The notes beneath the pieces are model-generated. The model was not told the DNA's origin, made no database searches, and was given only the letters and a program-made list of their open reading frames with translations. Source: Acinetobacter phage NJ01. From it: a stretch of 44,487 bases of DNA. The DNA lies in the sequence record OQ221563.1. One strand, written 5' to 3'. A program made the translations under genes and the position numbers. This document shows, one piece after another, positions 1-44,487 of the stretch (positions are counted from its first letter, which is position 1; every line of letters begins with the position of its first letter).

Positions 1-142
1 CGTTGTTGTCTTTCAGACCCTTGATTTCCGCCTGTACTTCTTCTGCGGTCATGAACGTTGATTTATACCCGTCACCATCTGCAACAAAAAGCGCCTTCAT
101 ACCTTCCGGCAACGCGTCATATTCTGCTTTAGTAAGTTTCAT
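1..142 (-). CDS. Head scaffolding protein, N-terminal part (ATG at 142, runs off the left end of the window; reads in frame into the scaffold ORF at 43925..44487 if the ends are joined)
   Basis: Minus-strand ORF MKLTKAEYDALPEGMKALFVADGDGYKSTFMTAEEVQAEIKGLKDNN... with AGGGGGA RBS 5' of the ATG. 142 nt is 47 codons + 1, and joining to the rc of 44487..44480 gives ...KDNN-AKLV-SEKKAEAERR with no stop. Confidence 0.5.
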   Translation of the reverse strand, partial: MKLTKAEYDALPEGMKALFVADGDGYKSTFMTAEEVQAEIKGLKDNN

Positions 143-232
143 GCTATCCCCCTGGGATTGTGGCAGAGCGGGCCACCCGCTCGACTTCACGCCTCTAATA
201 TTATCAGTGATAAAAATAATCGCAAAATTAGC

Positions 233-262
233 TTGCAATCCGTGTATTGGTTGCACTATATT
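233..262 (+). promoter_or_regulatory. sigma70-like promoter (TTGCAA, 18-bp spacer, TATATT) with two ATTGGTTGCA elements, driving the 292..1056 gene
   Basis: -35 TTGCAA at 233-238 and -10 TATATT at 257-262, with TTGGTTGCAC at 248-257 and 261-270. The stretch TATATTGGTTGCACACCAACA..GAGGA is near-identical to the promoter of the 10818 gene. Confidence 0.5.
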
Positions 263-291
263 GGTTGCACACCAACAACGAGGACGCAAAA

Positions 292-1056
292 ATGAGACTG
301 ACGAAAGATATTAAAAACCAGATTCTGGCTAACATCCTGCGCGACCATGAAATCGCGACCGAAGCAAAATCCATCATGATGGACTCTCGCGACTTGGCGT
401 ACGCCATTACGCTGGACTGTATGCCGGAAGGCATTCGCACGTTCGCCGAGTTACGCGCATATATCGCAGAAATCCGCGATAACCAGTCGAAGATGTATGG
501 CGTTAGCGTCTACACCAACAAGGCGACGTATAGCTATAACACCGACCGCCCAAAAGGTATCGGCAGCGTTTACAACGCCACCTTTGAAATCAACGCAGGC
601 GGCAATGTTCGCACCTTGTCATTGAGCGGCGACGGTCGACAACACCGCATACATCGCGGATACTGGGAAGAGAAATATATGAATAAGCTCGCTCCTGATC
701 TCGGCGATATCGTTCCTGGGTTCGAGGCAGTTATGCTCGCGTCAGTGTGCGAAGTGGACGAGGACGGGAAAGCGTTGCCGATATATCTTCCTCGCGATCG
801 CGCGGACTACCCGGCAGACCACGACTTCTGTAAGCGCCTGGACCGTAACGACAAGGCCCGCCGCGAATTGCGCGCGAAGTATGACGCGTTCAAACTAACC
901 GTTACCGGCGTGCTGGATATGCACAATACCGATAAGAAGCTGATCAAGGCGTGGCCTGAAGTTGAACAGTTTATTCCATACCCGGATAAGCCGAAGTCCA
1001 CGGCGGTGGCGCTGGACGTGAAGACGTTAAACGAAATCTGCGGTATTCCGCGCTAA
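292..1056 (+). CDS. Hypothetical protein (255 aa); plus-strand moron-like gene inside the minus-strand head/lysis block
   Basis: ORF with GAGGA RBS before the ATG at 292, its own promoter upstream and a hairpin terminator downstream. No recognisable motif. Confidence 0.7.
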   Translation: MRLTKDIKNQILANILRDHEIATEAKSIMMDSRDLAYAITLDCMPEGIRTFAELRAYIAEIRDNQSKMYGVSVYTNKATYSYNTDRPKGIGSVYNATFEINAGGNVRTLSLSGDGRQHRIHRGYWEEKYMNKLAPDLGDIVPGFEAVMLASVCEVDEDGKALPIYLPRDRADYPADHDFCKRLDRNDKARRELRAKYDAFKLTVTGVLDMHNTDKKLIKAWPEVEQFIPYPDKPKSTAVALDVKTLNEICGIPR

Positions 1057-1057
1057 C

Positions 1058-1090
1058 AAAAGGGGGCCATTACGGCCCCCGAATTATTTG
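1058..1090. terminator. Bidirectional intrinsic terminator between convergent genes
   Basis: GGGGGCC-attac-GGCCCCC stem (1063-1080), flanked by T-rich sequence on both strands. Confidence 0.6.
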
Positions 1091-1300
1091 CTGCAACTCC
1101 AGGACCTGCGCCCTCAGCTTCGCCCCGCATTCCATATTTTTCACGTCAATCATCAAATCTTCGTCGGGGTCCGCGGACGGGTTATCGAACTTGCACGGCG
1201 GTCGCAGTGCCGACTCCGTTAGCGGCATCAACGGCACGTTGCTTGATCCGCACGCGCTCAACATCAAAACTACAATCAGGGCGGTTAGGGCGCGTAACAT
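1070..1300 (-). CDS. o-spanin (Rz1-like outer-membrane lipoprotein), embedded out of frame in the i-spanin gene
   Basis: MLRALTALIVVLMLSAC-GSS signal peptide with lipobox; Pro-rich mature part. ATG at 1300 with AAGAGG RBS (track M1 is TTG). Overlaps 1182..1511 in another frame, the classic Rz/Rz1 architecture. Confidence 0.6.
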   Translation of the reverse strand: MLRALTALIVVLMLSACGSSNVPLMPLTESALRPPCKFDNPSADPDEDLMIDVKNMECGAKLRAQVLELQQIIRGP

Positions 1301-1511
1301 ATTTAACAACCTCTTTCGTGATAGTCCTGTATTCTACGTCGCGGGCCTGTTCGGCCTGCACGGAGCGCTCAACAACTTTAGTTTGCTGCCGTTGGGCTTC
1401 GGCCTGCGCTTCTTGCGCCGCCTCCGCCACTACGCCAGCGCGATAGGAGTCACCTAGCCAGAATCCTACCGCCAGACCTATAACCAGTCCAATAGCCGCA
1501 TACTTAATCAC
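1182..1511 (-). CDS. i-spanin (Rz-like): N-terminal TM plus coiled coil
   Basis: N-terminal TM helix (IKYAAIGLVIGLAVGFWL) followed by a charged coiled-coil region (AQEAQAEAQRQQTK...). GTG start at 1511 with GGGGG RBS. The o-spanin gene is embedded in its 3' half. Confidence 0.6.
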   Translation of the reverse strand: MIKYAAIGLVIGLAVGFWLGDSYRAGVVAEAAQEAQAEAQRQQTKVVERSVQAEQARDVEYRTITKEVVKYVTRPNRPDCSFDVERVRIKQRAVDAANGVGTATAVQVR

Positions 1512-2607
1512 GCCATAACCCCCGGTTTTTAAGCTGTGCGATAGTCATTAGTTCGCCAGAATCGGTGAACATCTTCGGCACTTTCACGCCGCGCATAATC
1601 TGGTCGGCGCGTTGCACTCCGTATAATTCTTCCAGGATATGGCGCGGCTGGCGCTGTACCCATGAGAAGAAATCAGTCTGCGCGTCAACCTGCTCACTCA
1701 GCAATCGACCCGCGTCAGCCTTCAGTGCCGGACGCTTACCACTGGGCCAATCTTCCATGCCTTTAACCTTCCACGTCTCCGTCGATCGGCAGCAATAATG
1801 CAGCTTGCCCGGACCAGCGCCATATTGTGATCCAGCCACCACTTTCCCGCCGCGCTTTCCTTTGGTGTCCGGAGTAACATCAACTGGATAAAACAGGCGA
1901 TCGCGTAGCTGGCACATGGGAGAAGTATGCGTGTCCAATGTAGATAACCATTGGCGACCTTCGATAATATCGTCATTTGCTTTTACCATTAGTTCGCGGG
2001 CGGTCGCCGCATAGTGGTTGACTGCAGACTTAACAACGCTTGAGATAGCTTGCGCACTACGACCGCCGAGTGCGCGCCTCACGTCCGCTATAATTTCCAT
2101 CGTCGGCTTGCCCTGGATGAATCCAGCGCGCACCTGATTCCCGATCTGCGTCCGGGTCCACTCGGAAAGTGAATCAGGCCATTGCATCATGGTGTTTCCC
2201 TGGAACGGGTTTTTCATTGCCGTCGCTGCAATCTGCGCGCCGGTCACAACACCCACAACCTCGACAGCCGGTACGGCGACCGCGGGCTGGATCGCTGCCG
2301 TTAGTGTATCGGCAAGATAATCAGCCTCGGTGTCGGCGAACTCCTGAAGGCTTTCAGCCAGCGCCTTAAACTCGGCGCGCAGTTCCGTTTTGACGGTCTT
2401 GTCGAGTTGCGTTAAAAGTGTGGTAAGTGCCTTGTTGCTCATGGACTTTTTACCATCAAGTAACTCGGTCAACTTACCCAATAAAGCGGGCCGGAACTTC
2501 TCCCACATAGCCAGCACCCTTCGCGCCTGGTCATTGCTCAGGCGCTGGGTGAAGATGTGACGGCGAATCATTCGATCCGCCAAATATTGATTAATTGTCT
2601 TCGCCAT
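1504..2607 (-). CDS. Head morphogenesis protein (Mu gpF / SPP1 gp7 family minor head protein)
   Basis: 367 aa with ...WLSTLDTHTSPMCQLRD...YP...HYCCRS..., typical of the Phage_Mu_F domain. Start overlaps the portal gene stop. Confidence 0.8.
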   Translation of the reverse strand: MAKTINQYLADRMIRRHIFTQRLSNDQARRVLAMWEKFRPALLGKLTELLDGKKSMSNKALTTLLTQLDKTVKTELRAEFKALAESLQEFADTEADYLADTLTAAIQPAVAVPAVEVVGVVTGAQIAATAMKNPFQGNTMMQWPDSLSEWTRTQIGNQVRAGFIQGKPTMEIIADVRRALGGRSAQAISSVVKSAVNHYAATARELMVKANDDIIEGRQWLSTLDTHTSPMCQLRDRLFYPVDVTPDTKGKRGGKVVAGSQYGAGPGKLHYCCRSTETWKVKGMEDWPSGKRPALKADAGRLLSEQVDAQTDFFSWVQRQPRHILEELYGVQRADQIMRGVKVPKMFTDSGELMTIAQLKNRGLWRD

Positions 2608-4111
2608 TGTCCGCTACCTTGTCCGGGTCTTCTTCGGTAGATTCTACCGCATCGGGGGACATTTGAGGCAATGGATTCTGATTTCGCAATTCGTCTTCCA
2701 CCTGCTCGACGGTTTGCGAGTCGTCGATGACGCCCTGCGCCATCATCCACTTGATGAAGTCAGCCAGTCGGACCGTGCCGGTCTGCACACCCGACATCAT
2801 CGCGGTCATAAGCTGCGCATCAACCGTGATTTCGGTGTAGAACTTATTCAGCGTCACACGCTGGTCGGCGGTGTCGCCCGTGAATAGCTGGACGATTTGC
2901 AACGCGCGGTTGAAAGCCTTCTCAACGTTACCGGCAATAAGCGACAGGATACTGTTATCAGTCTGTGCATCGTAGGCCGCCTCGGTTGCCGTCTTAGGTG
3001 CGGTCCCTTTCTCGACCAGGGCTGCGCCAAGTTTAGCCATTTGCAATTCGCGTCTCTCACACAGCGCAACCGACAAGTTGCGCTCCTCCGCCTGGATCAG
3101 TTTAGCGTCCATGTTCTGCCCCAGAATAACGCCCTTAGTCGCACCGAGGGCAATGCCGCCCTTCAGGTTCTTGTCAGCCCATGATTGAGTCAAGCCAGTT
3201 GCCACCAGGGTAGGTTGGCCCACGATGTGCGCAATCTCGGCGACGTCCGCTTCAGCGTTGTAGTGCTTAATGTTGATGGACGCAATATCCGCCAGCGGCG
3301 CGGCGTCAGGCGTCGCGTTGTTGTCTACCGCGCCACACCAGCAAAACGGAAGTTGTGTCAGCGCATTACCGGCAGCATCCACCAGCGGTACAAGGTCGGT
3401 GCGGGTGAATCCACGCGGCAAGTCCATTTGCACCTCGGACGTGTCCGCGTTGTAGAACCAGCGGCGGGCGTGTGCAGCGCCGTTAATCATGCGAAGCTCG
3501 GTCCAGATTGTCACTTCGTGGTTTGCGAAGTCGTCCGGGTCTTCAGTGCTGATTTCGTCCGTTTCCTTCAGCACAATAAGCGTATCGACGCCGTGGGTCT
3601 GCCGCCAGTTGATGATCTGTTCTGCCGTGTACAGGCGGATAAGCGGGCGGTGTGACGCCATCTCCGCGGCGGTCTGAGGTACTACGTTACCCAGTTCATC
3701 AAAATGCGCCTGGCGATCGTAGTCCACCATAAAGCCCGCACGACCTGATTGCAGCACTTCTGACATAGCACCGCGCAGGAGTTGCGGCAGCGGCATACCG
3801 CTGCCGTCTACGTCGTCAATCAGGTCAGCCATCGCCCCGGAAAGGTCCAGACTTACTGGTTTAGCAAAGGCGACGCCTAACAGCGCGTTAAGTGTGCGGG
3901 CGGTGGCGTTCAGGAATACAGCGCGTTGCTTGTACGCCTTATACCGCGCCCGTGCTTTCGGGTCAGTATTGTCGCCGCTGGCGGGGTGAGGCAGGTACAA
4001 GGGGCCGCACGCCTTCACGGCGCGCTCCCCGGCTACACAATCGCGGATCATTTTCCACTCTGGCGCGATGCGCGCATAGAGTGGGTGCTGGTTGTCAACG
4101 TTAACGGTCAT
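2591..4111 (-). CDS. Portal protein
   Basis: 506 aa with acidic C-terminus, placed between TerL and the head morphogenesis gene. AAGGAAAC RBS. Confidence 0.8.
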   Translation of the reverse strand: MTVNVDNQHPLYARIAPEWKMIRDCVAGERAVKACGPLYLPHPASGDNTDPKARARYKAYKQRAVFLNATARTLNALLGVAFAKPVSLDLSGAMADLIDDVDGSGMPLPQLLRGAMSEVLQSGRAGFMVDYDRQAHFDELGNVVPQTAAEMASHRPLIRLYTAEQIINWRQTHGVDTLIVLKETDEISTEDPDDFANHEVTIWTELRMINGAAHARRWFYNADTSEVQMDLPRGFTRTDLVPLVDAAGNALTQLPFCWCGAVDNNATPDAAPLADIASINIKHYNAEADVAEIAHIVGQPTLVATGLTQSWADKNLKGGIALGATKGVILGQNMDAKLIQAEERNLSVALCERRELQMAKLGAALVEKGTAPKTATEAAYDAQTDNSILSLIAGNVEKAFNRALQIVQLFTGDTADQRVTLNKFYTEITVDAQLMTAMMSGVQTGTVRLADFIKWMMAQGVIDDSQTVEQVEDELRNQNPLPQMSPDAVESTEEDPDKVADNGEDN

Positions 4112-4121
4112 GGTCGTTTCC

Positions 4122-5507
4122 TTAGTAGAAGTCTACAGTTGGAACAACGGCGATTGGGCGAATCACGGGGAACAGGTGCGCAATTGGATAGCCCGCGGCA
4201 TCGTTCATGTGGTCCACACCGGCGGTTTTATCCGGCTCGCCTTTCTTCAGGTCGTAAACCTGCTGTTCCAGACATTTCGCTAGTGTAGGGCATTTATCCA
4301 GGTTGACAAAATACTGGCGCACGCCCTTCGAGTTGCACATCATCGTATTCATCGCGATCAATCTGTCTTTCACAGGTGGGTTAACGCTGTCGTATTCCAC
4401 CTCGAAGCCCGCGTCTTCCAGTTGCGCGATATCGGACGACGATGCGTTGACAGTCTTGCGAGACTTGCCGCTGCTATCCGGGTAAACGACAACGCGACCG
4501 GCAGCACAATGATCAGGGTAGCGCTCCTCGATCGCCTCAATCATAGCCGGGGTGTCAAACAGGTCCACAAATTCATCCACTGCGTGGATCTCGTCGCGGA
4601 ACTCCTTGTTTTCGGTGATGCGCTGCCGTCTGACGTACACGACCGCCGCCATCTTCGTGACGTTAAAGTCCATACCGATAATCAGCGTGTCTTCCGGCTG
4701 CACTTCTTCGGTGCTGGCGTTCTCATCCCGGTTAAACATCTTGTATACGGCCCCAGACGTAAGGTTGACAAACAGGCCGTTCAGGTACGCATCAATCAGG
4801 TTGGCGGGGTACTGACTGCGCAGCGTGTCGATAAAGTCTGCCGGTAAGTGGTGGTTATCGGTAGTCTTCGCCCGGATCAAACGTTTCTGGCTATCCTTCT
4901 CCACTTCGAAAATCTGGTACATCGCCCTATAGCCTTCCGGGGTGGACACGATGACGAACTGGCGTACAAAGCCTGCACGCAGACGACCGAGCAATTTATG
5001 ATACGCCGCCAGCGCAACGTCTTGCTTCGTGGTATCGAACTCGTCGGCAACAATCCACGCGGCGTTAACCCCGATCAGACGGGTATAGTTCTCCATTGAC
5101 TCACAGATAACGCGGGTCCATCTGCCTTTCACCAGCACGCTATAAATCTTGTCCTGCTTGTTGAACTTCCACCGGAAGCCTGCCTCGTCGAATGCCTTCT
5201 CCAGTTCCGGATACATGATTTTAACCAGGAGTGGGATAGTCGGCTCGGTCACGATGCCGTCATGACCAGGGTTCAGTGTCAGAAGCTGGATGACCTTACG
5301 AGCCGCAACCCATGACTTACCACCACCGAAGCCGGAACACAGTCCGAGGATTTTAGTCTTAGTGTCCCGCAGTAGTTCCACCTGGTGCGGAAGACAATCA
5401 GGCTGGTAAAGGCGGACTGCCTGCGCAACGCGTGTCGGGCGCGGCGGTCGGTTTCGCTTTGCGATCGCTCGTTCAAGGGCGCGATGTTCTGCCGCATAGT
5501 TACGCAT
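4122..5507 (-). CDS. Terminase large subunit
   Basis: Walker A LCSGFGGGKS and Walker B IVADEFD, with a C-terminal nuclease-like region. TAATG overlap with TerS. Confidence 0.9.
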   Translation of the reverse strand: MRNYAAEHRALERAIAKRNRPPRPTRVAQAVRLYQPDCLPHQVELLRDTKTKILGLCSGFGGGKSWVAARKVIQLLTLNPGHDGIVTEPTIPLLVKIMYPELEKAFDEAGFRWKFNKQDKIYSVLVKGRWTRVICESMENYTRLIGVNAAWIVADEFDTTKQDVALAAYHKLLGRLRAGFVRQFVIVSTPEGYRAMYQIFEVEKDSQKRLIRAKTTDNHHLPADFIDTLRSQYPANLIDAYLNGLFVNLTSGAVYKMFNRDENASTEEVQPEDTLIIGMDFNVTKMAAVVYVRRQRITENKEFRDEIHAVDEFVDLFDTPAMIEAIEERYPDHCAAGRVVVYPDSSGKSRKTVNASSSDIAQLEDAGFEVEYDSVNPPVKDRLIAMNTMMCNSKGVRQYFVNLDKCPTLAKCLEQQVYDLKKGEPDKTAGVDHMNDAAGYPIAHLFPVIRPIAVVPTVDFY

Positions 5508-6058
5508 TAATCACCCTGGCCTTTGCCGGTAGGCTCCACAACGACGTCGCCGTTATCATCTTCGTCGTCATCCAGCGGTACATCGTCCCGGACGCCGTGG
5601 TTGGCTTTAAGCAGGAAGGTAGCGAAGCCCGCCGCGATGGTCACGCCGCCAGCTTCCATCAGAAAGGTTTTCTGTAGCTCCATAGCGTCCGCCATCGCCT
5701 CGGCGAACTCCTCATGTGCGCGCGCCCAGCGGTACAGGCAGGCGACGCCCACGCCGATTTCCGCGGCAAATCGACCGAAGGTTGGCATTTTGTTGCGGGG
5801 GATTACTTGCGCAGCGCCTTTATCGGAGTAGTTAACCTGCCAGGCGTCGGCGTCGGCAAAATAGCGGCGAAGCTGGTCGCAGTAAACGGATCGGTAGTCA
5901 GTAGGGCGTCCACATTTGCCGCCTTTACGGCGCTTTCCGTACTCGATTTCAGGTCCGAGATTGGTATGCTCGGTTTGCTCGCCTGGTTTACGGCGCGGGG
6001 TTACTGCTACTCGTCCGTCCAGTTTGGCGCGTCGGCCCTTAACTTTGATTTCTGCCAT
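5507..6058 (-). CDS. Terminase small subunit
   Basis: Sits directly upstream of TerL. HTH-like segment PTFGRFAAEIGVGVACLYRWA and acidic C-terminus. ATG at 6058 (MAEIKVKG) with AAGGG RBS; the longer track ORF starts at a non-ATG codon. Confidence 0.7.
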   Translation of the reverse strand: MAEIKVKGRRAKLDGRVAVTPRRKPGEQTEHTNLGPEIEYGKRRKGGKCGRPTDYRSVYCDQLRRYFADADAWQVNYSDKGAAQVIPRNKMPTFGRFAAEIGVGVACLYRWARAHEEFAEAMADAMELQKTFLMEAGGVTIAAGFATFLLKANHGVRDDVPLDDDEDDNGDVVVEPTGKGQGD

Positions 6059-6128
6059 GATATAAGCCCTTTTGTGCATATGCGCCGACCATCGGCAACA
6101 TAGGAGACGGCCCTGCCATCTAAGGGGG

Positions 6129-6157
6129 ATTATAACAGGCACAAAAAAGCCCACCAA
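6129..6157 (-). promoter_or_regulatory. sigma70-like promoter for the packaging operon (TTGGTG, 17-bp spacer, TATAAT), overlapping a terminator hairpin
   Basis: rc of 6129-6134 is TATAAT and rc of 6152-6157 is TTGGTG, 17 bp apart. Just upstream on the minus strand is GCCUGCC-gattt-GGUGGGC followed by UUUUUU. Confidence 0.4.
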
Positions 6158-6175
6158 ATCGGCAGGCTGGGAGGC

Positions 6176-6388
6176 TTAAACGGCGCGCCCGTAGTATCGG
6201 GTTAACATGCTTTGTGCTTCGCTTATCGCGCCTTCTGTGTAGCGTATTTGCGACAGTATCTCGATTCGCTCATCCATCGACATCCCGACTGCCGCTGCCG
6301 TTCGTTCGAATCGGCGCAAGCCTTCGAGTTGCTTGCGTAGCTCTTTCAGGCGGTCGGCCTGCGTGCTCATGAATACTTGTCTGATCAT
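6176..6388 (-). CDS. Hypothetical small protein (70 aa)
   Basis: ORF whose ATG is coupled by an ATGA overlap to the upstream gene stop. Confidence 0.45.
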   Translation of the reverse strand: MIRQVFMSTQADRLKELRKQLEGLRRFERTAAAVGMSMDERIEILSQIRYTEGAISEAQSMLTRYYGRAV

Positions 6389-7527
6389 TTCAACATTTCC
6401 GGGCTAATGGTTAAGCGCGCTACTTCTCCGTAGTTGGCGCTATAGGTGATGACGTTGGCACTGCGTCCGCTCATCCAGCCGCCACGGCTGGCGTAGGCGT
6501 CTTTCGCTGCGAGCGTCCGGTGCTGTTCAACAATCATGTTGCGGGATTCAACAATCTTCTGGTGGTGCAAATGACCTACGTGCGCGTAGCTGTATTCGCT
6601 CGACCCGAACGCCTGTCTGAATTTAGCGATCATAACCTGCTCGATAGCATCGAATCGCGCTTTATGCCCGTGGTGGAAAAACAGCGTGGTCTTACCGTGC
6701 TGCACCATTTTGTAGACGTCCGGTGACGTGTCCACATCGACGCGCGGCTCGTTCTCATACAGAGTATTAAACATCTCAGCAAGCCAAATCATACCCGATT
6801 CGTCATGATTACCCTGGACGATTAGCAGTTTTACTTTGTGGTGTTTTTGCAGCGCCAGGTCTACCACGTTGCGCACCATGCGAATCATATAGCGGACCAA
6901 CTTCTGGTATCGTGTGTCGGCGTCCAGTACGTGCCCGCTGGCAGGGGTGACGGCATCGAGGCTATCAAAGTGCGCCATATCGCCGAGGATATTGATCACG
7001 GCAGTGCCTGCGTCTGGCGCGCGTGCGAAGGCTTCGACAAACCAGCGGTAGAACAGGTCTTCGGCGATCGCCATATCCCAGTCTTCGCCAGTCTCCTCGC
7101 CCCATGCCAACATACCCAGGTGGAAGTCTGACACGGTGTACAGGTTAAGCAAGTCGAGCGCCTGGATCGGGACTGGCGGGGCTTTTACTGGCGCTGCCGG
7201 TGTTATTTCGCTGTTCATACCCTCGACAACAGCGCGCATGGCTTCGAGTTGGCGCTCCTTGTCCTGCTCAGTGATGACCCACGACATAACCTCTTCGCCA
7301 TTGCCGCGCACCAGGGCCGATACGCGCTTAACCCCAAAACCATCGGCAACGCGCTTACGGATCACGGCATCATTGCCGTGACCAACCCCCTTTTTCGACA
7401 AGCGGGCTTTCCGCATATAGACATTGCGCAGGGCGATCCCGTATTTCTTCGCAATCTCTTTAACCGTAGTCCCTGCCTGAATTTCTGCGATCAATTGCTC
7501 ATCGGTAATTTTAGTTTGCGGGTGCAT
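6385..7527 (-). CDS. N-terminal HTH domain fused to a calcineurin-like metallophosphoesterase
   Basis: N-terminal TVKEIAKKYGIALRNVYMRKARL (HTH). Phosphoesterase motifs DFHLG, GDMAHFD, GNHD, HHGH and GHLHH. Confidence 0.75.
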   Translation of the reverse strand: MHPQTKITDEQLIAEIQAGTTVKEIAKKYGIALRNVYMRKARLSKKGVGHGNDAVIRKRVADGFGVKRVSALVRGNGEEVMSWVITEQDKERQLEAMRAVVEGMNSEITPAAPVKAPPVPIQALDLLNLYTVSDFHLGMLAWGEETGEDWDMAIAEDLFYRWFVEAFARAPDAGTAVINILGDMAHFDSLDAVTPASGHVLDADTRYQKLVRYMIRMVRNVVDLALQKHHKVKLLIVQGNHDESGMIWLAEMFNTLYENEPRVDVDTSPDVYKMVQHGKTTLFFHHGHKARFDAIEQVMIAKFRQAFGSSEYSYAHVGHLHHQKIVESRNMIVEQHRTLAAKDAYASRGGWMSGRSANVITYSANYGEVARLTISPEMLK

Positions 7528-7593
7528 ATTTAATTAATTCCTGATTAGTGGACCGTGGACAATATACCACGGTCCGTATGGCGGCGGGCTATA

Positions 7594-7674
7594 TCAATTC
7601 GCAAATAACCATGCCGATAAAAGCCGCGGTGGTCCAGATCGCTAATACCCAAATATCTTTACGTGCCATCTTGA
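7594..7674 (-). CDS. Tiny hydrophobic micro-ORF (26 aa, MARKDIWVLAIWTTAAFIGMVICELI)
   Basis: GAGGAG RBS 8 nt before the ATG; single TM-like peptide. Followed by a 9-bp perfect hairpin (GGACCGTGG/CCACGGTCC, 7541-7566) 5' of the HTH-phosphoesterase gene. Confidence 0.3.
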
Positions 7675-7699
7675 TTACTCCTCTCGTTGATTGGTTGCA

Positions 7700-7730
7700 G
7701 TATGGCCCCTATGTTGGTTGCGAGTCAAGC
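7700..7730 (-). promoter_or_regulatory. Minus-strand sigma70-like promoter (TTGACT, 18-bp spacer, CATACT) containing two TTGGTTGC elements
   Basis: rc of 7723-7728 is TTGACT and rc of 7699-7704 is CATACT. TTGGTTGCA at 7691-7699 and TTGGTTGC at 7714-7721. Lies immediately downstream of the terminator at 7728-7758. Confidence 0.4.
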
Positions 7731-7758
7731 AATAAAAAGCCCGGTTAATTCCGGGCTT
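7728..7758 (-). terminator. Intrinsic terminator at the end of the lysis module
   Basis: AAGCCCGG-ttaatt-CCGGGCTT stem followed by a T-run on the minus strand. Confidence 0.65.
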
Positions 7759-7764
7759 AATTGT

Positions 7765-7932
7765 TTACGCTGCGGGGCCAGATTCCTCCTGCGGTGGTGG
7801 GCTTGGCAGCTTCGCGTCGAAGACCCCAGCGTGGCTGATAGTGTCCGCGATGATAGCGCGTGCGCCCGGATCTTCGGTTTTAGCCAGTGCGGCAAGCGCG
7901 TCCGCATTATGATCAAGAATACTTTTTAACAT
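7765..7932 (-). CDS. Small hypothetical protein (~55 aa) downstream of the endolysin
   Basis: ATG at 7932; MLKSILDHNADALAALAKTEDPGARAIIADTISHAGVFDAKLPSPPPQEESGPAA. Below the 60-aa track cutoff. Confidence 0.3.
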   Translation of the reverse strand: MLKSILDHNADALAALAKTEDPGARAIIADTISHAGVFDAKLPSPPPQEESGPAA

Positions 7933-7948
7933 ACTGTGTCACCTCGTA

Positions 7949-8440
7949 TTATGCTGCGTTACGACCGATTCGCTCGGCAACGTCCCACTGCTTACCATCA
8001 AACAACGCCTGTCTGCCGATTGCACGGCGCACCAGACCCTTAAGCACTTCCCCGCCTTGCTTGCGGAACAGCGGCAGCGTAGCACGGACCTTCGCCCAGT
8101 CGCCCAGGCGGACCGCATCATCGAAATCATTCGCGACGTCATCCGGTACGATCGGACCAGGACCGGCGTTGATTACCAGGTCCACCAGCGCGTCAAATTG
8201 CGCCTGGTTAATGCTCGGATGTGCGTATTTGTTCACCCAGTCCTCGGCATACGCCACATCGCGCTTGAGCAGTGCCAGCGCTTCCTCGCGGGTAATGCTT
8301 CGAGGCGGATTAGTGCCAGTATGACCATAACCCCAGGTGTACAGGCCGCGGGCCTGCTCTTTCTTGGTCGCGAAATACGGCACCGGGCTGAACGCCTCCC
8401 ATGCTGCCGTAAATCGGAGACCGTTATCACTGAATCGCAT
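7949..8440 (-). CDS. Endolysin (GH24 lysozyme / lytic transglycosylase family)
   Basis: AWEAF...GLYTWGYGHTG resembles the T4/lambda-type lysozyme catalytic region. Sits directly after two small membrane-protein genes. Confidence 0.8.
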   Translation of the reverse strand: MRFSDNGLRFTAAWEAFSPVPYFATKKEQARGLYTWGYGHTGTNPPRSITREEALALLKRDVAYAEDWVNKYAHPSINQAQFDALVDLVINAGPGPIVPDDVANDFDDAVRLGDWAKVRATLPLFRKQGGEVLKGLVRRAIGRQALFDGKQWDVAERIGRNAA

Positions 8441-8672
8441 GTTTTACCCCATTCAAAACAGCATTACGCAGTGTGCGCAATGCAAACAGCCATATTAACG
8501 CGGTCCAGGTGGTATCAGATACGTCTCCTGTTTGCAACAATCCGATAATACAGACCATTGCCGTTAACAGATACAGCACCCGACCGAAAATGCCATCCTT
8601 GACGGACGGCGCATACACGTTAAACAGGGACGAAGCCCCAATGATAACAAACAACAGGACGGAGATAATCAT
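8427..8672 (-). CDS. Small membrane protein (holin/antiholin-like, 2-3 TM)
   Basis: 81 aa, hydrophobic, coupled by ATGA overlap to the upstream holin and overlapping the endolysin start. Confidence 0.5.
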   Translation of the reverse strand: MIISVLLFVIIGASSLFNVYAPSVKDGIFGRVLYLLTAMVCIIGLLQTGDVSDTTWTALIWLFALRTLRNAVLNGVKHAIQ

Positions 8673-8959
8673 TTTGCACCCCCCGGAAGTCGGAACGACG
8701 CAATAGTCTCCCTGATCCGGTCGGCGATTGGCATCCAGAAGATCGCGGTTACGAAGCCCAAACCGGCGACAGTGCGCTCACCCGACAAACCAGCCCACTC
8801 AGCGATAGCCGGTGCGCCAAATATGGCACACAGGAAGCCAACTACAACATACAAAACGAAGTTTAGAGGCCCCTTCGTAGCATCGCCATGAATGCGTGCG
8901 CCTACGAAGCCACCCGCCAGACATGCCAGGGCGAATAGCCACTCGTTTAGCTTATCCAT
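8669..8959 (-). CDS. Holin-like membrane protein (96 aa, ~3 TM)
   Basis: Three hydrophobic helices with a charged C-terminus; first gene of the lysis cassette. Confidence 0.55.
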   Translation of the reverse strand: MDKLNEWLFALACLAGGFVGARIHGDATKGPLNFVLYVVVGFLCAIFGAPAIAEWAGLSGERTVAGLGFVTAIFWMPIADRIRETIASFRLPGGAK

Positions 8960-8995
8960 AAAAAAGTCCCAGTAAGTTTTAGCTCACTGGGACTA
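8960..8995 (-). terminator. Intrinsic terminator/attenuator abutting the holin start codon
   Basis: AGTCCCAGT-(12-nt loop)-ACTGGGACT followed by TTTTTT, which runs directly into the holin ATG on the minus strand. Confidence 0.5.
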
Positions 8996-9011
8996 TATCA
9001 CGCTTGCATAA

Positions 9012-9311
9012 TTAATCGAAAACGGACCACTTGCCGACGCCTTTCCACTCCCACCCGGATGATCGGACGGCTTCGAATGTTCGCCCGCCTATCATATCCC
9101 GATACCACAGCCACCACATGCGCAACCTGGTCGGGTGCTCCGTTATTCCACGGCGCTTGTAGATCTCGAACGTCATGCGGGTAATGCTGGCGGCCTCCAC
9201 GGCGGGCCATACCAGGAATACCCATATTGCGCCCAGCACTCCCGTAACCAGGCATAACATGCTGGCCATACCAAACCAATAAATCACATCATGAATCATA
9301 ATCTGCCCCAT
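9012..9311 (-). CDS. Membrane protein (99 aa), hypothetical
   Basis: TM segment MASMLCLVTGVLGAIWVFLVW and Trp-rich C-terminus. The overlapping alternative-frame ORF 8998..9279 looks less protein-like. Confidence 0.45.
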   Translation of the reverse strand: MGQIMIHDVIYWFGMASMLCLVTGVLGAIWVFLVWPAVEAASITRMTFEIYKRRGITEHPTRLRMWWLWYRDMIGGRTFEAVRSSGWEWKGVGKWSVFD

Positions 9312-9518
9312 AGGTATTTAACCAGACTAATAACCGACGCCAACAGCACCAGGGCCGCCAGACTACCGCCACATACTACCGCGAAGACGTATAGCATCGA
9401 ATTTCCCCTTCCGGTTTGCCAATATGGCGCGCCCATGCACGCGCCACGAAGTAATTGCGAAATACCCGACCGCCTATCTCAAAGCGGTTGTGCTGCAGCA
9501 TATCACGGATCGTCGCGC

Positions 9519-10076
9519 TCATTTCAGAATCACCGAGCGCGGGTCGATGGCCTTCATGCTGCCGTCTTGTTCCACCCGGATGAATCCAACGCCATATTCC
9601 TGCGCATGGCGCTGTGCATTCGTCACGGCGTCAAAGCGATTGACGATTTGGTGTACGGCGCGACCCATCTTCGCCTGCACCTGGTGGGAGTCGTAGGTTG
9701 CGTAGGCGTGTTGGGTCTTGCGGAACTCAACGCGCTCATGCGGCTGGCGGTCCCGAAGGCTGTATTTGCGGCCCACTCGTTCGTAGTTGACAAGGCCGAA
9801 GTAAGTCATACCGGCTACGCCATCCTTGCGGTTTTGCATACGCAGGCCATGAAGTCCGACATACTCGACGACCCACAGTTGCCCGTCGCGAATATCACGC
9901 AGCACATCGCCGCGCTCGATATCATGCGTGACAATATCGAAGTTTTCTGGCAGCTTGGCCTTCTTTGCCCACCAGACCCGATCGCTTGCGGCGTGGTGCA
10001 AGCGGACGTGGGCGTCAAGGGTCTGTATTGGTCGCAGGATTTTCCCATCATGCTTGCGGCGGAATAGTAATTTCAT
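9519..10076 (-). CDS. Hypothetical protein (185 aa)
   Basis: Balanced composition. Coupled by ATGA overlaps to small ORFs on both sides; the antisense ORF 9291..10067 is low-complexity and rejected. Confidence 0.55.
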   Translation of the reverse strand: MKLLFRRKHDGKILRPIQTLDAHVRLHHAASDRVWWAKKAKLPENFDIVTHDIERGDVLRDIRDGQLWVVEYVGLHGLRMQNRKDGVAGMTYFGLVNYERVGRKYSLRDRQPHERVEFRKTQHAYATYDSHQVQAKMGRAVHQIVNRFDAVTNAQRHAQEYGVGFIRVEQDGSMKAIDPRSVILK

Positions 10077-10212
10077 TGCTCTGTCTCCTCAATCTCATCG
10101 GCGGTTTTCGTGTCGCCATCGCACACAGTAGCGATGCCGTCCATCTCATAATCTGCTATGCAGGCATCAACAGAAATAAACTTCTGCGAGAATCCCGCCA
10201 TTAGTGCTGGTG

Positions 10213-10482
10213 TCATTTGATCAGTCTCCAGTGTTTGCCTACCCGCTCAACGGCGGGCTTCCGGCGGATAGTAATACGTATGCCAATTGGTTGCAAGGAC
10301 GTTTTTATGGCAAGCCCATGCTCCCTGGCGAACTGGTGCAGATAGCGGGTCTGCGTTAGTGGCTTCACATCGTCGCGATAGCTCCAGAACACAGAATCGC
10401 CCTCAATCGCATTCTTAGCCCATATTCGTATGCAATGCAGTGGAATATGCCACGAAAGCTGTTTAGCTCGTCTGCGGTCCAT
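10213..10482 (-). CDS. Hypothetical protein (89 aa)
   Basis: ORF in a chain of coupled leftward genes. Confidence 0.45.
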   Translation of the reverse strand: MDRRRAKQLSWHIPLHCIRIWAKNAIEGDSVFWSYRDDVKPLTQTRYLHQFAREHGLAIKTSLQPIGIRITIRRKPAVERVGKHWRLIK

Positions 10483-10491
10483 TTTGGCCCC

Positions 10492-10818
10492 TTATTTCGC
10501 AAGCTGGGCAAATAGCTCGCGCTGTGCTTTAATCCGGGCGACGTTTGTCACTGCCGTCTCACCGATCCCGAAGCGATACGCCAGGCGCTCACGGGAGAAT
10601 GCAAGCGCGTAGTCCTGGATGGCGTTCGCCAGTGGCTGGATCTCTTCCATCGTGTCGAAGCGGCGCTCAAGCATAACGGCGATGGCCCGCTGCATCACCC
10701 GCACAACGGCCCACGCTGCCGATAGTCTTTCTACTGCTTCCACCCCCTCACCGGCGAACTCCGCCGCTTCTTGTGCCTTCGCCATAGCCATTGCGTAATT
10801 CCAGATTAATTTTTTCAT
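10492..10818 (-). CDS. Hypothetical protein (108 aa), first gene of the leftward operon
   Basis: GAGGAC RBS; promoter TTGCAT-17-TATATT directly upstream (10847-10875, minus strand). Confidence 0.55.
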   Translation of the reverse strand: MKKLIWNYAMAMAKAQEAAEFAGEGVEAVERLSAAWAVVRVMQRAIAVMLERRFDTMEEIQPLANAIQDYALAFSRERLAYRFGIGETAVTNVARIKAQRELFAQLAK

Positions 10819-10846
10819 CGTTCAGTCCTCATGTTGGTGTGCAACC

Positions 10847-10875
10847 AATATAGCGTGGTGCTGGCACGAATGCAA
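10847..10875 (-). promoter_or_regulatory. sigma70-like promoter (TTGCAT, 17-bp spacer, TATATT) with two ATTGGTTGCA elements
   Basis: rc of 10847-10852 is TATATT and rc of 10870-10875 is TTGCAT. TGCAACCAA occurs on the plus strand at 10840-10848 and 10871-10879. Confidence 0.5.
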
Positions 10876-11035
10876 CCAATATTAATCATGCGCATGAAAA
10901 AGTTGATCGCTATCTGCTGTAACTGCAAACTGCATTTTTCACACCTCATTCTGCAACTCGCATTGGTTGCCTAGTTCAGTGGCGACCGCTATTTCCAATA
11001 TGCTGCCGTGTGTTATGCAATCCCCGGATTTTATG

Positions 11036-11205
11036 CAGTCTCAGACGAGGGGGGTGACAGACCCCCCGTCTAGTCTGAAAGACTGGGGTTTGTCCCGCCT
11101 GTCCCGCTCCTCGCCAGGCCGCGTCATCCGGGGCGGGACAGGGGTGCTGTCCCGCTTTGTCCCGCCTCTGGTCTGTCCCGCTTTCTGTCCCGTTTGGTTT
11201 ATGCA
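11036..11205. repeat. Iteron-rich non-coding element, copy A: GC hairpin AGACGAGGGGG..CCCCCGTCT, then six direct TGTCCCGC(C/T) repeats plus one inverted copy, ending in AT-rich TTTATGCA
   Basis: TGTCCCGC at about 11091, 11100, 11148, 11158, 11174 and 11186; inverted GCGGGACA at 11133. About 85-90% identical to 38843-39009. Confidence 0.8.
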
Positions 11206-11278
11206 GTTTTATTGCATAACTATTCACTATATTCACACCACACGGCAACCAATGCGTCCGGCTAAAAACACTCAAAAT

Positions 11279-11363
11279 GGCAACCAATGCGCGCAAAATT
11301 TAGTCTTTTAGCGATATGGGAATTCCCATATTGGCAACCAATGCGCGCAAAATTTAATCTTTC
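11279..11363. repeat. Two 31-bp direct repeats flanking a perfect 18-bp palindrome, overlapping the primase-helicase stop codon
   Basis: GGCAACCAATGCGCGCAAAATTTAGTCTTTT at 11279-11309 and GGCAACCAATGCGCGCAAAATTTAATCTTTC at 11333-11363 (1 mismatch). ATATGGGAATTCCCATAT at 11314-11331. Confidence 0.8.
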
Positions 11364-13624
11364 AGGTCATCATCGGTCGCCGAAAGCGTTATTGGGATAT
11401 CCGATTTGATGACTAAATTCGACGACCCATATATGGCCCCGGTGTGCGGGTCTGTATAAAAACCAATCACGCCGCGCTCGACCATATCGTCGATTGCCTT
11501 CGTCGAAGTGCCTCCCTTCGCGAGTCCCGCCTGGCGGACAATTGCCGATTTACTGAATCCAGTGTGGTTAGGGTTATCTTCCATCAGTTTTTCCAGTGCC
11601 GCATAAAGCACTTTCTCTTTTTCATTGCGCGGTCCGGCGGCGTTTTCTTCCTTAACTGCTGCTTTGCCCGCTGCCTTCGCCTGTTCGATGGCGAACGGTG
11701 CCAGGGCGACCGGTACGAGGTACAGAGTCTCGTCGCGTGGCGTGGATGCAATCGGCTTGACGTCCCAACCGGCAACCACATCGCCGAAGTCTGGCCCGGT
11801 GCTGGTTGACTGGTGGGCTTCGAACGCTTCGGACTTGCGGAGATCCACCTTAACCTTGCACTTGAGCAGGACGAAGCCACGCGGCGCTTGCTTGATGCCG
11901 TTACGTGATTTTTCGTGGTACAGGTTAAGTTGTCCCGGCTGGTTGTCGTCCGGCTGTTCCAGGAAGAAAGCGGAATCGACAGCGCCATGAAGCGCACCGG
12001 ACCCACGGGGAGATCTGCTGCCGTTTGCACCTTTCGCCGGGTGGTGGATGACGCCCGCACTGCCGCCTGTATTTTCCGCAATGGCCTTCAGCGCTTTGAC
12101 CACTTCGCCCATATCGCTGGCGTTGTTCTCGTCGAACGGTTTTGCATCGGCGGACCGCAGCGCAACAGTCTGGTTGAGTGAGTCGAACGCCACCAGGCCA
12201 ACCGGCTCGCCGTTAGCGGTGCGGTTGATGAAGCTGATAACTTCACGCAAGCCTGATTTGCTGGTGATATCCCAGCCGCGTGATTGCAGGTCAATAATGT
12301 GCAGCTTGTCCAGGTCGTGCTCATATTTGATCTGCAATGCTTCCTTACGCTGGTTGGAGGCTTCGCCACCTTCCGCGTCGAAATAGAAGTTGTGGCACTG
12401 GACGACCTTCGCCCCACCAAACGGAATACCGGCAGATACTGAAGCCATTTGCCCCAGCACATAGAAAGACTTACCAATGTTCGACTCACCGGCGAGATAC
12501 CAGGTCGATTTGAAGTTGACCAGGCCTTCTATGATCGGGTCGTGCTTACTGAACAGTGCAACCGGTTCGTTATCCAGGTCAGCGTCGGAACATCCGCCGT
12601 ATTCTTCTCCGTCGCCAACTGCATCAACAATATGTTCATATAAGGATTCGACTTCCTCGTCGTCCAGCCCTGGGAGGATGGCGGCGATTTGCTTACGTGA
12701 CATGTTGTGCGGCTCGACGTTCAGGTGGTCCGGTATCCCGATAAGACGTAGCGCCAGGTGCTGGTGTCTATTTAGCTCCGAGCAACACTCGTTGCCGGTG
12801 TGCATACACTTGAAACGGATCTCGCCATCCTTGACCATGATGGCCGTCGACCCTTCGCCGCTGTGCAGATGTTCGTTCGGGCACGGCACTTCATAACCGC
12901 GACCGGAAGATAACTCCTCGAATCCTGCCTGGAAGCACCAGTCCAGAATGCCGTCGGCCACGGCGTCGTCGCCCTGGGTCAGTTCGCGGCGTACTTCCTC
13001 TTTATCCACCCCCAGCTTATCCGCCAGGCGAAGCAGACGACGGACGCGGGCACGTTTGCCGTAATGACACTTTATTACAGACTGCTGGTGTGGCAGGTAC
13101 ATCAGGCGGTTTGTGTCTTTCGTGCAATCGTCGAAGTCCACATCTGACAGACCAAGTTGGTGTAATAGCGCATACTGGACACGGCCCAGGTCTTCAGCCG
13201 GGACAGGCTTGTCAGTGAGTACCAGGAAGCGAGCGCAACGCGTTCCGCCTTTCAGCGGGTGGCGGTCGCCGGTGGTTGTGTGGAATACGTGCTCCAGCCC
13301 CGCGTCGATGAAAGCCTTACGGCAGCGGCGTAGGGTGCGGGTGTCGGTGCGGTCAATATCGAAGAACAGGATCGAGCGGTCCACCGCACTAGTCTTACGA
13401 CGTAAGCCGTCACTGGTATACGCCACGATGCCATCGGCCTTACGCTTGCGGCGTGCATACTCGGCTTTATCTTCCGTCTTGTTGATATGCACCGAGGAGA
13501 TTTCTTTCGCATCATTGATAAATTCGAAAAATTCATCGGTGGTCATCTGGCAGTTTTCCGCCCTGGCTTTTTCGCCTTTTTTAGCGGGTCTTGTTACGGC
13601 GAATTTAATTAAACTCATGGTCAT
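11354..13624 (-). CDS. Bifunctional DNA primase/helicase: AEP prim-pol-like N-terminus, Cys/His zinc-ribbon region, RecA/DnaB-like ATPase, C-terminal winged-helix-like region
   Basis: N-terminal FFDIDRTD-type AEP motif. Zinc-binding cluster CPNEHLHSGEGS...CMHTGNEC. Walker A GESNIGKSFY and Walker B LVAFDSL. C-terminal ...STKAIDDMVERGVIGF resembles a wH DNA-binding domain. Confidence 0.85.
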   Translation of the reverse strand: MTMSLIKFAVTRPAKKGEKARAENCQMTTDEFFEFINDAKEISSVHINKTEDKAEYARRKRKADGIVAYTSDGLRRKTSAVDRSILFFDIDRTDTRTLRRCRKAFIDAGLEHVFHTTTGDRHPLKGGTRCARFLVLTDKPVPAEDLGRVQYALLHQLGLSDVDFDDCTKDTNRLMYLPHQQSVIKCHYGKRARVRRLLRLADKLGVDKEEVRRELTQGDDAVADGILDWCFQAGFEELSSGRGYEVPCPNEHLHSGEGSTAIMVKDGEIRFKCMHTGNECCSELNRHQHLALRLIGIPDHLNVEPHNMSRKQIAAILPGLDDEEVESLYEHIVDAVGDGEEYGGCSDADLDNEPVALFSKHDPIIEGLVNFKSTWYLAGESNIGKSFYVLGQMASVSAGIPFGGAKVVQCHNFYFDAEGGEASNQRKEALQIKYEHDLDKLHIIDLQSRGWDITSKSGLREVISFINRTANGEPVGLVAFDSLNQTVALRSADAKPFDENNASDMGEVVKALKAIAENTGGSAGVIHHPAKGANGSRSPRGSGALHGAVDSAFFLEQPDDNQPGQLNLYHEKSRNGIKQAPRGFVLLKCKVKVDLRKSEAFEAHQSTSTGPDFGDVVAGWDVKPIASTPRDETLYLVPVALAPFAIEQAKAAGKAAVKEENAAGPRNEKEKVLYAALEKLMEDNPNHTGFSKSAIVRQAGLAKGGTSTKAIDDMVERGVIGFYTDPHTGAIYGSSNLVIKSDIPITLSATDDDLKD

Positions 13625-13628
13625 AGCC

Positions 13629-13958
13629 TTATTTGGAAGTTTTATTATTGCGTACCCAGGAGCGCACTGTGCTCTGATTAATCCCAGTCAACTCGGCAAT
13701 CATCGCCCATGACTTTCCCTCCTCGCGCAAACGGATAACCTGTTTTTTGTATTCTTCCATTTCTTCATTGTGCTTTTGCAGCTTGCTGGCTGCCGTACCG
13801 TTGAGTAATTCCAGCTTCGCGCGCAATTCTTTTTCGGTAAGTCGCAGACGTTCGATTTCGAATAACACCGCACCCACGGCATCGGTATAAGCCCACGACC
13901 GGCTTGTTTCACTGCTAACAGTCTTCGTTAACATTTCGATTGCGTCGTTTATATTCAT
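13629..13958 (-). CDS. Small DNA-binding protein with C-terminal HTH (109 aa)
   Basis: Coiled-coil middle; C-terminal GKSWAMIAELTGINQSTVRSWV is HTH-like. First gene of the minus-strand primase operon. Confidence 0.6.
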   Translation of the reverse strand: MNINDAIEMLTKTVSSETSRSWAYTDAVGAVLFEIERLRLTEKELRAKLELLNGTAASKLQKHNEEMEEYKKQVIRLREEGKSWAMIAELTGINQSTVRSWVRNNKTSK

Positions 13959-13989
13959 TGCTCTGCCCTCAGTTGGTTAATGACCAACG

Positions 13990-14018
13990 AAACTACACCT
14001 AAAACCGCAAGGTGTCAA
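13990..14018 (-). promoter_or_regulatory. Putative minus-strand promoter (-35 TTGACA) for the HTH/primase operon, with a TTGGT..ACCAA operator-like inverted repeat
   Basis: rc of 14013-14018 is TTGACA with a weak -10 about 17-18 bp downstream. GTTGGTCATTAACCAAC inverted repeat at ~13971-13987 between the -10 and the RBS. Confidence 0.35.
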
Positions 14019-14030
14019 ATCCTTTGGATA

Positions 14031-14123
14031 TTGAAACGGGCGCGCACGCGTGTAATAATAATTCCCGTCTCATTGTCTCTTATTGGTTAGCGCCGTCGCA
14101 TTTTGCCTCGGCGCTTTTTTTTT
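14031..14123 (+). ncRNA. Candidate small RNA (~55-60 nt): sigma70-like promoter, short non-coding transcript, strong intrinsic terminator
   Basis: -35 TTGAAA (14031-14036), 17-bp spacer, -10 AATAAT (14054-14059). Terminator stem GCGCCG/CGGCGC (14090-14114) plus T9. No ORF and no plus-strand gene upstream that the terminator could serve. Confidence 0.35.
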
Positions 14124-14134
14124 GAAATTAGTTG

Positions 14135-14164
14135 TTGACACCCATCCTGCAACCAATCTATCAT
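14135..14164 (+). promoter_or_regulatory. Strong sigma70-like early promoter (TTGACA, 18-bp spacer, TATCAT) with TGCAACCAAT in the spacer
   Basis: TTGACA at 14135-14140 and TATCAT at 14159-14164. Starts the plus-strand early block with a ~190-nt leader. Confidence 0.6.
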
Positions 14165-14360
14165 TCACTCCGTCGACAGGATGCAGGACGCAAACTGGAG
14201 AGGGGCAACGCAGGGGCCGGATCGAAGTGTCAGGATTCCCAACCGTGATTATATAACCAGGTCCACTACCCGAACGGGAGAACGCGTAACCTGGCAATAT
14301 GTTAAGGCCACCGACGAAGTTTACTGCCGACACCTAAACTTAACCAATCGGAGATACACC

Positions 14361-14870
14361 ATGTTTGAACAAATCGTAAACCTGATCACTCGCGGCGTAG
14401 TAGCACTGGAAATCATCGCTAAACATTATGAAACCGTTGGTGCTGCCGTTGGTAAACAGGAAGACAAGAAGCCGTCTAAGGCCAAAAAAGAAGTTGTCGA
14501 AGATGACGACGCTGAAGACGAAGCACCGGCGAAAACCAAAAAAGCACCGGCGAAGGGTAAGGCCAAAAAAGAAGTCGTAGAAGATGACGACGACGACGCC
14601 GAAGACGAAAAACCGGCTAAGTCTAAAAAAGCACCGGCGAAAGGCAAAGGTAAGAAAGATGCCGATCCGCTGGCAGAGATGCGCGACGAGATCAAACAGT
14701 ATGCCGCGATTATCGCCGGTGGTGACGACGACGATGCGAACGACGAATTCGACGACCTGCTGGAATCGTTCGAGATCAAATCAATCGCCAAGCTGGAAGA
14801 TGACGACGTCGAAGACTTCCACAAAGAGCTAAAAGAAATCGTCGAAACCTATTTCGAACTGGAAGACTAA
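14361..14870 (+). CDS. Highly charged tandem-repeat protein (169 aa), first early gene; function unknown
   Basis: GGAGA RBS. Two copies of KKEVVEDDD(D)AEDE(A/K)PAK(T/S)KKAPAKGK, with further Asp/Glu runs and an acidic C-terminus. Confidence 0.7.
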   Translation: MFEQIVNLITRGVVALEIIAKHYETVGAAVGKQEDKKPSKAKKEVVEDDDAEDEAPAKTKKAPAKGKAKKEVVEDDDDDAEDEKPAKSKKAPAKGKGKKDADPLAEMRDEIKQYAAIIAGGDDDDANDEFDDLLESFEIKSIAKLEDDDVEDFHKELKEIVETYFELED

Positions 14871-14876
14871 TATATT

Positions 14877-14906
14877 CCGGCCCGCAGATTAGCGGGCCTC
14901 TTTTTA
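14877..14906 (+). terminator. Intrinsic terminator
   Basis: GGCCCGC-agatta-GCGGGCC followed by TCTTTTT. Confidence 0.7.
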
Positions 14907-14918
14907 GAGGACGAGACA

Positions 14919-15170
14919 ATGGCACGCTTCACGCTAATCGAGGCGGTGGACTCCCGCGACCAGCGCCCGTACTATTGGCTATTCGAACGCATCGGCAGCT
15001 TTCAGTCACGCGTTGCCGTAATAGATAAACGCCGAAATACTCCCGCGCAAATTAAGCGCACCACCTTTACTAACCCCGACTTTTATATTTGGGCGGACTC
15101 CAATCTGGAATATGTTCGCTTCGCCGTTGCGTCCGAAGCAAAAACAATTGACCGCTGGGAGACAAAATAA
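14919..15170 (+). CDS. Hypothetical protein (83 aa)
   Basis: ORF with GGACGAGACA upstream; no motif. Confidence 0.5.
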   Translation: MARFTLIEAVDSRDQRPYYWLFERIGSFQSRVAVIDKRRNTPAQIKRTTFTNPDFYIWADSNLEYVRFAVASEAKTIDRWETK

Positions 15171-15359
15171 ATGGCTATATTCTTTGTTTTATTTCGTTGC
15201 CGTATTACCGGCGATGAGCAACCGGAAATCGTTATGAATCAGAACTGGAATTGCTGCTGGACTCAAGCCAGAGGACTGGCGGCTACCATAAACGAAGCCG
15301 CGAAGCGGGCTGGGGTTAAACATGAATATTACATTGCTCAGTTTTCAAGGGTGGAATAA
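15171..15359 (+). CDS. Hypothetical small protein (62 aa)
   Basis: ORF coupled to flanking genes (TAAATG upstream, ATAATG downstream). Confidence 0.35.
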   Translation: MAIFFVLFRCRITGDEQPEIVMNQNWNCCWTQARGLAATINEAAKRAGVKHEYYIAQFSRVE

Positions 15360-16789
15360 TGGCGATTAAACCAAAACGTAAAACGCAATCCGGTAGCAAT
15401 ACGGAACACTCATTACTTGGTCCATCCGGTGCTAAAAAATGGATGGGTTGCCCTGCCGCCCTGGTGGTGGAAAAAGATATCCCGAACGAATCCGGGCAAG
15501 CCGCGATTAACGGTACGAGTATGCACACCGTATCTGAGGTGGTGCTAAACCGCATTATCGCCGGTGAGAAGCTGATAACCGCGAAGACGTATAAAGGGTG
15601 CTACGTCGAGAACGAAGGCAAGGGGCCAGTAAAGGCACACCCTAAAGCACCGAAAGGCGGCGTACTGGTCAACGACGACATGGTGAAACAGTGCGACGCG
15701 TACATCGACCACTGGCGACCGCTCCTCGAAGTGGCGGAGTTTGTCCAGCTTGAGATGCGCGCCGATCTGACCCGCGTCCTTCACTCGGGCTTCGAGATCG
15801 ACGACAACAGGGTTAAGACGTTCGGTACTGCCGATATGGTCATGGTCATGAAAAAGACAGACGGCACGTACATGCTGATTGTTGGCGACCTGAAGACCGG
15901 GCGGCATAAGGTCGAGGCGAAAGAAAACAAACAGCTTATGTTGTACGCGCTCGGCCTGCTGCGCAAGCTGCAAACCATGTACGACATTACGACCGTGCGC
16001 CTGGTCATCTTCCAGCCGTATTGCGGCGGGGCGTCAGAGTGGGATATTTCGGTAGAAGCCCTGGAGATATTCGCGAAGTTTGCATCCAAGCGCGCTATCG
16101 CCGCACTGGAAGCGTACGCCCGAGGCAAAAAGGGACTCACCCGCGCCGACTTCCGACCGAGCGTTGATGCGTGCCAGTGGTGCAGATTTGCGGACCAGTG
16201 CAGCGCCCGCGCTAAGGCCGCAATCGACACGATGACCCAACCAACGGCAACAGACGAAGACCTGGGCGACGACGTGAGTATTGCGACAGAGGAAGAATGC
16301 GCCAATCACGACCGCAATATGGCCCGCGAAGCCCGGAAGGCGGCCCGACGTGCTAAACGAGGCAAGAAGGACGCGTCCCCCGGCGCTATGAGCGCGGCGG
16401 AACTACGCAAGGCTTATGAAGGCCTGGACGCAATGCGCCAGCACATCAAGGCTATCGAGTCCGCGGTATTCAAGGCGGTCATGGCTGGCGATGGCGAATC
16501 GCTGGGCCTCAAGATGGTTGCCGGTAAGGAAGGGATCCGTAAGTGGGCGGACGAGAGCGAAGTGATTGAAATCTTCACGAAGGCCAGGATCAAGCGCGAT
16601 GTGATGTACAAAGAAACATTGCTCAGTCCTACGGATGCCGAGAAGGTATTGAAGGACGAGAAGCCGAAAGTGTGGGCTAAATTATGTGATAAAATCACGC
16701 GCGCACCGGCTAAACCGGTATTAGCGCCAATAGACGACCCGCGCCCTGCGTGGTCGGAGGCCACTGACGAGGACTTAAGCAATGAATAA
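15359..16789 (+). CDS. PD-(D/E)XK nuclease, Cas4/RecB-like, with C-terminal Cys cluster (putative recombination exonuclease, DUF2800-like)
   Basis: GTADMVMV...IVGDLKTG gives the D..(D/E)xK core; C-terminal CQWCRFADQC cysteine cluster. Confidence 0.8.
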   Translation: MAIKPKRKTQSGSNTEHSLLGPSGAKKWMGCPAALVVEKDIPNESGQAAINGTSMHTVSEVVLNRIIAGEKLITAKTYKGCYVENEGKGPVKAHPKAPKGGVLVNDDMVKQCDAYIDHWRPLLEVAEFVQLEMRADLTRVLHSGFEIDDNRVKTFGTADMVMVMKKTDGTYMLIVGDLKTGRHKVEAKENKQLMLYALGLLRKLQTMYDITTVRLVIFQPYCGGASEWDISVEALEIFAKFASKRAIAALEAYARGKKGLTRADFRPSVDACQWCRFADQCSARAKAAIDTMTQPTATDEDLGDDVSIATEEECANHDRNMAREARKAARRAKRGKKDASPGAMSAAELRKAYEGLDAMRQHIKAIESAVFKAVMAGDGESLGLKMVAGKEGIRKWADESEVIEIFTKARIKRDVMYKETLLSPTDAEKVLKDEKPKVWAKLCDKITRAPAKPVLAPIDDPRPAWSEATDEDLSNE

Positions 16790-17024
16790 AGTGTTTGCAA
16801 TCTTATTGATGTTTTTGCTCGGCGCGCTGGGCTTTATCCTGCATTGCGTGCAAGGCGTGTTAATGGTGGCGTGGATGATTCGCCATCCGACCCGCTGGCT
16901 GGACGACGGCTACAGCACCATCGCCGTGGCGTGGATTGCGAGACATGGCGACCGACCTCCGTTAAGCTGGATCGAGAACGCCACCAACTACGTGACCAGA
17001 AATCTTTTTAATGAAAGTGCTTGA
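16786..17024 (+). CDS. Small membrane protein (80 aa)
   Basis: Two hydrophobic helices; ATGA overlap with the nuclease gene. Confidence 0.45.
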
Positions 17025-17114
17025 CCGCTTAGGCGCAACCAAGTAGATTAGCAACCAAGCCGAACGGGGTGGCTCACAATAACCCCGATACATGTGAAAA
17101 TGAGGAATTGGAAA

Positions 17115-17900
17115 ATGGCTAAAGTCAACCTGAAAAATGTGCGCGTATGTTTCCTTAAAATTTGGGAACGCGATACCCCTAAACAGGATGGTCAAAAACC
17201 GGCATACCGTGCAGTGATTCTTCTTGATAAAGAAGATCCGCAGGTGGACAAAGTGGAAGCGGCAGCGCGCGCAGTGCTCACCGACAAGCTGAAATCCGAG
17301 AAGAACGCCGATAAGTGGATGGACCGCCACTACGCCCAGGATTCTAAGGAATGCGCAGTTCGCGACGGTGACGAGCGCGACGAAGTAACCGAAGAATTCG
17401 AAGGCATGTTGTACATCAACGCCAAATCGTTCAAACAGCCGATCATTCAAACGTCACTCGGCGAGAAGCAGACGGAACAAGGTCTGACCGTAGAAGGCGA
17501 CGAGATCGAAGGCCAGGAGATCTACTCCGGTTGTTATTGCAATGTGTCCCTGGATATTTGGGCGTGGAACAATACCAACGGCAAGGGACTCGGTGCTGGT
17601 CTTTTGGGTCTGCGCTTCCGTGATGACGGCGAAGCCTTCGGCGGTGGCGGATCTTCTTGCTCAGACGAAGACCTTGGCGACGATGACGAAGATGAAAGCC
17701 CGCGCAAGTCCAAAAAGTCAAAACGTCGTGATGACGATGACGAAGACGACAAGCCGCGCAAGTCCAAAAAATCCAAGCGCCGCGATGACGACGATGATGA
17801 CGAAGACGAGAAACCTCGTAAACGTCGTAAGCCGCGCGACGATGAAGATGAGGACGAAGACGACGAAGACGAAGCACCACGTAAACGTCGCCGCCGTTAA
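17115..17900 (+). CDS. Single-stranded DNA-binding protein (T7 gp2.5/DUF2815-like) with a long alternating basic/acidic C-terminal tail
   Basis: GAGGAA RBS; OB-fold-like N-terminal ~190 aa. C-terminal repeats PRKSKKSKRRDDDDEDD x3 ending ...DEAPRKRRRR. Co-located with the Cas4-like nuclease, as is typical for DUF2800/DUF2815 pairs. Confidence 0.6.
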   Translation: MAKVNLKNVRVCFLKIWERDTPKQDGQKPAYRAVILLDKEDPQVDKVEAAARAVLTDKLKSEKNADKWMDRHYAQDSKECAVRDGDERDEVTEEFEGMLYINAKSFKQPIIQTSLGEKQTEQGLTVEGDEIEGQEIYSGCYCNVSLDIWAWNNTNGKGLGAGLLGLRFRDDGEAFGGGGSSCSDEDLGDDDEDESPRKSKKSKRRDDDDEDDKPRKSKKSKRRDDDDDDEDEKPRKRRKPRDDEDEDEDDEDEAPRKRRRR

Positions 17901-17918
17901 GGGCAAAGCCCACTATTC

Positions 17919-17945
17919 AAGCCCGCTTAATGCGGGCTTTTTAAT
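17919..17945 (+). terminator. Intrinsic terminator
   Basis: AAGCCCGC-ttaat-GCGGGCTT followed by TTTTAAT. Confidence 0.65.
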
Positions 17946-17957
17946 AGGACAATGAAA

Positions 17958-18128
17958 ATGCGTATTAAAGCCAGCGAAGTAAAAGTCGGAATGCAAGTAT
18001 GGTCCAAAATGCTGGGCGAATATTTCACAGTTGCCGAGATTCGCAACAACGGCGAGGAGATTACCCTTTCCGACGGTATCTTCTCCATGATCGGCAGCGC
18101 CGACGCCGTAGTGAGGATTAAGCAATGA
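17958..18128 (+). CDS. Small hypothetical protein (56 aa), coupled to the DNA polymerase gene
   Basis: MRIKASEVKVGMQVWSKMLGEYFTVAEIRNNGEEITLSDGIFSMIGSADAVVRIKQ with an AGGA RBS and an ATGA overlap with the pol start. Confidence 0.35.
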   Translation: MRIKASEVKVGMQVWSKMLGEYFTVAEIRNNGEEITLSDGIFSMIGSADAVVRIKQ

Positions 18129-20416
18129 AAGACTTCGAACGCCTGTTTCTCGACACCGAGACATTTAGCGGGGTAGACCTGAAGAAAGTTGGTGCGTACG
18201 CCTACGCGGAACACCCAACTACCGAGATTATGATTTGCACATACGCCATCGACGAGGGCCGCGTGCAGACATGGGATTGCACCGAGTCCCCCACAATGCC
18301 GCGTGAACTGCGCAAGGCGCTCCGCCGGGTATCGCGCAAGAAAGCAAAAATCGTGATGGCTAACGGCCTCCTGTTTGACCGCCTGGTTATTCGCGAGAAG
18401 TGGGGTATTGACCTGCCGGTAGGCCAGATCGAAGATACCATGATTATGGCCTTTCGCCACGCGCTGCCCGGCAGCCTCGATATGCAATGCCAGGTGCTGG
18501 GCGTTGACGCAGAGCACGCGAAGGATAAGGCGGGCAAGGCGCTGATTAAACGATTCTGTAAGCCCACCCCTAAGACCTACAAAATCCGCCGCTACACCCG
18601 CGAGACTCACCCTGAAGAATGGGCTAAATTCCTGCGCTATGCCGCGCTGGATATCATCGCGATGAGGGAAGTCTACTGGCGCATACCGGACTGGGGTAAT
18701 ACGCCGAAGGAAGATGAAATCCTGCTTATTGACCAGTTGATTAACGACCGCGGCTTCTATGTGGACGTTGACCTGGCGAACGCCGCGATCAAAGCGGTAC
18801 AGGCGCATAAGGAAGAATTGAAGGAAGAAGCCTGGGAGCGCTTCGGCGGTAAGCTGACCGGCAATGACTTCCTGCCAGCGCTGCGTGATATCGCTCCTGC
18901 GTTCACAATCCACAACGCGCAGAAATCCACGCTTAACGACCTGCTGGAAGATCCAGACTTCCCCGACGAAGGCAAAGCGCTTATCGAGATGCGCCTCGGT
19001 GCGTCATCAACGGCATCAACTAAATACAATCCGCTCGTAAATGGCCTATCCGCCGACGGTCGCCGCCGTGGGTGTCTCCAGTATGGCGGCGCAAAGCGCA
19101 CACTGCGTTGGGCCGGTAAAGGCTTTCAGCCTCAAAACCTGGCACGCGGCGAGTATAGCGACGACCACGAAGGGAAGATTAAACGCCGTGAAGGCGAGAG
19201 CGATATATCCTTTTGGGTGCGGTCGCACATGCTCACCAACGGCATCAACTCCCTGTTACGCGGGACCGCACACTGGGCGTATGACATATCGAAGCTAACG
19301 GCCTCGACCGTTCGCGGGTGCATTATTCCGGCGAAGGGTAAGAAGTTTGTCGTAGCGGACTACTCCAACGTGGAAGGACGCGGCCTTGCCTGGATCGCTG
19401 GCGAGAAAACAGCGCTAATGGTGTTTAGGGCCGGTCGCGATATCTATTGTGAGACTGCCGGTAAGATGTTCGGCCTCGACCCGGAATACATTAAAGCCAA
19501 CCGCAAAGACTTACGCCAGATCGGTAAGGCGTGCGAATTGGGCCTGGGCTATGGTGGTGGCGTGGCGGCGTTCTTGCAGTTCGCTAAAAACCTGGGCCTC
19601 GACCTTTACGCTATGGCTGAAGTGATGAAGGGTACATTCCCCGATCACATTTGGGCCGCGGCGAAACGGGGTTATGAATATGCCCGCATTAACGAAGCGA
19701 AGCGCCCGCCGAAGCCTGGCAAGAAGGACGAGCGCCCAACTTACATACTGCCGAAAAACGTATGGCTTACGTGTGATGCGATTAAACGCATGTGGCGCGA
19801 GGCTCACCCGAAGACGGTGGCCTTTTGGGCCGAGCTTGAGGACGCGGTGTTGTGTGCAATCCGCAATCCTGGAAAAGCGTACTGGGCTGGCGCGAACGTT
19901 CGCCAGGATGGTAAGAAAGCGCTCAAGATAGTCCGCACGAAGGCGAAGCATGACCCAACCTTCGACGAGGAGCGCGACGACCCGAACGCCGCGGGGTGGT
20001 GGTTGAAAATTGAGTTACCGTCGGGGCGCATCATGAGCTACCCCGGCATCGCGCTGTCTGTCACGACCGAGATCGACGAAGACACCGGCAAGAAACGCAC
20101 CAGCACCCGCATTAAATATCAGGGTGAGAATCAGACGACGCGCCAGTGGGGATCCCAGTACACCTACGGAGGCAAACTGACAGAGAACATCGTGCAGGCG
20201 CTGTGTCGCGATATCCTCGCATGGTCCATGCCGGGTGTTGAAGCTGCTGGATATGAGATCGTACTGTCCGTACACGATGAACTGATCACCGAAGTGCCGG
20301 ATACTGACGACTACACAACCGAGGAGTTGTGCGCGCTGATGTGCGACCTGCCTGTTTGGGCGAAAGGCTTCCCGCTTGCCGCGGAAGGCGACATTATGTA
20401 CAGGTACAGAAAATAA
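18125..20416 (+). CDS. DNA polymerase, family A (T7-like, with 3'-5' exonuclease domain)
   Basis: Exo I FLDTETFS. Pol motif A VADYSNVEGRGLAWIAGE, motif B KACELGLGYGGG, motif C VHDEL. Confidence 0.9.
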   Translation: MKDFERLFLDTETFSGVDLKKVGAYAYAEHPTTEIMICTYAIDEGRVQTWDCTESPTMPRELRKALRRVSRKKAKIVMANGLLFDRLVIREKWGIDLPVGQIEDTMIMAFRHALPGSLDMQCQVLGVDAEHAKDKAGKALIKRFCKPTPKTYKIRRYTRETHPEEWAKFLRYAALDIIAMREVYWRIPDWGNTPKEDEILLIDQLINDRGFYVDVDLANAAIKAVQAHKEELKEEAWERFGGKLTGNDFLPALRDIAPAFTIHNAQKSTLNDLLEDPDFPDEGKALIEMRLGASSTASTKYNPLVNGLSADGRRRGCLQYGGAKRTLRWAGKGFQPQNLARGEYSDDHEGKIKRREGESDISFWVRSHMLTNGINSLLRGTAHWAYDISKLTASTVRGCIIPAKGKKFVVADYSNVEGRGLAWIAGEKTALMVFRAGRDIYCETAGKMFGLDPEYIKANRKDLRQIGKACELGLGYGGGVAAFLQFAKNLGLDLYAMAEVMKGTFPDHIWAAAKRGYEYARINEAKRPPKPGKKDERPTYILPKNVWLTCDAIKRMWREAHPKTVAFWAELEDAVLCAIRNPGKAYWAGANVRQDGKKALKIVRTKAKHDPTFDEERDDPNAAGWWLKIELPSGRIMSYPGIALSVTTEIDEDTGKKRTSTRIKYQGENQTTRQWGSQYTYGGKLTENIVQALCRDILAWSMPGVEAAGYEIVLSVHDELITEVPDTDDYTTEELCALMCDLPVWAKGFPLAAEGDIMYRYRK

Positions 20417-20694
20417 TGACACCAGAAGGCAAGATTCAAAGTCACCTTATGAAGCTGGTGAAAGCCGTCGGCGGATTCTGCCGCAAAGTGGCCTGGGAGG
20501 GGCGCGCAGGTGCGCCCGATCTGATTATCATCATCAACGGCAAGATAGTTTTCGTCGAAGTGAAGCGCCCCGGTGGCAAACCGAAGCCGCACCAGGTACG
20601 AGAACATGAGCGAATGGCCCGCCGCGGTGCGGACGTTCGCGTCATTGACAACATAGCCGACTGTGATTTATTGGTTGCTGAATTGGTCGCTTAA
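20416..20694 (+). CDS. VRR-NUC domain nuclease (PD-(D/E)XK)
   Basis: GAPDLIIIINGKIVFVEVKRPGG gives the D...E.K core. ATG overlaps the pol stop (TAATG). Confidence 0.7.
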   Translation: MTPEGKIQSHLMKLVKAVGGFCRKVAWEGRAGAPDLIIIINGKIVFVEVKRPGGKPKPHQVREHERMARRGADVRVIDNIADCDLLVAELVA

Positions 20695-20734
20695 CAGTAT
20701 AGTGAGCAGGTTAGCACTAACGAGGATTTTAGAA

Positions 20735-20908
20735 ATGATTGAAGAAAAACGCTGCAGTAATTGCGGTTGCGTTAAACCGCTATCCCAGTTCCACAAATAC
20801 ACCGGCAAAACCGCGCGCAGCCCCGACGGGTATCGGGCCGAGTGCAAATCGTGCCGCAATAAAAAAGAGCGCGAACGGCAGCGCCGCTACCGCGCATCGC
20901 AAGGGTAA
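20735..20908 (+). CDS. Small zinc-ribbon protein (57 aa, CxxC...CxxC) with basic C-terminus
   Basis: CSNC..(26 aa)..CKSC followed by RNKKERERQRRYRASQG; AGGA RBS. Confidence 0.5.
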   Translation: MIEEKRCSNCGCVKPLSQFHKYTGKTARSPDGYRAECKSCRNKKERERQRRYRASQG

Positions 20909-20945
20909 TTAATACGGCGGGCTTGTCCCGCCATTTTTGGGAGAC

Positions 20946-21170
20946 ATGACGATGAAAGAACGCTACCGACTCACCACACTGGGCGAATGCAAACCAGGCG
21001 ATCGCGTATGGTTTATCGCGGGCATGAATTACCCGCTGCCGTTGACGGTGTGCTGGCAAAAATTTAAGAGCTTCCGGGCGACGGGTGTACACATCGGGCA
21101 CAGCACCAACTACGACGCCACAAAAAGGAACTGGAACAGTGAAACCGAAGTCTGGAAAAAGGCGGAATAA
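20946..21170 (+). CDS. Hypothetical protein (74 aa)
   Basis: GGGAGA RBS before the ATG at 20946; the track M1 is TTG. Confidence 0.45.
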   Translation: MTMKERYRLTTLGECKPGDRVWFIAGMNYPLPLTVCWQKFKSFRATGVHIGHSTNYDATKRNWNSETEVWKKAE

Positions 21171-21174
21171 AGAT

Positions 21175-22599
21175 ATGGCACGTTTCCGACGTCGCGAATA
21201 TCAGAAGTTGATAACCGCGTTCATCCTCAAGCATAAGCGATGCAATATATGGGCGACAATGGGGTCGGGTAAAACTGGCGCGACCATGTGGGCGCTGAAT
21301 AAAATGTTCCAGACCGGCATCCTGTCCAACCAGGAGGACCGCGTACTGGTGCTGGCCCCGCTGCGCGTTGCATCTGGCACATGGCCCCCGGAACAGGAAA
21401 AATGGCGCTTCCCAGCCCTGCTGGTAGTAGACGGCACTGGGTCGGAGAAGGACCGCATCGCTGCGCTTGAGAGCGACGCCAACGTGGTTTGTGTCAACTA
21501 TGATGTAGTTGAGTGGCTTGTTGAGTATTGCGGCGACGAGTGGCCCTTTACGGTCGTGGTTGCCGATGAATCCACTAAGCTGAAAGGCTATAGAAGCAAG
21601 CAGGGAAGTAAGCGCGCCCGTGCGCTGGCAGCGATCGCACATAAGCACGTCAAGCGCTGGATTAACCTGACCGGCACACCCGCACCGAACGGGCTGAAAG
21701 ACCTATGGGGACAGACGTGGTTTGTCGACGGTGGCGAACGCCTCGGCAGTAGCTATAAGGCATTTACTGATCGCTGGTTTATTAGCAAGCCTGTTAAACC
21801 TGGCAGCTTCACGATGCAGCACGCCCCGCTCAAGAACTCCGCGAAAGAAATACAACAACGCCTGTCCGACGTGTCGCTAACCGTTGACGCGGCTGAATAC
21901 TTCGGGTGTGACAAGCCGATCTATACGCCGGTTGTTGTGGACCTGCCGAAGAAAGCCCGCAAGATTTATGACCAGTTCGAAGCGGAGTTATTTGCGGAAC
22001 TGGAAAGCGGAACTGTGGAGGCGGCAAACGCCGCGTCGAAGACCATTAAGTGCCTTCAGCTTGCTTCCGGGGCCGTATATAAGGTCGACGAAGACGGCGA
22101 GCGCACCGATGAATGGGTGAAAATTCACGACGCTAAACTGGACGCGCTGGAAAGTATCGTGGAGGAGTTGAACGGCGCACCGTTGCTCGTCGCGTACCAA
22201 TATAAGCATGATCTGGCACGTCTTAAGAAGAAATTCCCGCACGGCGTAGCTATGGGTAAGGGTAAGCAAGGCAATAAGGATATGGAAGCGTGGAACAGGG
22301 GCGAGATCCCCATCATGTTCGCACATCCGGCATCGGCGGGTCACGGCCTTAACTTGCAGGATGGCGGACACCACCTTGCTATCTTCTCAGACACCTGGAA
22401 CTATGAGCACTTTGCGCAGATCGTGGAGCGTATCGGGCCAGTTCGCCAGATGCAAGCCGGACACCCTCGTCCGGTATTCGTCTACATTATCCAGGCGCGC
22501 GGCACACTGGATGAACTAGTCGCAGAGCGTCGAGACAGTAAGCGAGATATTCAGGACGACCTGATGGAATACATGAAAGCTAAAAAGGCGCGCAAATGA
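21175..22599 (+). CDS. SNF2-family (DEAD/DEAH-like) helicase
   Basis: Walker A MGSGKTG, DExx box VVVADESTKL, C-terminal helicase domain. True ATG at 21175; the upstream part of the track ORF is out-of-gene. Confidence 0.85.
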   Translation: MARFRRREYQKLITAFILKHKRCNIWATMGSGKTGATMWALNKMFQTGILSNQEDRVLVLAPLRVASGTWPPEQEKWRFPALLVVDGTGSEKDRIAALESDANVVCVNYDVVEWLVEYCGDEWPFTVVVADESTKLKGYRSKQGSKRARALAAIAHKHVKRWINLTGTPAPNGLKDLWGQTWFVDGGERLGSSYKAFTDRWFISKPVKPGSFTMQHAPLKNSAKEIQQRLSDVSLTVDAAEYFGCDKPIYTPVVVDLPKKARKIYDQFEAELFAELESGTVEAANAASKTIKCLQLASGAVYKVDEDGERTDEWVKIHDAKLDALESIVEELNGAPLLVAYQYKHDLARLKKKFPHGVAMGKGKQGNKDMEAWNRGEIPIMFAHPASAGHGLNLQDGGHHLAIFSDTWNYEHFAQIVERIGPVRQMQAGHPRPVFVYIIQARGTLDELVAERRDSKRDIQDDLMEYMKAKKARK

Positions 22600-23306
22600 C
22601 TATTGCTAAAATGACAATCTGGTCATTGTTTGACGGCAGCGGCTTGATGATTGAGCGTGCTGCCGAGATGGGGCATAAGTGTTATTGCTTCAACTACTCC
22701 GAAGCCGATCACGGGTCGTACCTGGACTACCGGATTTATGGGCGCGGTATCCGATATCGTAATGAGTTTATCGATCTGGACTTCGTGGACCGCGCGATGA
22801 ATGGTGATTTCGGCACGCCGGATATCATTTATGCATTCCCGCCGTGTACGGATCTGGCGGTTAGTGGTGCGCCAGCGTTCCCGCGCAAACGCGCCCGCGA
22901 CCCTGCCTTCCAGCTTAAGGCGGTGCGCACCGCGAAGATCGCCGCTTACCTGGGTGATTTCTTCGAAGTGCCGTATATGATTGAGAATCCGCGCAGCGTG
23001 CTTTCGACTCAATGGCGTAAGCCGGACCACTCGTTTGACCCGTGGGAGTATGGCGGCTATTTGCCAGAGGATGACGTACACCCGTTATTCCCTGAATACA
23101 TCAACGCCCGCGATTCATATCCGAAGCTGACCTGCTTATGGACCGGCAACGGCTTCCGTATGCCTGAGAAGAAACCTGTTTTCGTTGAAAAAGGGTACTC
23201 GAAGCAGTATAGTCGCCTCGGAGGCAAATCAGCCCGCACCAAATTAATCAGGTCGCTCACCCCGCGCGGCTTCGCAATCGCAGTCAATGAGGAAAATTTA
23301 GAATGA
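22596..23306 (+). CDS. DNA cytosine-C5 methyltransferase-like protein, unusually short (236 aa, catalytic half only)
   Basis: Motif I LFDGSGL, motif IV FPPCTD (Pro-Cys), motif VI ENPRS. No recognisable target-recognition domain or motifs IX/X. Confidence 0.5.
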   Translation: MTIAKMTIWSLFDGSGLMIERAAEMGHKCYCFNYSEADHGSYLDYRIYGRGIRYRNEFIDLDFVDRAMNGDFGTPDIIYAFPPCTDLAVSGAPAFPRKRARDPAFQLKAVRTAKIAAYLGDFFEVPYMIENPRSVLSTQWRKPDHSFDPWEYGGYLPEDDVHPLFPEYINARDSYPKLTCLWTGNGFRMPEKKPVFVEKGYSKQYSRLGGKSARTKLIRSLTPRGFAIAVNEENLE

Positions 23307-23626
23307 ATACCACATTCGAAGCCATCGATTTTTCGGTAGCAATGACCAATCAGCTATTCACCTACGACAGTAAAACGGGCGTCATCCGTCTGAAGTCCAC
23401 CGGCTGCAAGATTGGCAACCTCAACACTGCCGACGGCGGAACACGTATCGAGTGCAACGGCAAGACGCTATCGGGCGCACGCGTGGCGTGGATTATTGAG
23501 ACAGGCAATACAATCCCTCCAGGCTATGCCGTTGTGTGCCGCCAGCGCACACCAGGCCACTACGGCAACCGCATTAGTAACCTGTATCTGGTAGACGTTG
23601 CACGCGACCCAAATTTTTATTCGTAA
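23303..23626 (+). CDS. Hypothetical protein (107 aa), possibly a degenerate HNH_3-like fold
   Basis: ARVAWIIETGNTIPPGYAVVCRQRTPGHYGNRISNLYLV parallels the HNH_3 pattern HRlvWe.f.G.iP.G..idHiDgnk.NNr..NLrlv but lacks the catalytic His. Confidence 0.4.
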   Translation: MNTTFEAIDFSVAMTNQLFTYDSKTGVIRLKSTGCKIGNLNTADGGTRIECNGKTLSGARVAWIIETGNTIPPGYAVVCRQRTPGHYGNRISNLYLVDVARDPNFYS

Positions 23627-23631
23627 ATTGG

Positions 23632-23660
23632 TTGCATAACCGTATTGGTTGCATTATATT
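23632..23660 (+). promoter_or_regulatory. sigma70-like promoter (TTGCAT, 17-bp spacer, TATATT) built from two direct ATTGGTTGCAT elements
   Basis: ATTGGTTGCAT at 23627-23637 supplies the -35; a second copy at 23644-23654 abuts the -10 TATATT at 23655-23660. Confidence 0.55.
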
Positions 23661-23707
23661 GAGGGTGTCCGGTTTGGACGCCCTTTTTAATACCCGGAGA
23701 CAGTGAT

Positions 23708-23950
23708 ATGAAATCATTATTTTTCGACTACGACGGCGACCTTCGATTTTGGGTGCTCCTCACCCTCATGATTGCCGGTTGTATTGGCATACCTTCGACG
23801 GCTATTTACTACACGGAACGCTACGAATGCAAGACCGTGTACGCCGAGCAAACTGGACGTAACACCCAATGGCGCTATGGTGTCTGCTGGGTAGAGATGG
23901 ATGGTAAATTTATCCCACGCGATGAAATCCGCACTACGGAGATTAAATAA
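23708..23950 (+). CDS. Small membrane protein (80 aa)
   Basis: Hydrophobic segment WVLLTLMIAGCIGIPSTAIYY; GGAGACAGTG RBS. Confidence 0.45.
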   Translation: MKSLFFDYDGDLRFWVLLTLMIAGCIGIPSTAIYYTERYECKTVYAEQTGRNTQWRYGVCWVEMDGKFIPRDEIRTTEIK

Positions 23951-24415
23951 ATGAAAATTTTACAAGAAGAAAAAGCATACTGGGCCGCGCAATGCCTCGA
24001 AGCCCGTGAACAGGCCGAACGCGCGAACGCGCTGGCGGACACCAACCAGGCGCTATATGAAGGAGAGAAGAAAGTGCGCCGGGAGTTAGAGGAACGCTTC
24101 GAACTGCTTTTCGAGTTGATGGGGATTATGCGGCGCACCGGATACACCACCAGCGTTGCGCTAAACCGCATTACTGCCGACGGTCTGCGTGAGCAATGCA
24201 AACGGGCCGAGGAGTACGTGCGCCCGAAGGTCAGCCAGTCTTCGATCGCCCGGAAAGACCTTGTGCTTATGGCGTGGCGCAACCCGACAAACGGCAGCTT
24301 CTACCCGGACGCGCGCCCGCTTAGTGCTGAGGAGACAAAGCGCGTGCAACGCATTCTCAAAACTGGCAATAAAATCGCCCTGTATGCTATAGACACCGAC
24401 CATGCTGAAGAGTGA
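23951..24415 (+). CDS. Hypothetical protein (154 aa)
   Basis: Coiled-coil-rich N-terminus; TAAATG coupling. Confidence 0.5.
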   Translation: MKILQEEKAYWAAQCLEAREQAERANALADTNQALYEGEKKVRRELEERFELLFELMGIMRRTGYTTSVALNRITADGLREQCKRAEEYVRPKVSQSSIARKDLVLMAWRNPTNGSFYPDARPLSAEETKRVQRILKTGNKIALYAIDTDHAEE

Positions 24416-24887
24416 GCAAAAAGATAGCTGGCGCACGCCGCCAGCTTTATTTAAACCGCTGCGCCGGAAGTACCGATTCCGTTATGACATGGCGGCGAGC
24501 GATGACAACCACCTTCTACCGCGTTACTTCACGGCAGAGCACAGCGCGCTCGATGCGGACTGGTCAGAGTTGAAAGGGTGGAAGTGGTGCAACCCGCCGT
24601 ATTCCGATCCGCTGCCGTGGGTCAAGTGCGCAGCGCATGGACGTCGGACCGTCATGCTACTGAATCAGGACACGTCGACGAAGTGGGCGAAGCTGGCCCG
24701 GAAGACTGCAAACCTGATAATTCTTCTGGACTGGCGGATCCGATTTATACATGCCGCCACCGGTGAAGTCGGGCCGAGCAATAACAAGTGCCAGCAATTG
24801 ATAATCTTTGACGAAGCGCCGCCCACCGGCAGCGCACAAATTGAAATAATGAGCGAGAGTGAGCTACATGAATATCTTAATCGTTGA
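24402..24887 (+). CDS. Phage-type DNA N6-adenine methyltransferase (Dam family)
   Basis: Catalytic CNPPYS motif, and an N-terminus (SWRTPPALF...RFRYDMAASDDNHL) typical of the phage Dam family. Confidence 0.85.
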   Translation: MLKSEQKDSWRTPPALFKPLRRKYRFRYDMAASDDNHLLPRYFTAEHSALDADWSELKGWKWCNPPYSDPLPWVKCAAHGRRTVMLLNQDTSTKWAKLARKTANLIILLDWRIRFIHAATGEVGPSNNKCQQLIIFDEAPPTGSAQIEIMSESELHEYLNR

Positions 24888-25092
24888 CCGCGACCACGCG
24901 GTCGTAGACCAAATGCAAAAAGACTATAACATCGATCCACGCCGCGATCGTGTGCGTCGCGTGTCACGGCCCGAACACCTACTAGGCATGGACCTTACCG
25001 GGTGGCTTGTCATTACCCGACGTTGTCATTTCGTGTGCAACTCCTACACCGCGCGGAGCGCCCGAGACACCCTTATTGAGGCATTGAAATGA
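24868..25092 (+). CDS. Hypothetical protein (~74 aa)
   Basis: MNILIVDRDHAVVDQ... ORF with GAGAGTGAG RBS, overlapping the end of the Dam gene. Confidence 0.4.
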   Translation: MNILIVDRDHAVVDQMQKDYNIDPRRDRVRRVSRPEHLLGMDLTGWLVITRRCHFVCNSYTARSARDTLIEALK

Positions 25093-25559
25093 AATTACTA
25101 ATTTGTGATCTGGATGGCGTTATTAATGGATCAAGCGATGCGCGCGCCGACCTGGTGCCGGGGATAAAAACTAAATCCACCTTCTGGGCGAAGTGGCACA
25201 AGGCGCACGTCCGCGAAGACCTGAACATGGATATGCTGCCGCTACTGCGCATGTATAAAGAGCAAGGCTTCGAGATCGCGTATCTAACCAACCGGCAGCG
25301 AGAATGCTGGGACACCACCGCTGAGCAATTGGAGGTCTTCCCGGTAGGCCGGTTGTTTATGCGCCACATGCTGGACGACACCCCGCCGCCAGAGTTTAAG
25401 GCGTGCGCCGTGTTCAAAATGGTCTGCTATGCGGACGTGTCGGAACTGGTCATCATTGAGGACTGCCCGAAGAACATCGCGGCAATTCGTCGGGCGTGTG
25501 GTGATTTGGTCCCGAAAATTTACGCAATAAACGTTGCAAAATTCACTTGCAACCAATAG
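25089..25559 (+). CDS. HAD-superfamily phosphatase (5'(3')-deoxyribonucleotidase / PNK-phosphatase-like)
   Basis: N-terminal HAD motif I LLICDLDGVI; overall size and layout of NT5C-type nucleotidases. Confidence 0.5.
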   Translation: MKLLICDLDGVINGSSDARADLVPGIKTKSTFWAKWHKAHVREDLNMDMLPLLRMYKEQGFEIAYLTNRQRECWDTTAEQLEVFPVGRLFMRHMLDDTPPPEFKACAVFKMVCYADVSELVIIEDCPKNIAAIRRACGDLVPKIYAINVAKFTCNQ

Positions 25560-25576
25560 GTTGGTTGCACTATAGT
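25547..25576 (+). promoter_or_regulatory. sigma70-like promoter (TTGCAA, 18-bp spacer, TATAGT) whose spacer is a perfect inverted repeat TGCAACCAA-tagg-TTGGTTGCA
   Basis: Palindrome at 25548-25569. -35 TTGCAA at 25547-25552 and -10 TATAGT at 25571-25576. Confidence 0.55.
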
Positions 25577-25622
25577 AAACGTGTTGGGGCAATACCGCCC
25601 CCTCACTAAAAAGGGTAATACT

Positions 25623-26177
25623 GTGAAAGCATACGAATACTGCAAAAACGCCGCCACCACTATGGAACAGCGCGGGAAAGAAAACGGCTATGACAACGCG
25701 AAAGAAGAACGCAGCGCTAAACAAATCGCTGCCGTGTTTAACGCGCTTACCGGTCGCGACCTTACCGAGCAAGAAGCCTGGACCTTCCTGATCTGCCTGA
25801 AGCTGGTGCGCCAGCACCGTAAGCACCAGGAAGATAACATCGTGGATCTGGTGGCGTATGCCGCCCTGCTGGGCGAGTCTTACATGACCGTGCATGACGA
25901 GATTCAGATCGATACAACGGCAGCACAATTCGACAGCCTCAAAGGCCTGTCCGTGCGTCTCGACGGTGAGATTAATGCGTATAACAGCGCAATTCGCGTT
26001 GCAGAGGACACGGTGGCCTCGTTCGGCAAGACTGTTAGGGCCGCCAATTTTGGAGTTGTAGCCCAGGACGTCCAGCCTATGGTCGTGCTCACCGGCGAAG
26101 ACGGATCGAAAATCTGCATGACGCAGGAAGATTTCCGTAACATGGAAAAAACACTGGTGACTGGCGCACTTAAATAA
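25623..26177 (+). CDS. Hypothetical protein with all-alpha MazG-like / dATP-dGTP pyrophosphohydrolase-like N-terminal region
   Basis: ENGYDNAKEERSAKQIAAVFNALTGRDLTEQEAWTFLICLKLVRQHRKHQEDNIVDLVAYAALLGE follows the G.Y...A..ltG..lt..daw.hm.h.Kl.R.......D...DlagYAal..E pattern. Start uncertain (GTG at 25623 with AAGGG RBS, or ATG at 25662). Confidence 0.4.
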   Translation: MKAYEYCKNAATTMEQRGKENGYDNAKEERSAKQIAAVFNALTGRDLTEQEAWTFLICLKLVRQHRKHQEDNIVDLVAYAALLGESYMTVHDEIQIDTTAAQFDSLKGLSVRLDGEINAYNSAIRVAEDTVASFGKTVRAANFGVVAQDVQPMVVLTGEDGSKICMTQEDFRNMEKTLVTGALK

Positions 26178-26218
26178 TTTAATCGCGGGCTTCGGCCCGC
26201 ATCAATGAGGGATTCACA

Positions 26219-26794
26219 ATGTACGGCGAATATGAAATAACCGGTAAACAATTCCACCTGGCGGCAATGATTGCAAGCATCGAGTTTGAACAGTGGCGCT
26301 TAAAGTCTGACGCGTGCAAGCAAAGCAGACTCGTCGGTGTGCTGGGCGAAATGTTTGCAGGCATGTACCTCGAAGGGCAGGCGGGCGGGCGTAGCTGTAT
26401 CCCGCAAGGTTTGCTAATGCGTACCGGCCTGTTTAGCGCTAACACTATCGACCGCGGCGATATTATCATGGTCGGCAAGCGAAAGGTAAAATCCGGCCCC
26501 GACTTCCGAGAACATATGATTGATGCCGTCTGGACCTACGAGGTTAAGGCCACCAGCGGCATCCGTCGGGGGTTGGTGGAGGCACGTTGCGCTCGCGAGT
26601 ATCTCACTCGACGAGTTGCCGGTGTTATTCTGGTGGGGGTATCGTTCGGGCAGCATAGCGCCAGCGGCGTGATTGAGGATATTGCGGAGCCATACGTGAT
26701 CGTGAACGACTGGCCCCTGGTGGAAGTGGAAGGTAAGGAATATTACGAAAGCCCGCTTGTGCGGCGCAAAATGGACTGGGAAAACTCAAACTAA
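26219..26794 (+). CDS. Hypothetical protein (191 aa), possible PD-(D/E)XK-like fold
   Basis: GDIIMVGKRK...AVWTYEVKA could be a D...ExK core; otherwise no motif. Confidence 0.45.
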   Translation: MYGEYEITGKQFHLAAMIASIEFEQWRLKSDACKQSRLVGVLGEMFAGMYLEGQAGGRSCIPQGLLMRTGLFSANTIDRGDIIMVGKRKVKSGPDFREHMIDAVWTYEVKATSGIRRGLVEARCAREYLTRRVAGVILVGVSFGQHSASGVIEDIAEPYVIVNDWPLVEVEGKEYYESPLVRRKMDWENSN

Positions 26795-26822
26795 AAAAAA
26801 AGGGGCAGCAAAGCCCCTTTTC
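26793..26822. terminator. Bidirectional intrinsic terminator between the early block and the tail genes
   Basis: A8-AGGGGC-agcaaa-GCCCCT-T5. Confidence 0.75.
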
Positions 26823-26827
26823 CATCT

Positions 26828-28618
26828 CTACGCACTACTCGTGGCTGTTTCCAATCCTGTTTCGGGCATTTGCACCCGGACAGAAATGTAGGTGCTCGGT
26901 GGAATATCCACCGGGTCGCCGTCTTCGATACCATCCATAATATTTCTCGCGAACGCAGGAGCGTTAGTATGCGTTCGATGGTAAGTGCGAATCTCAATAC
27001 TACCATCATTCAATACCGCATAATCCAGCCACAACAAAGGTTGCTTGTTTACATCCACCGGTATCTCAAAGCCGCCATTGACCCCACCCCAGGACGCGTC
27101 GGAATTGAGGCCCAGGCAACCCGATATGACATAAACACCTTTGGACACCCGTGTTACAGAGCAACCTTTGGACTCGTCGTTAAACTCTGCGGTTCCGTCG
27201 CCTTTGATTTTCACAATAGGTGATGCGATTTTGATAAAACCGTTGCTGTCAACAGTGGTGTTTAGGTCACGAATTAAGAAATCCCGCCAGTTAGTGATAA
27301 GCGCTGGGTTGGACGTACGTTGCCGATAGCGCGGGGCTTGATTTGTTATAGTTGAAAAACCAATTTGTGACCAGTTACCTGTACTGCCAGGGCCACCACC
27401 ACCCTCCGCAATTGTCATAATCTCGGCGTAGGTGTAAGGGCCACCGTTGCCCCCAGGCCACTGTGACACATCAGCGCTATAAAAGCCAATGCCCGTGTCA
27501 AGTTCCGGCGAAGCGTAAAGTGTGTTGATAGTGTGGTCGTAGTTCATTGCACGGAGACTACGACACGCCGTAAATGTTGTAGTGCCTCCTGTGCCGCCAC
27601 TCTGAACAGGTAACGCCGCGCGTTCATGTGTAGAGCTGTTATAGTAACCCCAGTCGCTAGACGCCACAAAGAATGTGTACGCGCCACTAGGTTCTAAAAT
27701 TGTGGTGTCAATGGTAGACTGCTTGAAGCGGTCGAGATCAAGATTGGTGCGTGCTTCCGCAACATCAGCAACGTCACTAAGGTTGCTGGCTTTTGCCAGA
27801 AATCTCGACGGGTCGATCTCATTCTTGAATTGTTCAGCCTCGTCGCGAATAACGCCGGTGTCAGTCTTAATCTGCTCAGTCTGGTCCTTGATGGCCTGCG
27901 TATCCGTCTTAATCTGGTCCGTCTGCGTCTTGATGATATTGGTGGCGTCGTGGATAGCCTGTGTTTCAGTCTTGATCTGGTCCGTCTGCGTCTTGATGGC
28001 CTGTGTTTCAGTCTTGATCTGGTCCGTCTGCGTCTTTATGGTATTTGTTGCGTCGTGGATAGCCTGTGTTTCAGTCTTGATCTGGTCGGTGGCATCGCGG
28101 ATGCCCGCGGTCGTGTTCTTGATGCCTTCGGCCTCGTTGCGAAATCCTTGCGCGGCAGCCTCCGACGCAGCGGCTTGTTGTTGCAGGTTGCGCATCTCAA
28201 CGGGGTCGATTTCCTTCATCAATTGCGACAGGTAGCCCCATGACATACCCTGCATAACTTGCCCGTTCGGCAGCGTTACCGTGATTTCTTCAGCGTCTCC
28301 GAAGATCGCACGCCAGTTGTTTTCGTCCGCGAGCATCAAGCGCAACGCTTTCTGTGCCTGTACTGTTACGCCCATCGTTGCCAGCGACATGGTATCGCGC
28401 TTAACGCCATCCCACGCAAGGCCTGCTGCCGTCGGGCCGTCGAACGGCAGCACCAGCGTAAGCGCGGTATCGCTTTCGACGGACGCGATCGCAACAGTGT
28501 AAGGGACTTGCCCAACCACCAGCGATAAGAAGTCGCCTGCATTAAACGCGGTAAACGTCGTGCCTACCCCGACAACCGCCTTGCTGTTATTCGTTACGGA
28601 TAGTGTACCCGCTGCCAT
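26828..28618 (-). CDS. Side tail fibre protein with a long coiled-coil pseudo-heptad repeat region
   Basis: 596 aa. Repeats of TQTDQIKTETQAIHDATNTIK and variants (residues ~175-260) give DNA tandem repeats at ~27830-28120. C-terminal Gly/Trp-rich distal domain. Confidence 0.8.
   Translation of the reverse strand: MAAGTLSVTNNSKAVVGVGTTFTAFNAGDFLSLVVGQVPYTVAIASVESDTALTLVLPFDGPTAAGLAWDGVKRDTMSLATMGVTVQAQKALRLMLADENNWRAIFGDAEEITVTLPNGQVMQGMSWGYLSQLMKEIDPVEMRNLQQQAAASEAAAQGFRNEAEGIKNTTAGIRDATDQIKTETQAIHDATNTIKTQTDQIKTETQAIKTQTDQIKTETQAIHDATNIIKTQTDQIKTDTQAIKDQTEQIKTDTGVIRDEAEQFKNEIDPSRFLAKASNLSDVADVAEARTNLDLDRFKQSTIDTTILEPSGAYTFFVASSDWGYYNSSTHERAALPVQSGGTGGTTTFTACRSLRAMNYDHTINTLYASPELDTGIGFYSADVSQWPGGNGGPYTYAEIMTIAEGGGGPGSTGNWSQIGFSTITNQAPRYRQRTSNPALITNWRDFLIRDLNTTVDSNGFIKIASPIVKIKGDGTAEFNDESKGCSVTRVSKGVYVISGCLGLNSDASWGGVNGGFEIPVDVNKQPLLWLDYAVLNDGSIEIRTYHRTHTNAPAFARNIMDGIEDGDPVDIPPSTYISVRVQMPETGLETATSSA
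27830..28120. repeat. Intragenic tandem DNA repeats (period ~42/63 bp) encoding the tail-fibre coiled-coil
   Basis: Repeated ctggtccgtctgcgtcttgatgg and cctgtgtttcagtcttgatctgg units. Confidence 0.7.
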
Positions 28619-28639
28619 ATCTGAATCCTCTTAAATTGG

Positions 28640-28668
28640 TTGCATTAATGGTTAAGCAGTGCAATACT
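28640..28668 (+). promoter_or_regulatory. sigma70-like promoter with an ATTGGTTGCAT element for the plus-strand lipoprotein gene
   Basis: TTGCAT at 28640-28645 and (A)ATACTA about 17-18 bp downstream. Confidence 0.4.
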
Positions 28669-28698
28669 AAAACTCAACCAAATATGGGAGATGATACC

Positions 28699-28920
28699 AT
28701 GAAAACTTTAATTATGATTTGTGCGGTTCTTTTGGCGGGTTGTGCGGTAGAACGCAACAACGGCGATTGCATTACGGTAGCTTTCGGAAGCTGCATGTTG
28801 CGCTACGTTGACGGGCAGAAAGTCCCTGCGGGGGATGTGGACATGCGATTCACTGGTCTGTCTGCCGATAGTGACGGCAATTTTTCCGGCACTGTTTCAG
28901 TTAAATCACGGGAGTGGTAA
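28699..28920 (+). CDS. Small lipoprotein (73 aa), candidate Llp/Cor-like superinfection-exclusion (receptor-blocking) lipoprotein
   Basis: MKTLIMICAVLLAGC lipoprotein signal with LAGC lipobox; GGGAGA RBS. It lies on the opposite strand to the tail genes, between the tail fibre and J, with an early-type promoter. Confidence 0.6.
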   Translation: MKTLIMICAVLLAGCAVERNNGDCITVAFGSCMLRYVDGQKVPAGDVDMRFTGLSADSDGNFSGTVSVKSREW

Positions 28921-28922
28921 TA

Positions 28923-29888
28923 ATGGGCGCTGGAATACTTATCGACTACAACGACGGACGTCCGGTAATGGAGATAACCGCCGGACTACGCGCTCCGTCA
29001 TACTGCACTACGTTTGACCAGCGCTGCCAGTCCGATAAGACGCTGACCATTAATACTCCGCTAACCCCAGGGTCGGATCTTGTCGTTGCGCTCACGCGTC
29101 CGGTAGAAGTGATTGAGGTCTTCGACCAAACGCTGGTGCTCCCGGACCCATTCTACGTTACGTCTGTACAACGTAACGGGGATAGCGGCATTATTCTACG
29201 AGGTGCGGACGCGTATAACGCATACAGTGGTCTTCCGCAATGGGCTGGGATAATTATGGAAGTGCTGCCGGTTGGGTCGCGCAATGCTGGCTTACTGGTG
29301 GCGAACTCGACTGACTTCACCGCCATATCCAACGTGGCAAAGCTAATGACCTGCCGATACGCGCAGCGCGTTCGCGTCAATGGTAGTATGGCCTTGCCGG
29401 TCAGTGGTGTTCCGTTCGCGCGCTGGGACGATGGCAACGTGTCGGTAGGATTCGATGGCGGCAGTATTATCGTCCGTAATGCGTCCTATGGCGGTATTGA
29501 CGATGTGGCGGCTTCGGTGGACATGGATCTTGTTATCTTCAACAATACGCCGCCATCCCCGGGGGCCGGCATTACCATGACTAACAACCAGGGCCAGGTC
29601 ACGTTCTCAACGGTAAACAAGCCGTTTGTATTCGACCGCACGATTAATATCGGTGGCGGCGACCAGTACATCGGCAATAGCCTTGTCCAGCTATCATTCA
29701 CTGGCGCGCTCATTGAGAGCAACGGCGGCTATAACCACGTCCGCATGAATGGGATACGAATGGCGGGCGGTAATGTGCGCATCGCCAAAAACCGCGTCGT
29801 TGGCAACTACTCACGGCAGCAATTCCAAATGCCAGGTAAAAACATTGCAGTTCCAACCCCGTTACTCGTCATCCCAAACATGTATTAA
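28923..29888 (+). CDS. Hypothetical protein (321 aa) co-transcribed with the lipoprotein; possible tail-associated/receptor-binding or host-interaction protein
   Basis: Gly/Asn-rich, beta-rich composition. TAATAATG coupling to the lipoprotein gene; ends at a bidirectional terminator. Confidence 0.5.
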   Translation: MGAGILIDYNDGRPVMEITAGLRAPSYCTTFDQRCQSDKTLTINTPLTPGSDLVVALTRPVEVIEVFDQTLVLPDPFYVTSVQRNGDSGIILRGADAYNAYSGLPQWAGIIMEVLPVGSRNAGLLVANSTDFTAISNVAKLMTCRYAQRVRVNGSMALPVSGVPFARWDDGNVSVGFDGGSIIVRNASYGGIDDVAASVDMDLVIFNNTPPSPGAGITMTNNQGQVTFSTVNKPFVFDRTINIGGGDQYIGNSLVQLSFTGALIESNGGYNHVRMNGIRMAGGNVRIAKNRVVGNYSRQQFQMPGKNIAVPTPLLVIPNMY

Positions 29889-29913
29889 AAAGGGGCCATC
29901 CGGCCCCTTCGCA
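29886..29913. terminator. Bidirectional intrinsic terminator
   Basis: AAAAA-GGGGCC-atcc-GGCCCC-TTCGCATTT. Confidence 0.65.
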
Positions 29914-29914
29914 T

Positions 29915-32900
29915 TTACCACGTCCCGACTTTCACCCTGCCCCCGCCAGGTAATGGCACGTTGACGCCAGTTGCGTCGATAGTCACGGTCCCACCTGAGA
30001 ATCCGAAGTTACCGGATGTGGCGTACAGGTTGCCGCGTACCGTTACCTCGTTAAACTCCGCACCGCCATCCTTCCAGATACGCCAGCCGCGCGACCCTGT
30101 AACGAAGTTATTTGATTGCAGCGTGTCCGTGATCTGTGCGAAGTTGATGGACGCGTTCTTGATGCGTGCCGTGTCAATATACACCTGCCCGCCGTCAACG
30201 ATAAACGCGGACGACAGTGACCCATTCGACGGGTGCATAATGTAGAACTGGTCAGCCTTGAACGCGATACGCGATTTAACCGCGCCACCTTCTGCCACGA
30301 CGGAAAGCTGCATACCGGCATCATAGTAAGTCCCGTTATACGTCACGCCAGCCTTAAGGCTGTATGTGGCGCTTCCGCCAGCATGGTTAAACGAGGACGT
30401 CATCTTCTGCTCTATAGCCGCGGACTGCTCCCCGAACTGCGCAGCCACTTGGGTCTTATACTCCGCCAGCGCGCCCGCTACGTCTGCAGTTGCCGTTTGC
30501 ACTTGCTGGATGGCGGCTTCCTGGTCCCCGAACTTAGCGGCAACAGTTTGCTGGTACTGGGCGAAGGCTTGCTCGTGCGTGCTTTGCGCGGTCTGCAACG
30601 TGTGGATTGACGCTTCCGCATCGTCAAGTCGCGTGCCGATCAACGTCTCCAGTTGAGCGACCGCCTTGTGGGCGTCCGCCGCCACGTTATACGCGACCGA
30701 GATTTCCGCATAAATACCCTTGTACTCGGCGCGGGCGTTGAACAATTGCTGCGCGTCGGTGAGCATCGCCTCGTAAATACCCTGCGGGATCGTGTCGATT
30801 GCTTCCTGGAAGCGTTTACCATCCTCGGAAGTCAAGAACTCGTCATCAAGCCCCTTCATGTACTCGTCAACTTTGTCACTCACCTGCCCTTCAAACGGGG
30901 CCGACCAGTCCGACAGGTTGCCGATTTTATCTGCTACGCGGGCGCGCAACTGCTGGTATATGCCGAACTCCAGCGACGTTTGCGCGTACTCCGCGCCAGG
31001 ATATGGGACGTTTGTTAAGAATTTCCACTCGGTTTCGCCCGTCTTGCGGACTTCAAGCTCGGTGTAAGAGATATCCGTCGCGGCGTTGTTGTGATTCCAC
31101 TTCCACAAGATCTGGTGGAGGCCCGAAATCGCGTTGGTGATGATAGGCGCGTTAAGACCACCGAGGCGACCTTCCACCGGCGTGATGGGAGACGACACCC
31201 ACGGGGACGAGATTTCGCCCATGCCAATTGCGCGGACGCGTGCCTGGTAGTTACCGGAGAACACGTTAGGGATGTGCGCCCCATTCGACGCCGTGCGCGG
31301 GATATTCACCCAGTCGTTACCCCACTGGATTTCCATATTCTGCAAGCTGGTGCGTCGCCACTGGATTTCATACACCACGGCATCTTTCACCGGTGGGAAA
31401 ACAATATCCACGTTGGTGATTAGCTGGCCTTGCGATGAAATCTGCGACGGTGTGATGGTCACGGATTCCGGCCCCTTCATTACACCGTCCGGCACTTGCG
31501 TGAAGATGCCTGGGTCAAGGCGAGCGCCATTATCAACGGCATCATACTTGCTATCGTTGTATTCAATCCCGCGCACCGAGAAAGTGCTGGTAGCGTCGTC
31601 ATATTCCAGATCGGTGATGCGGAATTTCTGCAACTGGATATCATCACCATCAACGCAAAACGGCTGGTCTGGAATCGGGTCGGAATCCAGTGCAGTTTTT
31701 AACGTGACCTTGTTGCCGTTGACGCTGGCGATCTCGCGAGTCTCCACATTTCCGCTATCGGTGCGCACCAGGAACTTATCACCAGGGCGGAATGTGATTT
31801 CGCTGTCCGTGTTCAGCACGGTGCGCGTTCCGGGGTCTGACAACAGGCGACCGCCGCGAGTCTCGAATCCGCCAGAAATGTTTGTATCCGCGATCGCGAC
31901 TACGCTACCAGGAATAAAGAATAACCCTTCCATGCCCACCTTAAAACTAACTTGCTGGTCAAGCTGGTTGGATATTAGCGCCCAGTGCCCGCGGCGTTGC
32001 GCTTCAGATTCACGCGTACAGCCGATCGCCGTAATATCAAGACGGTTAATCTTATGGCGGCGCACCAGTTCGACGCGCTGGCCCGTTGCGATAGCGTCAT
32101 CATAGTGGTTTTTCGGGTTGCCGTATGCCACCGCGAAAGTGGAGTATCGCGTTTTCTGGCTGCCAGATGCGTAGTCGAATCGACCATCAATTACCGAGGC
32201 GTTGGTGATAGTGTGCGACACTGCTGCGACCGGTTGGTCACTGACGATATTCAACATTTGGTTTCCCCACCAAGTCATTCCGGCGAAGATGGCAGCCAAA
32301 TCCTTAAGCACGGTCCAGGCAGCCGTCTGTGACTGAATGTACATATCATTCTTAAAGCGGATTTCTCGACCACCGTTGCCGTCGCTGACCAACTGATCGC
32401 AGCGCTGCGCAATCTGGTAGAGCGCGTACCGGTTTAACATTTGCGGTTTGATACGCCGACCGAGGCCGAAGCGCTCTGTAATGCAAATATCGTACCAGTG
32501 CCACGCTGGGTTATCCGTCCATGCGCGTTTAAACGTGCCGTCCCAGTCGCCCGAATAGGTATGGTTAATCGGGTCGTAGTTGTTCGGGATCAACACCTTG
32601 CGACCTTTGCACTTAATGGACACGCGCGGGATGTTCTGGAACGCTTTAGCGTCGAACTCCACGAACAACAGCGCGGTTAGCGGGTAACGCAGGCGGGCGT
32701 CAATAATCTCAGTGATGGATTGCACCTGGATATCATTAACCACTTTCGCCGATGTGGAGTCTGCCGTTATGCGGTGCACCTCCACGCGCCAGCCGGTGTT
32801 AACGTTCGGAGGTAATTCGATGCGGTGGTCGCGCTCATACAGCGACATTGTTTTACCAACGGCGGCGAATCTGAACTCACGCGGGTCCGCGTTATCCGTA

Positions 32901-33361
32901 TACACAACGATCTTATAGTCGATGCGCCCGCCAACCAGGTCGCCATTATCTTCGTTTGTGTACAGGGCCGGAATGCCGATGCGAATGCGCACGGCGTCCA
33001 AACTGGTGTCGTTAATCTGGCGCACCCACGGCGTGCCGTTTTCCAGTTTTACGCCGACAGATTGCTCACTTTCCACCGCTGAAAATCCGTGGATCACATC
33101 TTGGTGCTGTGTTCCTGGGCGGAACTCCACACGCGCGCCGGGGAAGTTTTCAGACAGGTCTGCATTCTGGATCGGTGTCCCGTCCAGATATACGCGCCGC
33201 CGTAATTCGTTAGGGTCTGGAATACCTTCGAACTCACCTTCTCCCAGCGCAAGCAAGATGCGGATTTTAGCCAGCGAATGCAGGCTATCGGGTGTCTCCT
33301 GTGGGGTGTGCTGTTTGCCCCCGCCGCCTTTATGGCCTGTGACGTCATAGACAATCGTCAT
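29915..33361 (-). CDS. Central tail fibre / host-specificity protein (lambda gpJ-like)
   Basis: 1148 aa. N-terminus MTIVYDVTGHKGGGGKQHTPQETPDSLHSLAKIRILLALGEGEFEG parallels lambda J; fibronectin-III-like middle region. Confidence 0.9.
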   Translation of the reverse strand: MTIVYDVTGHKGGGGKQHTPQETPDSLHSLAKIRILLALGEGEFEGIPDPNELRRRVYLDGTPIQNADLSENFPGARVEFRPGTQHQDVIHGFSAVESEQSVGVKLENGTPWVRQINDTSLDAVRIRIGIPALYTNEDNGDLVGGRIDYKIVVYTDNADPREFRFAAVGKTMSLYERDHRIELPPNVNTGWRVEVHRITADSTSAKVVNDIQVQSITEIIDARLRYPLTALLFVEFDAKAFQNIPRVSIKCKGRKVLIPNNYDPINHTYSGDWDGTFKRAWTDNPAWHWYDICITERFGLGRRIKPQMLNRYALYQIAQRCDQLVSDGNGGREIRFKNDMYIQSQTAAWTVLKDLAAIFAGMTWWGNQMLNIVSDQPVAAVSHTITNASVIDGRFDYASGSQKTRYSTFAVAYGNPKNHYDDAIATGQRVELVRRHKINRLDITAIGCTRESEAQRRGHWALISNQLDQQVSFKVGMEGLFFIPGSVVAIADTNISGGFETRGGRLLSDPGTRTVLNTDSEITFRPGDKFLVRTDSGNVETREIASVNGNKVTLKTALDSDPIPDQPFCVDGDDIQLQKFRITDLEYDDATSTFSVRGIEYNDSKYDAVDNGARLDPGIFTQVPDGVMKGPESVTITPSQISSQGQLITNVDIVFPPVKDAVVYEIQWRRTSLQNMEIQWGNDWVNIPRTASNGAHIPNVFSGNYQARVRAIGMGEISSPWVSSPITPVEGRLGGLNAPIITNAISGLHQILWKWNHNNAATDISYTELEVRKTGETEWKFLTNVPYPGAEYAQTSLEFGIYQQLRARVADKIGNLSDWSAPFEGQVSDKVDEYMKGLDDEFLTSEDGKRFQEAIDTIPQGIYEAMLTDAQQLFNARAEYKGIYAEISVAYNVAADAHKAVAQLETLIGTRLDDAEASIHTLQTAQSTHEQAFAQYQQTVAAKFGDQEAAIQQVQTATADVAGALAEYKTQVAAQFGEQSAAIEQKMTSSFNHAGGSATYSLKAGVTYNGTYYDAGMQLSVVAEGGAVKSRIAFKADQFYIMHPSNGSLSSAFIVDGGQVYIDTARIKNASINFAQITDTLQSNNFVTGSRGWRIWKDGGAEFNEVTVRGNLYATSGNFGFSGGTVTIDATGVNVPLPGGGRVKVGTW

Positions 33362-33975
33362 TCGTTCAAATCCTCGGTTACGATTCCGGCTGAAATAATA
33401 GCGCCGCCGATCTCACGCTCGCCCCATAATACCCCAAGTGCCGTACCTTGCGCGGTCGTGTTTACAGGGCCGCCGAACGCATACGACGCTTTGTTATCCA
33501 CGTCCTGCCTGGTCTGCAATCCTTTCGGCTGTGGGGACAGCAATTGCATAGCACCGCCCAGCGCAAGCGACATGCCGAACGAAAATGTAGCCGTACCGAT
33601 AGCGGCAGCGGTTGCAGCCGAAGCCCCGAAAGCGGCAGTAGCAAGTCCGCCAGTATAGAACGACGCCACTACAATCGCGACACCCGCCAGCAATTGGCCC
33701 AGTCCGCTTTTTGCCCCCGTCATAACCGGCGCGATGGTAACGACGCGGTTGCCGTGGAACTCGCCAAGCTCATCATAACCGGTCATCGTGTGGTTGCCTT
33801 TGCGCACCTTGAACATCATATTGTCCAGGTGGGCCGACATTAAAAAGTCTTGTAACCCTGGCAACTTCACACACAGGCCGGTGATGCCTTCTCCCGGTGT
33901 GAAGCAGTCCATCTTATGCACTTTACCAAAACGACGCCCTAAGACGCCGTACAATTTAAACGTGGTCATTGCCAT
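33358..33975 (-). CDS. Tail assembly protein (lambda gpI-like)
   Basis: 205 aa with a Gly/Ala-rich hydrophobic C-terminal half; position between the K-like and J-like genes. Confidence 0.75.
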   Translation of the reverse strand: MAMTTFKLYGVLGRRFGKVHKMDCFTPGEGITGLCVKLPGLQDFLMSAHLDNMMFKVRKGNHTMTGYDELGEFHGNRVVTIAPVMTGAKSGLGQLLAGVAIVVASFYTGGLATAAFGASAATAAAIGTATFSFGMSLALGGAMQLLSPQPKGLQTRQDVDNKASYAFGGPVNTTAQGTALGVLWGEREIGGAIISAGIVTEDLNE

Positions 33976-34706
33976 TCTGTGATATTCCCCGGTAGGTCTT
34001 TATGACGTACCCATTTAACCACATTGTCGCGGAAAAATCCTGCCCGGAAGGGAATCACGCTCGACAGGCTGCCGTAGATATGGTGTAGTAGTTGGTTGCC
34101 CGGAAGGAATATCCCAGCGTGGTTAGGCACAGGCGCGCTAATCTGCATGATGACCATTGCCCCCGGCGTATTCTCCTCGCATTCCCTGAAGCCAGCACCG
34201 TACCAATTATCCATATACAGATTTTCGCCTGTCTCCCACCAGTTATACGGCACGCGGAAGTCTGGCAGGTTTACACCCTGCTTTTTGTGCCAGTCCATGA
34301 CGAGGCCATAACAATCTGTAATTCCTAGAACAAATCGGCGGCCTACCAGCGGCGGGTCTTCAGGGTCGATCTCGATAAAGTCGCCATATTCGTTAGTGAT
34401 GGTCCAGACTACGCCGCTGCCGTTGCATCCGTTAACGTCGCCAAGTGAGGGTGTAAGCTCTCGCTGGCCTGGATGCGAGTGGACTACGCGCACGACGTCG
34501 CCCATATCCTCGGCATCCATCCAGGCCATATCACTAATCGTGAATGCGTCTTTACGTGAACGCACGCCGGTCGGGTCTTCGAATACGTTCATGCACGGGA
34601 CAAATACTTGTTTGCGGCCCACCATGACAACCAGGCCACAGGCTTCTTCAGGCAGACATGCCGCGACGTGCGCGGCGATATCGCTTTTAACCTTTTTCGT
34701 TAACAT
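33966..34706 (-). CDS. Tail assembly protein (lambda gpK-like; MPN/JAMM plus NlpC/P60 domains)
   Basis: JAMM motif HSHP...S..D and NlpC/P60 Cys in DCYGLV. Confidence 0.85.
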   Translation of the reverse strand: MLTKKVKSDIAAHVAACLPEEACGLVVMVGRKQVFVPCMNVFEDPTGVRSRKDAFTISDMAWMDAEDMGDVVRVVHSHPGQRELTPSLGDVNGCNGSGVVWTITNEYGDFIEIDPEDPPLVGRRFVLGITDCYGLVMDWHKKQGVNLPDFRVPYNWWETGENLYMDNWYGAGFRECEENTPGAMVIMQISAPVPNHAGIFLPGNQLLHHIYGSLSSVIPFRAGFFRDNVVKWVRHKDLPGNITEWQ

Positions 34707-34708
34707 GG

Positions 34709-35497
34709 CTACCCCTTGATTAATTTGGACCCAGGAAAACCACCGAAGTCCAGCACCGCAGCTTTAGGATCCGCAAGCCCCTGACCAAAACGAAGATAGC
34801 AGTCGGACAAACAGCCGCCGCATCGGTCCATATCCATCGCAATGACTTCATTACCACGCTCGTCGTAATACTTGATCCCAGGCTTCGCAAGGTTCCACGT
34901 ACACCCGTCCCCGCTGGCGTACTTCCCGTTTAGCGCCCATTCGCACATATTCATGATTTGGCGACGGGGGACGACCTGCCCTTCCATATCCGCGGGGGAG
35001 GATAGCGCAAATGTGATTTGCTTGCCCGGATTGCGCCCGACCTGCGAGTCGATGTAATACTCCTGAACTCGTTTCTGCGTCGGGTCTGGATCTGTCCCGT
35101 TGTCCAGGAACTTCGCGAACGTATCAATGATCTCAACCTTCGCGCCCAGTAGCTGGTCGTGATTCAGCGACAGCCGTGTGATTATGCCGCCGATATCGAC
35201 AATGGTCAGCTGCGGTTCCGCTGCCGTTGTCGTGGAGAAGTTGAGGCCGGACAAATCAAAGGGCCAAAATTCGAACTCCTGCCCGCCGAAGAAGATTGAT
35301 TTAGGTTTTAGCTTATCCTCGTCACCCCCCGCGGCAGCAATATCCTCGGCAGTGTGCGGAATAAAGCAGTAGTGAAAATAGTGATGGCCCGCTCCGATCG
35401 CGCCGTCGCCTGGTTCCACGTCCTGCGCGTCAATATGAATCAGGCGAACGCGGCCCGATGGGTCAAAGCGCGTCGCCTCACGATATAGTTTATTCAT
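34709..35497 (-). CDS. Minor tail protein (lambda gpL-like)
   Basis: N-terminus MNKLYREATRFDPSGRVRLIHID; C-terminal Cys cluster CGGCLSDC (Fe-S), as in gpL. Confidence 0.85.
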   Translation of the reverse strand: MNKLYREATRFDPSGRVRLIHIDAQDVEPGDGAIGAGHHYFHYCFIPHTAEDIAAAGGDEDKLKPKSIFFGGQEFEFWPFDLSGLNFSTTTAAEPQLTIVDIGGIITRLSLNHDQLLGAKVEIIDTFAKFLDNGTDPDPTQKRVQEYYIDSQVGRNPGKQITFALSSPADMEGQVVPRRQIMNMCEWALNGKYASGDGCTWNLAKPGIKYYDERGNEVIAMDMDRCGGCLSDCYLRFGQGLADPKAAVLDFGGFPGSKLIKG

Positions 35498-36126
35498 CTT
35501 ACGAATCCAATGGCTGTTTTCAGGGTGGCGGATACGGTTGCCGTGTAGTGCCCGTTGTCAGTGTACGACAAGCTCGAACGCTCGACCACGAATAAACCTG
35601 TCTCGCCATCCGGCGCGGTGACGATGAACGGTTTTACAAAGTGCCCGCGAAGGAAGTTGTAAACCAGCTTAGGGTTACACCACTTGTCGGTAGTCAGTCC
35701 GACGAATTGCACGGGAAATTGTTTCGTTTCGGCGTTCGGGCCGTCCGCGATGTTCTGACCGTAACCGTTACCGAATTGCAATTCCTCCGACCGGAAAGCC
35801 AACTGCACGTCTCCGCCGCCTTGCAATTGCATGTGCCAGTAGTATGGCCATTCGTTTGATCGAGGGTCGTGCGCTTCGATTAGCTCATATACCGCACCGG
35901 ATTTCGTTGGACCGGCCCAGTTATCTTTCAGTGTAATGACCGTGTTCGAGTTGAACGCCGCAATTTTGCCGGTGTAGTCGTTGCCGTCGATGCGGGCGAA
36001 TACGAGTACCTTCCCGATCTCGCTAAGGAACGCCGTCCCCGCGCCTGTAACGGTCTTACTACCCTTAGTTAATGTGATCGTACCTTGTGACATAAAAAAA
36101 GCCCCCACGATGGATGTGAGGGCCAT
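35494..36126 (-). CDS. Minor tail protein (lambda gpM-like), extended
   Basis: Sits between the L-like and tape-measure genes. Start uncertain (ATG at 36126 or 36093; track M1 at 36153). Confidence 0.6.
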   Translation of the reverse strand: MALTSIVGAFFMSQGTITLTKGSKTVTGAGTAFLSEIGKVLVFARIDGNDYTGKIAAFNSNTVITLKDNWAGPTKSGAVYELIEAHDPRSNEWPYYWHMQLQGGGDVQLAFRSEELQFGNGYGQNIADGPNAETKQFPVQFVGLTTDKWCNPKLVYNFLRGHFVKPFIVTAPDGETGLFVVERSSLSYTDNGHYTATVSATLKTAIGFVR

Positions 36127-36130
36127 TTTA

Positions 36131-38773
36131 TCATCGTTTGTAAAGTACACCACCCGGTTTCGTCGCTTTCACGATCTCAGCCTTCACCGCCTCGGTGATT
36201 TGCTTGCCGAACGCCTGCGCGGTACGGGGGTCCGGCCCGCTGACACTGGTATCCGTTTTACCGGTCCCAGTGTAAACGTTAGTCGTCACGACCATACCAC
36301 CGCCTGCGCCAGACGCGGCAACGCCCAGTTTACCGTCCGGCCCGCGCTTCAGTGGCATGATGGCCTCGGGTCCAGCCTCACCCATCAATCCTGCGCCCTT
36401 AGCGAACGCCTGGACGCCATAACTGAAAAAGGTAGGCTGGCTTACCACTTTACCCGAATAGGCCGCGAGATTGCCTCCTGCGTACGCTCCGCCGTCCGCA
36501 TTCTTAGTGAGGCCCGAGAAGATAGCGCCGAACAATCCGTTTTTTCCGCCGTCGCCACCGAAAGCGCTAACGATGGACTTGAATGCCTGCGATGTAGCCA
36601 GCTTGATTAATTCGCTCAGGATGGACTTAACCATATCCTTTGCGTTCAGCTTGCCAGTCTCGAAAAACTCGTTCATCGTGTCCTGCATAGCGCCGAACGT
36701 GAATTTTGTGAGTGACGTCATCTGCGTATAGCCGTTACCCATTTCATCCACGCTATCCTTAAGCCCACGGCTGAATCCATCCCATAGCGAGGCGTTAGCA
36801 CCGGTCTGTGCTTCCTGCACTTCGCGCAGTTTAGACACCGCCAGATCAATATCGGTATCGCTAGCGCCCACCCGCTTAAGGCGGTCAATCAGCTGCAATT
36901 CTTCACGCAGGTTAGCCGCTTCGCGAGTGGAAAGCGCATAGCCCGCCGCGGTGGCTTTTAGCTCGGCGTTCTGGTTCTTAACGAAGGCGTCGATCTGCGC
37001 GTGCGCCTTGACCTGTTTCTCTTTCGCGTCCAGCAATTTGGCTTCTTCGACGATCTGCTCGCGCACTTCCTTCACGCGTCCGAATTCTGCCATCTGCTGC
37101 TTTTCCGCTGCCGTTAGCGCCCTTTCTTTGCTTGCGGCGATTAACTGCTCATTATCCGCGATCAGCTTGTTTAAGGCCGCTTGAGCGCGTTGCGTGCGGG
37201 TCTGCGCCGATGCGTTGGCTTCGATCTGCTTGCCTGATTCCCGAAGCTGTGCCAGTTCGCTCCGTGCGACTTCCAGCATTTTCATACCGGCATCCACGCG
37301 AACAGCCGCAGCCTTCTTCGGGGCCGGGTCTTTGTAACGCTCGTTTACCTGCTTAACCGCCTCAGCAAGCTCTTTCTCGTCAATAACGCCGCGCTTATTC
37401 AGCAAATTGAGGCGGGCGATCTCGTCTGCGCGCTTCTTAGCGTTGGTGGCGTATTCCTTCTCGAACGCGGCGCGGTCACGGGCGGTGCGGTTGGCCTCCT
37501 CGTTCGCCTTCGCGGATTCGTCCGCGGCGCGGGCGTTGTCTCGCTCTGCGCGGTTACGCAGGGTGAGCGATGCCACTACTTTTTCCTGTGCGACCAGTTC
37601 GCTGTAAAGCATGTTAATACGTGCTTTCTGCGCTTCGGTCATCACTCCACCGGCAGCGTTTACCGCTTTCATCTCGGCATAGTAAGCCGTGGTCATGCGC
37701 TGGAGTGATTCGCGCGCTTTCATCTCGGACTCATTGGAGGACTGCGCGCGGCCCACATCCAGGATGGCATCCCACATCGATTTAGCTGCCGATGTGACGA
37801 CGTTCATAGACCGCTCAAGCGTACCCATGTTCGCCTTGATCTCATTGGTCATGCTGGTGAACGACGCAGCGGCTGTTTTGTTAGCCAACGCAACTGCGTC
37901 TGTCTCACGACCCGCATCGACCAGCGACTGTACCTGCTGGACCTGCGCTTCGTTTACGACGTGATATTTATCCGCCAGTGCGCGCAAGCCGCCTACCGGG
38001 TCGGTTGACAGCTTCGCCACCGCCGCGACCACATCCTCGATCGGCTGGCTGGACACCTTCGCAAAGTCATTCACTACCTTAGCCAATGCGCCGAAGTCAC
38101 CACCCGCTTTCACACCCGCCGCCGCCAGCGCCTGGATTGTGTCACGCGTCTTGCGAAATGACCCTCCCATGCGCTCGGCGTTCTCAGACAGCACAAGGAT
38201 CTGGTTTGCTGTGAGGCCTGAAATATTACCGGACAGCGCCAGCGTCTTATTAAGCGCCGCCACCTGGTTCTCTGCGCGTGTCGTAATTGCCACCCCTACG
38301 CCGAGCGTTGCCGTTAATGCTGAAAGGCCGATCCCTACGGGGCCGAGAAAGCCCGCAACATATCGCAGCGTGTTTCCCAGTCCGCCAAACGCCCCAGTAA
38401 GCTGTGGTAGCTGCTGAAGCATAACGCGGTGGACCGGCATACCCATCTCGAGCGTTACCGCGATATCCTGTAACTGGAATGCGGCGTTCCGCGATGCGAA
38501 TCCCAGGTTTTTGGTCGACATGCCTAATCGGCTGGCTAGCCGCTCCTGTTTCGTCATGCCGTCGGCGGCGCGCTGCGATTCAGTCGCTAACTTTTCCATT
38601 CCGCCCGCGGCGTCGCCAGTAACCTTTTTCGACTTGCCGAGGGTGTCGTTTAATTTTTTGACTTTCTGTTCTGTGTTCTCGGATTTCTGCGCAAATGTAT
38701 CCAGCACAGTATTAGCCGTTTTAATTTGCGCGACGTCCGCCTTGAGCGTGATGCCCGCTGCCTGATCTGCCAT
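36131..38773 (-). CDS. Tail tape measure protein
   Basis: 880 aa, alpha-helical and Ala/Gln/Lys-rich, Gly-rich C-terminus. AAGGGGGA RBS. Confidence 0.9.
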   Translation of the reverse strand: MADQAAGITLKADVAQIKTANTVLDTFAQKSENTEQKVKKLNDTLGKSKKVTGDAAGGMEKLATESQRAADGMTKQERLASRLGMSTKNLGFASRNAAFQLQDIAVTLEMGMPVHRVMLQQLPQLTGAFGGLGNTLRYVAGFLGPVGIGLSALTATLGVGVAITTRAENQVAALNKTLALSGNISGLTANQILVLSENAERMGGSFRKTRDTIQALAAAGVKAGGDFGALAKVVNDFAKVSSQPIEDVVAAVAKLSTDPVGGLRALADKYHVVNEAQVQQVQSLVDAGRETDAVALANKTAAASFTSMTNEIKANMGTLERSMNVVTSAAKSMWDAILDVGRAQSSNESEMKARESLQRMTTAYYAEMKAVNAAGGVMTEAQKARINMLYSELVAQEKVVASLTLRNRAERDNARAADESAKANEEANRTARDRAAFEKEYATNAKKRADEIARLNLLNKRGVIDEKELAEAVKQVNERYKDPAPKKAAAVRVDAGMKMLEVARSELAQLRESGKQIEANASAQTRTQRAQAALNKLIADNEQLIAASKERALTAAEKQQMAEFGRVKEVREQIVEEAKLLDAKEKQVKAHAQIDAFVKNQNAELKATAAGYALSTREAANLREELQLIDRLKRVGASDTDIDLAVSKLREVQEAQTGANASLWDGFSRGLKDSVDEMGNGYTQMTSLTKFTFGAMQDTMNEFFETGKLNAKDMVKSILSELIKLATSQAFKSIVSAFGGDGGKNGLFGAIFSGLTKNADGGAYAGGNLAAYSGKVVSQPTFFSYGVQAFAKGAGLMGEAGPEAIMPLKRGPDGKLGVAASGAGGGMVVTTNVYTGTGKTDTSVSGPDPRTAQAFGKQITEAVKAEIVKATKPGGVLYKR

Positions 38774-38842
38774 TATGCAGTCCCCCTTTTTATGCAGTTG
38801 CCGTCGGTCATTGTATCAGCGAATTTAAAACAAACCTTATTC

Positions 38843-39009
38843 AGTCTCAGACGAGGGGGACCATTGACCCCCGTCTAGTCTGAAAGACTGGGCTTTGTCC
38901 CGCCTGTCCCGATCGGCTAAACCCCGCGGCAGCACTGGCGGGGACGGGGTGCTGTCCCGCTTTGTCCCGCCCAATTCTGTCCCGCTTTTTGTCCCGTTTG
39001 TTTTATGCA
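38843..39009. repeat. Iteron-rich non-coding element, copy B (homologous to 11036-11205): hairpin AGACGAGGGGG..CCCCCGTCT plus TGTCCCGC repeats
   Basis: About 85-90% identical to copy A, including the hairpin, AGTCTGAAAGACTGG and the terminal GTCCCGTTTG(G)TTTTATGCA. Confidence 0.8.
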
Positions 39010-39156
39010 CGAAAATCGAATAGATATTCACATTTTTGGGGTGGGACAGATCGGGACAGCACCCCTGTCCCGCTTTTAATTTATGCAATGAAAGTGAGTA
39101 TATATGCGGTTTAGTGGTGGCGGGACAAAACGGGACGTCCCGCCTGTCCCGCTCCG
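39010..39156. repeat. Extension of copy B: further direct and inverted GTCCCGC/GCGGGAC repeats interspersed with AT-rich segments and TTATGCA motifs
   Basis: GGGACAG at ~39042 and ~39052, TGTCCCGC at 39066, GCGGGACAA at 39119, CGGGACG at 39131, GTCCCGCC at 39137, TGTCCCGC at 39146. AT-rich tttatgcaatgaaagtgagtatatatgc. Confidence 0.75.
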
Positions 39157-39833
39157 TTATGCGGGGTTCTGCCGCGCCATTTCATCCAGCGCAACGCGTT
39201 CCATTAGCTTAATATCTTTAAACGCACGCTGCGCGTTTTCGATGCCGTGCATCTTAAACAGCCATTCCAGTACGCCGTAGTCGATGCCGTATGCGCCACC
39301 GAATCCGGTGCGCCATTGCGTGGAGCAATCTGTGAATACAGCGACTACCTTCGCGTTGTCGGGCCACAGCGCAACCGGCGGGCAAACATCTTCAGGTGTC
39401 GCGCCCCATAAACTCGCGGCTAAATCTTCGGATGGTGGCGGCGGGCCATAAAAGCGCCGCGCCGCCTCAATTAGTTTTTTTCACGCAACCCCATCAGTTC
39501 GAGATAGTACGACGTATGGAACACGCCGAACGCGCGCGGGTAGTTGACCACCAGGCGGCGGACGTTCTCCGCGTTAAATTCGTCCGGCAGATTCCAGCCT
39601 TCTGCGACGTGCATGATGGCCTCGACCATAACATTAAAGCCGTCCGGGTCATTGTCGTCATATTCCGACAACTTGCGCTCAGTATCCTGCATGGTCTGCG
39701 AAAACTCGTCGATCGGACGGTGGCGCACGGTAAACGTCATTTTGCCCGGTTCGTTTTCGCCGGGGCGCGGGATTTCAATCGGTAGCTTAAAAGTCGGCTT
39801 AGGGTCAAGTGTAAAGAGTGGTGCTTTAGCCAT
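39157..39833 (-). CDS. Tail assembly chaperone G-T fusion produced by programmed -1 frameshift at A_AAA_AAC (~39474-39480)
   Basis: The -1 frame is open for ~100 codons from the slippery heptamer to the TAA at ~39157. A GC-rich stem (GGCGGCG...CGCCGCC) starts ~6 nt downstream of the heptamer. Conserved G/G-T position between the major tail and tape-measure genes. Confidence 0.6.
39471..39833 (-). CDS. Tail assembly chaperone (lambda gpG-like)
   Basis: GGAGAAG RBS; ATG at 39833 (MAKAPLFTLDPK...). Ends ...LREKN* with a GAA_AAA_AAC slippery run at the stop. Confidence 0.7.
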   Translation of the reverse strand: MAKAPLFTLDPKPTFKLPIEIPRPGENEPGKMTFTVRHRPIDEFSQTMQDTERKLSEYDDNDPDGFNVMVEAIMHVAEGWNLPDEFNAENVRRLVVNYPRAFGVFHTSYYLELMGLREKN

Positions 39834-39848
39834 TGTAGTCTTCTCCAA

Positions 39849-39876
39849 TAAAAAAAAAAGGGGCCGTACTGGCCCC
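39849..39876 (-). terminator. Intrinsic terminator/attenuator after the major tail protein gene
   Basis: GGGGCC-gtact-GGCCCC with an 11-nt T-run on the minus strand. Confidence 0.7.
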
Positions 39877-39906
39877 ATATTATCACCCGCTATTTAAGCG
39901 ACCAAA

Positions 39907-40632
39907 TTACGACAGCGCTTCGACCAGGTCCTTACGGTAAATAACCATATCGGACTGCATAGTGAGGGTGGACTCCACCGTCTCCACGTTGTTTACTTCA
40001 GCCGATGGAATCTTCTGGAAAGACACCTTAGCCGGGTAAATGCGGATCTCACCTTTGCCGCTTGCCGCTGCCGGGTTAGTGAACTTGATCACAGTGGTTT
40101 TCTGTGTGTCGTCCAGGTCTTCCAGGATTGGGCGGATCGGGTCTTCTTCGTCGTGGGTGAAGGTGTAAGTCTGGACCAGCGGGTTTTTCGTGGTGTTCAG
40201 GCTGATAGCTGTGTTCACCTGCAACGGCTGGAAGGTAGTCGTCTGCTGGTCGCCACCCGACACGGCAACGTTAGTGATAAACGGAAAGTCGATAAAGTTA
40301 GACACCTTCACCACTTCGCCCGGAGTGCCTACCCCAAACGCGCCAGTAGGATATTTGGTCACGTCCGAGGTATCGAAGCGCGCCAGCGTAACGTCGTTGG
40401 TATCCACTTTACCCACGATGAACGCTCGGTTCAGCGCACGGACCCACGGAGTTTTAGTGAACATTACCACATCGCCGACTTGCAGGCCATGAGAAGCCGC
40501 GCAGGTGATAACGCAACCTTGCGTAAGATCAGAGATAGACGCGGCGGCGTTGGTAGCTGCCGTAACAGCGATGCCGCTGCCCAGTACGGACCCAATCTGG
40601 ACGCTGGACCCGTTAGGAAGTTGATAACCCAT
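39907..40632 (-). CDS. Major tail protein
   Basis: 241 aa. Sits upstream of the terminator and the G/G-T chaperone genes; composition typical of siphovirus tail tube proteins. Confidence 0.75.
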   Translation of the reverse strand: MGYQLPNGSSVQIGSVLGSGIAVTAATNAAASISDLTQGCVITCAASHGLQVGDVVMFTKTPWVRALNRAFIVGKVDTNDVTLARFDTSDVTKYPTGAFGVGTPGEVVKVSNFIDFPFITNVAVSGGDQQTTTFQPLQVNTAISLNTTKNPLVQTYTFTHDEEDPIRPILEDLDDTQKTTVIKFTNPAAASGKGEIRIYPAKVSFQKIPSAEVNNVETVESTLTMQSDMVIYRKDLVEALS

Positions 40633-40692
40633 AATGACGCTCCTGTTTAGATATACGGATTAATGATACCGCACGCATAGAATTGCGCCAAA

Positions 40693-41115
40693 TCAGGCGC
40701 AACAGGTGTAGGGGACTGTGACCACGATGCGGGCACGATCAACATCCTCAATCACCGAACTGGTGTATGGCGCGTCCTGAAGCTGGAATGACGCGCCAGT
40801 AATCCTTACGGCCTGCCACTTGTCAGACGTCGCGATGGCGTCCGCCAGCTCACTCGCATACTGTGTGCCAGTTCCCGCAGGAAATACCACGGCGACCTGA
40901 TACACGCCTGCATAGATCCGGCCCTTCTGCTGGAATCCCACAAACTGGGTCGGGGCCGGAAGCAGATATGGTTCCAGGTAGACACCGCTGCCGTTTGCGT
41001 GGTCGCCGCTCACGTTCTCCCAGTTAACCCTAATCGGACGCTGGCTTGTGCTCAGGCTTGCCGATAATTCTTCAACCACGCTGTTAAGCGCTTTGCGGAT
41101 TGCGGTATTGCTCAT
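40693..41115 (-). CDS. Putative tail terminator protein (lambda gpU-like position)
   Basis: 140 aa, immediately upstream of the major tail gene. Confidence 0.45.
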   Translation of the reverse strand: MSNTAIRKALNSVVEELSASLSTSQRPIRVNWENVSGDHANGSGVYLEPYLLPAPTQFVGFQQKGRIYAGVYQVAVVFPAGTGTQYASELADAIATSDKWQAVRITGASFQLQDAPYTSSVIEDVDRARIVVTVPYTCCA

Positions 41116-41708
41116 TATTTCACCTTCGAATTAATTTCTGCCGCTACGACGCGAACAATCCCCGCGGGCGCTTGTTTACTCCATCCATACTCAAGTCGCT
41201 GCGCGTATGGCACATTGTTAGTAAACCAGATCGACCCGTATTCACTCGAATCGTAATGCGCCAGCACTTCACGCCCAGCGGCTAATGTTGCCGTTCCGGC
41301 CTTGTCAACGCGGTCAATAGCGCCGACAGCCGGGCGATCGAACGTAACCTGCCAGTTACCACGGAAGCGCCCCCCGGTGTAATTCTTCGCAGCCCAGCCA
41401 CGCTGGCGGAACGTGACGTTGCCGTTTTTAGTCTTGAATGATACAAGCACACTGGCGTGCTTCTTCTGCCCGCGCTTCAGTTTGCCGCCATTCTTGCGGC
41501 GCTGTGCGGCGTTCACCTTGTTCGCGTGCTGGCGGGCCATTGCATAAGCCTTGTTAATCTTCCACCGTCGAGGGTCGCCCACCGGGGAGATCTCAATAAG
41601 GCGTCCGAGTATTTGCATCCCGTACGCCCGCACCGCCTTATCGTTGTTCTCCTTCGACTTATCCACCCACGTAGCAATAGTGGCGGCGAATGAGTAGACT
41701 TCAGCCAC
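41115..41708 (-). CDS. Putative tail completion / neck protein (lambda gpZ- or HK97 gp10-like position)
   Basis: 197 aa; ATGA overlap with the downstream gene. Confidence 0.45.
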   Translation of the reverse strand: MAEVYSFAATIATWVDKSKENNDKAVRAYGMQILGRLIEISPVGDPRRWKINKAYAMARQHANKVNAAQRRKNGGKLKRGQKKHASVLVSFKTKNGNVTFRQRGWAAKNYTGGRFRGNWQVTFDRPAVGAIDRVDKAGTATLAAGREVLAHYDSSEYGSIWFTNNVPYAQRLEYGWSKQAPAGIVRVVAAEINSKVK

Positions 41709-41709
41709 G

Positions 41710-42063
41710 TTAGCCCCTTAGCTGTAGTTGAAACAGCATGGTAGTGCCAGCCGGTTGCAGTGGGTTAGGGTTGACGACCCGGTAGTCAGTGCCGTCCAGG
41801 TTAACCAGGTCGCCCACCCGCAATTGCTCAACCGCCCGACATAAAAACTTCACATCACCGGCAACGATCCGCGTCCCGTCGATCTCGCTAGGCTTGTACT
41901 CCTCGCGAAGACCGATGACGTCAAACGACGTTGGAGGGATTACCACTTCGTCGCCGTCTACACGGTCAACCGATCCCGGACGCGTAACCTTAACGGTCAT
42001 GCCGAATTTTTTAATCAGCGGATTAACTTTCCGCTTTAATCCTGCGTAATTAAAGCCCGCCAT
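41710..42063 (-). CDS. Putative head-tail joining (head closure) protein
   Basis: 117 aa. ATG at 42063 with GGAGAG RBS (track M1 is GTG). Confidence 0.45.
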   Translation of the reverse strand: MAGFNYAGLKRKVNPLIKKFGMTVKVTRPGSVDRVDGDEVVIPPTSFDVIGLREEYKPSEIDGTRIVAGDVKFLCRAVEQLRVGDLVNLDGTDYRVVNPNPLQPAGTTMLFQLQLRG

Positions 42064-42167
42064 CTTCTTCACTCTCCTGTGCCGGTGGTACTGGTTCTGG
42101 CTCCGGTTGTTCTGATTGCCGTTTAGCGTTGGCGGCGATAATCGCCGCGAGTAATGCAGGATTCATA

Positions 42168-42668
42168 TTACCCCCTGAATACATCGAAATTGCCTGCGGC
42201 GTTGCCGCCCGAATCAACCCAGTGCCCTAACAAGCCATCCCACCACGGAAACGACACCCCGCTACCAATCGACGCCGGGTCGTATTCCATCGTGATCGGG
42301 CCGACCGTTTCGCGGATAGTCTCTTTACCATCGCCGACCGGAGAAATATCGATCTCGTCTGCCACCAACATCGCCAGCCGGTAAACGGCTTGCTCAACGG
42401 CAACGGGGATTGATGCAAAGTCTACGATTTGCCCGACAGGCACTACCGCCACGACTTCGGTTAGCGTGTCGCGCACCGGCTTCCCGTCCGATGGGTAATT
42501 GATGCGGGGCCATGCGTCTATTCCTGTCTGGTCCGCCTGTTCACCGATCCAGTTGATGCCGTTAAGGAAGTCATTAACGATGGTAAGGTGTCGCGTTGCA
42601 TCGCCCAGCGTAATTTCAACGCCTCGCGCAGCGGCATAATCGACAAAGGTTTGCGGGTCGCCATACAT
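42168..42668 (-). CDS. Head-tail connector protein (gp6-like family)
   Basis: MYGDPQTFVDYAAARGVEITLGDATRHLTIVNDFLNGINWIGE resembles the gp6-like connector N-terminus. ATG at 42668 with AGGAG RBS; the longer track start lies inside the capsid-gene terminator hairpin. Confidence 0.55.
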   Translation of the reverse strand: MYGDPQTFVDYAAARGVEITLGDATRHLTIVNDFLNGINWIGEQADQTGIDAWPRINYPSDGKPVRDTLTEVVAVVPVGQIVDFASIPVAVEQAVYRLAMLVADEIDISPVGDGKETIRETVGPITMEYDPASIGSGVSFPWWDGLLGHWVDSGGNAAGNFDVFRG

Positions 42669-42682
42669 TAGATTCACTCCTA

Positions 42683-42708
42683 TAAAAAAGGCGGGCTTAT
42701 GCCCGCCC
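42683..42708 (-). terminator. Intrinsic terminator after the major capsid gene
   Basis: GGCGGGC-ataa-GCCCGCC followed by T6 on the minus strand. Confidence 0.7.
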
Positions 42709-42726
42709 ATTTGGGATGTGCGTCGA

Positions 42727-43827
42727 TTAAGACGCTGTGGTCGCCGTCAGCTTAACCAGTACGCCAGCGGTTTCCTTGATGTGACGGGTAGGCACTGCCT
42801 GCGCGGCCTGGGTCTTACGACGGCCTTTAGTATCGCCATCACCCACCGCGCCAACATCCTGAACGGTTGCCGGTGCGTTGTCTACCTGGCCCTGATCCAG
42901 TTCCCAGTTGTCCTTAGTGGTGATGTCGTCCAGTTTGAACGAGCGCACACCTTCGATCGGGGTGCGAGCGGACGCCTTCAGACGGTAGCCTTTAACAGCC
43001 ACGTTGAAGTCGAACTCGCCCTGCCACCAGCGTTCGATGTTCTCGTTACCGCCTTTTTCCTGCGCCAGCATATCGAGGCCGTTGGTGGTAACTGCAACCG
43101 CGCCAGGGACCAGGCCCAGCATTGTACCCGCGCCCATAGCATCGGCAGCAGCATCGGAGATAATGAAACGACGGCCCAGGCCATCACCCATTACCTGAAG
43201 ATCGCCAATCGCGAATACCTGTTCAGCGGAAGGGAGCGCCTGGTATGCAATGAAGTTTGCCCAGGTAACGCCGTCCATAAACCAGGACTTAATCAAAGAC
43301 GCCTGATCGCCGAACTTAGAAGCCGCCAGCGGGAAGTCAGCCAGGGTCGGGAAGGTACGACCGCCAACACCATCAACGCGCGCCGGTTGGGTGTATACCG
43401 CGTTGTTGTTGCTCTCGATCGCCGCTTTACCCGCACCGATACCCGCTTTTAGGTAATGCAGCATAATCGCTTGCGTGGCCTGTGCCGCAATCTCAGCCGC
43501 AACGCTGTTAACGTTGGTTTCGATCTTAGCCATCATAGCCTTAGTGATTGCCACCGGACCCACTTTCGCGGACAGGTTAACCGAGTTGGTCAGCATACGC
43601 GCCAGCACTTTAGCGGTTGCCGGAGTACCGACAGGGGCGTAGGCGTTACGGTCGGTAACAAGGTTGGCGATCAAGCCTACGGACATTTTTTCTACAACAT
43701 CCTTCAACACTTCACCAGTACCGAGAACAACAGCGCCATTGGCGGCGGCGTTGAATACGTTCAGGTTGTCGGGGATCATTTGCGTAACCGCGGTAACGAG
43801 TTTACGCTGGAACACTGTTAAAGACAT
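42727..43827 (-). CDS. Major capsid protein
   Basis: 366 aa; follows the scaffold gene and a small attenuator hairpin. Confidence 0.8.
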   Translation of the reverse strand: MSLTVFQRKLVTAVTQMIPDNLNVFNAAANGAVVLGTGEVLKDVVEKMSVGLIANLVTDRNAYAPVGTPATAKVLARMLTNSVNLSAKVGPVAITKAMMAKIETNVNSVAAEIAAQATQAIMLHYLKAGIGAGKAAIESNNNAVYTQPARVDGVGGRTFPTLADFPLAASKFGDQASLIKSWFMDGVTWANFIAYQALPSAEQVFAIGDLQVMGDGLGRRFIISDAAADAMGAGTMLGLVPGAVAVTTNGLDMLAQEKGGNENIERWWQGEFDFNVAVKGYRLKASARTPIEGVRSFKLDDITTKDNWELDQGQVDNAPATVQDVGAVGDGDTKGRRKTQAAQAVPTRHIKETAGVLVKLTATTAS

Positions 43828-43924
43828 ATCGAAATCCTTTGAGTTGTGAGCATTCGCCCAGTGACGTTAATGTTACCTTAGATTTACGCGCTCGCAAAAT
43901 TGCCCGCTTTCGCGGGCAATCTGC

Positions 43925-44487
43925 TTACTCGTCGTCGCCCATCTTAGCGATGATATCACCTGCCTGTTTCGTAAGGTCAGTGATGCCGAAGCTATGGCCC
44001 ATAGTGATTTTCGACTTCACATCTTCGACAACCTGCGTCGGTTTGCTAGGTGCGCCACCGGCTGGCGTGCCAGCCAGGACGGATGCAAAATCGGCGTTAT
44101 TACGGAACTCTTTTTCAAGCTCTTCCATAGTCAGCGCGGACGGTTTGCCATCCTGCAAGACACGCACTTTCAAGCTGCCGTCTTCGCCGTCTTCCAGCGT
44201 CAGGCGATCCATTACGTGGCGTTGCATGATGCCCGCATTCTTACCGAACAGCTTCGATGCCAGGTCTTTGGCCGCGCTGCCGATGGTTAGGTCGTGGATC
44301 TGCTTGCGGTAGGCTTCGATTTTTCCCGATGTGTCTGCTTCGTATTTCGCAAACTTATCTTTCCAGGACTTGTCGATCGCTTCGAGGTCGCCATTTTTGC
44401 GCGCGGCGGCTTCCTCTTTCTCTTTCGCAAGGCGCTCAGCTTCGGCGCGACGTTCAGCTTCTGCTTTCTTCTCGCTCACCAGCTTCG
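43925..44487 (-). CDS. Head scaffolding protein, C-terminal part (open at the right window edge; in frame with 1..142)
   Basis: Highly charged coiled-coil (KKAEAERRAEAERLAKEKEEAAARK...) upstream of the capsid gene. The track start at 44479 is an internal GTG. Confidence 0.7.
   Translation of the reverse strand, partial: KLVSEKKAEAERRAEAERLAKEKEEAAARKNGDLEAIDKSWKDKFAKYEADTSGKIEAYRKQIHDLTIGSAAKDLASKLFGKNAGIMQRHVMDRLTLEDGEDGSLKVRVLQDGKPSALTMEELEKEFRNNADFASVLAGTPAGGAPSKPTQVVEDVKSKITMGHSFGITDLTKQAGDIIAKMGDDE

What the first reader, a model, noticed from the sequence alone, without database searches (positions are those of the whole stretch)
233..28668. Conserved ATTGGTTGCA element in 15 or more intergenic sites, integrated into sigma70-like promoters
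TTGGTTGC(A) or its complement occurs at about 248, 261, 7691, 7714, 10840, 10871, 10963, 11244, 11279, 11333, 14149, 17034, 17051, 23628, 23645, 25548, 25561 and 28636. All sites are non-coding, whereas an 8-mer is expected ~1.4 times by chance on both strands. It supplies the -35 (TTGCAT), abuts the -10 (ATTGGTTGCAnTATATT), or follows the -10 (TATATTGGTTGCACACCAACA, found twice near-identically at 257-277 and 10832-10852). It occurs as direct pairs and once as a perfect inverted repeat. This looks like a phage-specific promoter class and/or an operator for a phage-encoded regulator.
Basis: seen in the sequence. Interest (0 to 1): 0.65.

Follow-up and report, generated by a model that had tools for sequence, protein, structure and literature searches.

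The report
Phage operator motif inside early promoters
A 9-10 base motif (A-TTGGTTGC-A/C) sits inside the core of almost every early/middle promoter, and beside the likely replication origin, of this virulent E. coli phage (genus Dhillonvirus); it is most likely the binding site of a phage-encoded helix-turn-helix regulator, a known kind of control not yet described for this phage group.

Summary
TTGGTTGC occurs 21 times against about 2 expected. Seventeen copies lie in the 7% of the genome that is non-coding (p ~2e-16). The window is a complete, circularly permuted Dhillonvirus genome (HK578/JL1/SO-1 group). Across six other Dhillonvirus genomes, motif positions are 96-98% conserved against about 84% for flanks. 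Two more distant relatives also keep the motif.

One or two copies lie between -40 and +5 of a sigma70-like promoter for each non-structural transcription unit, in either orientation. They overlap the -35, fill the spacer, or cover the -10/+1. Four more copies flank an origin-like repeat region next to the helicase-primase gene and have no promoter. Structural and lysis genes instead have conserved extended -10 promoters without the motif.

Variable position and orientation inside the RNA polymerase footprint indicates an operator, probably repressive, rather than a promoter-specificity element. The best candidate binder is the 109-aa coiled-coil plus sigma-region-4-like HTH protein (13629-13958). 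It is lineage-restricted, its HTH is near-invariant, and it is probably autoregulated. The HTH-metallophosphoesterase is disfavoured. Nothing supports the zinc-ribbon protein.

No experiment exists, and I found no description in the searchable literature. This is a new variant of a known kind, of moderate interest.

The parts
233..269 (+). Promoter P1 upstream of the Nmad5-domain gene (292-1056): TTGCAA(233-238)-N18-TATATT(257-262). It has a forward motif in the spacer (246-255) and a second overlapping the -10/+1 (260-269).
   Evidence: Nmad5 domain
7690..7728 (-). Promoter P2 for a 26-aa peptide, the HTH-metallophosphoesterase and orf70: TTGACT(7728-7723)-N18-CATACT(7704-7699). A reversed motif abuts the -35 (7714-7721) and another directly follows the -10 (7691-7698).
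10268..10296 (-). Possible internal promoter inside gene 10213-10482: TTGCAA(10296-10291)-N17-TACTAT(10273-10268), with a reversed motif overlapping the -35 (10287-10294). The site is conserved in all six genomes compared.
   Evidence: promoter read from the sequence
10841..10880 (-). Promoter P3 for the small-gene block starting at 10818: a forward motif supplies the -35 (TTGG[TTGCAT], 10879-10870), then N17, then TATATT(10852-10847) overlapped by a second forward motif (10848-10841).
10959..10971 (+). Promoter-less copy CGCATTGGTTGCC on one side of the origin-like repeat region. It is inverted relative to the three copies at 11244-11345.
11244..11345 (-). Three direct promoter-less copies of (C)GCATTGGTTGCC (11245, 11280, 11334; spacing 35 and 54 nt), immediately downstream of the helicase-primase gene. 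The SO-1 GenBank record annotates this as repeat 'region B'.
   Evidence: the same 3 direct + 1 inverted layout is seen in L009/L011
14125..14164 (.). Overlapping divergent promoters sharing one motif (14148-14157). P4 (+) is TTGACA(14135-14140)-N18-TATCAT(14159-14164), the best sigma70 match in the window, with a reversed motif in the spacer. A weaker P4' (-) is TTGCAG(14152-14147)-N16-TAATTT(14130-14125).
13990..14018 (-). Proximal promoter of the HTH-protein/helicase-primase operon, TTGACA-N17-TAGTTT, followed by the palindrome GTTGGTcattaACCAAC. In relative L011 the same place carries an exact reversed motif about +4..+13 downstream of TTGACG-N17-TATATT.
   Evidence: (the HK578 record annotates this promoter)
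13629..13958 (-). Gene for the candidate motif-binding protein (109 aa; SO-1 gp47 family, mis-annotated as 'transposase' or 'Gam'). It has a long helix at residues 22-79 plus a C-terminal HTH at 84-108.
17021..17058 (+). Promoter P5 for the SSB/DNA-polymerase block: TTGACC(17021-17026)-N17-TAGATT(17044-17049). One reversed motif is in the spacer (17035-17042) and one lies 1 nt after the -10 (17051-17058).
20670..20703 (+). Promoter P6 for the Lar-like/helicase/methylase block: a forward motif supplies the -35 (TTGG[TTGCTG], 20671-20680), then N17, then TATAGT(20698-20703). A one-mismatch copy ATTGGTCGC lies in the spacer (20682-20690). The promoter overlaps the end of gene 20413-20694.
23627..23660 (+). 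Promoter P7: a forward motif supplies the -35 (23628-23637, TTGCAT), and a second forward motif in the spacer (23645-23652) ends 2 nt before TATATT(23655-23660). A terminator-like hairpin follows, so transcripts starting here would lack its 5' arm.
25547..25576 (+). Promoter P8: TTGCAA(25547-25552)-N18-TATAGT(25571-25576). An inverted motif pair covers the -35 (25549-25556, reversed) and the spacer (25561-25568, forward).
28635..28681 (+). Promoter P9 for the lipoprotein/membrane genes: a forward motif supplies the -35 (28636-28645, TTGCAT), then N17, then AATACT(28663-28668). A one-mismatch reversed copy (28674-28681) lies near +1.
34092..34099 (+). Copy inside minor-tail gene K, with no promoter context. 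It is probably a chance occurrence kept by coding constraint.

Best explanation
A-TTGGTTGC-A/C is the operator of a phage-encoded sequence-specific DNA-binding protein. The most likely binder is the 109-aa coiled-coil/HTH protein encoded at 13629-13958, the first gene of the helicase-primase operon.

One or two operators lie inside the core (-40 to +5) of each sigma70-type promoter that I could read upstream of the early/middle (non-structural) transcription units. A bound protein would therefore compete with host RNA polymerase. That would shut down or throttle these units, including the protein's own operon, as the protein accumulates.

Structural and lysis genes have motif-free extended -10 promoters that do not depend on a -35 element, so they would escape this control. 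Four further operators flank the origin-like repeat region next to the helicase-primase gene. The same protein may therefore also act at, or insulate, the replication origin.

Shown by computation: enrichment, conservation, site geometry, the lineage restriction of the protein and the conservation of its HTH. Inferred: that this protein binds the motif, that the effect is repression, and any role at the origin.
For: (1) Enrichment. There are 21 copies against about 2 expected. Density in non-coding DNA is 55-fold that in coding DNA, p ~2e-16. One-mismatch variants are not enriched.

(2) Footprint. In six Dhillonvirus genomes the nine positions -1..7 are 96-98% identical, against a mean of about 84% for flanks. 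In promoter P7 the 8-9 nt between the two copies vary freely while the copies stay fixed.

(3) Deeper relatives. L009 and L011 have proteins only 66-85% identical to the window's. TTGGTTGC is still the most frequent 8-mer in L009 and tied second in L011, and it sits in the same promoters. In L011 two tandem reversed copies fill the spacer of the main early promoter.

(4) Geometry. The promoter scan independently calls five motif-bearing promoters: P1, P2, P4, P5 and P8. The others read as TTGG[TTGCAN]-N17-[-10]. Copies occur forward and reversed and are centred near -35, -30, -26, -18 and -3. That is expected of an occluding operator, not of an element read by polymerase.

(5) Promoter-less copies. 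Four copies (3 direct + 1 inverted) lie downstream of the helicase-primase gene, and this layout is conserved in L009/L011.

(6) Binder. The 109-aa protein passes Pfam thresholds for HTH_23, HTH_28 and Sigma70_r4_2. Its AF2 model (pLDDT 83) shows a 58-residue helix plus an HTH. Homologues were found only in Dhillonvirus-like phages, which is where the motif was found. Residues 47-106 are almost invariant while the N-terminal 45 residues are hypervariable. HK578 has a 48%-identical variant, keeps the recognition helix and keeps the motif. The gene sits beside the motif-bearing divergent control region. In L011 its own promoter carries an exact copy just downstream of the -10.

(7) The only other recognisable HTH protein is disfavoured.

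(8) Late and lysis units have conserved TGnTATAAT promoters without the motif.
Against: There is no binding, transcript-start or expression data for any Dhillonvirus in the searchable literature, so every functional step is inferred.

Overall counts of promoter-like matches in the window are no higher than in shuffled sequence. Individual promoter calls are therefore weak, and several rest on my own reading of the sequence.

The phyletic argument for the 109-aa protein would apply equally to about 30 other proteins with no match in the two Guernseyvirinae genomes compared, or to the N-terminal 350 residues of the helicase-primase.

The sign of regulation is unknown. Copies overlapping weak -35 elements (TTGCTG, TTGCAG) could activate instead of repress.

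Spacing between paired copies (14, 16, 17, 23 and 31 bp) shows no common helical phase, so cooperative dimer binding is not evident.

A host factor cannot be excluded.
Confidence: 0.6

Rival explanations
1. Promoter-specificity element (T4 middle-promoter / MotA-box style). A phage factor, possibly the same sigma-region-4-like protein, binds the motif and recruits or re-targets host RNA polymerase. The motif would then define a positively controlled promoter class.
For: Five promoters use the motif as their -35 region with fixed geometry, TTGG[TTGCAN]-N16/17-[-10], and some of those -35 hexamers are weak (TTGCTG, TTGCAG). Every early/middle unit carries the motif and late units do not. The candidate protein resembles sigma region 4.
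Against: The same motif occurs reversed, in the spacer, and over or after the -10. It also occurs in promoters that already have near-consensus -35 elements (TTGACA, TTGACC, TTGACT). It occurs without any promoter beside the origin-like region. An activator that must contact polymerase needs a fixed position and orientation. No MotA or AsiA homologue was seen.
Confidence: 0.15
2. Origin iteron / DnaA-box-like system. The motif is primarily the recognition site of the phage replication initiator or helicase loader, which could be the 109-aa protein or the N-terminal part of the helicase-primase. The promoter copies would be secondary autoregulatory or coupling sites.
For: Four copies in a conserved 3 direct + 1 inverted layout lie directly downstream of the helicase-primase gene, in a region the SO-1 record marks as a repeat region. 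The candidate gene is the first gene of the helicase-primase operon, separated from it by 4 nt. The motif is an asymmetric 9-mer like a DnaA box (established knowledge).
Against: Only 4 of 21 copies are there, and their spacing (35, 54 and about 280 nt) is unlike regular iterons. Thirteen or more copies lie inside promoter cores across a 28-kb span. The origin has not been mapped. The same region holds a different and far denser repeat (GCGGGACA) that is at least as good an iteron candidate.
Confidence: 0.12
3. Binding site of a host (enterobacterial) DNA-binding protein that the phage exploits to time or tune its promoters.
For: The earliest promoters must work before any phage protein exists. 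The hosts recorded for this group are almost all Enterobacterales (E. coli, Shigella, Salmonella, Sodalis) and could share such a factor.
Against: To my knowledge no E. coli regulator has this consensus (recalled from memory, not tested). CytR's GTTGCATT matches only 3 copies and misses the invariant TTGG. Guernseyvirinae phages related to the window and infecting E. coli or Salmonella show no enrichment, with 3 copies each. The motif's distribution matches that of a phage-encoded HTH protein.
Confidence: 0.08
4. No separate function: the promoters are diverged copies of one duplicated promoter cassette, or the motif is simply a favoured -35 variant.
For: P1 and P3 share a 21-nt identical block. 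TTGCA resembles the -35 consensus.
Against: Apart from that one block, only the 9-10-mer is shared between sites, and it occurs in both orientations and at different positions. The TTGG part, which is not needed for a -35 element, is invariant. Copies lie after the -10 and in promoter-less DNA. Flanks diverge between genomes while the core does not.
Confidence: 0.05

Closest known systems
Phage P1 C1 repressor and its dispersed operators
   Same: Many copies of an asymmetric operator (17 or more in P1) are scattered over the whole phage genome, singly or in pairs. They overlap -35/-10 regions of many promoters, including promoters of replication functions (established knowledge).
   Different: P1 is temperate and C1 is its immunity repressor, whereas this phage group is virulent and no lysogeny gene was annotated or detected in the scans run. 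The operator sequence and length differ (17 bp ATTGCTCTAATAAATTT against a 9-10-bp core). The 109-aa coiled-coil/HTH protein matched only generic HTH families, none tied to a characterised phage repressor. No direct comparison with C1 was run.
Mycobacteriophage L5 gp71 'stoperators'
   Same: A small HTH protein recognises an asymmetric 13-bp site as a single unit. About 30 copies are dispersed in short intergenic gaps of the phage genome and silence transcription globally (established knowledge).
   Different: Stoperators are oriented one way relative to transcription and block elongation, mostly away from promoters. Here both orientations occur and the sites lie inside promoter cores. L5 is temperate. 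No sequence relationship was detected.
T4 MotA boxes (middle promoters, sigma appropriation)
   Same: A phage-specific motif replaces or overlaps the -35 region of sigma70 -10-type promoters of one temporal class.
   Different: The MotA box has one position (about -30) and one orientation and acts positively together with AsiA. Here position and orientation vary, and no MotA/AsiA homologue was found.
DnaA boxes / plasmid Rep iterons
   Same: An asymmetric 9-mer is used both at an origin and inside promoters, where it gives autoregulation and coupling to replication. The gene for the binder is adjacent to the origin.
   Different: The origin is not mapped here. Most copies are in promoters rather than at the origin. 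The protein has no AAA+ or winged-helix Rep domain.
Sigma-70 region 4 / LuxR-GerE and transposase-resolvase type HTH domains
   Same: The C-terminal 40 residues score above the Pfam thresholds for Sigma70_r4_2, HTH_23 and HTH_28. They superpose locally on IstA, CENP-B-N, LuxR-type and resolvase HTHs. The motif contains a -35-like TTGCA.
   Different: The protein has no sigma region 2 or 3. Its NCBIfam ECF-sigma score is far below the cut-off (21.6 against 42.9 bits). The whole-chain fold search gave no significant match (best E = 0.6).

Membership tests
Sigma70-type (-35/-10) promoters | TTGACA-like and TATAAT-like hexamers 16-18 nt apart, upstream of and oriented towards a gene | tested here: met
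   The scan calls P1, P2, P4, P5 and P8 with 9-11 of 12 matches. P3, P6, P7, P9 and P10 read as TTGCAN-N17-TAnnnT from the sequence. Caveat: total promoter-like counts are not above those in shuffles.
Sigma70-type (-35/-10) promoters | Mapped transcription start 5-9 nt downstream of the -10 | not testable with these tools
   No 5'-end data for Dhillonvirus were found in the searchable literature.
Operator of a sequence-specific regulator | A short sequence over-represented in non-coding DNA and conserved more strongly than its flanks | tested here: met
Operator of a sequence-specific regulator | Demonstrated binding by a defined protein | not testable with these tools
   This needs EMSA, footprinting or ChIP.
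P1 C1-type dispersed operator system | An asymmetric operator in many dispersed copies overlapping promoters | tested here: met
P1 C1-type dispersed operator system | Binder homologous to C1, and temperate immunity function | tested here: not met
   The candidate protein matches only generic HTH families; it was not compared directly with C1. No integrase or lysogeny module appears in the gene map or among the proteins scanned.
L5 gp71 stoperators | A single orientation relative to transcription, with sites mostly outside promoters | tested here: not met
   Both orientations occur, and 13 or more copies lie inside promoter cores.
T4 MotA-box middle promoters | Fixed position (about -30) and orientation, with MotA/AsiA homologues encoded | tested here: not met
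   Copies are centred anywhere from -35 to -3 in both orientations. No such homologues appear in the Pfam or PHROG scans.
MerR-type spacer-binding activators | A dyad-symmetric site in an over-long (19-20 bp) spacer | tested here: not met
   Spacers are 17-18 bp, the site is asymmetric, and there is no MerR domain.
Origin iterons / DnaA boxes | Clustered repeats at a mapped origin, bound by the initiator | tested here: inconclusive
   Four copies flank an origin-like repeat region next to the helicase-primase gene. The origin is not mapped, and a second repeat family (GCGGGACA) dominates that region.
Pfam HTH_23 / HTH_28 / Sigma70_r4_2 (candidate binder) | Score above the curated gathering threshold | tested here: met
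   29.5 against 24.6, 25.7 against 25.0 and 27.9 against 25.7 bits.
ECF sigma factors (candidate binder) | Regions 2 and 4 present, with an NCBIfam score above the cut-off | tested here: not met
   Only region-4-like residues 55-103 align, at 21.6 bits against a 42.9 cut-off.

The most novel reading that the evidence does not exclude
The 109-aa protein is a free-standing sigma-region-4-like domain on a coiled-coil stalk. It recognises a -35-like 9-mer (TTGG-TTGCA) and displaces or out-competes sigma70 region 4 at every -35-dependent phage promoter. The same protein marks the replication origin. Late genes escape because their extended -10 promoters need no -35 contact. One small protein would thereby couple the onset of replication to the early-to-late transcription switch in a virulent phage that has no RNA polymerase or sigma factor of its own.
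Probability: 0.15. Interest if true: 0.7.

Novelty: new variant of a known kind. Interest (0 to 1): 0.45.

Why it matters
Dhillonviruses are among the commonest virulent E. coli siphophages in isolate collections, with more than 150 genomes in the collection searched here, and they are used in phage-defence and phage-therapy studies. Their transcription programme appears not to have been characterised.

If the reading is right, one 9-mer and one small protein organise the whole early/middle regulon. That gives three things:
- a ready map of about ten promoters and their operators;
- a testable model of how a phage without its own polymerase or sigma factor times gene expression, with -35-dependent, operator-bearing promoters set against extended -10 promoters;
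- a compact, orthogonal repressor/operator pair for engineering.

It would also correct a widespread mis-annotation, since the protein is currently labelled 'transposase', 'resolvase' or 'Gam nuclease inhibitor' in GenBank records.

Tried and rejected
Literature. Searches for Dhillonvirus plus 'promoter' or 'transcription start', HK578 plus 'promoters', the SO-1 repeats and the motif string itself found no description of the motif or any transcript mapping. Hits on the motif string were unrelated primers. Older genome papers in subscription journals (SSL-2009a, EP23, JL1) could not be searched.

HTH-metallophosphoesterase (6385-7527) as binder. Rejected. Homologues 76% identical over residues 4-379 sit in K1G and Salmonella phage ST3, whose genomes hold only 3 copies of the 8-mer. 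L009 and L011 keep the motif but have no such gene between the endolysin and TerS.

Zinc-ribbon protein (20735-20908). It matches only Lar-like and endonuclease VII zinc-ribbon families, with nothing linking it to the motif.

Scan of viral contigs for paired motifs (TTGGTTGC-N1-25-TTGGTTGC). Uninformative. Of the four densest loci inspected, three were tandem repeats that look coding and one (L084) was Dhillonvirus-like. None of the stretches held encoded a homologue of the 109-aa protein.

Rfam on the whole window: no family matched.

PDB searches with the 109-aa protein, by sequence and by fold. Only a designed repeat protein, coiled-coil noise and local HTH matches came up, with no whole-chain analogue.

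CytR (GTTGCATT), the sigma54 -24/-12 elements, NtrC, MarA and DnaA consensus sequences were compared from memory and do not fit the invariant TTGGTTGC.

The Markov (k-2) z-score for the 8-mer was low. This is because the sub-words are themselves inflated by the motif, so I relied on the shuffle-based test.

Full report
**What the window is.** Megablast of 10 kb of the window finds 183 phage records. Most are 90-95% identical and belong to the genus Dhillonvirus (HK578, JL1, SO-1, EP23, several BASEL-collection Bas phages). Transferring the JL1 gene set by tblastn gives a complete, co-linear gene map. The scaffold gene runs off the end of the window and continues at its start, with its start codon at 143 on the minus strand. 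The window is therefore a circular permutation of a whole ~44.5-kb genome. Structural, packaging and lysis genes are on the minus strand, and the replication and nucleotide-metabolism genes (14181-26794) are on the plus strand. About 7% of the sequence is non-coding.

**Check of the observation.**
- TTGGTTGC occurs 21 times on both strands, against 1.99 +/- 1.42 in shuffles, and no shuffle gave more than 8.
Three further exact copies exist, at 10287, 20671 and 34092.
- ATTGGTTGC and ATTGGTTGCA are the most frequent 9-mer and 10-mer of the genome.
- Seventeen copies lie in 3.2 kb of non-coding DNA and four in 41 kb of coding DNA (odds ratio 55, p = 1.8e-16).
- One-mismatch variants (about 40) are scattered through genes at roughly the number I estimate by chance from base composition (about 32). 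Only a few sit next to exact copies: ATTGGTCGC at 20682 and a reversed copy at 28674.
- The element is therefore a strict 8-mer core with a preferred A on its 5' side and A or C on its 3' side.

**Conservation.**
- JL1, LM40P1, rolling, SO-1, HK578 and CHD5UKE2 hold 18-22 copies each, at the same places.
- I located each window site in these genomes by blastn and aligned it. The nine positions -1..7 are 96-98% identical, against about 84% on average for the 20 positions on either side.
- In promoter P7 the 8-9 bases between the two copies vary (ATAACCGT, ATTGCGAG, GTAATTAG ...) while both copies are fixed.
- Two more distant metagenomic relatives, L009 and L011, have proteins only 66-85% identical to the window's. 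TTGGTTGC is still the most frequent 8-mer in L009 (10 copies in 10.7 kb) and tied second in L011 (13 copies in 20 kb), in the corresponding intergenic regions.

**Where the copies sit.** The consensus promoter scan independently reports five motif-bearing sites:
- P1: 233-262 (+)
- P2: 7728-7699 (-)
- P4: 14135-14164 (+), 11 of 12 matches, the best in the window
- P5: 17021-17049 (+)
- P8: 25547-25576 (+)

The remaining sites read directly as TTGG[TTGCAN]-N17-[TATATT / TATAGT / AATACT]. These are P3, P6, P7 and P9, plus a possible internal promoter, P10, at 10296-10268.

Relative to the -10 element the 10-mer occupies these positions:
- -39..-30, forward, supplying the -35 (five promoters)
- -34..-25, reversed, overlapping a TTGCAA -35 (two promoters)
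- -30..-21, reversed, abutting TTGACT (P2)
- -23..-14, forward in P1, P7 and P8; P4 has a reversed copy at the same position and P5 one at -22..-13
- -9..+4, forward in P1 and P3, reversed in P2 and P5

Within a given promoter the spacing of a pair is conserved between genomes. Between promoters it differs (14, 16, 17, 23 and 31 bp, plus one inverted pair). In L011 two tandem reversed copies fill the whole spacer of the main early promoter: TTGAC[GCAACCAA]C[GCAACCAA]TC-TAGTAT. As a caveat, promoter-like matches as a whole are no more frequent than in shuffles. The promoter assignments therefore rest on position, orientation towards genes and conservation, not on the scan alone.

**Copies without a promoter.** The 535-nt gap downstream of the helicase-primase gene carries three direct copies of CGCATTGGTTGCC (11245, 11280, 11334). 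A fourth, inverted copy lies at 10963. Between them are a dense cluster of a different repeat (GCGGGACA), a strong hairpin and TGCATAA boxes. The SO-1 record annotates this stretch, and a similar one between the tail chaperone and tape-measure genes, as repeat regions A and B. L009 and L011 keep the 3 direct + 1 inverted layout of TTGGTTGCC copies even though the sequence between them differs. These copies show that the motif is a site in its own right and not merely part of a promoter.

**Which transcription units have the motif.** Every non-structural unit has it:
- Nmad5 (P1)
- small peptide / metallophosphoesterase (P2)
- the small-gene block (P3, P10)
- the HTH protein / helicase-primase operon (P4' and the degenerate palindrome at its proximal promoter)
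- early genes and exonuclease (P4)
- SSB and DNA polymerase (P5)
- helicase and methylase (P6)
- ligase-like protein and Dam methylase (P7)
- genes 25662-26794 (P8)
- lipoprotein and membrane protein (P9)

In contrast, motif-free extended -10 elements (TGnTATAAT-like) lie upstream of TerS (6137), the holins (9000), the tape-measure gene (38818), the tail fibre (28699) and gene M (36133). They are conserved across the other Dhillonvirus genomes, and the TerS element also in L009/L011. Two promoter types thus appear to separate early/middle from late/lysis genes. This is an inference from sequence, not from transcript data.

**Who binds it.** Pfam, PHROG and NCBIfam scans of the non-structural proteins recover one recognisable DNA-binding domain, in the 109-aa protein at 13629-13958 (HTH_23, HTH_28 and Sigma70_r4_2, all above threshold). 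A second, HTH-like N-terminal stretch in the 380-aa metallophosphoesterase (6385-7527) is visible only in its sequence and in the 'transcriptional regulator' label given to its homologues in the SO-1 and ST3 records.

The metallophosphoesterase is widespread (2,062 records). It is 76% identical over residues 4-379 in Kagunavirus K1G and Jerseyvirus ST3, whose genomes hold only 3 copies of the 8-mer. It is also missing from its syntenic position in L009/L011, which keep the motif. It is therefore an unlikely binder.

The 109-aa protein has homologues only in Dhillonvirus-like phages: 154 phage records and 24 clusters among 5.8 billion proteins. Its residues 47-106 are almost invariant, while the first 45 residues are hypervariable. 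HK578 and CHD5UKE2 carry a 142-149-aa variant with only 48% identity. They retain the recognition helix (INRSTIRQW against INQSTVRSW) and the same motif. In L011 the protein's C-terminal half is 84% identical, more than the neighbouring helicase-primase (66%).

The AF2 model (pLDDT 83) shows a 58-residue helix (22-79) running into a C-terminal HTH (84-108). A profile search of PDB sequences gives a weak vimentin coiled-coil match (E = 0.011), consistent with a coiled coil. The fold search returns only local HTH matches to IstA, CENP-B-N, LuxR/GerE and resolvase domains.

The gene lies next to the divergent control region, where one motif copy is shared by two overlapping divergent promoters (P4 and P4'). 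In L011 its own promoter, TTGACG-N17-TATATT, is followed by an exact reversed copy. This all fits an autoregulated DNA-binding regulator. The phyletic argument does not single out this protein among other proteins that lack a match in the Guernseyvirinae genomes compared.

**Mechanism.** Sites at variable positions and in both orientations, all within the region contacted by RNA polymerase (-40 to +5), are characteristic of repression by occlusion. An activator or specificity factor would need a fixed geometry.

My best model has five steps:
1. Host sigma70 polymerase fires the -35/-10 promoters immediately after infection.
2. The coiled-coil HTH protein is made from the leftward operon together with the helicase-primase.
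3. It accumulates and binds the operators.
4. It turns down the early/middle units and its own synthesis.
5. The extended -10 promoters of the late and lysis genes, which carry no operator and need no -35 contact, stay active.

The four copies around the origin-like region suggest a second role at the origin, or insulation of it from transcription. Shown by computation: enrichment, footprint, site geometry and protein distribution. Inferred: binding, sign of regulation, timing and the origin role.

**Comparison with known systems.** In working principle the closest are the dispersed asymmetric operators of P1 C1 and the stoperators of mycobacteriophage L5 gp71. Both belong to temperate phages, and their proteins showed no detectable relation to this one. 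T4 MotA boxes share the 'phage motif at -35 of one temporal class' aspect but have fixed geometry and positive action. DnaA boxes and Rep iterons share the asymmetric 9-mer used at both an origin and promoters. The system fails defining features of each of these (see the membership table), so I file it as a new variant of the operator-regulon kind. I found no description of it in the searchable literature. Older genome papers in subscription journals could not be checked.

**Verdict.** Confidence that the motif is a protein-binding operator is high, at about 0.75-0.8. Confidence in the full best explanation, including the identity of the binder and repression, is about 0.6 at most, and for each specific inferred step it is nearer 0.5. 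Interest is moderate. The principle is familiar, but it gives a complete and testable regulatory map for a very common and poorly studied group of coliphages.

Noticed in passing
window 11090-11200 and 38890-39155: A second, unrelated repeat family, GCGGGACA(G/A): about 8 copies downstream of the helicase-primase gene and about 12, in both orientations, between the tail-chaperone and tape-measure genes. Each cluster is followed by a strong hairpin (agtctttcagactagacgggg...cccctcgtctgagact) and TGCATAA boxes. These correspond to the 'region B' and 'region A' repeat regions of the SO-1 record. They are candidates for origin iterons or a late regulatory site.
   Followed up: partly
window 6137, 9000, 28699, 36133, 38818 (all minus strand): Conserved extended -10 elements (TGnTATAAT-like) without a recognisable -35 and without the TTGGTTGC motif. 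They lie upstream of TerS, the holins, the tail fibre, tail gene M and the tape-measure gene. The TerS element is kept even in the distant relatives L009/L011. This suggests a separate late promoter class.
   Followed up: partly
window 14031-14123 (+): A possible small RNA of about 58 nt. It has a strong promoter (TTGAAA-N17-AATAAT with upstream TG) followed by an intrinsic terminator (hairpin 14089-14115 plus T9; fold z = -2.9). It would be antisense to any transcript of the HTH-protein operon that starts at the distal P4' promoter. The region is highly conserved, with compensatory changes in the terminator stem in LM40P1 and L011. No Rfam family matches.
   Followed up: partly
window 13629-13958 (protein residues 1-45): The N-terminal 45 residues of the candidate regulator are hypervariable between otherwise 90%-identical phages. 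There are at least three allelic types, including a longer 142-149-aa form in HK578/CHD5UKE2. The C-terminal 60 residues are nearly invariant. The protein is variously mis-annotated as transposase, resolvase or Gam nuclease inhibitor.
   Followed up: partly
window 23655-23695, 25571-25610, 17044-17085: Several motif-bearing promoters are placed immediately upstream of a hairpin; the one after P7 (23655-23695) is terminator-like (hairpin plus T-run). A transcript starting at such a promoter would begin inside the 5' arm and could read through. Transcripts arriving from upstream would carry the complete hairpin and could terminate there. This would be a compact terminator-promoter insulation arrangement.
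   Followed up: no
window 7589-7669 (-) versus JL1 gene D873_gp04 (window 7578-7757, +): The plus-strand ORF annotated in JL1 runs across promoter P2, both of its operators and a terminator, and is probably spurious. On the minus strand a 26-aa hydrophobic peptide with a strong ribosome-binding site (GAGAGGAG-N8-ATG) follows P2.
   Followed up: partly
window 14197-14248: A 52-nt stretch at the start of the first early gene (14181-14870) is 92-94% identical to unannotated DNA in phages outside Dhillonvirus with ~51-kb genomes (slyngel, ityhuna, swan01, tunus), which I take to be T1-like. No similarity was reported for the neighbouring sequence in those records. It may be a shared regulatory or recombination module.
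   Followed up: no
window 1-143 and 43925-44487: The scaffold gene is split by the window ends, with its start codon at 143 on the minus strand. The window is therefore a circularly permuted complete genome. The scaffold/capsid operon has a possible promoter, TTGCGA-N17-AATATT (226-198, minus strand), back-to-back with P1.
   Followed up: partly
window 292-1056: The gene driven by P1 encodes an Nmad5 (nucleotide-modification-associated domain 5) protein (Pfam E = 1e-58). This locus is variable cargo between Dhillonvirus genomes: JL1 has a 74-aa gene sharing only the first 54 residues.
   Followed up: no

Follow-up and report, generated by a model that had tools for sequence, protein, structure and literature searches.

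In P4 a single polypeptide, alpha, unites primase and helicase with a C-terminal origin-binding domain (structure 1KA8), and its octamer iterons (TGTTCACC) occur in direct and inverted orientation in two separate clusters, ori and crr; alpha, ori and crr were reportedly studied by Flensburg and Calendar in 1987 and by Ziegelin et al. in 1993 and 1995. RSF1010 (IncQ) employs three proteins, the RepA helicase, the RepB' primase and the iteron-binding initiator RepC, at an oriV that contains 20-bp iterons, G+C-rich and A+T-rich segments and the hairpin priming signals ssiA and ssiB. The virulent Bacillus siphovirus SPP1 has two origins, oriL and oriR, one near the replication genes and one among the late genes, and both are bound by G38P, an origin-binding protein in its own right, through which a helicase loader and a DnaB-type helicase are recruited. 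In the SaPIs the initiator (Rep or PriRep) is itself the helicase, with a primase fused to it in SaPI5, and reads short repeats through a C-terminal winged helix; the origin consists of 6–12 iterons immediately downstream of the rep ORF, with an A+T-rich centre between opposed iterons, and no loader is used (PMC9371898). The pRN1 protein ORF904 joins a prim-pol, an SF3 helicase as well as a winged helix, and an essential stem-loop, kept in structure but not in sequence, is found immediately 3' of the gene; Bordetella phage BIP-1 has been proposed to be laid out in this way too (PMC4234260).

HK578 escapers of P2 OLD map to the helicase-primase and its promoter, and origin hairpins have been argued to trigger OLD, the origin of HK578 itself being left undefined (bioRxiv 10.64898/2026.07.10.737580). 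This mapping ties the primase-helicase to a replication-initiation signal. The genus Dhillonvirus, whose members are virulent coliphages, is large (158 records among those searched) and its origin is so far undefined; its phages are used in defence-system screens and are candidates for biocontrol. The literature was searched by sequence string and by genus name, and no description of the repeats reported here or of a Dhillonvirus origin was found.

The DNA analysed (the window; 44,487 nucleotides, phage NJ01, OQ221563.1) is a Dhillonvirus genome. The non-coding stretch beside its primase-helicase gene had been proposed as an origin in a sequence-only reading. On comparative grounds it is probable that the TGTCCCGC array, together with a hairpin, a palindrome and a 40-bp A+T box, forms a cis-acting assembly site (a candidate origin) for the adjacent AAA_25 primase-helicase. 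The features concerned are the following (coordinates in the window).

10840–10971, minus strand: GCAACCAAT copies at 10841 and 10872 and a promoter-like TTGCAT-N17-TATATT, read from sequence
11036–11088, no strand: invariant hairpin/palindrome block, consisting of CAGTCT, the hairpin and the palindrome AGTCTGAAAGACT
11091–11193, plus strand: iteron array, with five exact direct, one degenerate direct and one inverted copy
11193–11237, no strand: A+T-rich box, 75% A+T over 40 bp, a candidate unwinding element
11244–11345, plus strand: three GGCAACCAATGCG 13-mers, direct repeats and an 18-bp palindrome; regulatory motif copies and a variable insert
11354–13624, minus strand: primase-helicase gene, encoding 756 aa; the product is a candidate initiator and replicative helicase
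11408–11623, minus strand: C-terminal winged-helix domain (about residues 668–739), a predicted fold and the proposed iteron reader
38774–39160, no strand: the module's second copy, with the tail chaperone G/T reading frame on one side and the tape-measure gene on the other

Within the window TGTCCCGC occurs 15 times against 2.05 expected (approximately sevenfold over-represented), a count reached in none of 100 shuffles, and it is restricted to two clusters, at 11091–11193 (locus 1) and 38896–39152 (locus 2). A module of about 210 bp, comprising an invariant GC hairpin and palindrome, 2 + 1 + 4 iterons and a 75% A+T box, is common to both loci. At locus 1 the iterons (six direct and one inverted 8-mer) lie 160–260 bp past the stop codon of the primase-helicase gene (11354–11356). 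The number of repeats given in the sequence-only reading was borne out, with the correction that five of the direct copies are exact (11091, 11100, 11148, 11158 and 11174) and one, TGTCCCGT at 11186–11193, is degenerate; the inverted copy is at 11133–11140. The 10-bp GC hairpin described there is present at its place but pairs imperfectly: its arms (11043–11054 and 11062–11071) enclose a loop at 11055–11061 and form six G–C pairs, a 2-nt bulge and four further pairs. The small palindrome AGTCTGAAAGACT, correctly noted beside it, occupies 11072–11084, and as single-stranded DNA hairpin and palindrome together give −15.1 kcal/mol (z = −3.85).

The A+T-rich DNA that had been placed beyond the iterons corresponds to the box at 11193–11237. 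This box lies at the 99.9th percentile genome-wide and is one of only eight such regions, three of which are the boxes that follow the three iteron sub-arrays of the two loci. The least stable 60-mer of the locus 1 region falls at the box, which also holds an inverted repeat, TTATGCA-N7-TGCATAA (11199–11219), with a loop found in either orientation among relatives.

The module was found in all 158 related phage records, at 333 places in total. In each of these records the two copies occupy the same, fixed pair of sites, and every Dhillonvirus contig that contains both loci has the module at both. For a closer comparison, 18 copies of locus 1 and 15 of locus 2 (33 in total) were used. Exactly six direct TGTCCCG copies are present at locus 1 in 17 of the 18 relatives, and the inverted GTCCCG is kept in 16. 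The hairpin arms are essentially identical throughout the 33 copies of both loci and the loop has ten variants (mean pairwise identity 0.983 in the arms versus 0.541 in the loop); the iteron positions are just slightly better conserved than the spacers (0.907 versus 0.854). Identity between genomes is 0.913 for locus 1 and 0.895 for locus 2. Between locus 1 and locus 2 it is 0.82, within and between genomes alike, so that gene conversion between the loci, which was considered as an explanation, is unsupported. The two loci diverged long ago and have been conserved separately.

Two copies per genome, and a hypothetical protein annotated over the array in some records, are what would be expected if the module were a selfish or accidentally duplicated (MITE-like) repeat or a coding sequence (JL1 gp15, PhiSTP1 gp021). 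Such an origin of the module is highly improbable in view of the constancy of the two sites in 158/158 records and of the long divergence of the copies, each conserved without gene conversion; in addition, a search of 5,426 E. coli genomes for a decoy or prophage copy found none. In every relative the composition leaves 4–6 reading frames open across the array; the ORF limits vary from genome to genome and there are 1-nt indels, in agreement with the earlier description of the region as non-coding. JL1 'gp15' and PhiSTP1_021 are therefore likely to be mis-calls, and coding ORFs across the array (10976–11296 on the minus strand, 10967–11311 on the plus strand and JL1 gp15) were ruled out by the frame and indel evidence.

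The hairpin block (50 nt, its arms unchanged and its loop free to vary across 33 copies) folds well and lies within a probably transcribed region, and an action as RNA, in processing, stability or anti-termination of a long leftward transcript with the iterons being secondary, was also considered. This is improbable: at the gathering score the whole window gave no Rfam match, in 10700–11450 the matches, to eukaryotic microRNAs and snoRNAs, did not rise above chance level, no U-run was present on either strand and no compensatory changes were seen in the arms, although the last test says nothing for structure over sequence because the arms never vary. Palindromes of unrelated sequence stand between opposed iterons in other phages, which points to a feature of the DNA, and an RNA function would leave the linkage of iterons and helicase (see below) without account.

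A tRNA scan gave no match, and the GC-skew profile of the genome tracks the direction of transcription alone, without an origin signal. One perfect DnaA box (10935) and near matches at 11229, 39003 and 39024 were found, none of which is conserved among relatives, and no Rep_3-type gene was found near the array. A plasmid-type iteron origin (Rep_3/RepA/TrfA) was rejected on these two points and because the phage iterons measure 8 bp and not 17–22 bp. A lambda-type origin within the initiator gene was likewise rejected, since the array lies outside the initiator ORF, in Dhillonvirus as in Cornellvirus.

Locus 2 adjoins the tape-measure gene (36131–38773, minus strand). Its hairpin (38849–38876) and palindrome (38877–38889) are followed by iterons at 38896, 38905, 38953, 38963, 38978 and 38990, by A+T boxes at 38997–39037 and 39074–39113 and by opposed iterons at 39043–39073 and 39120–39152. 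Both A+T boxes are thus flanked by opposed iterons, in the layout of the A+T-rich centre of the SaPIs, whereas at locus 1 the iterons stand on one side of the box only. To judge from this arrangement, locus 2 looks more like a complete origin than locus 1 does. An origin-like module between tail chaperone and tape-measure genes is unusual.

The only Pfam match of the primase-helicase is AAA_25 (residues 360–533, E = 2e-19). The protein belongs to PHROG 3228 ('replicative helicase-primase'), and its N-terminal 340 aa match phrog_9765 ('DNA primase', E = 8e-7). In a Foldseek search with the structure model the highest target TM-scores (0.60–0.63) were those of RSF1010 RepA (1g8y/1olo/1nlf), with further matches to DnaB and to RecA/Rad51; the RecA-fold core dominates the matches of the full-length model, and the assignment of the N-terminal part as a primase comes from sequence comparison. 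A search of PDB sequences with the whole protein and with its family profile gave just marginal RepA matches. No Pfam match to a P4-family primase or an SF3 (D5-like) helicase domain was obtained, the N-terminal 340 aa having been tried to E-values of 10. The motor is of the RecA-fold/AAA_25 type, closest to RSF1010 RepA, and not of the P4 alpha type. The structure model agrees with the suggestion that the C-terminus is a winged-helix module, so that the candidate initiator would unite a replicative helicase with a C-terminal DNA-binding domain of predicted winged-helix fold; a conserved acidic tail (D753, L754) follows this domain.

IMG/VR was scanned for TGTCCCG-N1-9-TGTCCCG and the loci obtained were grouped according to the proteins they have in common. 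Near the arrays a single protein family was shared, a 590–770-aa AAA_25 primase-helicase, with a median distance of 9 bp between gene and array. When a family HMM was applied to 40 loci with at least four motifs and to 80 chance loci, the gene was present with the array on its 3' side in 17/40 array loci, compared with a gene in 2/80 chance loci; in 15 of the 17 the array is no more than 64 bp from the gene. Among unrelated contigs, both viral and bacterial, irregular TGTCCCG/CGGGACA arrays were observed at the 3' end of AAA_25 genes or a short way beyond it, and beside distant homologues the array starts 0–64 bp after the stop codon. Bacterial genomes were scanned independently and yielded six loci with the family gene, and the array is within 12 bp of its 3' end in all six. 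The AAA_25 proteins at these arrays vary in their primase module (Toprim_3 plus zinc ribbon, Prim-Pol or none recognized) and the small HTH genes upstream differ between array-bearing genomes, which leaves the helicase and the C-terminal part as the sole constant partner of the array.

About half of the array-bearing IMG/VR loci contain no AAA_25 gene within the sequence covered, some of their arrays being located at the end of the locus and some being coding or simple tandem repeats; in bacterial genomes most TGTCCCG triplets belong to coding sequence or to simple tandem repeats and have no relation to the arrays of the phages. Comparison of the Dhillonvirus C-terminal domain with the distant TGTCCCG-associated helicases by HMM search and hhalign gave no significant homology (hhalign probability 1.7%). 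With the heptamer shared but the domain not detectably homologous, the iterons may have a different binder.

Relatives at 44–49% identity also have a repeat-rich stretch right past the gene, with different repeats. Cornellvirus has six direct and one inverted GGGGAGA at the equivalent place and shares the A+T box GTGAATAGTTATGCA, homologous to that of locus 1; further relatives have TTGCGAGT, TCGCAA or GGGGATC/GATCCC repeats, and in the relatives L159–L161 a gene-free gap of 350–650 bp follows the gene. Different repeats at the same position are the pattern expected of co-evolution of an initiator with its origin. No array follows the gene in Jerseyvirus and Kagunavirus relatives (∼32% identity).

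The two '31-bp direct repeats' of the sequence-only reading exist but are not exact: they are identical at 29 of 31 positions and extend, at 90% identity, to 39 nt (11273–11311 and 11327–11365, spacing 54). As had been stated, the second spans the stop codon of the primase-helicase gene and the 18-bp palindrome, ATATGGGAATTCCCATAT at 11314–11331, is perfect. The three GGCAACCAATGCG 13-mers start at 11244, 11279 and 11333, and relatives hold one to three GGCAACCAAT-like copies. GCAACCAAT has 16 copies genome-wide against 0.43 expected, one of them inside each 31-bp repeat, and the insert that bears the palindrome is found in just 7/18 relatives; both points, like the module at locus 2, had gone unnoticed before. 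The copies of GCAACCAAT at 10841 and 10872 overlap TTGCAT-N17-TATATT on the minus strand, which stands upstream of the gene that follows (start 10818), and a copy in opposite orientation is located at 10959–10971; the arrangement TATATTGGTTGCACACCAACA-GAGGA-ATG is found again at 247–300. The TTGCAT-N17-TATATT pair fails a consensus promoter scan, and would be a promoter on its sequence and position. Because the palindrome was found in so few relatives and the repeats carry a promoter-associated motif of genome-wide occurrence, neither the 31-bp repeats nor the 18-bp palindrome belongs, on sequence comparison, to the origin core. They and the GCAACCAAT copies would serve transcription control or represent a variable insert.

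An alternative is that the arrays themselves are sites for a phage transcription factor, at activator-dependent or repressible promoters or at terminator/anti-terminator elements, which would start the downstream late genes at locus 1 and, at locus 2, the genes for the tape measure and the tail. Relative to their minus-strand neighbours the two loci are oriented alike, they lie at plausible transcription-unit boundaries, and the promoter-linked GCAACCAAT is concentrated at locus 1. At locus 2 a conserved extended −10 element, TGATACAAT (38810–38818, minus strand), precedes the tape-measure gene, the divergent relative L030 has a genuine intrinsic terminator right before the locus, and Kagunavirus has GTGAATAGT boxes within a clear promoter at the equivalent position. 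Nevertheless the arrays track the 3' ends of AAA_25 genes in unrelated genomes regardless of the genes downstream, with small HTH genes that vary from one genome to another; other promoter-like sites of the genome are without TGTCCCGC arrays, and consensus scans for sigma-70 promoters and intrinsic terminators were blank in both modules. We consider this explanation of the arrays unlikely, though less so than an action as RNA. It fits the GCAACCAAT part better than the iteron module and is compatible with the origin reading; the position of locus 1 at a transcription-unit boundary makes a transcriptional role for part of the region likely.

The candidate origin is strongly supported in its core by two comparative results: the same heptamer arrays stand at the 3' ends of AAA_25 genes in unrelated phages and bacterial contigs, and related genera keep different repeats at the same position. 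The earlier proposal that iterons and an A+T element beside a helicase gene make an origin accordingly gains from this linkage as far as these elements are concerned, and would not extend to the 31-bp repeats and palindrome.

We infer that binding, melting, loading and priming would take place at the module as follows. The winged-helix domain of the primase-helicase would read the 8-bp iterons, which are 9–16 bp apart and mostly direct, with one inverted. Several protomers would gather there and assemble into a ring, and the adjoining A+T box would melt, possibly aided by extrusion of the GC hairpin and palindrome. The protein would load itself without a separate loader, and its N-terminal domain would make the first primers for the phage DNA polymerase. 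Locus 2 may be a second origin or a cis-acting partner site.

As a wider and distinctly more tentative proposal, TGTCCCG iterons flanking a palindrome after an AAA_25 gene may define a new class, a self-loading replicon widespread in phages and in integrated elements of many bacterial phyla, with interchangeable primase modules; Dhillonvirus would have a two-site version, with an initiator-side site and an opposed-iteron site in the tail operon, and its invariant hairpins would be sensed by OLD or Lamassu. The link between heptamer array and AAA_25 gene suggests a general rule for locating the origins of such replicons, and the module with its invariant hairpin provides a concrete, testable target for the question of the HK578 origin and OLD. 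Locus 2 could bring to light a mechanism with two sites (ori/crr-like) or a link between replication and late gene expression; origin-decoy resistance and the construction of Dhillonvirus-based replicons are uses for which the modules are candidates.

Compared with the described systems, the two-cluster plan recalls SPP1, in which one copy of the repeat cluster is likewise on the replication-gene side and the other on a distant late-gene side; repeats and proteins are unrelated to those of the phage, and SPP1 has a separate initiator in G38P. RSF1010 provides the closest solved helicase fold, in RepA, and an origin similarly made up of iterons, G+C- and A+T-rich segments and hairpins, but it distributes over three proteins what is proposed here for one polypeptide, and its iterons are of 20 bp instead of 8 bp. 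With pRN1 the phage shares a primase/helicase/winged-helix protein and a cis element directly 3' of the gene for it; that of pRN1 is a stem-loop of 100 nt and has no iterons, in contrast to the short GC hairpin, iterons and A+T box of the phage, and the helicase superfamilies are not the same.

The likeness to P4 lies in octamer iterons, both direct and inverted, arranged in two separate clusters, here at 11091–11193 and 38896–39152, a layout present in the 158 records, and in a single polypeptide that carries primase, helicase and a C-terminal domain for the origin (a proposed role in the phage). By Pfam the phage protein is without the P4-family primase and SF3 (D5-like) domains, and its helicase is of the RecA fold. 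The comparison with P4 ori and alpha made in the sequence-only reading would therefore hold for the mode of working, where it is strengthened by the crr-like locus 2, and fails for membership, given the RecA-fold/AAA_25 helicase.

The SaPIs resemble the phage system in the union of helicase and (in the phage, predicted) C-terminal winged helix in one protein, with the iterons, six direct and one inverted, downstream of its gene, and locus 2 shows exactly their layout of opposed iterons about an A+T box. They differ in that the phage iterons are of 8 nt and not 5–6 nt, that those of locus 1 are one-sided about the A+T box, that an invariant GC hairpin and palindrome are added and that the module occurs twice per genome, in a virulent tailed phage. 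The motor of SaPI Rep is AAA+ (SF3/MCM-like) and that of the phage RecA-fold AAA_25, so that the phage locus would work like the SaPI Rep family without being a member of it; if this is true, the self-loading AAA+ helicases of the SaPIs have in it a counterpart with a RecA fold.

The 2 kb around the candidate origin matched 157 phage records at 90–95% identity; nearly all belonged to Dhillonvirus phages (HK578/JL1/SSL-2009a group) that infect Escherichia or Shigella. The sequence-only reading had described a single iteron cluster, past the 3' end of the primase-helicase gene (11091–11193; locus 1); a second cluster of the 8-nt iteron TGTCCCGC, which it had overlooked, was located at 38896–39152 (locus 2). 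The features concerned are as follows.

10819–11353 (535 bp): locus-1 gap, bounded by the primase-helicase stop codon and small minus-strand ORFs, which lead to the lysis, packaging, head and tail genes
11354–13624, minus strand: primase-helicase gene, 756 aa
38774–39160 (387 bp): locus 2 gap, from the tail chaperone (G/T) reading frame to the tape-measure gene
11013, 11031, 11199, 11213, 38773, 38790, 39003 and 39081: TTATGCA copies in the modules of the two loci
246–268, 7690, 10841, 10872, 14149, 20670, 23627–23652, 25549–25561 and 28635: example sites of GCAACCAAT, a separate 13-nt motif

At locus 1, five exact direct copies of TGTCCCGC and one inverted copy were found as described, the supposed sixth direct copy being degenerate (TGTCCCGT). 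The window has 15 copies of the word where 2.05 would be expected, and no shuffle attained 15. The GC hairpin is present but imperfect, carrying a 2-nt bulge; it is adjoined by the small palindrome AGTCTGAAAGACT, and together they fold as DNA with −15.1 kcal/mol (z = −3.85). No positive support was obtained for the alternative that the hairpin acts as RNA. The A+T-rich stretch was placed at 11193–11237 (75% A+T); the genome has only eight 40-bp regions of this kind, itself included. The heptamer TTATGCA was counted 15 times against ∼5 expected, with eight of the 15 copies inside the two modules and one overlapping the tape-measure start codon; it also occurs in the corresponding regions of Cornellvirus (L036, 17041) and contig L160, despite the different iterons there. 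In the inverted repeat TTATGCA-N7-TGCATAA at 11199–11219 the 7-nt loop is flipped between short inverted arms, reading GTTTTAT in some genomes and the reverse complement ATAAAAC in others (window versus L002, L013, L014, L020 and L022). The gap was confirmed to be non-coding, and a coding reading of the array was ruled out, by four to six frames that are open over the G+C-rich array in every relative, by ORF limits that vary from genome to genome and by single-base indels. Records of JL1 and PhiSTP1 annotate hypothetical proteins over the array, and these are accordingly likely to be artefacts.

A module of ∼210 bp is common to both loci in the same order and orientation: TTATGCA, hairpin, 13-bp palindrome (identical at the two loci), two iterons, spacer, inverted iteron, four iterons and an A+T box holding TTTATGCA...ATATTCAC. 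Locus 2 is extended by two further units, in which A+T boxes lie between iterons facing each other. Each Dhillonvirus genome recovered in a pattern scan of viral contigs held both loci, and the module was found at 333 places in 158 records of an annotated phage collection, the locus-2 copy being kept in all Dhillonvirus records; a search of E. coli genomes gave no copy. A selfish repeat was rejected on these grounds, the two loci being separately conserved. Exactly six direct copies of TGTCCCG, the heptamer used in cross-genome scans, were present in 17 of 18 locus-1 copies. The 50-nt hairpin/palindrome block was essentially invariant (n = 33 copies) apart from ten variants of its 7–8-nt loop (mean pairwise identity: arms 0.983, loop 0.541), and iteron positions had only a modest advantage over spacers (0.907 versus 0.854). 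Identity between locus 1 and locus 2 was 0.821 within a genome and 0.817 between genomes, and each locus was kept between genomes (0.913 for locus 1, 0.895 for locus 2). This sequence comparison indicates that the duplication is old, that it was not homogenized by gene conversion and that both copies are under selection.

Two candidate transcription signals were observed near locus 2. An extended −10 element, TGATACAAT (38810–38818, minus strand), is shared without change by 15 relatives; it precedes the tape-measure start codon by ∼35 nt and may be a promoter internal to the tail operon. In a divergent Dhillonvirus-like contig (L030, ∼6610–6650) the stretch that separates the chaperone gene from the iteron module carries, as an insertion, a typical intrinsic terminator (GGCCGGGTAATTCCGGCC and then a T run, gene strand), which implies that transcription there restarts within or after locus 2.

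At the other end of the locus-1 gap, two 31-bp direct repeats around an 18-bp palindrome had been reported. The palindrome has no mismatch, and the stop codon of the primase-helicase gene does fall inside the second repeat; the repeats themselves are 29/31 identical and can be lengthened to 39 nt with 90% identity. The left-hand 39-nt repeat duplicates the last codons and stop of the gene, and the insert between the 39-nt repeats (11273–11365) contains the palindrome ATATGGGAATTCCCATAT, including an EcoRI site. Of 18 relatives, only 7 were found to have the palindrome, and most of the others retain just two GGCAACCAAT-like copies. Inside each 31-bp repeat lies GCAACCAAT (sense-strand reading ATTGGTTGC), previously unnoticed, with 16 copies genome-wide against 0.43 expected, a 37-fold excess. 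These copies are mostly intergenic and often paired, overlapping promoter-like TTGCAT-N17-TATATT or TATAGT elements; the pair at 10841/10872 lies directly upstream of the gene next after the gap. Probably a phage regulator uses the motif as its operator, or the motif belongs to the phage promoter consensus. At equivalent places relatives carry GCGGCCAAC or GCTGCCAAC; these words, of the form GCxxCCAA(C/T), resemble versions of the motif that differ by lineage. The GCAACCAAT sites may be bound by a 109-aa HTH protein (13629–13958, minus strand; HTH_23/sigma-70 region 4-like) encoded immediately upstream of the primase-helicase gene; records call this protein 'transposase' or 'Gam', and in relatives an unrelated HTH_3 (Cro-like) gene takes its position. 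Transcriptional control is a likely role for this part of the gap and can coexist with origin function; the terminator just before locus 2 in L030 and the conserved extended −10 upstream of the tape-measure gene also speak for it, but the arrays that follow AAA_25 genes across unrelated genomes are left unexplained.

Short repeats of coding type were also seen in the window: GACGAAGA/GATGACGA at 17664–17865 in a plus-strand ORF, and ATCAAGAC/GACCAGAT at 27736–28080 inside a 596-aa minus-strand gene (26828–28618), probably a tail fibre gene.

AAA_25, an RSF1010 RepA-like helicase core, is the sole Pfam domain recognized in the 756-aa protein, which PHROGs names 'replicative helicase-primase'; a weak match to a PHROGs family annotated DNA primase covers the N-terminal 340 aa. 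Foldseek with the full-length AlphaFold2 model gave the RSF1010 RepA hexameric helicase the highest target TM-score, with DnaB and RecA/Rad51 also among the matches. After the C-terminal domain comes a conserved acidic tail (residues 750–756, window 11357–11375; consensus DEDLE) in which D753 is invariant and L754 nearly so, recalling T7 gp4, which touches its polymerase through an acidic tail.

IMG/VR was scanned for two TGTCCCG spaced 1–9 nt apart. Numerous unrelated contigs were obtained in which irregular arrays are densely packed and run in both orientations, the typical order being [CGGGACA]n, a palindrome (G+C in the arms, TTAA or TATA at the centre) and [TGTCCCG]n. When all ORFs of these loci were clustered, one family was prominent near the arrays, a 590–770-aa AAA_25 protein with its gene end a median 9 bp from the array. 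Using a family HMM, the gene was found in 17 of 40 loci with at least four motifs, the array always being 3' of it and within 64 bp in 15 of the 17, compared with only 2 of 80 control loci with a chance motif pair. The window's primase-helicase matched this HMM with E = 5e-34 (helicase-core identity 25–31%). An independent bacterial-genome scan gave six loci with the family gene, from sources including Hyphomicrobiales, Rhodobacterales, another alphaproteobacterium, Bacteriovoracaceae and Actinomycetota, and all six had array–palindrome–array within 12 bp of the gene's 3' end; the remaining bacterial matches were mostly simple tandem or coding repeats. Since the N-terminal primase modules (Toprim_3 plus zinc ribbon, Prim-Pol or none recognized) and the small upstream HTH genes differ among members, the helicase with its C-terminal part is the only constant neighbour of the array. 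No AAA_25 gene was recognized in the 8 kb examined around irregular TGTCCCG/CGGGACA arrays of two bacterial contigs (L211, 4320–4540; L242, 1230–1380), which may serve another initiator type. The distant helicases have in common a C-terminal motif, W..FY...(K/R)KAFxRA...L...G(L/I), and sequence profiles gave no relationship between their C-terminal domain and that of the window protein; the common heptamer could reflect fold-level homology beyond the reach of sequence, convergence or a different binder.

Among closer relatives the repeats change while the place is kept. Cornellvirus PhiSTP1 (44% protein identity, same gene order) has, directly after the stop codon, six direct and one inverted GGGGAGA, the only such cluster in its genome, and the GTGAATAGTTATGCA box as in the window; its chaperone/tape-measure gap has no array. 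Three uncultured relatives (46–49% identity) have a gene-free gap of 350–650 bp after the gene, each with its own set of repeats in both orientations: TTGCGAGT; TCGCAA with GCGGCCAAC; and GGGGATC/GATCCC with GCTGCCAAC. Such co-variation is what co-evolution of an initiator with its origin would produce. Jerseyvirus and Kagunavirus (∼32% identity) have no array at the equivalent position, which holds an antisense HTH gene and clear promoters.

The arrays after AAA_25 genes are strong comparative evidence supporting the core of the origin claim, with the locus-1 module as candidate origin and the 31-bp repeats and 18-bp palindrome peripheral to it. The predicted winged helix at the C-terminus of the primase-helicase would read the iterons, gathering protomers; the helicase ring would assemble beside the 40-bp A+T box, which would melt; the helicase would load itself and the N-terminal domain would prime. 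To judge from the invariant hairpin/palindrome and from the palindromes that other phages carry between opposed iterons, the origin structure may include a cruciform or single-strand hairpin. The P4 alpha protein binds octamer iterons in two places, ori and crr, and the earlier comparison with P4 holds to that extent, though not for the helicase. Locus 2 could be a partner site of the crr kind or else a second origin, for which SPP1 oriL and oriR offer a comparison.

The searchable literature yielded no account of these repeats or of an origin in Dhillonvirus. A 2026 preprint (bioRxiv 10.64898/2026.07.10.737580) reports that mutants of HK578, a Dhillonvirus, which escape P2 OLD map to this helicase-primase (gp46 there) and to the gp45–46 promoter, and that OLD binds hairpin-forming iterons at the lambda origin; its authors tie OLD activation to hairpins at replication origins but give no position for the HK578 origin, for which the module is the obvious candidate. 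The SaPI Rep/PriRep proteins have a C-terminal winged helix and no loader; in their origin the rep ORF is directly followed by 6–12 short iterons, and the centre is A+T-rich with opposed iterons (PMC9371898). This is the working mode proposed here as well, and the layout of locus 2 is nearer to this type than that of locus 1. pRN1 ORF904 likewise has a cis element just 3' of the replication gene, an essential stem-loop (PMC4234260). SaPI Rep, pRN1 ORF904 and P4 alpha belong to the AAA+/SF3 helicase class, whereas the window protein is a RecA-fold AAA_25 helicase and so falls outside these families; new here are locus 2 and the cross-phage link of the heptamer with the AAA_25 helicase family.

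Follow-up and report, generated by a model that had tools for sequence, protein, structure and literature searches.

A predicted LptD-specific receptor-recognition cassette between the tail fibre and gpJ genes of phage NJ01

A two-gene island antisense to the tail genes

In the DNA of Acinetobacter phage NJ01 (OQ221563.1; 44,487 nucleotides, analysed as a whole and termed here the window), two small genes are oriented against the tail genes on either side of them. This arrangement raises the question of what such a gene pair contributes to infection, and which host receptor, if any, it concerns. The original prediction was of a receptor-masking module resembling those of Llp and Cor, made up of a lipoprotein and a 321-residue partner that could be a receptor-binding protein or a second exclusion component, with FhuA, BtuB and LptD among the receptors to be considered.

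The layout of the island was borne out. Two plus-strand open reading frames, at 28699..28920 (73 residues) and 28923..29888 (321 residues), lie between two minus-strand genes, one encoding a lateral tail fibre (26828..28618) and the other a gpJ-like protein, referred to here as J (29915..33361). The predicted coupling of the two genes is also visible at their junction (28910..28925, plus strand), where the stop codon of the lipoprotein gene (TAA, 28918-28920) is separated by only 2 nt from the ATG at 28923, and a GGGAG at 28910-28914, within the lipoprotein gene itself, is placed 8 nt upstream of that second ATG. The lipoprotein gene is preceded by a Shine-Dalgarno sequence of its own, GGGAG at 28686..28690 on the plus strand, which is 8 nt upstream of its ATG and is retained as GGRG in relatives. 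The Pfam matches of the two products (E 1.4e-20 for the lipoprotein and 5.5e-120 for the 321-residue protein), taken together with low dN/dS values against phage Oekolampad (0.03 and 0.07, respectively), indicate that both reading frames are real coding sequences; the same ratios point to strong purifying selection on both genes.

Approximately 146 phage records match the island and its flanks, with nucleotide identities of 80-95%; nearly all are Escherichia phages of the genus Dhillonvirus (JL1, Bas83-85, Oekolampad/Bas18 and SO-1 among others). Over its first 25 kb the window shares approximately 92% identity with other Dhillonviruses. By sequence, then, the window is a further Dhillonvirus member, a coliphage. 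The same locus layout, in which the lipoprotein gene is followed by the gene for the larger protein, the pair converges on J and a hairpin lies in between, was present in every relative inspected (Oekolampad, Bas84, JL1, SO-1, TheodorHerzl and Rtp), including Rtp, which belongs to a different family. At the gene junction of Rtp and TheodorHerzl, one base belongs to both genes.

The 321-residue protein and the terminal receptor

The larger protein is rich in Gly (10.9%) and Asn (7.8%), as originally noted; the accompanying statement that it has no recognised homologue does not hold. It matches PF20051 (DUF6453) with a score of 400.5 bits against a cut-off of 25, over residues 4-297 of 321, as well as phrog_1265 (E 7e-121), and DUF6453 homologues were found by tblastn in 405 phage records, from Dhillonvirus, Drexlerviridae, Queuovirinae, Klebsiella phages and others. 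A search of the PDB returned a single sequence, chain C of entries 9RPT, 9RPW and 9RQI, aligned over residues 1-321 with an E-value of 1e-194. This chain is RBP_Oeko (bas18_0025) of phage Oekolampad (Bas18), to which the window protein is identical at 291 of 321 positions over its full length (91%). The 30 differing positions cluster in residues 83-99 and 245-266. Identity to Rtp44 of phage Rtp is 32%.

The cryo-EM structures of RBP_Oeko bound to LptDE were reported by Dunbar et al. (PNAS 2025; PMC12685063). The receptor-binding protein (RBP), the fold of which has been described as two lectin-like β-sandwiches, contacts the extracellular face of LptDE, and its residue Gln299 contacts LptD Ser350 (PMC12685063). 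This glutamine is conserved in the window protein. The LptD substitutions D352Y and Y671N each abolish both Oekolampad infection and RBP binding, while assembly of the RBP_Oeko-LptDE complex in vitro was very slow and required a degraded jellyroll domain (PMC12685063).

The receptor of Oekolampad was identified as LptD from resistant lptD mutants by Maffei et al. (2021; PMC8594841), who gave the name ‘bona fide RBP loci’ to the small-siphovirus genes found downstream of gpJ, the alleles of which predict the terminal receptor. Other alleles at this locus have been reported for the Dhillonviruses with FhuA, BtuB or LamB as receptor, whereas LptD was predicted in later work to be the receptor of Bas83-85, the island of which is approximately 86% identical in nucleotide sequence to that of the window. 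By sequence comparison the island is the LptD allele of this RBP locus, and the presence of such an allele allows the phage receptor to be named as LptD; the choice of receptors originally left open is thus narrowed to one of them. As the RBP_Oeko ortholog, the 321-residue protein (28923..29888, plus strand) is near certain to be an RBP that belongs to the central tail fibre and binds LptDE.

Database annotations would suggest something different, namely a non-virion ‘membrane protein’ or moron involved in host takeover. PHROG 1265 is placed in the category ‘moron, auxiliary metabolic gene and host takeover; membrane protein’, RefSeq annotations also read ‘membrane protein’, and a gene that is antisense to the tail genes and preceded by an early-type-looking promoter could be taken for a moron. 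The protein itself, however, contains neither a signal peptide nor a hydrophobic segment, with a maximum 19-residue Kyte-Doolittle mean of 1.23, so that this widespread annotation is unfounded. Moreover, the ortholog was purified as a binder of the extracellular face of LptDE, the features placed over a homologue in phage mEp021 carry the annotations ‘virion structural protein’ and ‘putative lipoprotein’, and the allele of the 321-residue protein changes in step with receptor use and the C-terminus of J. A moron function is consequently scarcely credible.

If the island is read as an RBP locus, the terminal receptor is predictable from its sequence, and that receptor is LptDE, an essential outer-membrane machine. 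The island would further predict that mutations in loops EL4 and EL11 of LptD confer resistance, which could be useful for host-range prediction and in the design of phage cocktails; LptD EL4/EL11 mutations that abolish infection are known for Oekolampad only.

The possibility that the N-terminus of the protein is an adaptor common to different types of RBP was considered by querying with the first 60 residues, and was rejected, as the strong matches were all DUF6453 proteins. The sole match confined to the N-terminus came from Citrobacter phage HCF1, where a short remnant lies across annotated genes in an assembly marked UNVERIFIED.

The lipoprotein and superinfection exclusion

The product of 28699..28920 (plus strand) has the predicted lipobox L-A-G-C. 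Its N-terminus reads MKTLIMICAVLLAG followed by CA, giving a signal peptide of residues 1-14, a lipid-anchor Cys15 and an alanine (Ala16) at the +2 position, with a predicted mature protein of 59 residues and 6.3 kDa. A lipobox signal peptide with a residue other than Asp at +2 is what would be expected of a protein sorted to the outer membrane. The lipoprotein matches PF24052 (Phage_lipoprotein; 73.5 bits against a cut-off of 27) and phrog_4281 (E 4.6e-32), and no other family was matched at a credible score in Pfam or NCBIfam. It is identical at 70 of 73 positions (96%) to the Oekolampad protein bas18_0026 (SE_Oeko), and in the PDB it matches Rtp45 of phage Rtp (9RPS chain D; E 1.1e-8). In a four-way alignment of the lipoproteins the lipobox cysteine and two later cysteines are invariant. 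The latter, Cys24 and Cys32 in the window protein, align with Cys30 and Cys38 of Rtp45 at the same 8-residue spacing, and in Rtp45 these form an intramolecular disulfide. In Klebsiella phages of the genus Webervirus and in Gordonclarkvirinae, a homologue of the lipoprotein is encoded apart from the DUF6453 gene.

Rtp45 is a periplasmic lipoprotein, and the structure of its complex with LptDE (PDB 9RPS) shows it positioned between LptE and LptM, at the periplasmic outer-membrane interface (PMC12685063). From there a hairpin enters the LptD lumen and shifts loop EL4 by up to 20 Å, which leaves LptD in a conformation incompatible with RBP binding (PMC12685063). From its homology to Rtp45, to which the Oeko-type lipoproteins are 35-39% identical, the protein of the window is very likely a superinfection-exclusion (SE) lipoprotein directed at the outer-membrane receptor of the phage itself, and it is likely the cognate exclusion factor of the neighbouring RBP, targeting LptDE from the periplasmic side.

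The original likening of this protein to Llp and Cor is apt by analogy, given the homology to Rtp45, but not as a statement of family membership. In outline the systems are alike: in T5 (Llp and pb5, with FhuA as receptor) and in T1, phi80 and N15 (Cor) a gene for a small outer-membrane lipoprotein lies beside a receptor-binding gene, and the phage's own receptor is made unusable from the periplasmic side. A member of the Cor/Llp family masking a TonB-dependent receptor (FhuA or BtuB, for instance), alongside the 321-residue protein as a second exclusion factor, could be argued from the tail-gene neighbourhood, which resembles that of cor and llp, from one GenBank homologue labelled ‘Cor superinfection exclusion protein’ and from a weak match to the Cor family of PHROG (phrog_1119; E 0.0074). 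That match, however, is confined to residues 1-25, which comprise the signal peptide, whereas the mature protein belongs to PF24052 and aligns with the LptDE-binding Rtp45. In addition, the adjacent gene encodes a protein 91% identical to an LptDE-binding RBP, in line with the receptor-binding half of the original prediction for that gene and not with its ‘second exclusion component’ half, and the Dhillonviruses that do use FhuA, BtuB or LamB reportedly carry different alleles here. A Cor/Llp-family masker is thus extremely unlikely. The mature proteins of the two groups have no sequence relationship, and the target here would be LptDE rather than a TonB-dependent transporter. The mode of action also differs, in that Rtp45 acts by steric displacement of EL4 while Llp acts on FhuA by long-range allostery. 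A further difference from the T5 and Cor systems is that the SE and RBP genes of the window are co-oriented and coupled.

A different possibility is that the lipoprotein does bind LptDE but has another main role, for example in modulating LPS export or outer-membrane integrity, or as an aid to lysis and release. Rtp45 is lodged between LptE and LptM in an essential machine, and the separate location of the homologue in Webervirus and Gordonclarkvirinae means that the function of the lipoprotein need not be tied to an RBP. Moreover, no in vivo exclusion assay for SE_Oeko or Rtp45, and no such data for the clade, were found in the literature on these lipoproteins; SE_Oeko could not be expressed in the hands of Dunbar et al. 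(PMC12685063). Set against this, the Rtp45-bound conformation of LptD does not allow the RBP to bind, and in the small siphoviruses the alleles of the lipoprotein and the RBP are strictly co-inherited, which follows the same logic as the pairing of Llp and pb5 in T5. A main role other than exclusion is judged very unlikely.

Overall, there is little doubt in our minds that the island is an LptD-specific receptor-recognition cassette consisting of an RBP and its cognate SE lipoprotein. The module as such is already known: its prediction dates from 2021 and its structural solution from 2025. In the model for the window, both genes would be expressed as one translationally coupled operon, antisense to the tail genes, that starts from a conserved promoter in the 80-bp gap between the lateral tail fibre and lipoprotein genes and ends at a hairpin shared with gpJ. 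The RBP would be made in the cytoplasm and would join the J-like central fibre through non-covalent contacts at the C-terminal tip of the fibre; the RBP would then engage LptDE on its extracellular face in the irreversible, terminal step of adsorption. The 73-residue protein would be exported and lipidated at Cys15, and the alanine at +2 would direct it to the outer membrane's inner leaflet. If it behaves as its homologue Rtp45 does, it would then bind LptDE from the periplasm, with a hairpin reaching up the LptD lumen and EL4 displaced, so that the RBPs of incoming or newly released phage could no longer bind LptD. The expected outcome is superinfection exclusion and, at the same time, the sparing of progeny from loss on cell debris. 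For the window in particular, we infer the exclusion by the lipoprotein, the docking on J, and the use and timing of the promoter.

Two known loci provide the closest comparisons. That of Oekolampad (bas18_0025 and bas18_0026) is from the same genus and has the same gene order, orientation and protein lengths (321 and 73 residues), and it shares the promoter motif and the hairpin described below. The differences amount to 30 substitutions in the RBP, three in the lipoprotein and a hairpin loop of ATCC against GGAT. The locus of Rtp (rtp44 and rtp45; Drexlerviridae) encodes members of the same two families, DUF6453 and PF24052, with the same order and orientation, convergence on a J homologue and a hairpin, and its lipoprotein has the lipobox and the cysteine pair in common with that of the window; identity is, however, only 32% for the RBP and 39% for the lipoprotein, and the phage belongs to a different family.

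Expression signals and the limits of the exchangeable unit

A generic σ70 promoter and terminator scan of positions 28300-30200 called neither the originally predicted promoter nor the hairpin, and both elements were therefore assessed by conservation, motif statistics and folding. A candidate promoter for the SE-RBP operon is located at 28635..28668 on the plus strand. It consists of ATTGGTTGCAT (28635-28645), which includes a -35-like TTGCAT at 28640-28645, a spacer of 17 nt and an extended -10 element, TG-n-AATACT (28660-28668). The resulting candidate is σ70-like with an extended -10 but weak by consensus, with 7 of 12 consensus matches plus the TG. In six Dhillonvirus relatives ATTGGTTGCA and TGnAATACT are invariant while the spacer is variable. 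Reading the 28619-28698 gap by eye for a minus-strand σ70 promoter of the lateral tail fibre gene gave no convincing candidate.

The motif ATTGGTTGC is enriched in the window, with 28 matches at one mismatch or fewer against 9.0 ± 2.9 in shuffled sequence. Its strong copies all fall within positions 246-28645, in intergenic gaps of the non-structural half of the genome; several are followed 17-18 nt downstream by TATATT or TATAGT, and copies are kept at equivalent places in Oekolampad and Bas84. Given the invariant promoter elements, the enrichment of the motif and the restriction of its strong copies to the non-structural half, the description of this promoter as ‘early-type’ in the original prediction is plausible, despite the modest consensus match and the lack of a call in the generic scan. 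Elsewhere, ATTGGTTGCA appears to mark only the non-structural, and presumably early, half of the genome.

The expression of a virion protein from an apparently early-type promoter is unusual. One possible reading is that the RBP is made on the early programme, in a fixed ratio with the receptor-blocking lipoprotein. This is doubtful, and a literature search on Dhillonvirus promoters or transcription returned nothing relevant; were the operon indeed early, the regulatory arrangement would be one that is undescribed for the RBP loci of small siphoviruses. In a smaller variant of the proposal, the 30 substitutions in the RBP may retune its binding to variants of LptD. In the Rtp locus, the 342-bp gap upstream of rtp45 differs from that of the window in having no copy of ATTGGTTGC.

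The limits of the exchangeable unit become apparent from a comparison with TheodorHerzl (Bas14), a Dhillonvirus with an Rtp-type allele, in which the RBP is 33% and the lipoprotein 45% identical to that of the window. Between the two phages, the 80 bp that precede the lipoprotein ATG are 95% conserved. At the other end, the C-terminal 299 residues of J are approximately 95% identical up to the last ~55 residues and diverge thereafter; in contrast, J is 97% identical to that of Oekolampad throughout, including the C-terminal tip. Between Oeko-type and Rtp-type Dhillonviruses, divergence in J is hence restricted to the tip. With the upstream 80 bp conserved and J diverging only in its last ~55 residues, the unit that is swapped, as judged from the alignments, comprises the C-terminal tip of J, the hairpin, the RBP gene and the SE gene. 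The candidate promoter appears from the same comparison to belong to the conserved backbone, outside the swapped cassette. The C-terminal end of J, at 29915..30082 on the minus strand, forms the right-hand end of the cassette and likely provides the surface on which the RBP docks. Measured against Oekolampad, dS is about twofold higher in the RBP gene (0.89) than in J (0.48), in keeping with horizontal exchange of the locus.

The RBP gene and gpJ end in convergent stop codons separated by 26 nt, and this gap is filled by a GC-rich hairpin at 29890..29909, a likely bidirectional terminator, with folding energies of -16 kcal/mol on the plus strand and -17.3 kcal/mol on the minus strand (z-scores -2.8 and -2.7, respectively). 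The terminator originally assigned to the island thus corresponds to a real hairpin, but its clean U-run, CCCCUUUUU, is on the minus strand, with UUCGCAUUU as the tail on the plus strand, so that the hairpin most plausibly terminates the J transcript. Among the Oeko-type relatives the stem is conserved and the loop is variable. The Rtp-type alleles, that of Rtp included, carry a different hairpin in the equivalent place, with the U-run on the plus strand; both types are probably bidirectional terminators.

Ends of the receptor-binding cassette

Alignment of Dhillonviruses with the Oeko-type and Rtp-type alleles of the RBP/SE cassette (the genes for the 321-aa DUF6453 protein and the 73-aa PF24052 lipoprotein) showed that divergence of the J-like protein is confined to its last ∼ 55 residues. 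In the window this divergent C-terminal tip is encoded by 29915-30082 on the minus strand, corresponding to positions 3459-3630 of L006, a comparison Dhillonvirus locus with the Rtp-type allele. The J tip moves together with the cassette. At the other end, the start codon of the lipoprotein gene is the exact left recombination boundary.

The hairpin lying between the RBP and J genes (window 29890-29909; 6150-6169 in the comparison locus L003; about 3440-3458 in L006) is not kept between the allele types but is swapped for another. The Oeko-type hairpin reads GGGGCC-N4-GGCCCC with its U-run on the minus strand, whereas the Rtp-type reads GCCCC-N4-GGGGC-TTTTGTTTT with its U-run on the plus strand.

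The RBP (DUF6453) and the lipoprotein (PF24052) each have distant homologues in ∼ 76 kb Escherichia phages (ECBP2, StefiGeyer_Bas88, KarlSchell_Bas89 and LorandFenyves_Bas91) and in the Klebsiella phages NJR15, FZ10 and VAC8. In these phages the two homologues are encoded tens of kb apart, whereas in the window the genes adjoin. Their occurrence there raises the question of whether LptD is also used by these phages.

The lateral tail fibre gene and its surroundings

Inspection by eye of the minus strand of the 80-bp gap (28619-28698) upstream of the lateral tail fibre start at 28618 revealed no convincing sigma-70 promoter, even though the J transcript should be stopped by the hairpin at 29890-29909. 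Within this minus-strand gene, window positions 27861-28087 hold nested tandem DNA repeats with periods of 21, 42, 63 and 105 bp and matches of up to 92%, which encode the repeated ‘TQAIKTQTDQIKTETQAIHDATN’ stretch of the fibre. Length could vary at these repeats. Just upstream of the gene lie two conserved, function-unassigned plus-strand genes (25581-26177 and 26219-26794), one of which contains DUF6378 (E-value 1e-9), while the other had no match in Pfam.

A recurrent intergenic motif

The motif ATTGGTTGC(A) occurs 28 times in the window at ≤ 1 mismatch, compared with 9.0 ± 2.9 in shuffled sequence. The strong copies span 246-28645 and are all intergenic and all in the non-structural half, with none in the head and tail blocks. 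Copies are frequently paired, in tandem or inverted. Among the sites are 246/260, 7690, 20670/20682, 23627/23644 and 28635, the minus-strand copies 10849/10880, 11253/11288/11342 and 14157, and the opposite-strand pair 25547 (minus)/25560 (plus). In several, TATATT or TATAGT lies 17-18 nt downstream of TTGCAx, and in Oekolampad and Bas84 the sites are kept at equivalent positions. The motif probably defines a promoter family specific to the genus, or else serves a phage regulator as its operator.

Directly after the tandem-motif promoter at 23627/23644 (TTGCAT-N17-TATATT), in the region 23644-23700 and ahead of the next gene (23708), comes a terminator-like hairpin, gggtgtccggtttggacgccc plus ttttt; it is possibly an attenuator or else a small RNA.
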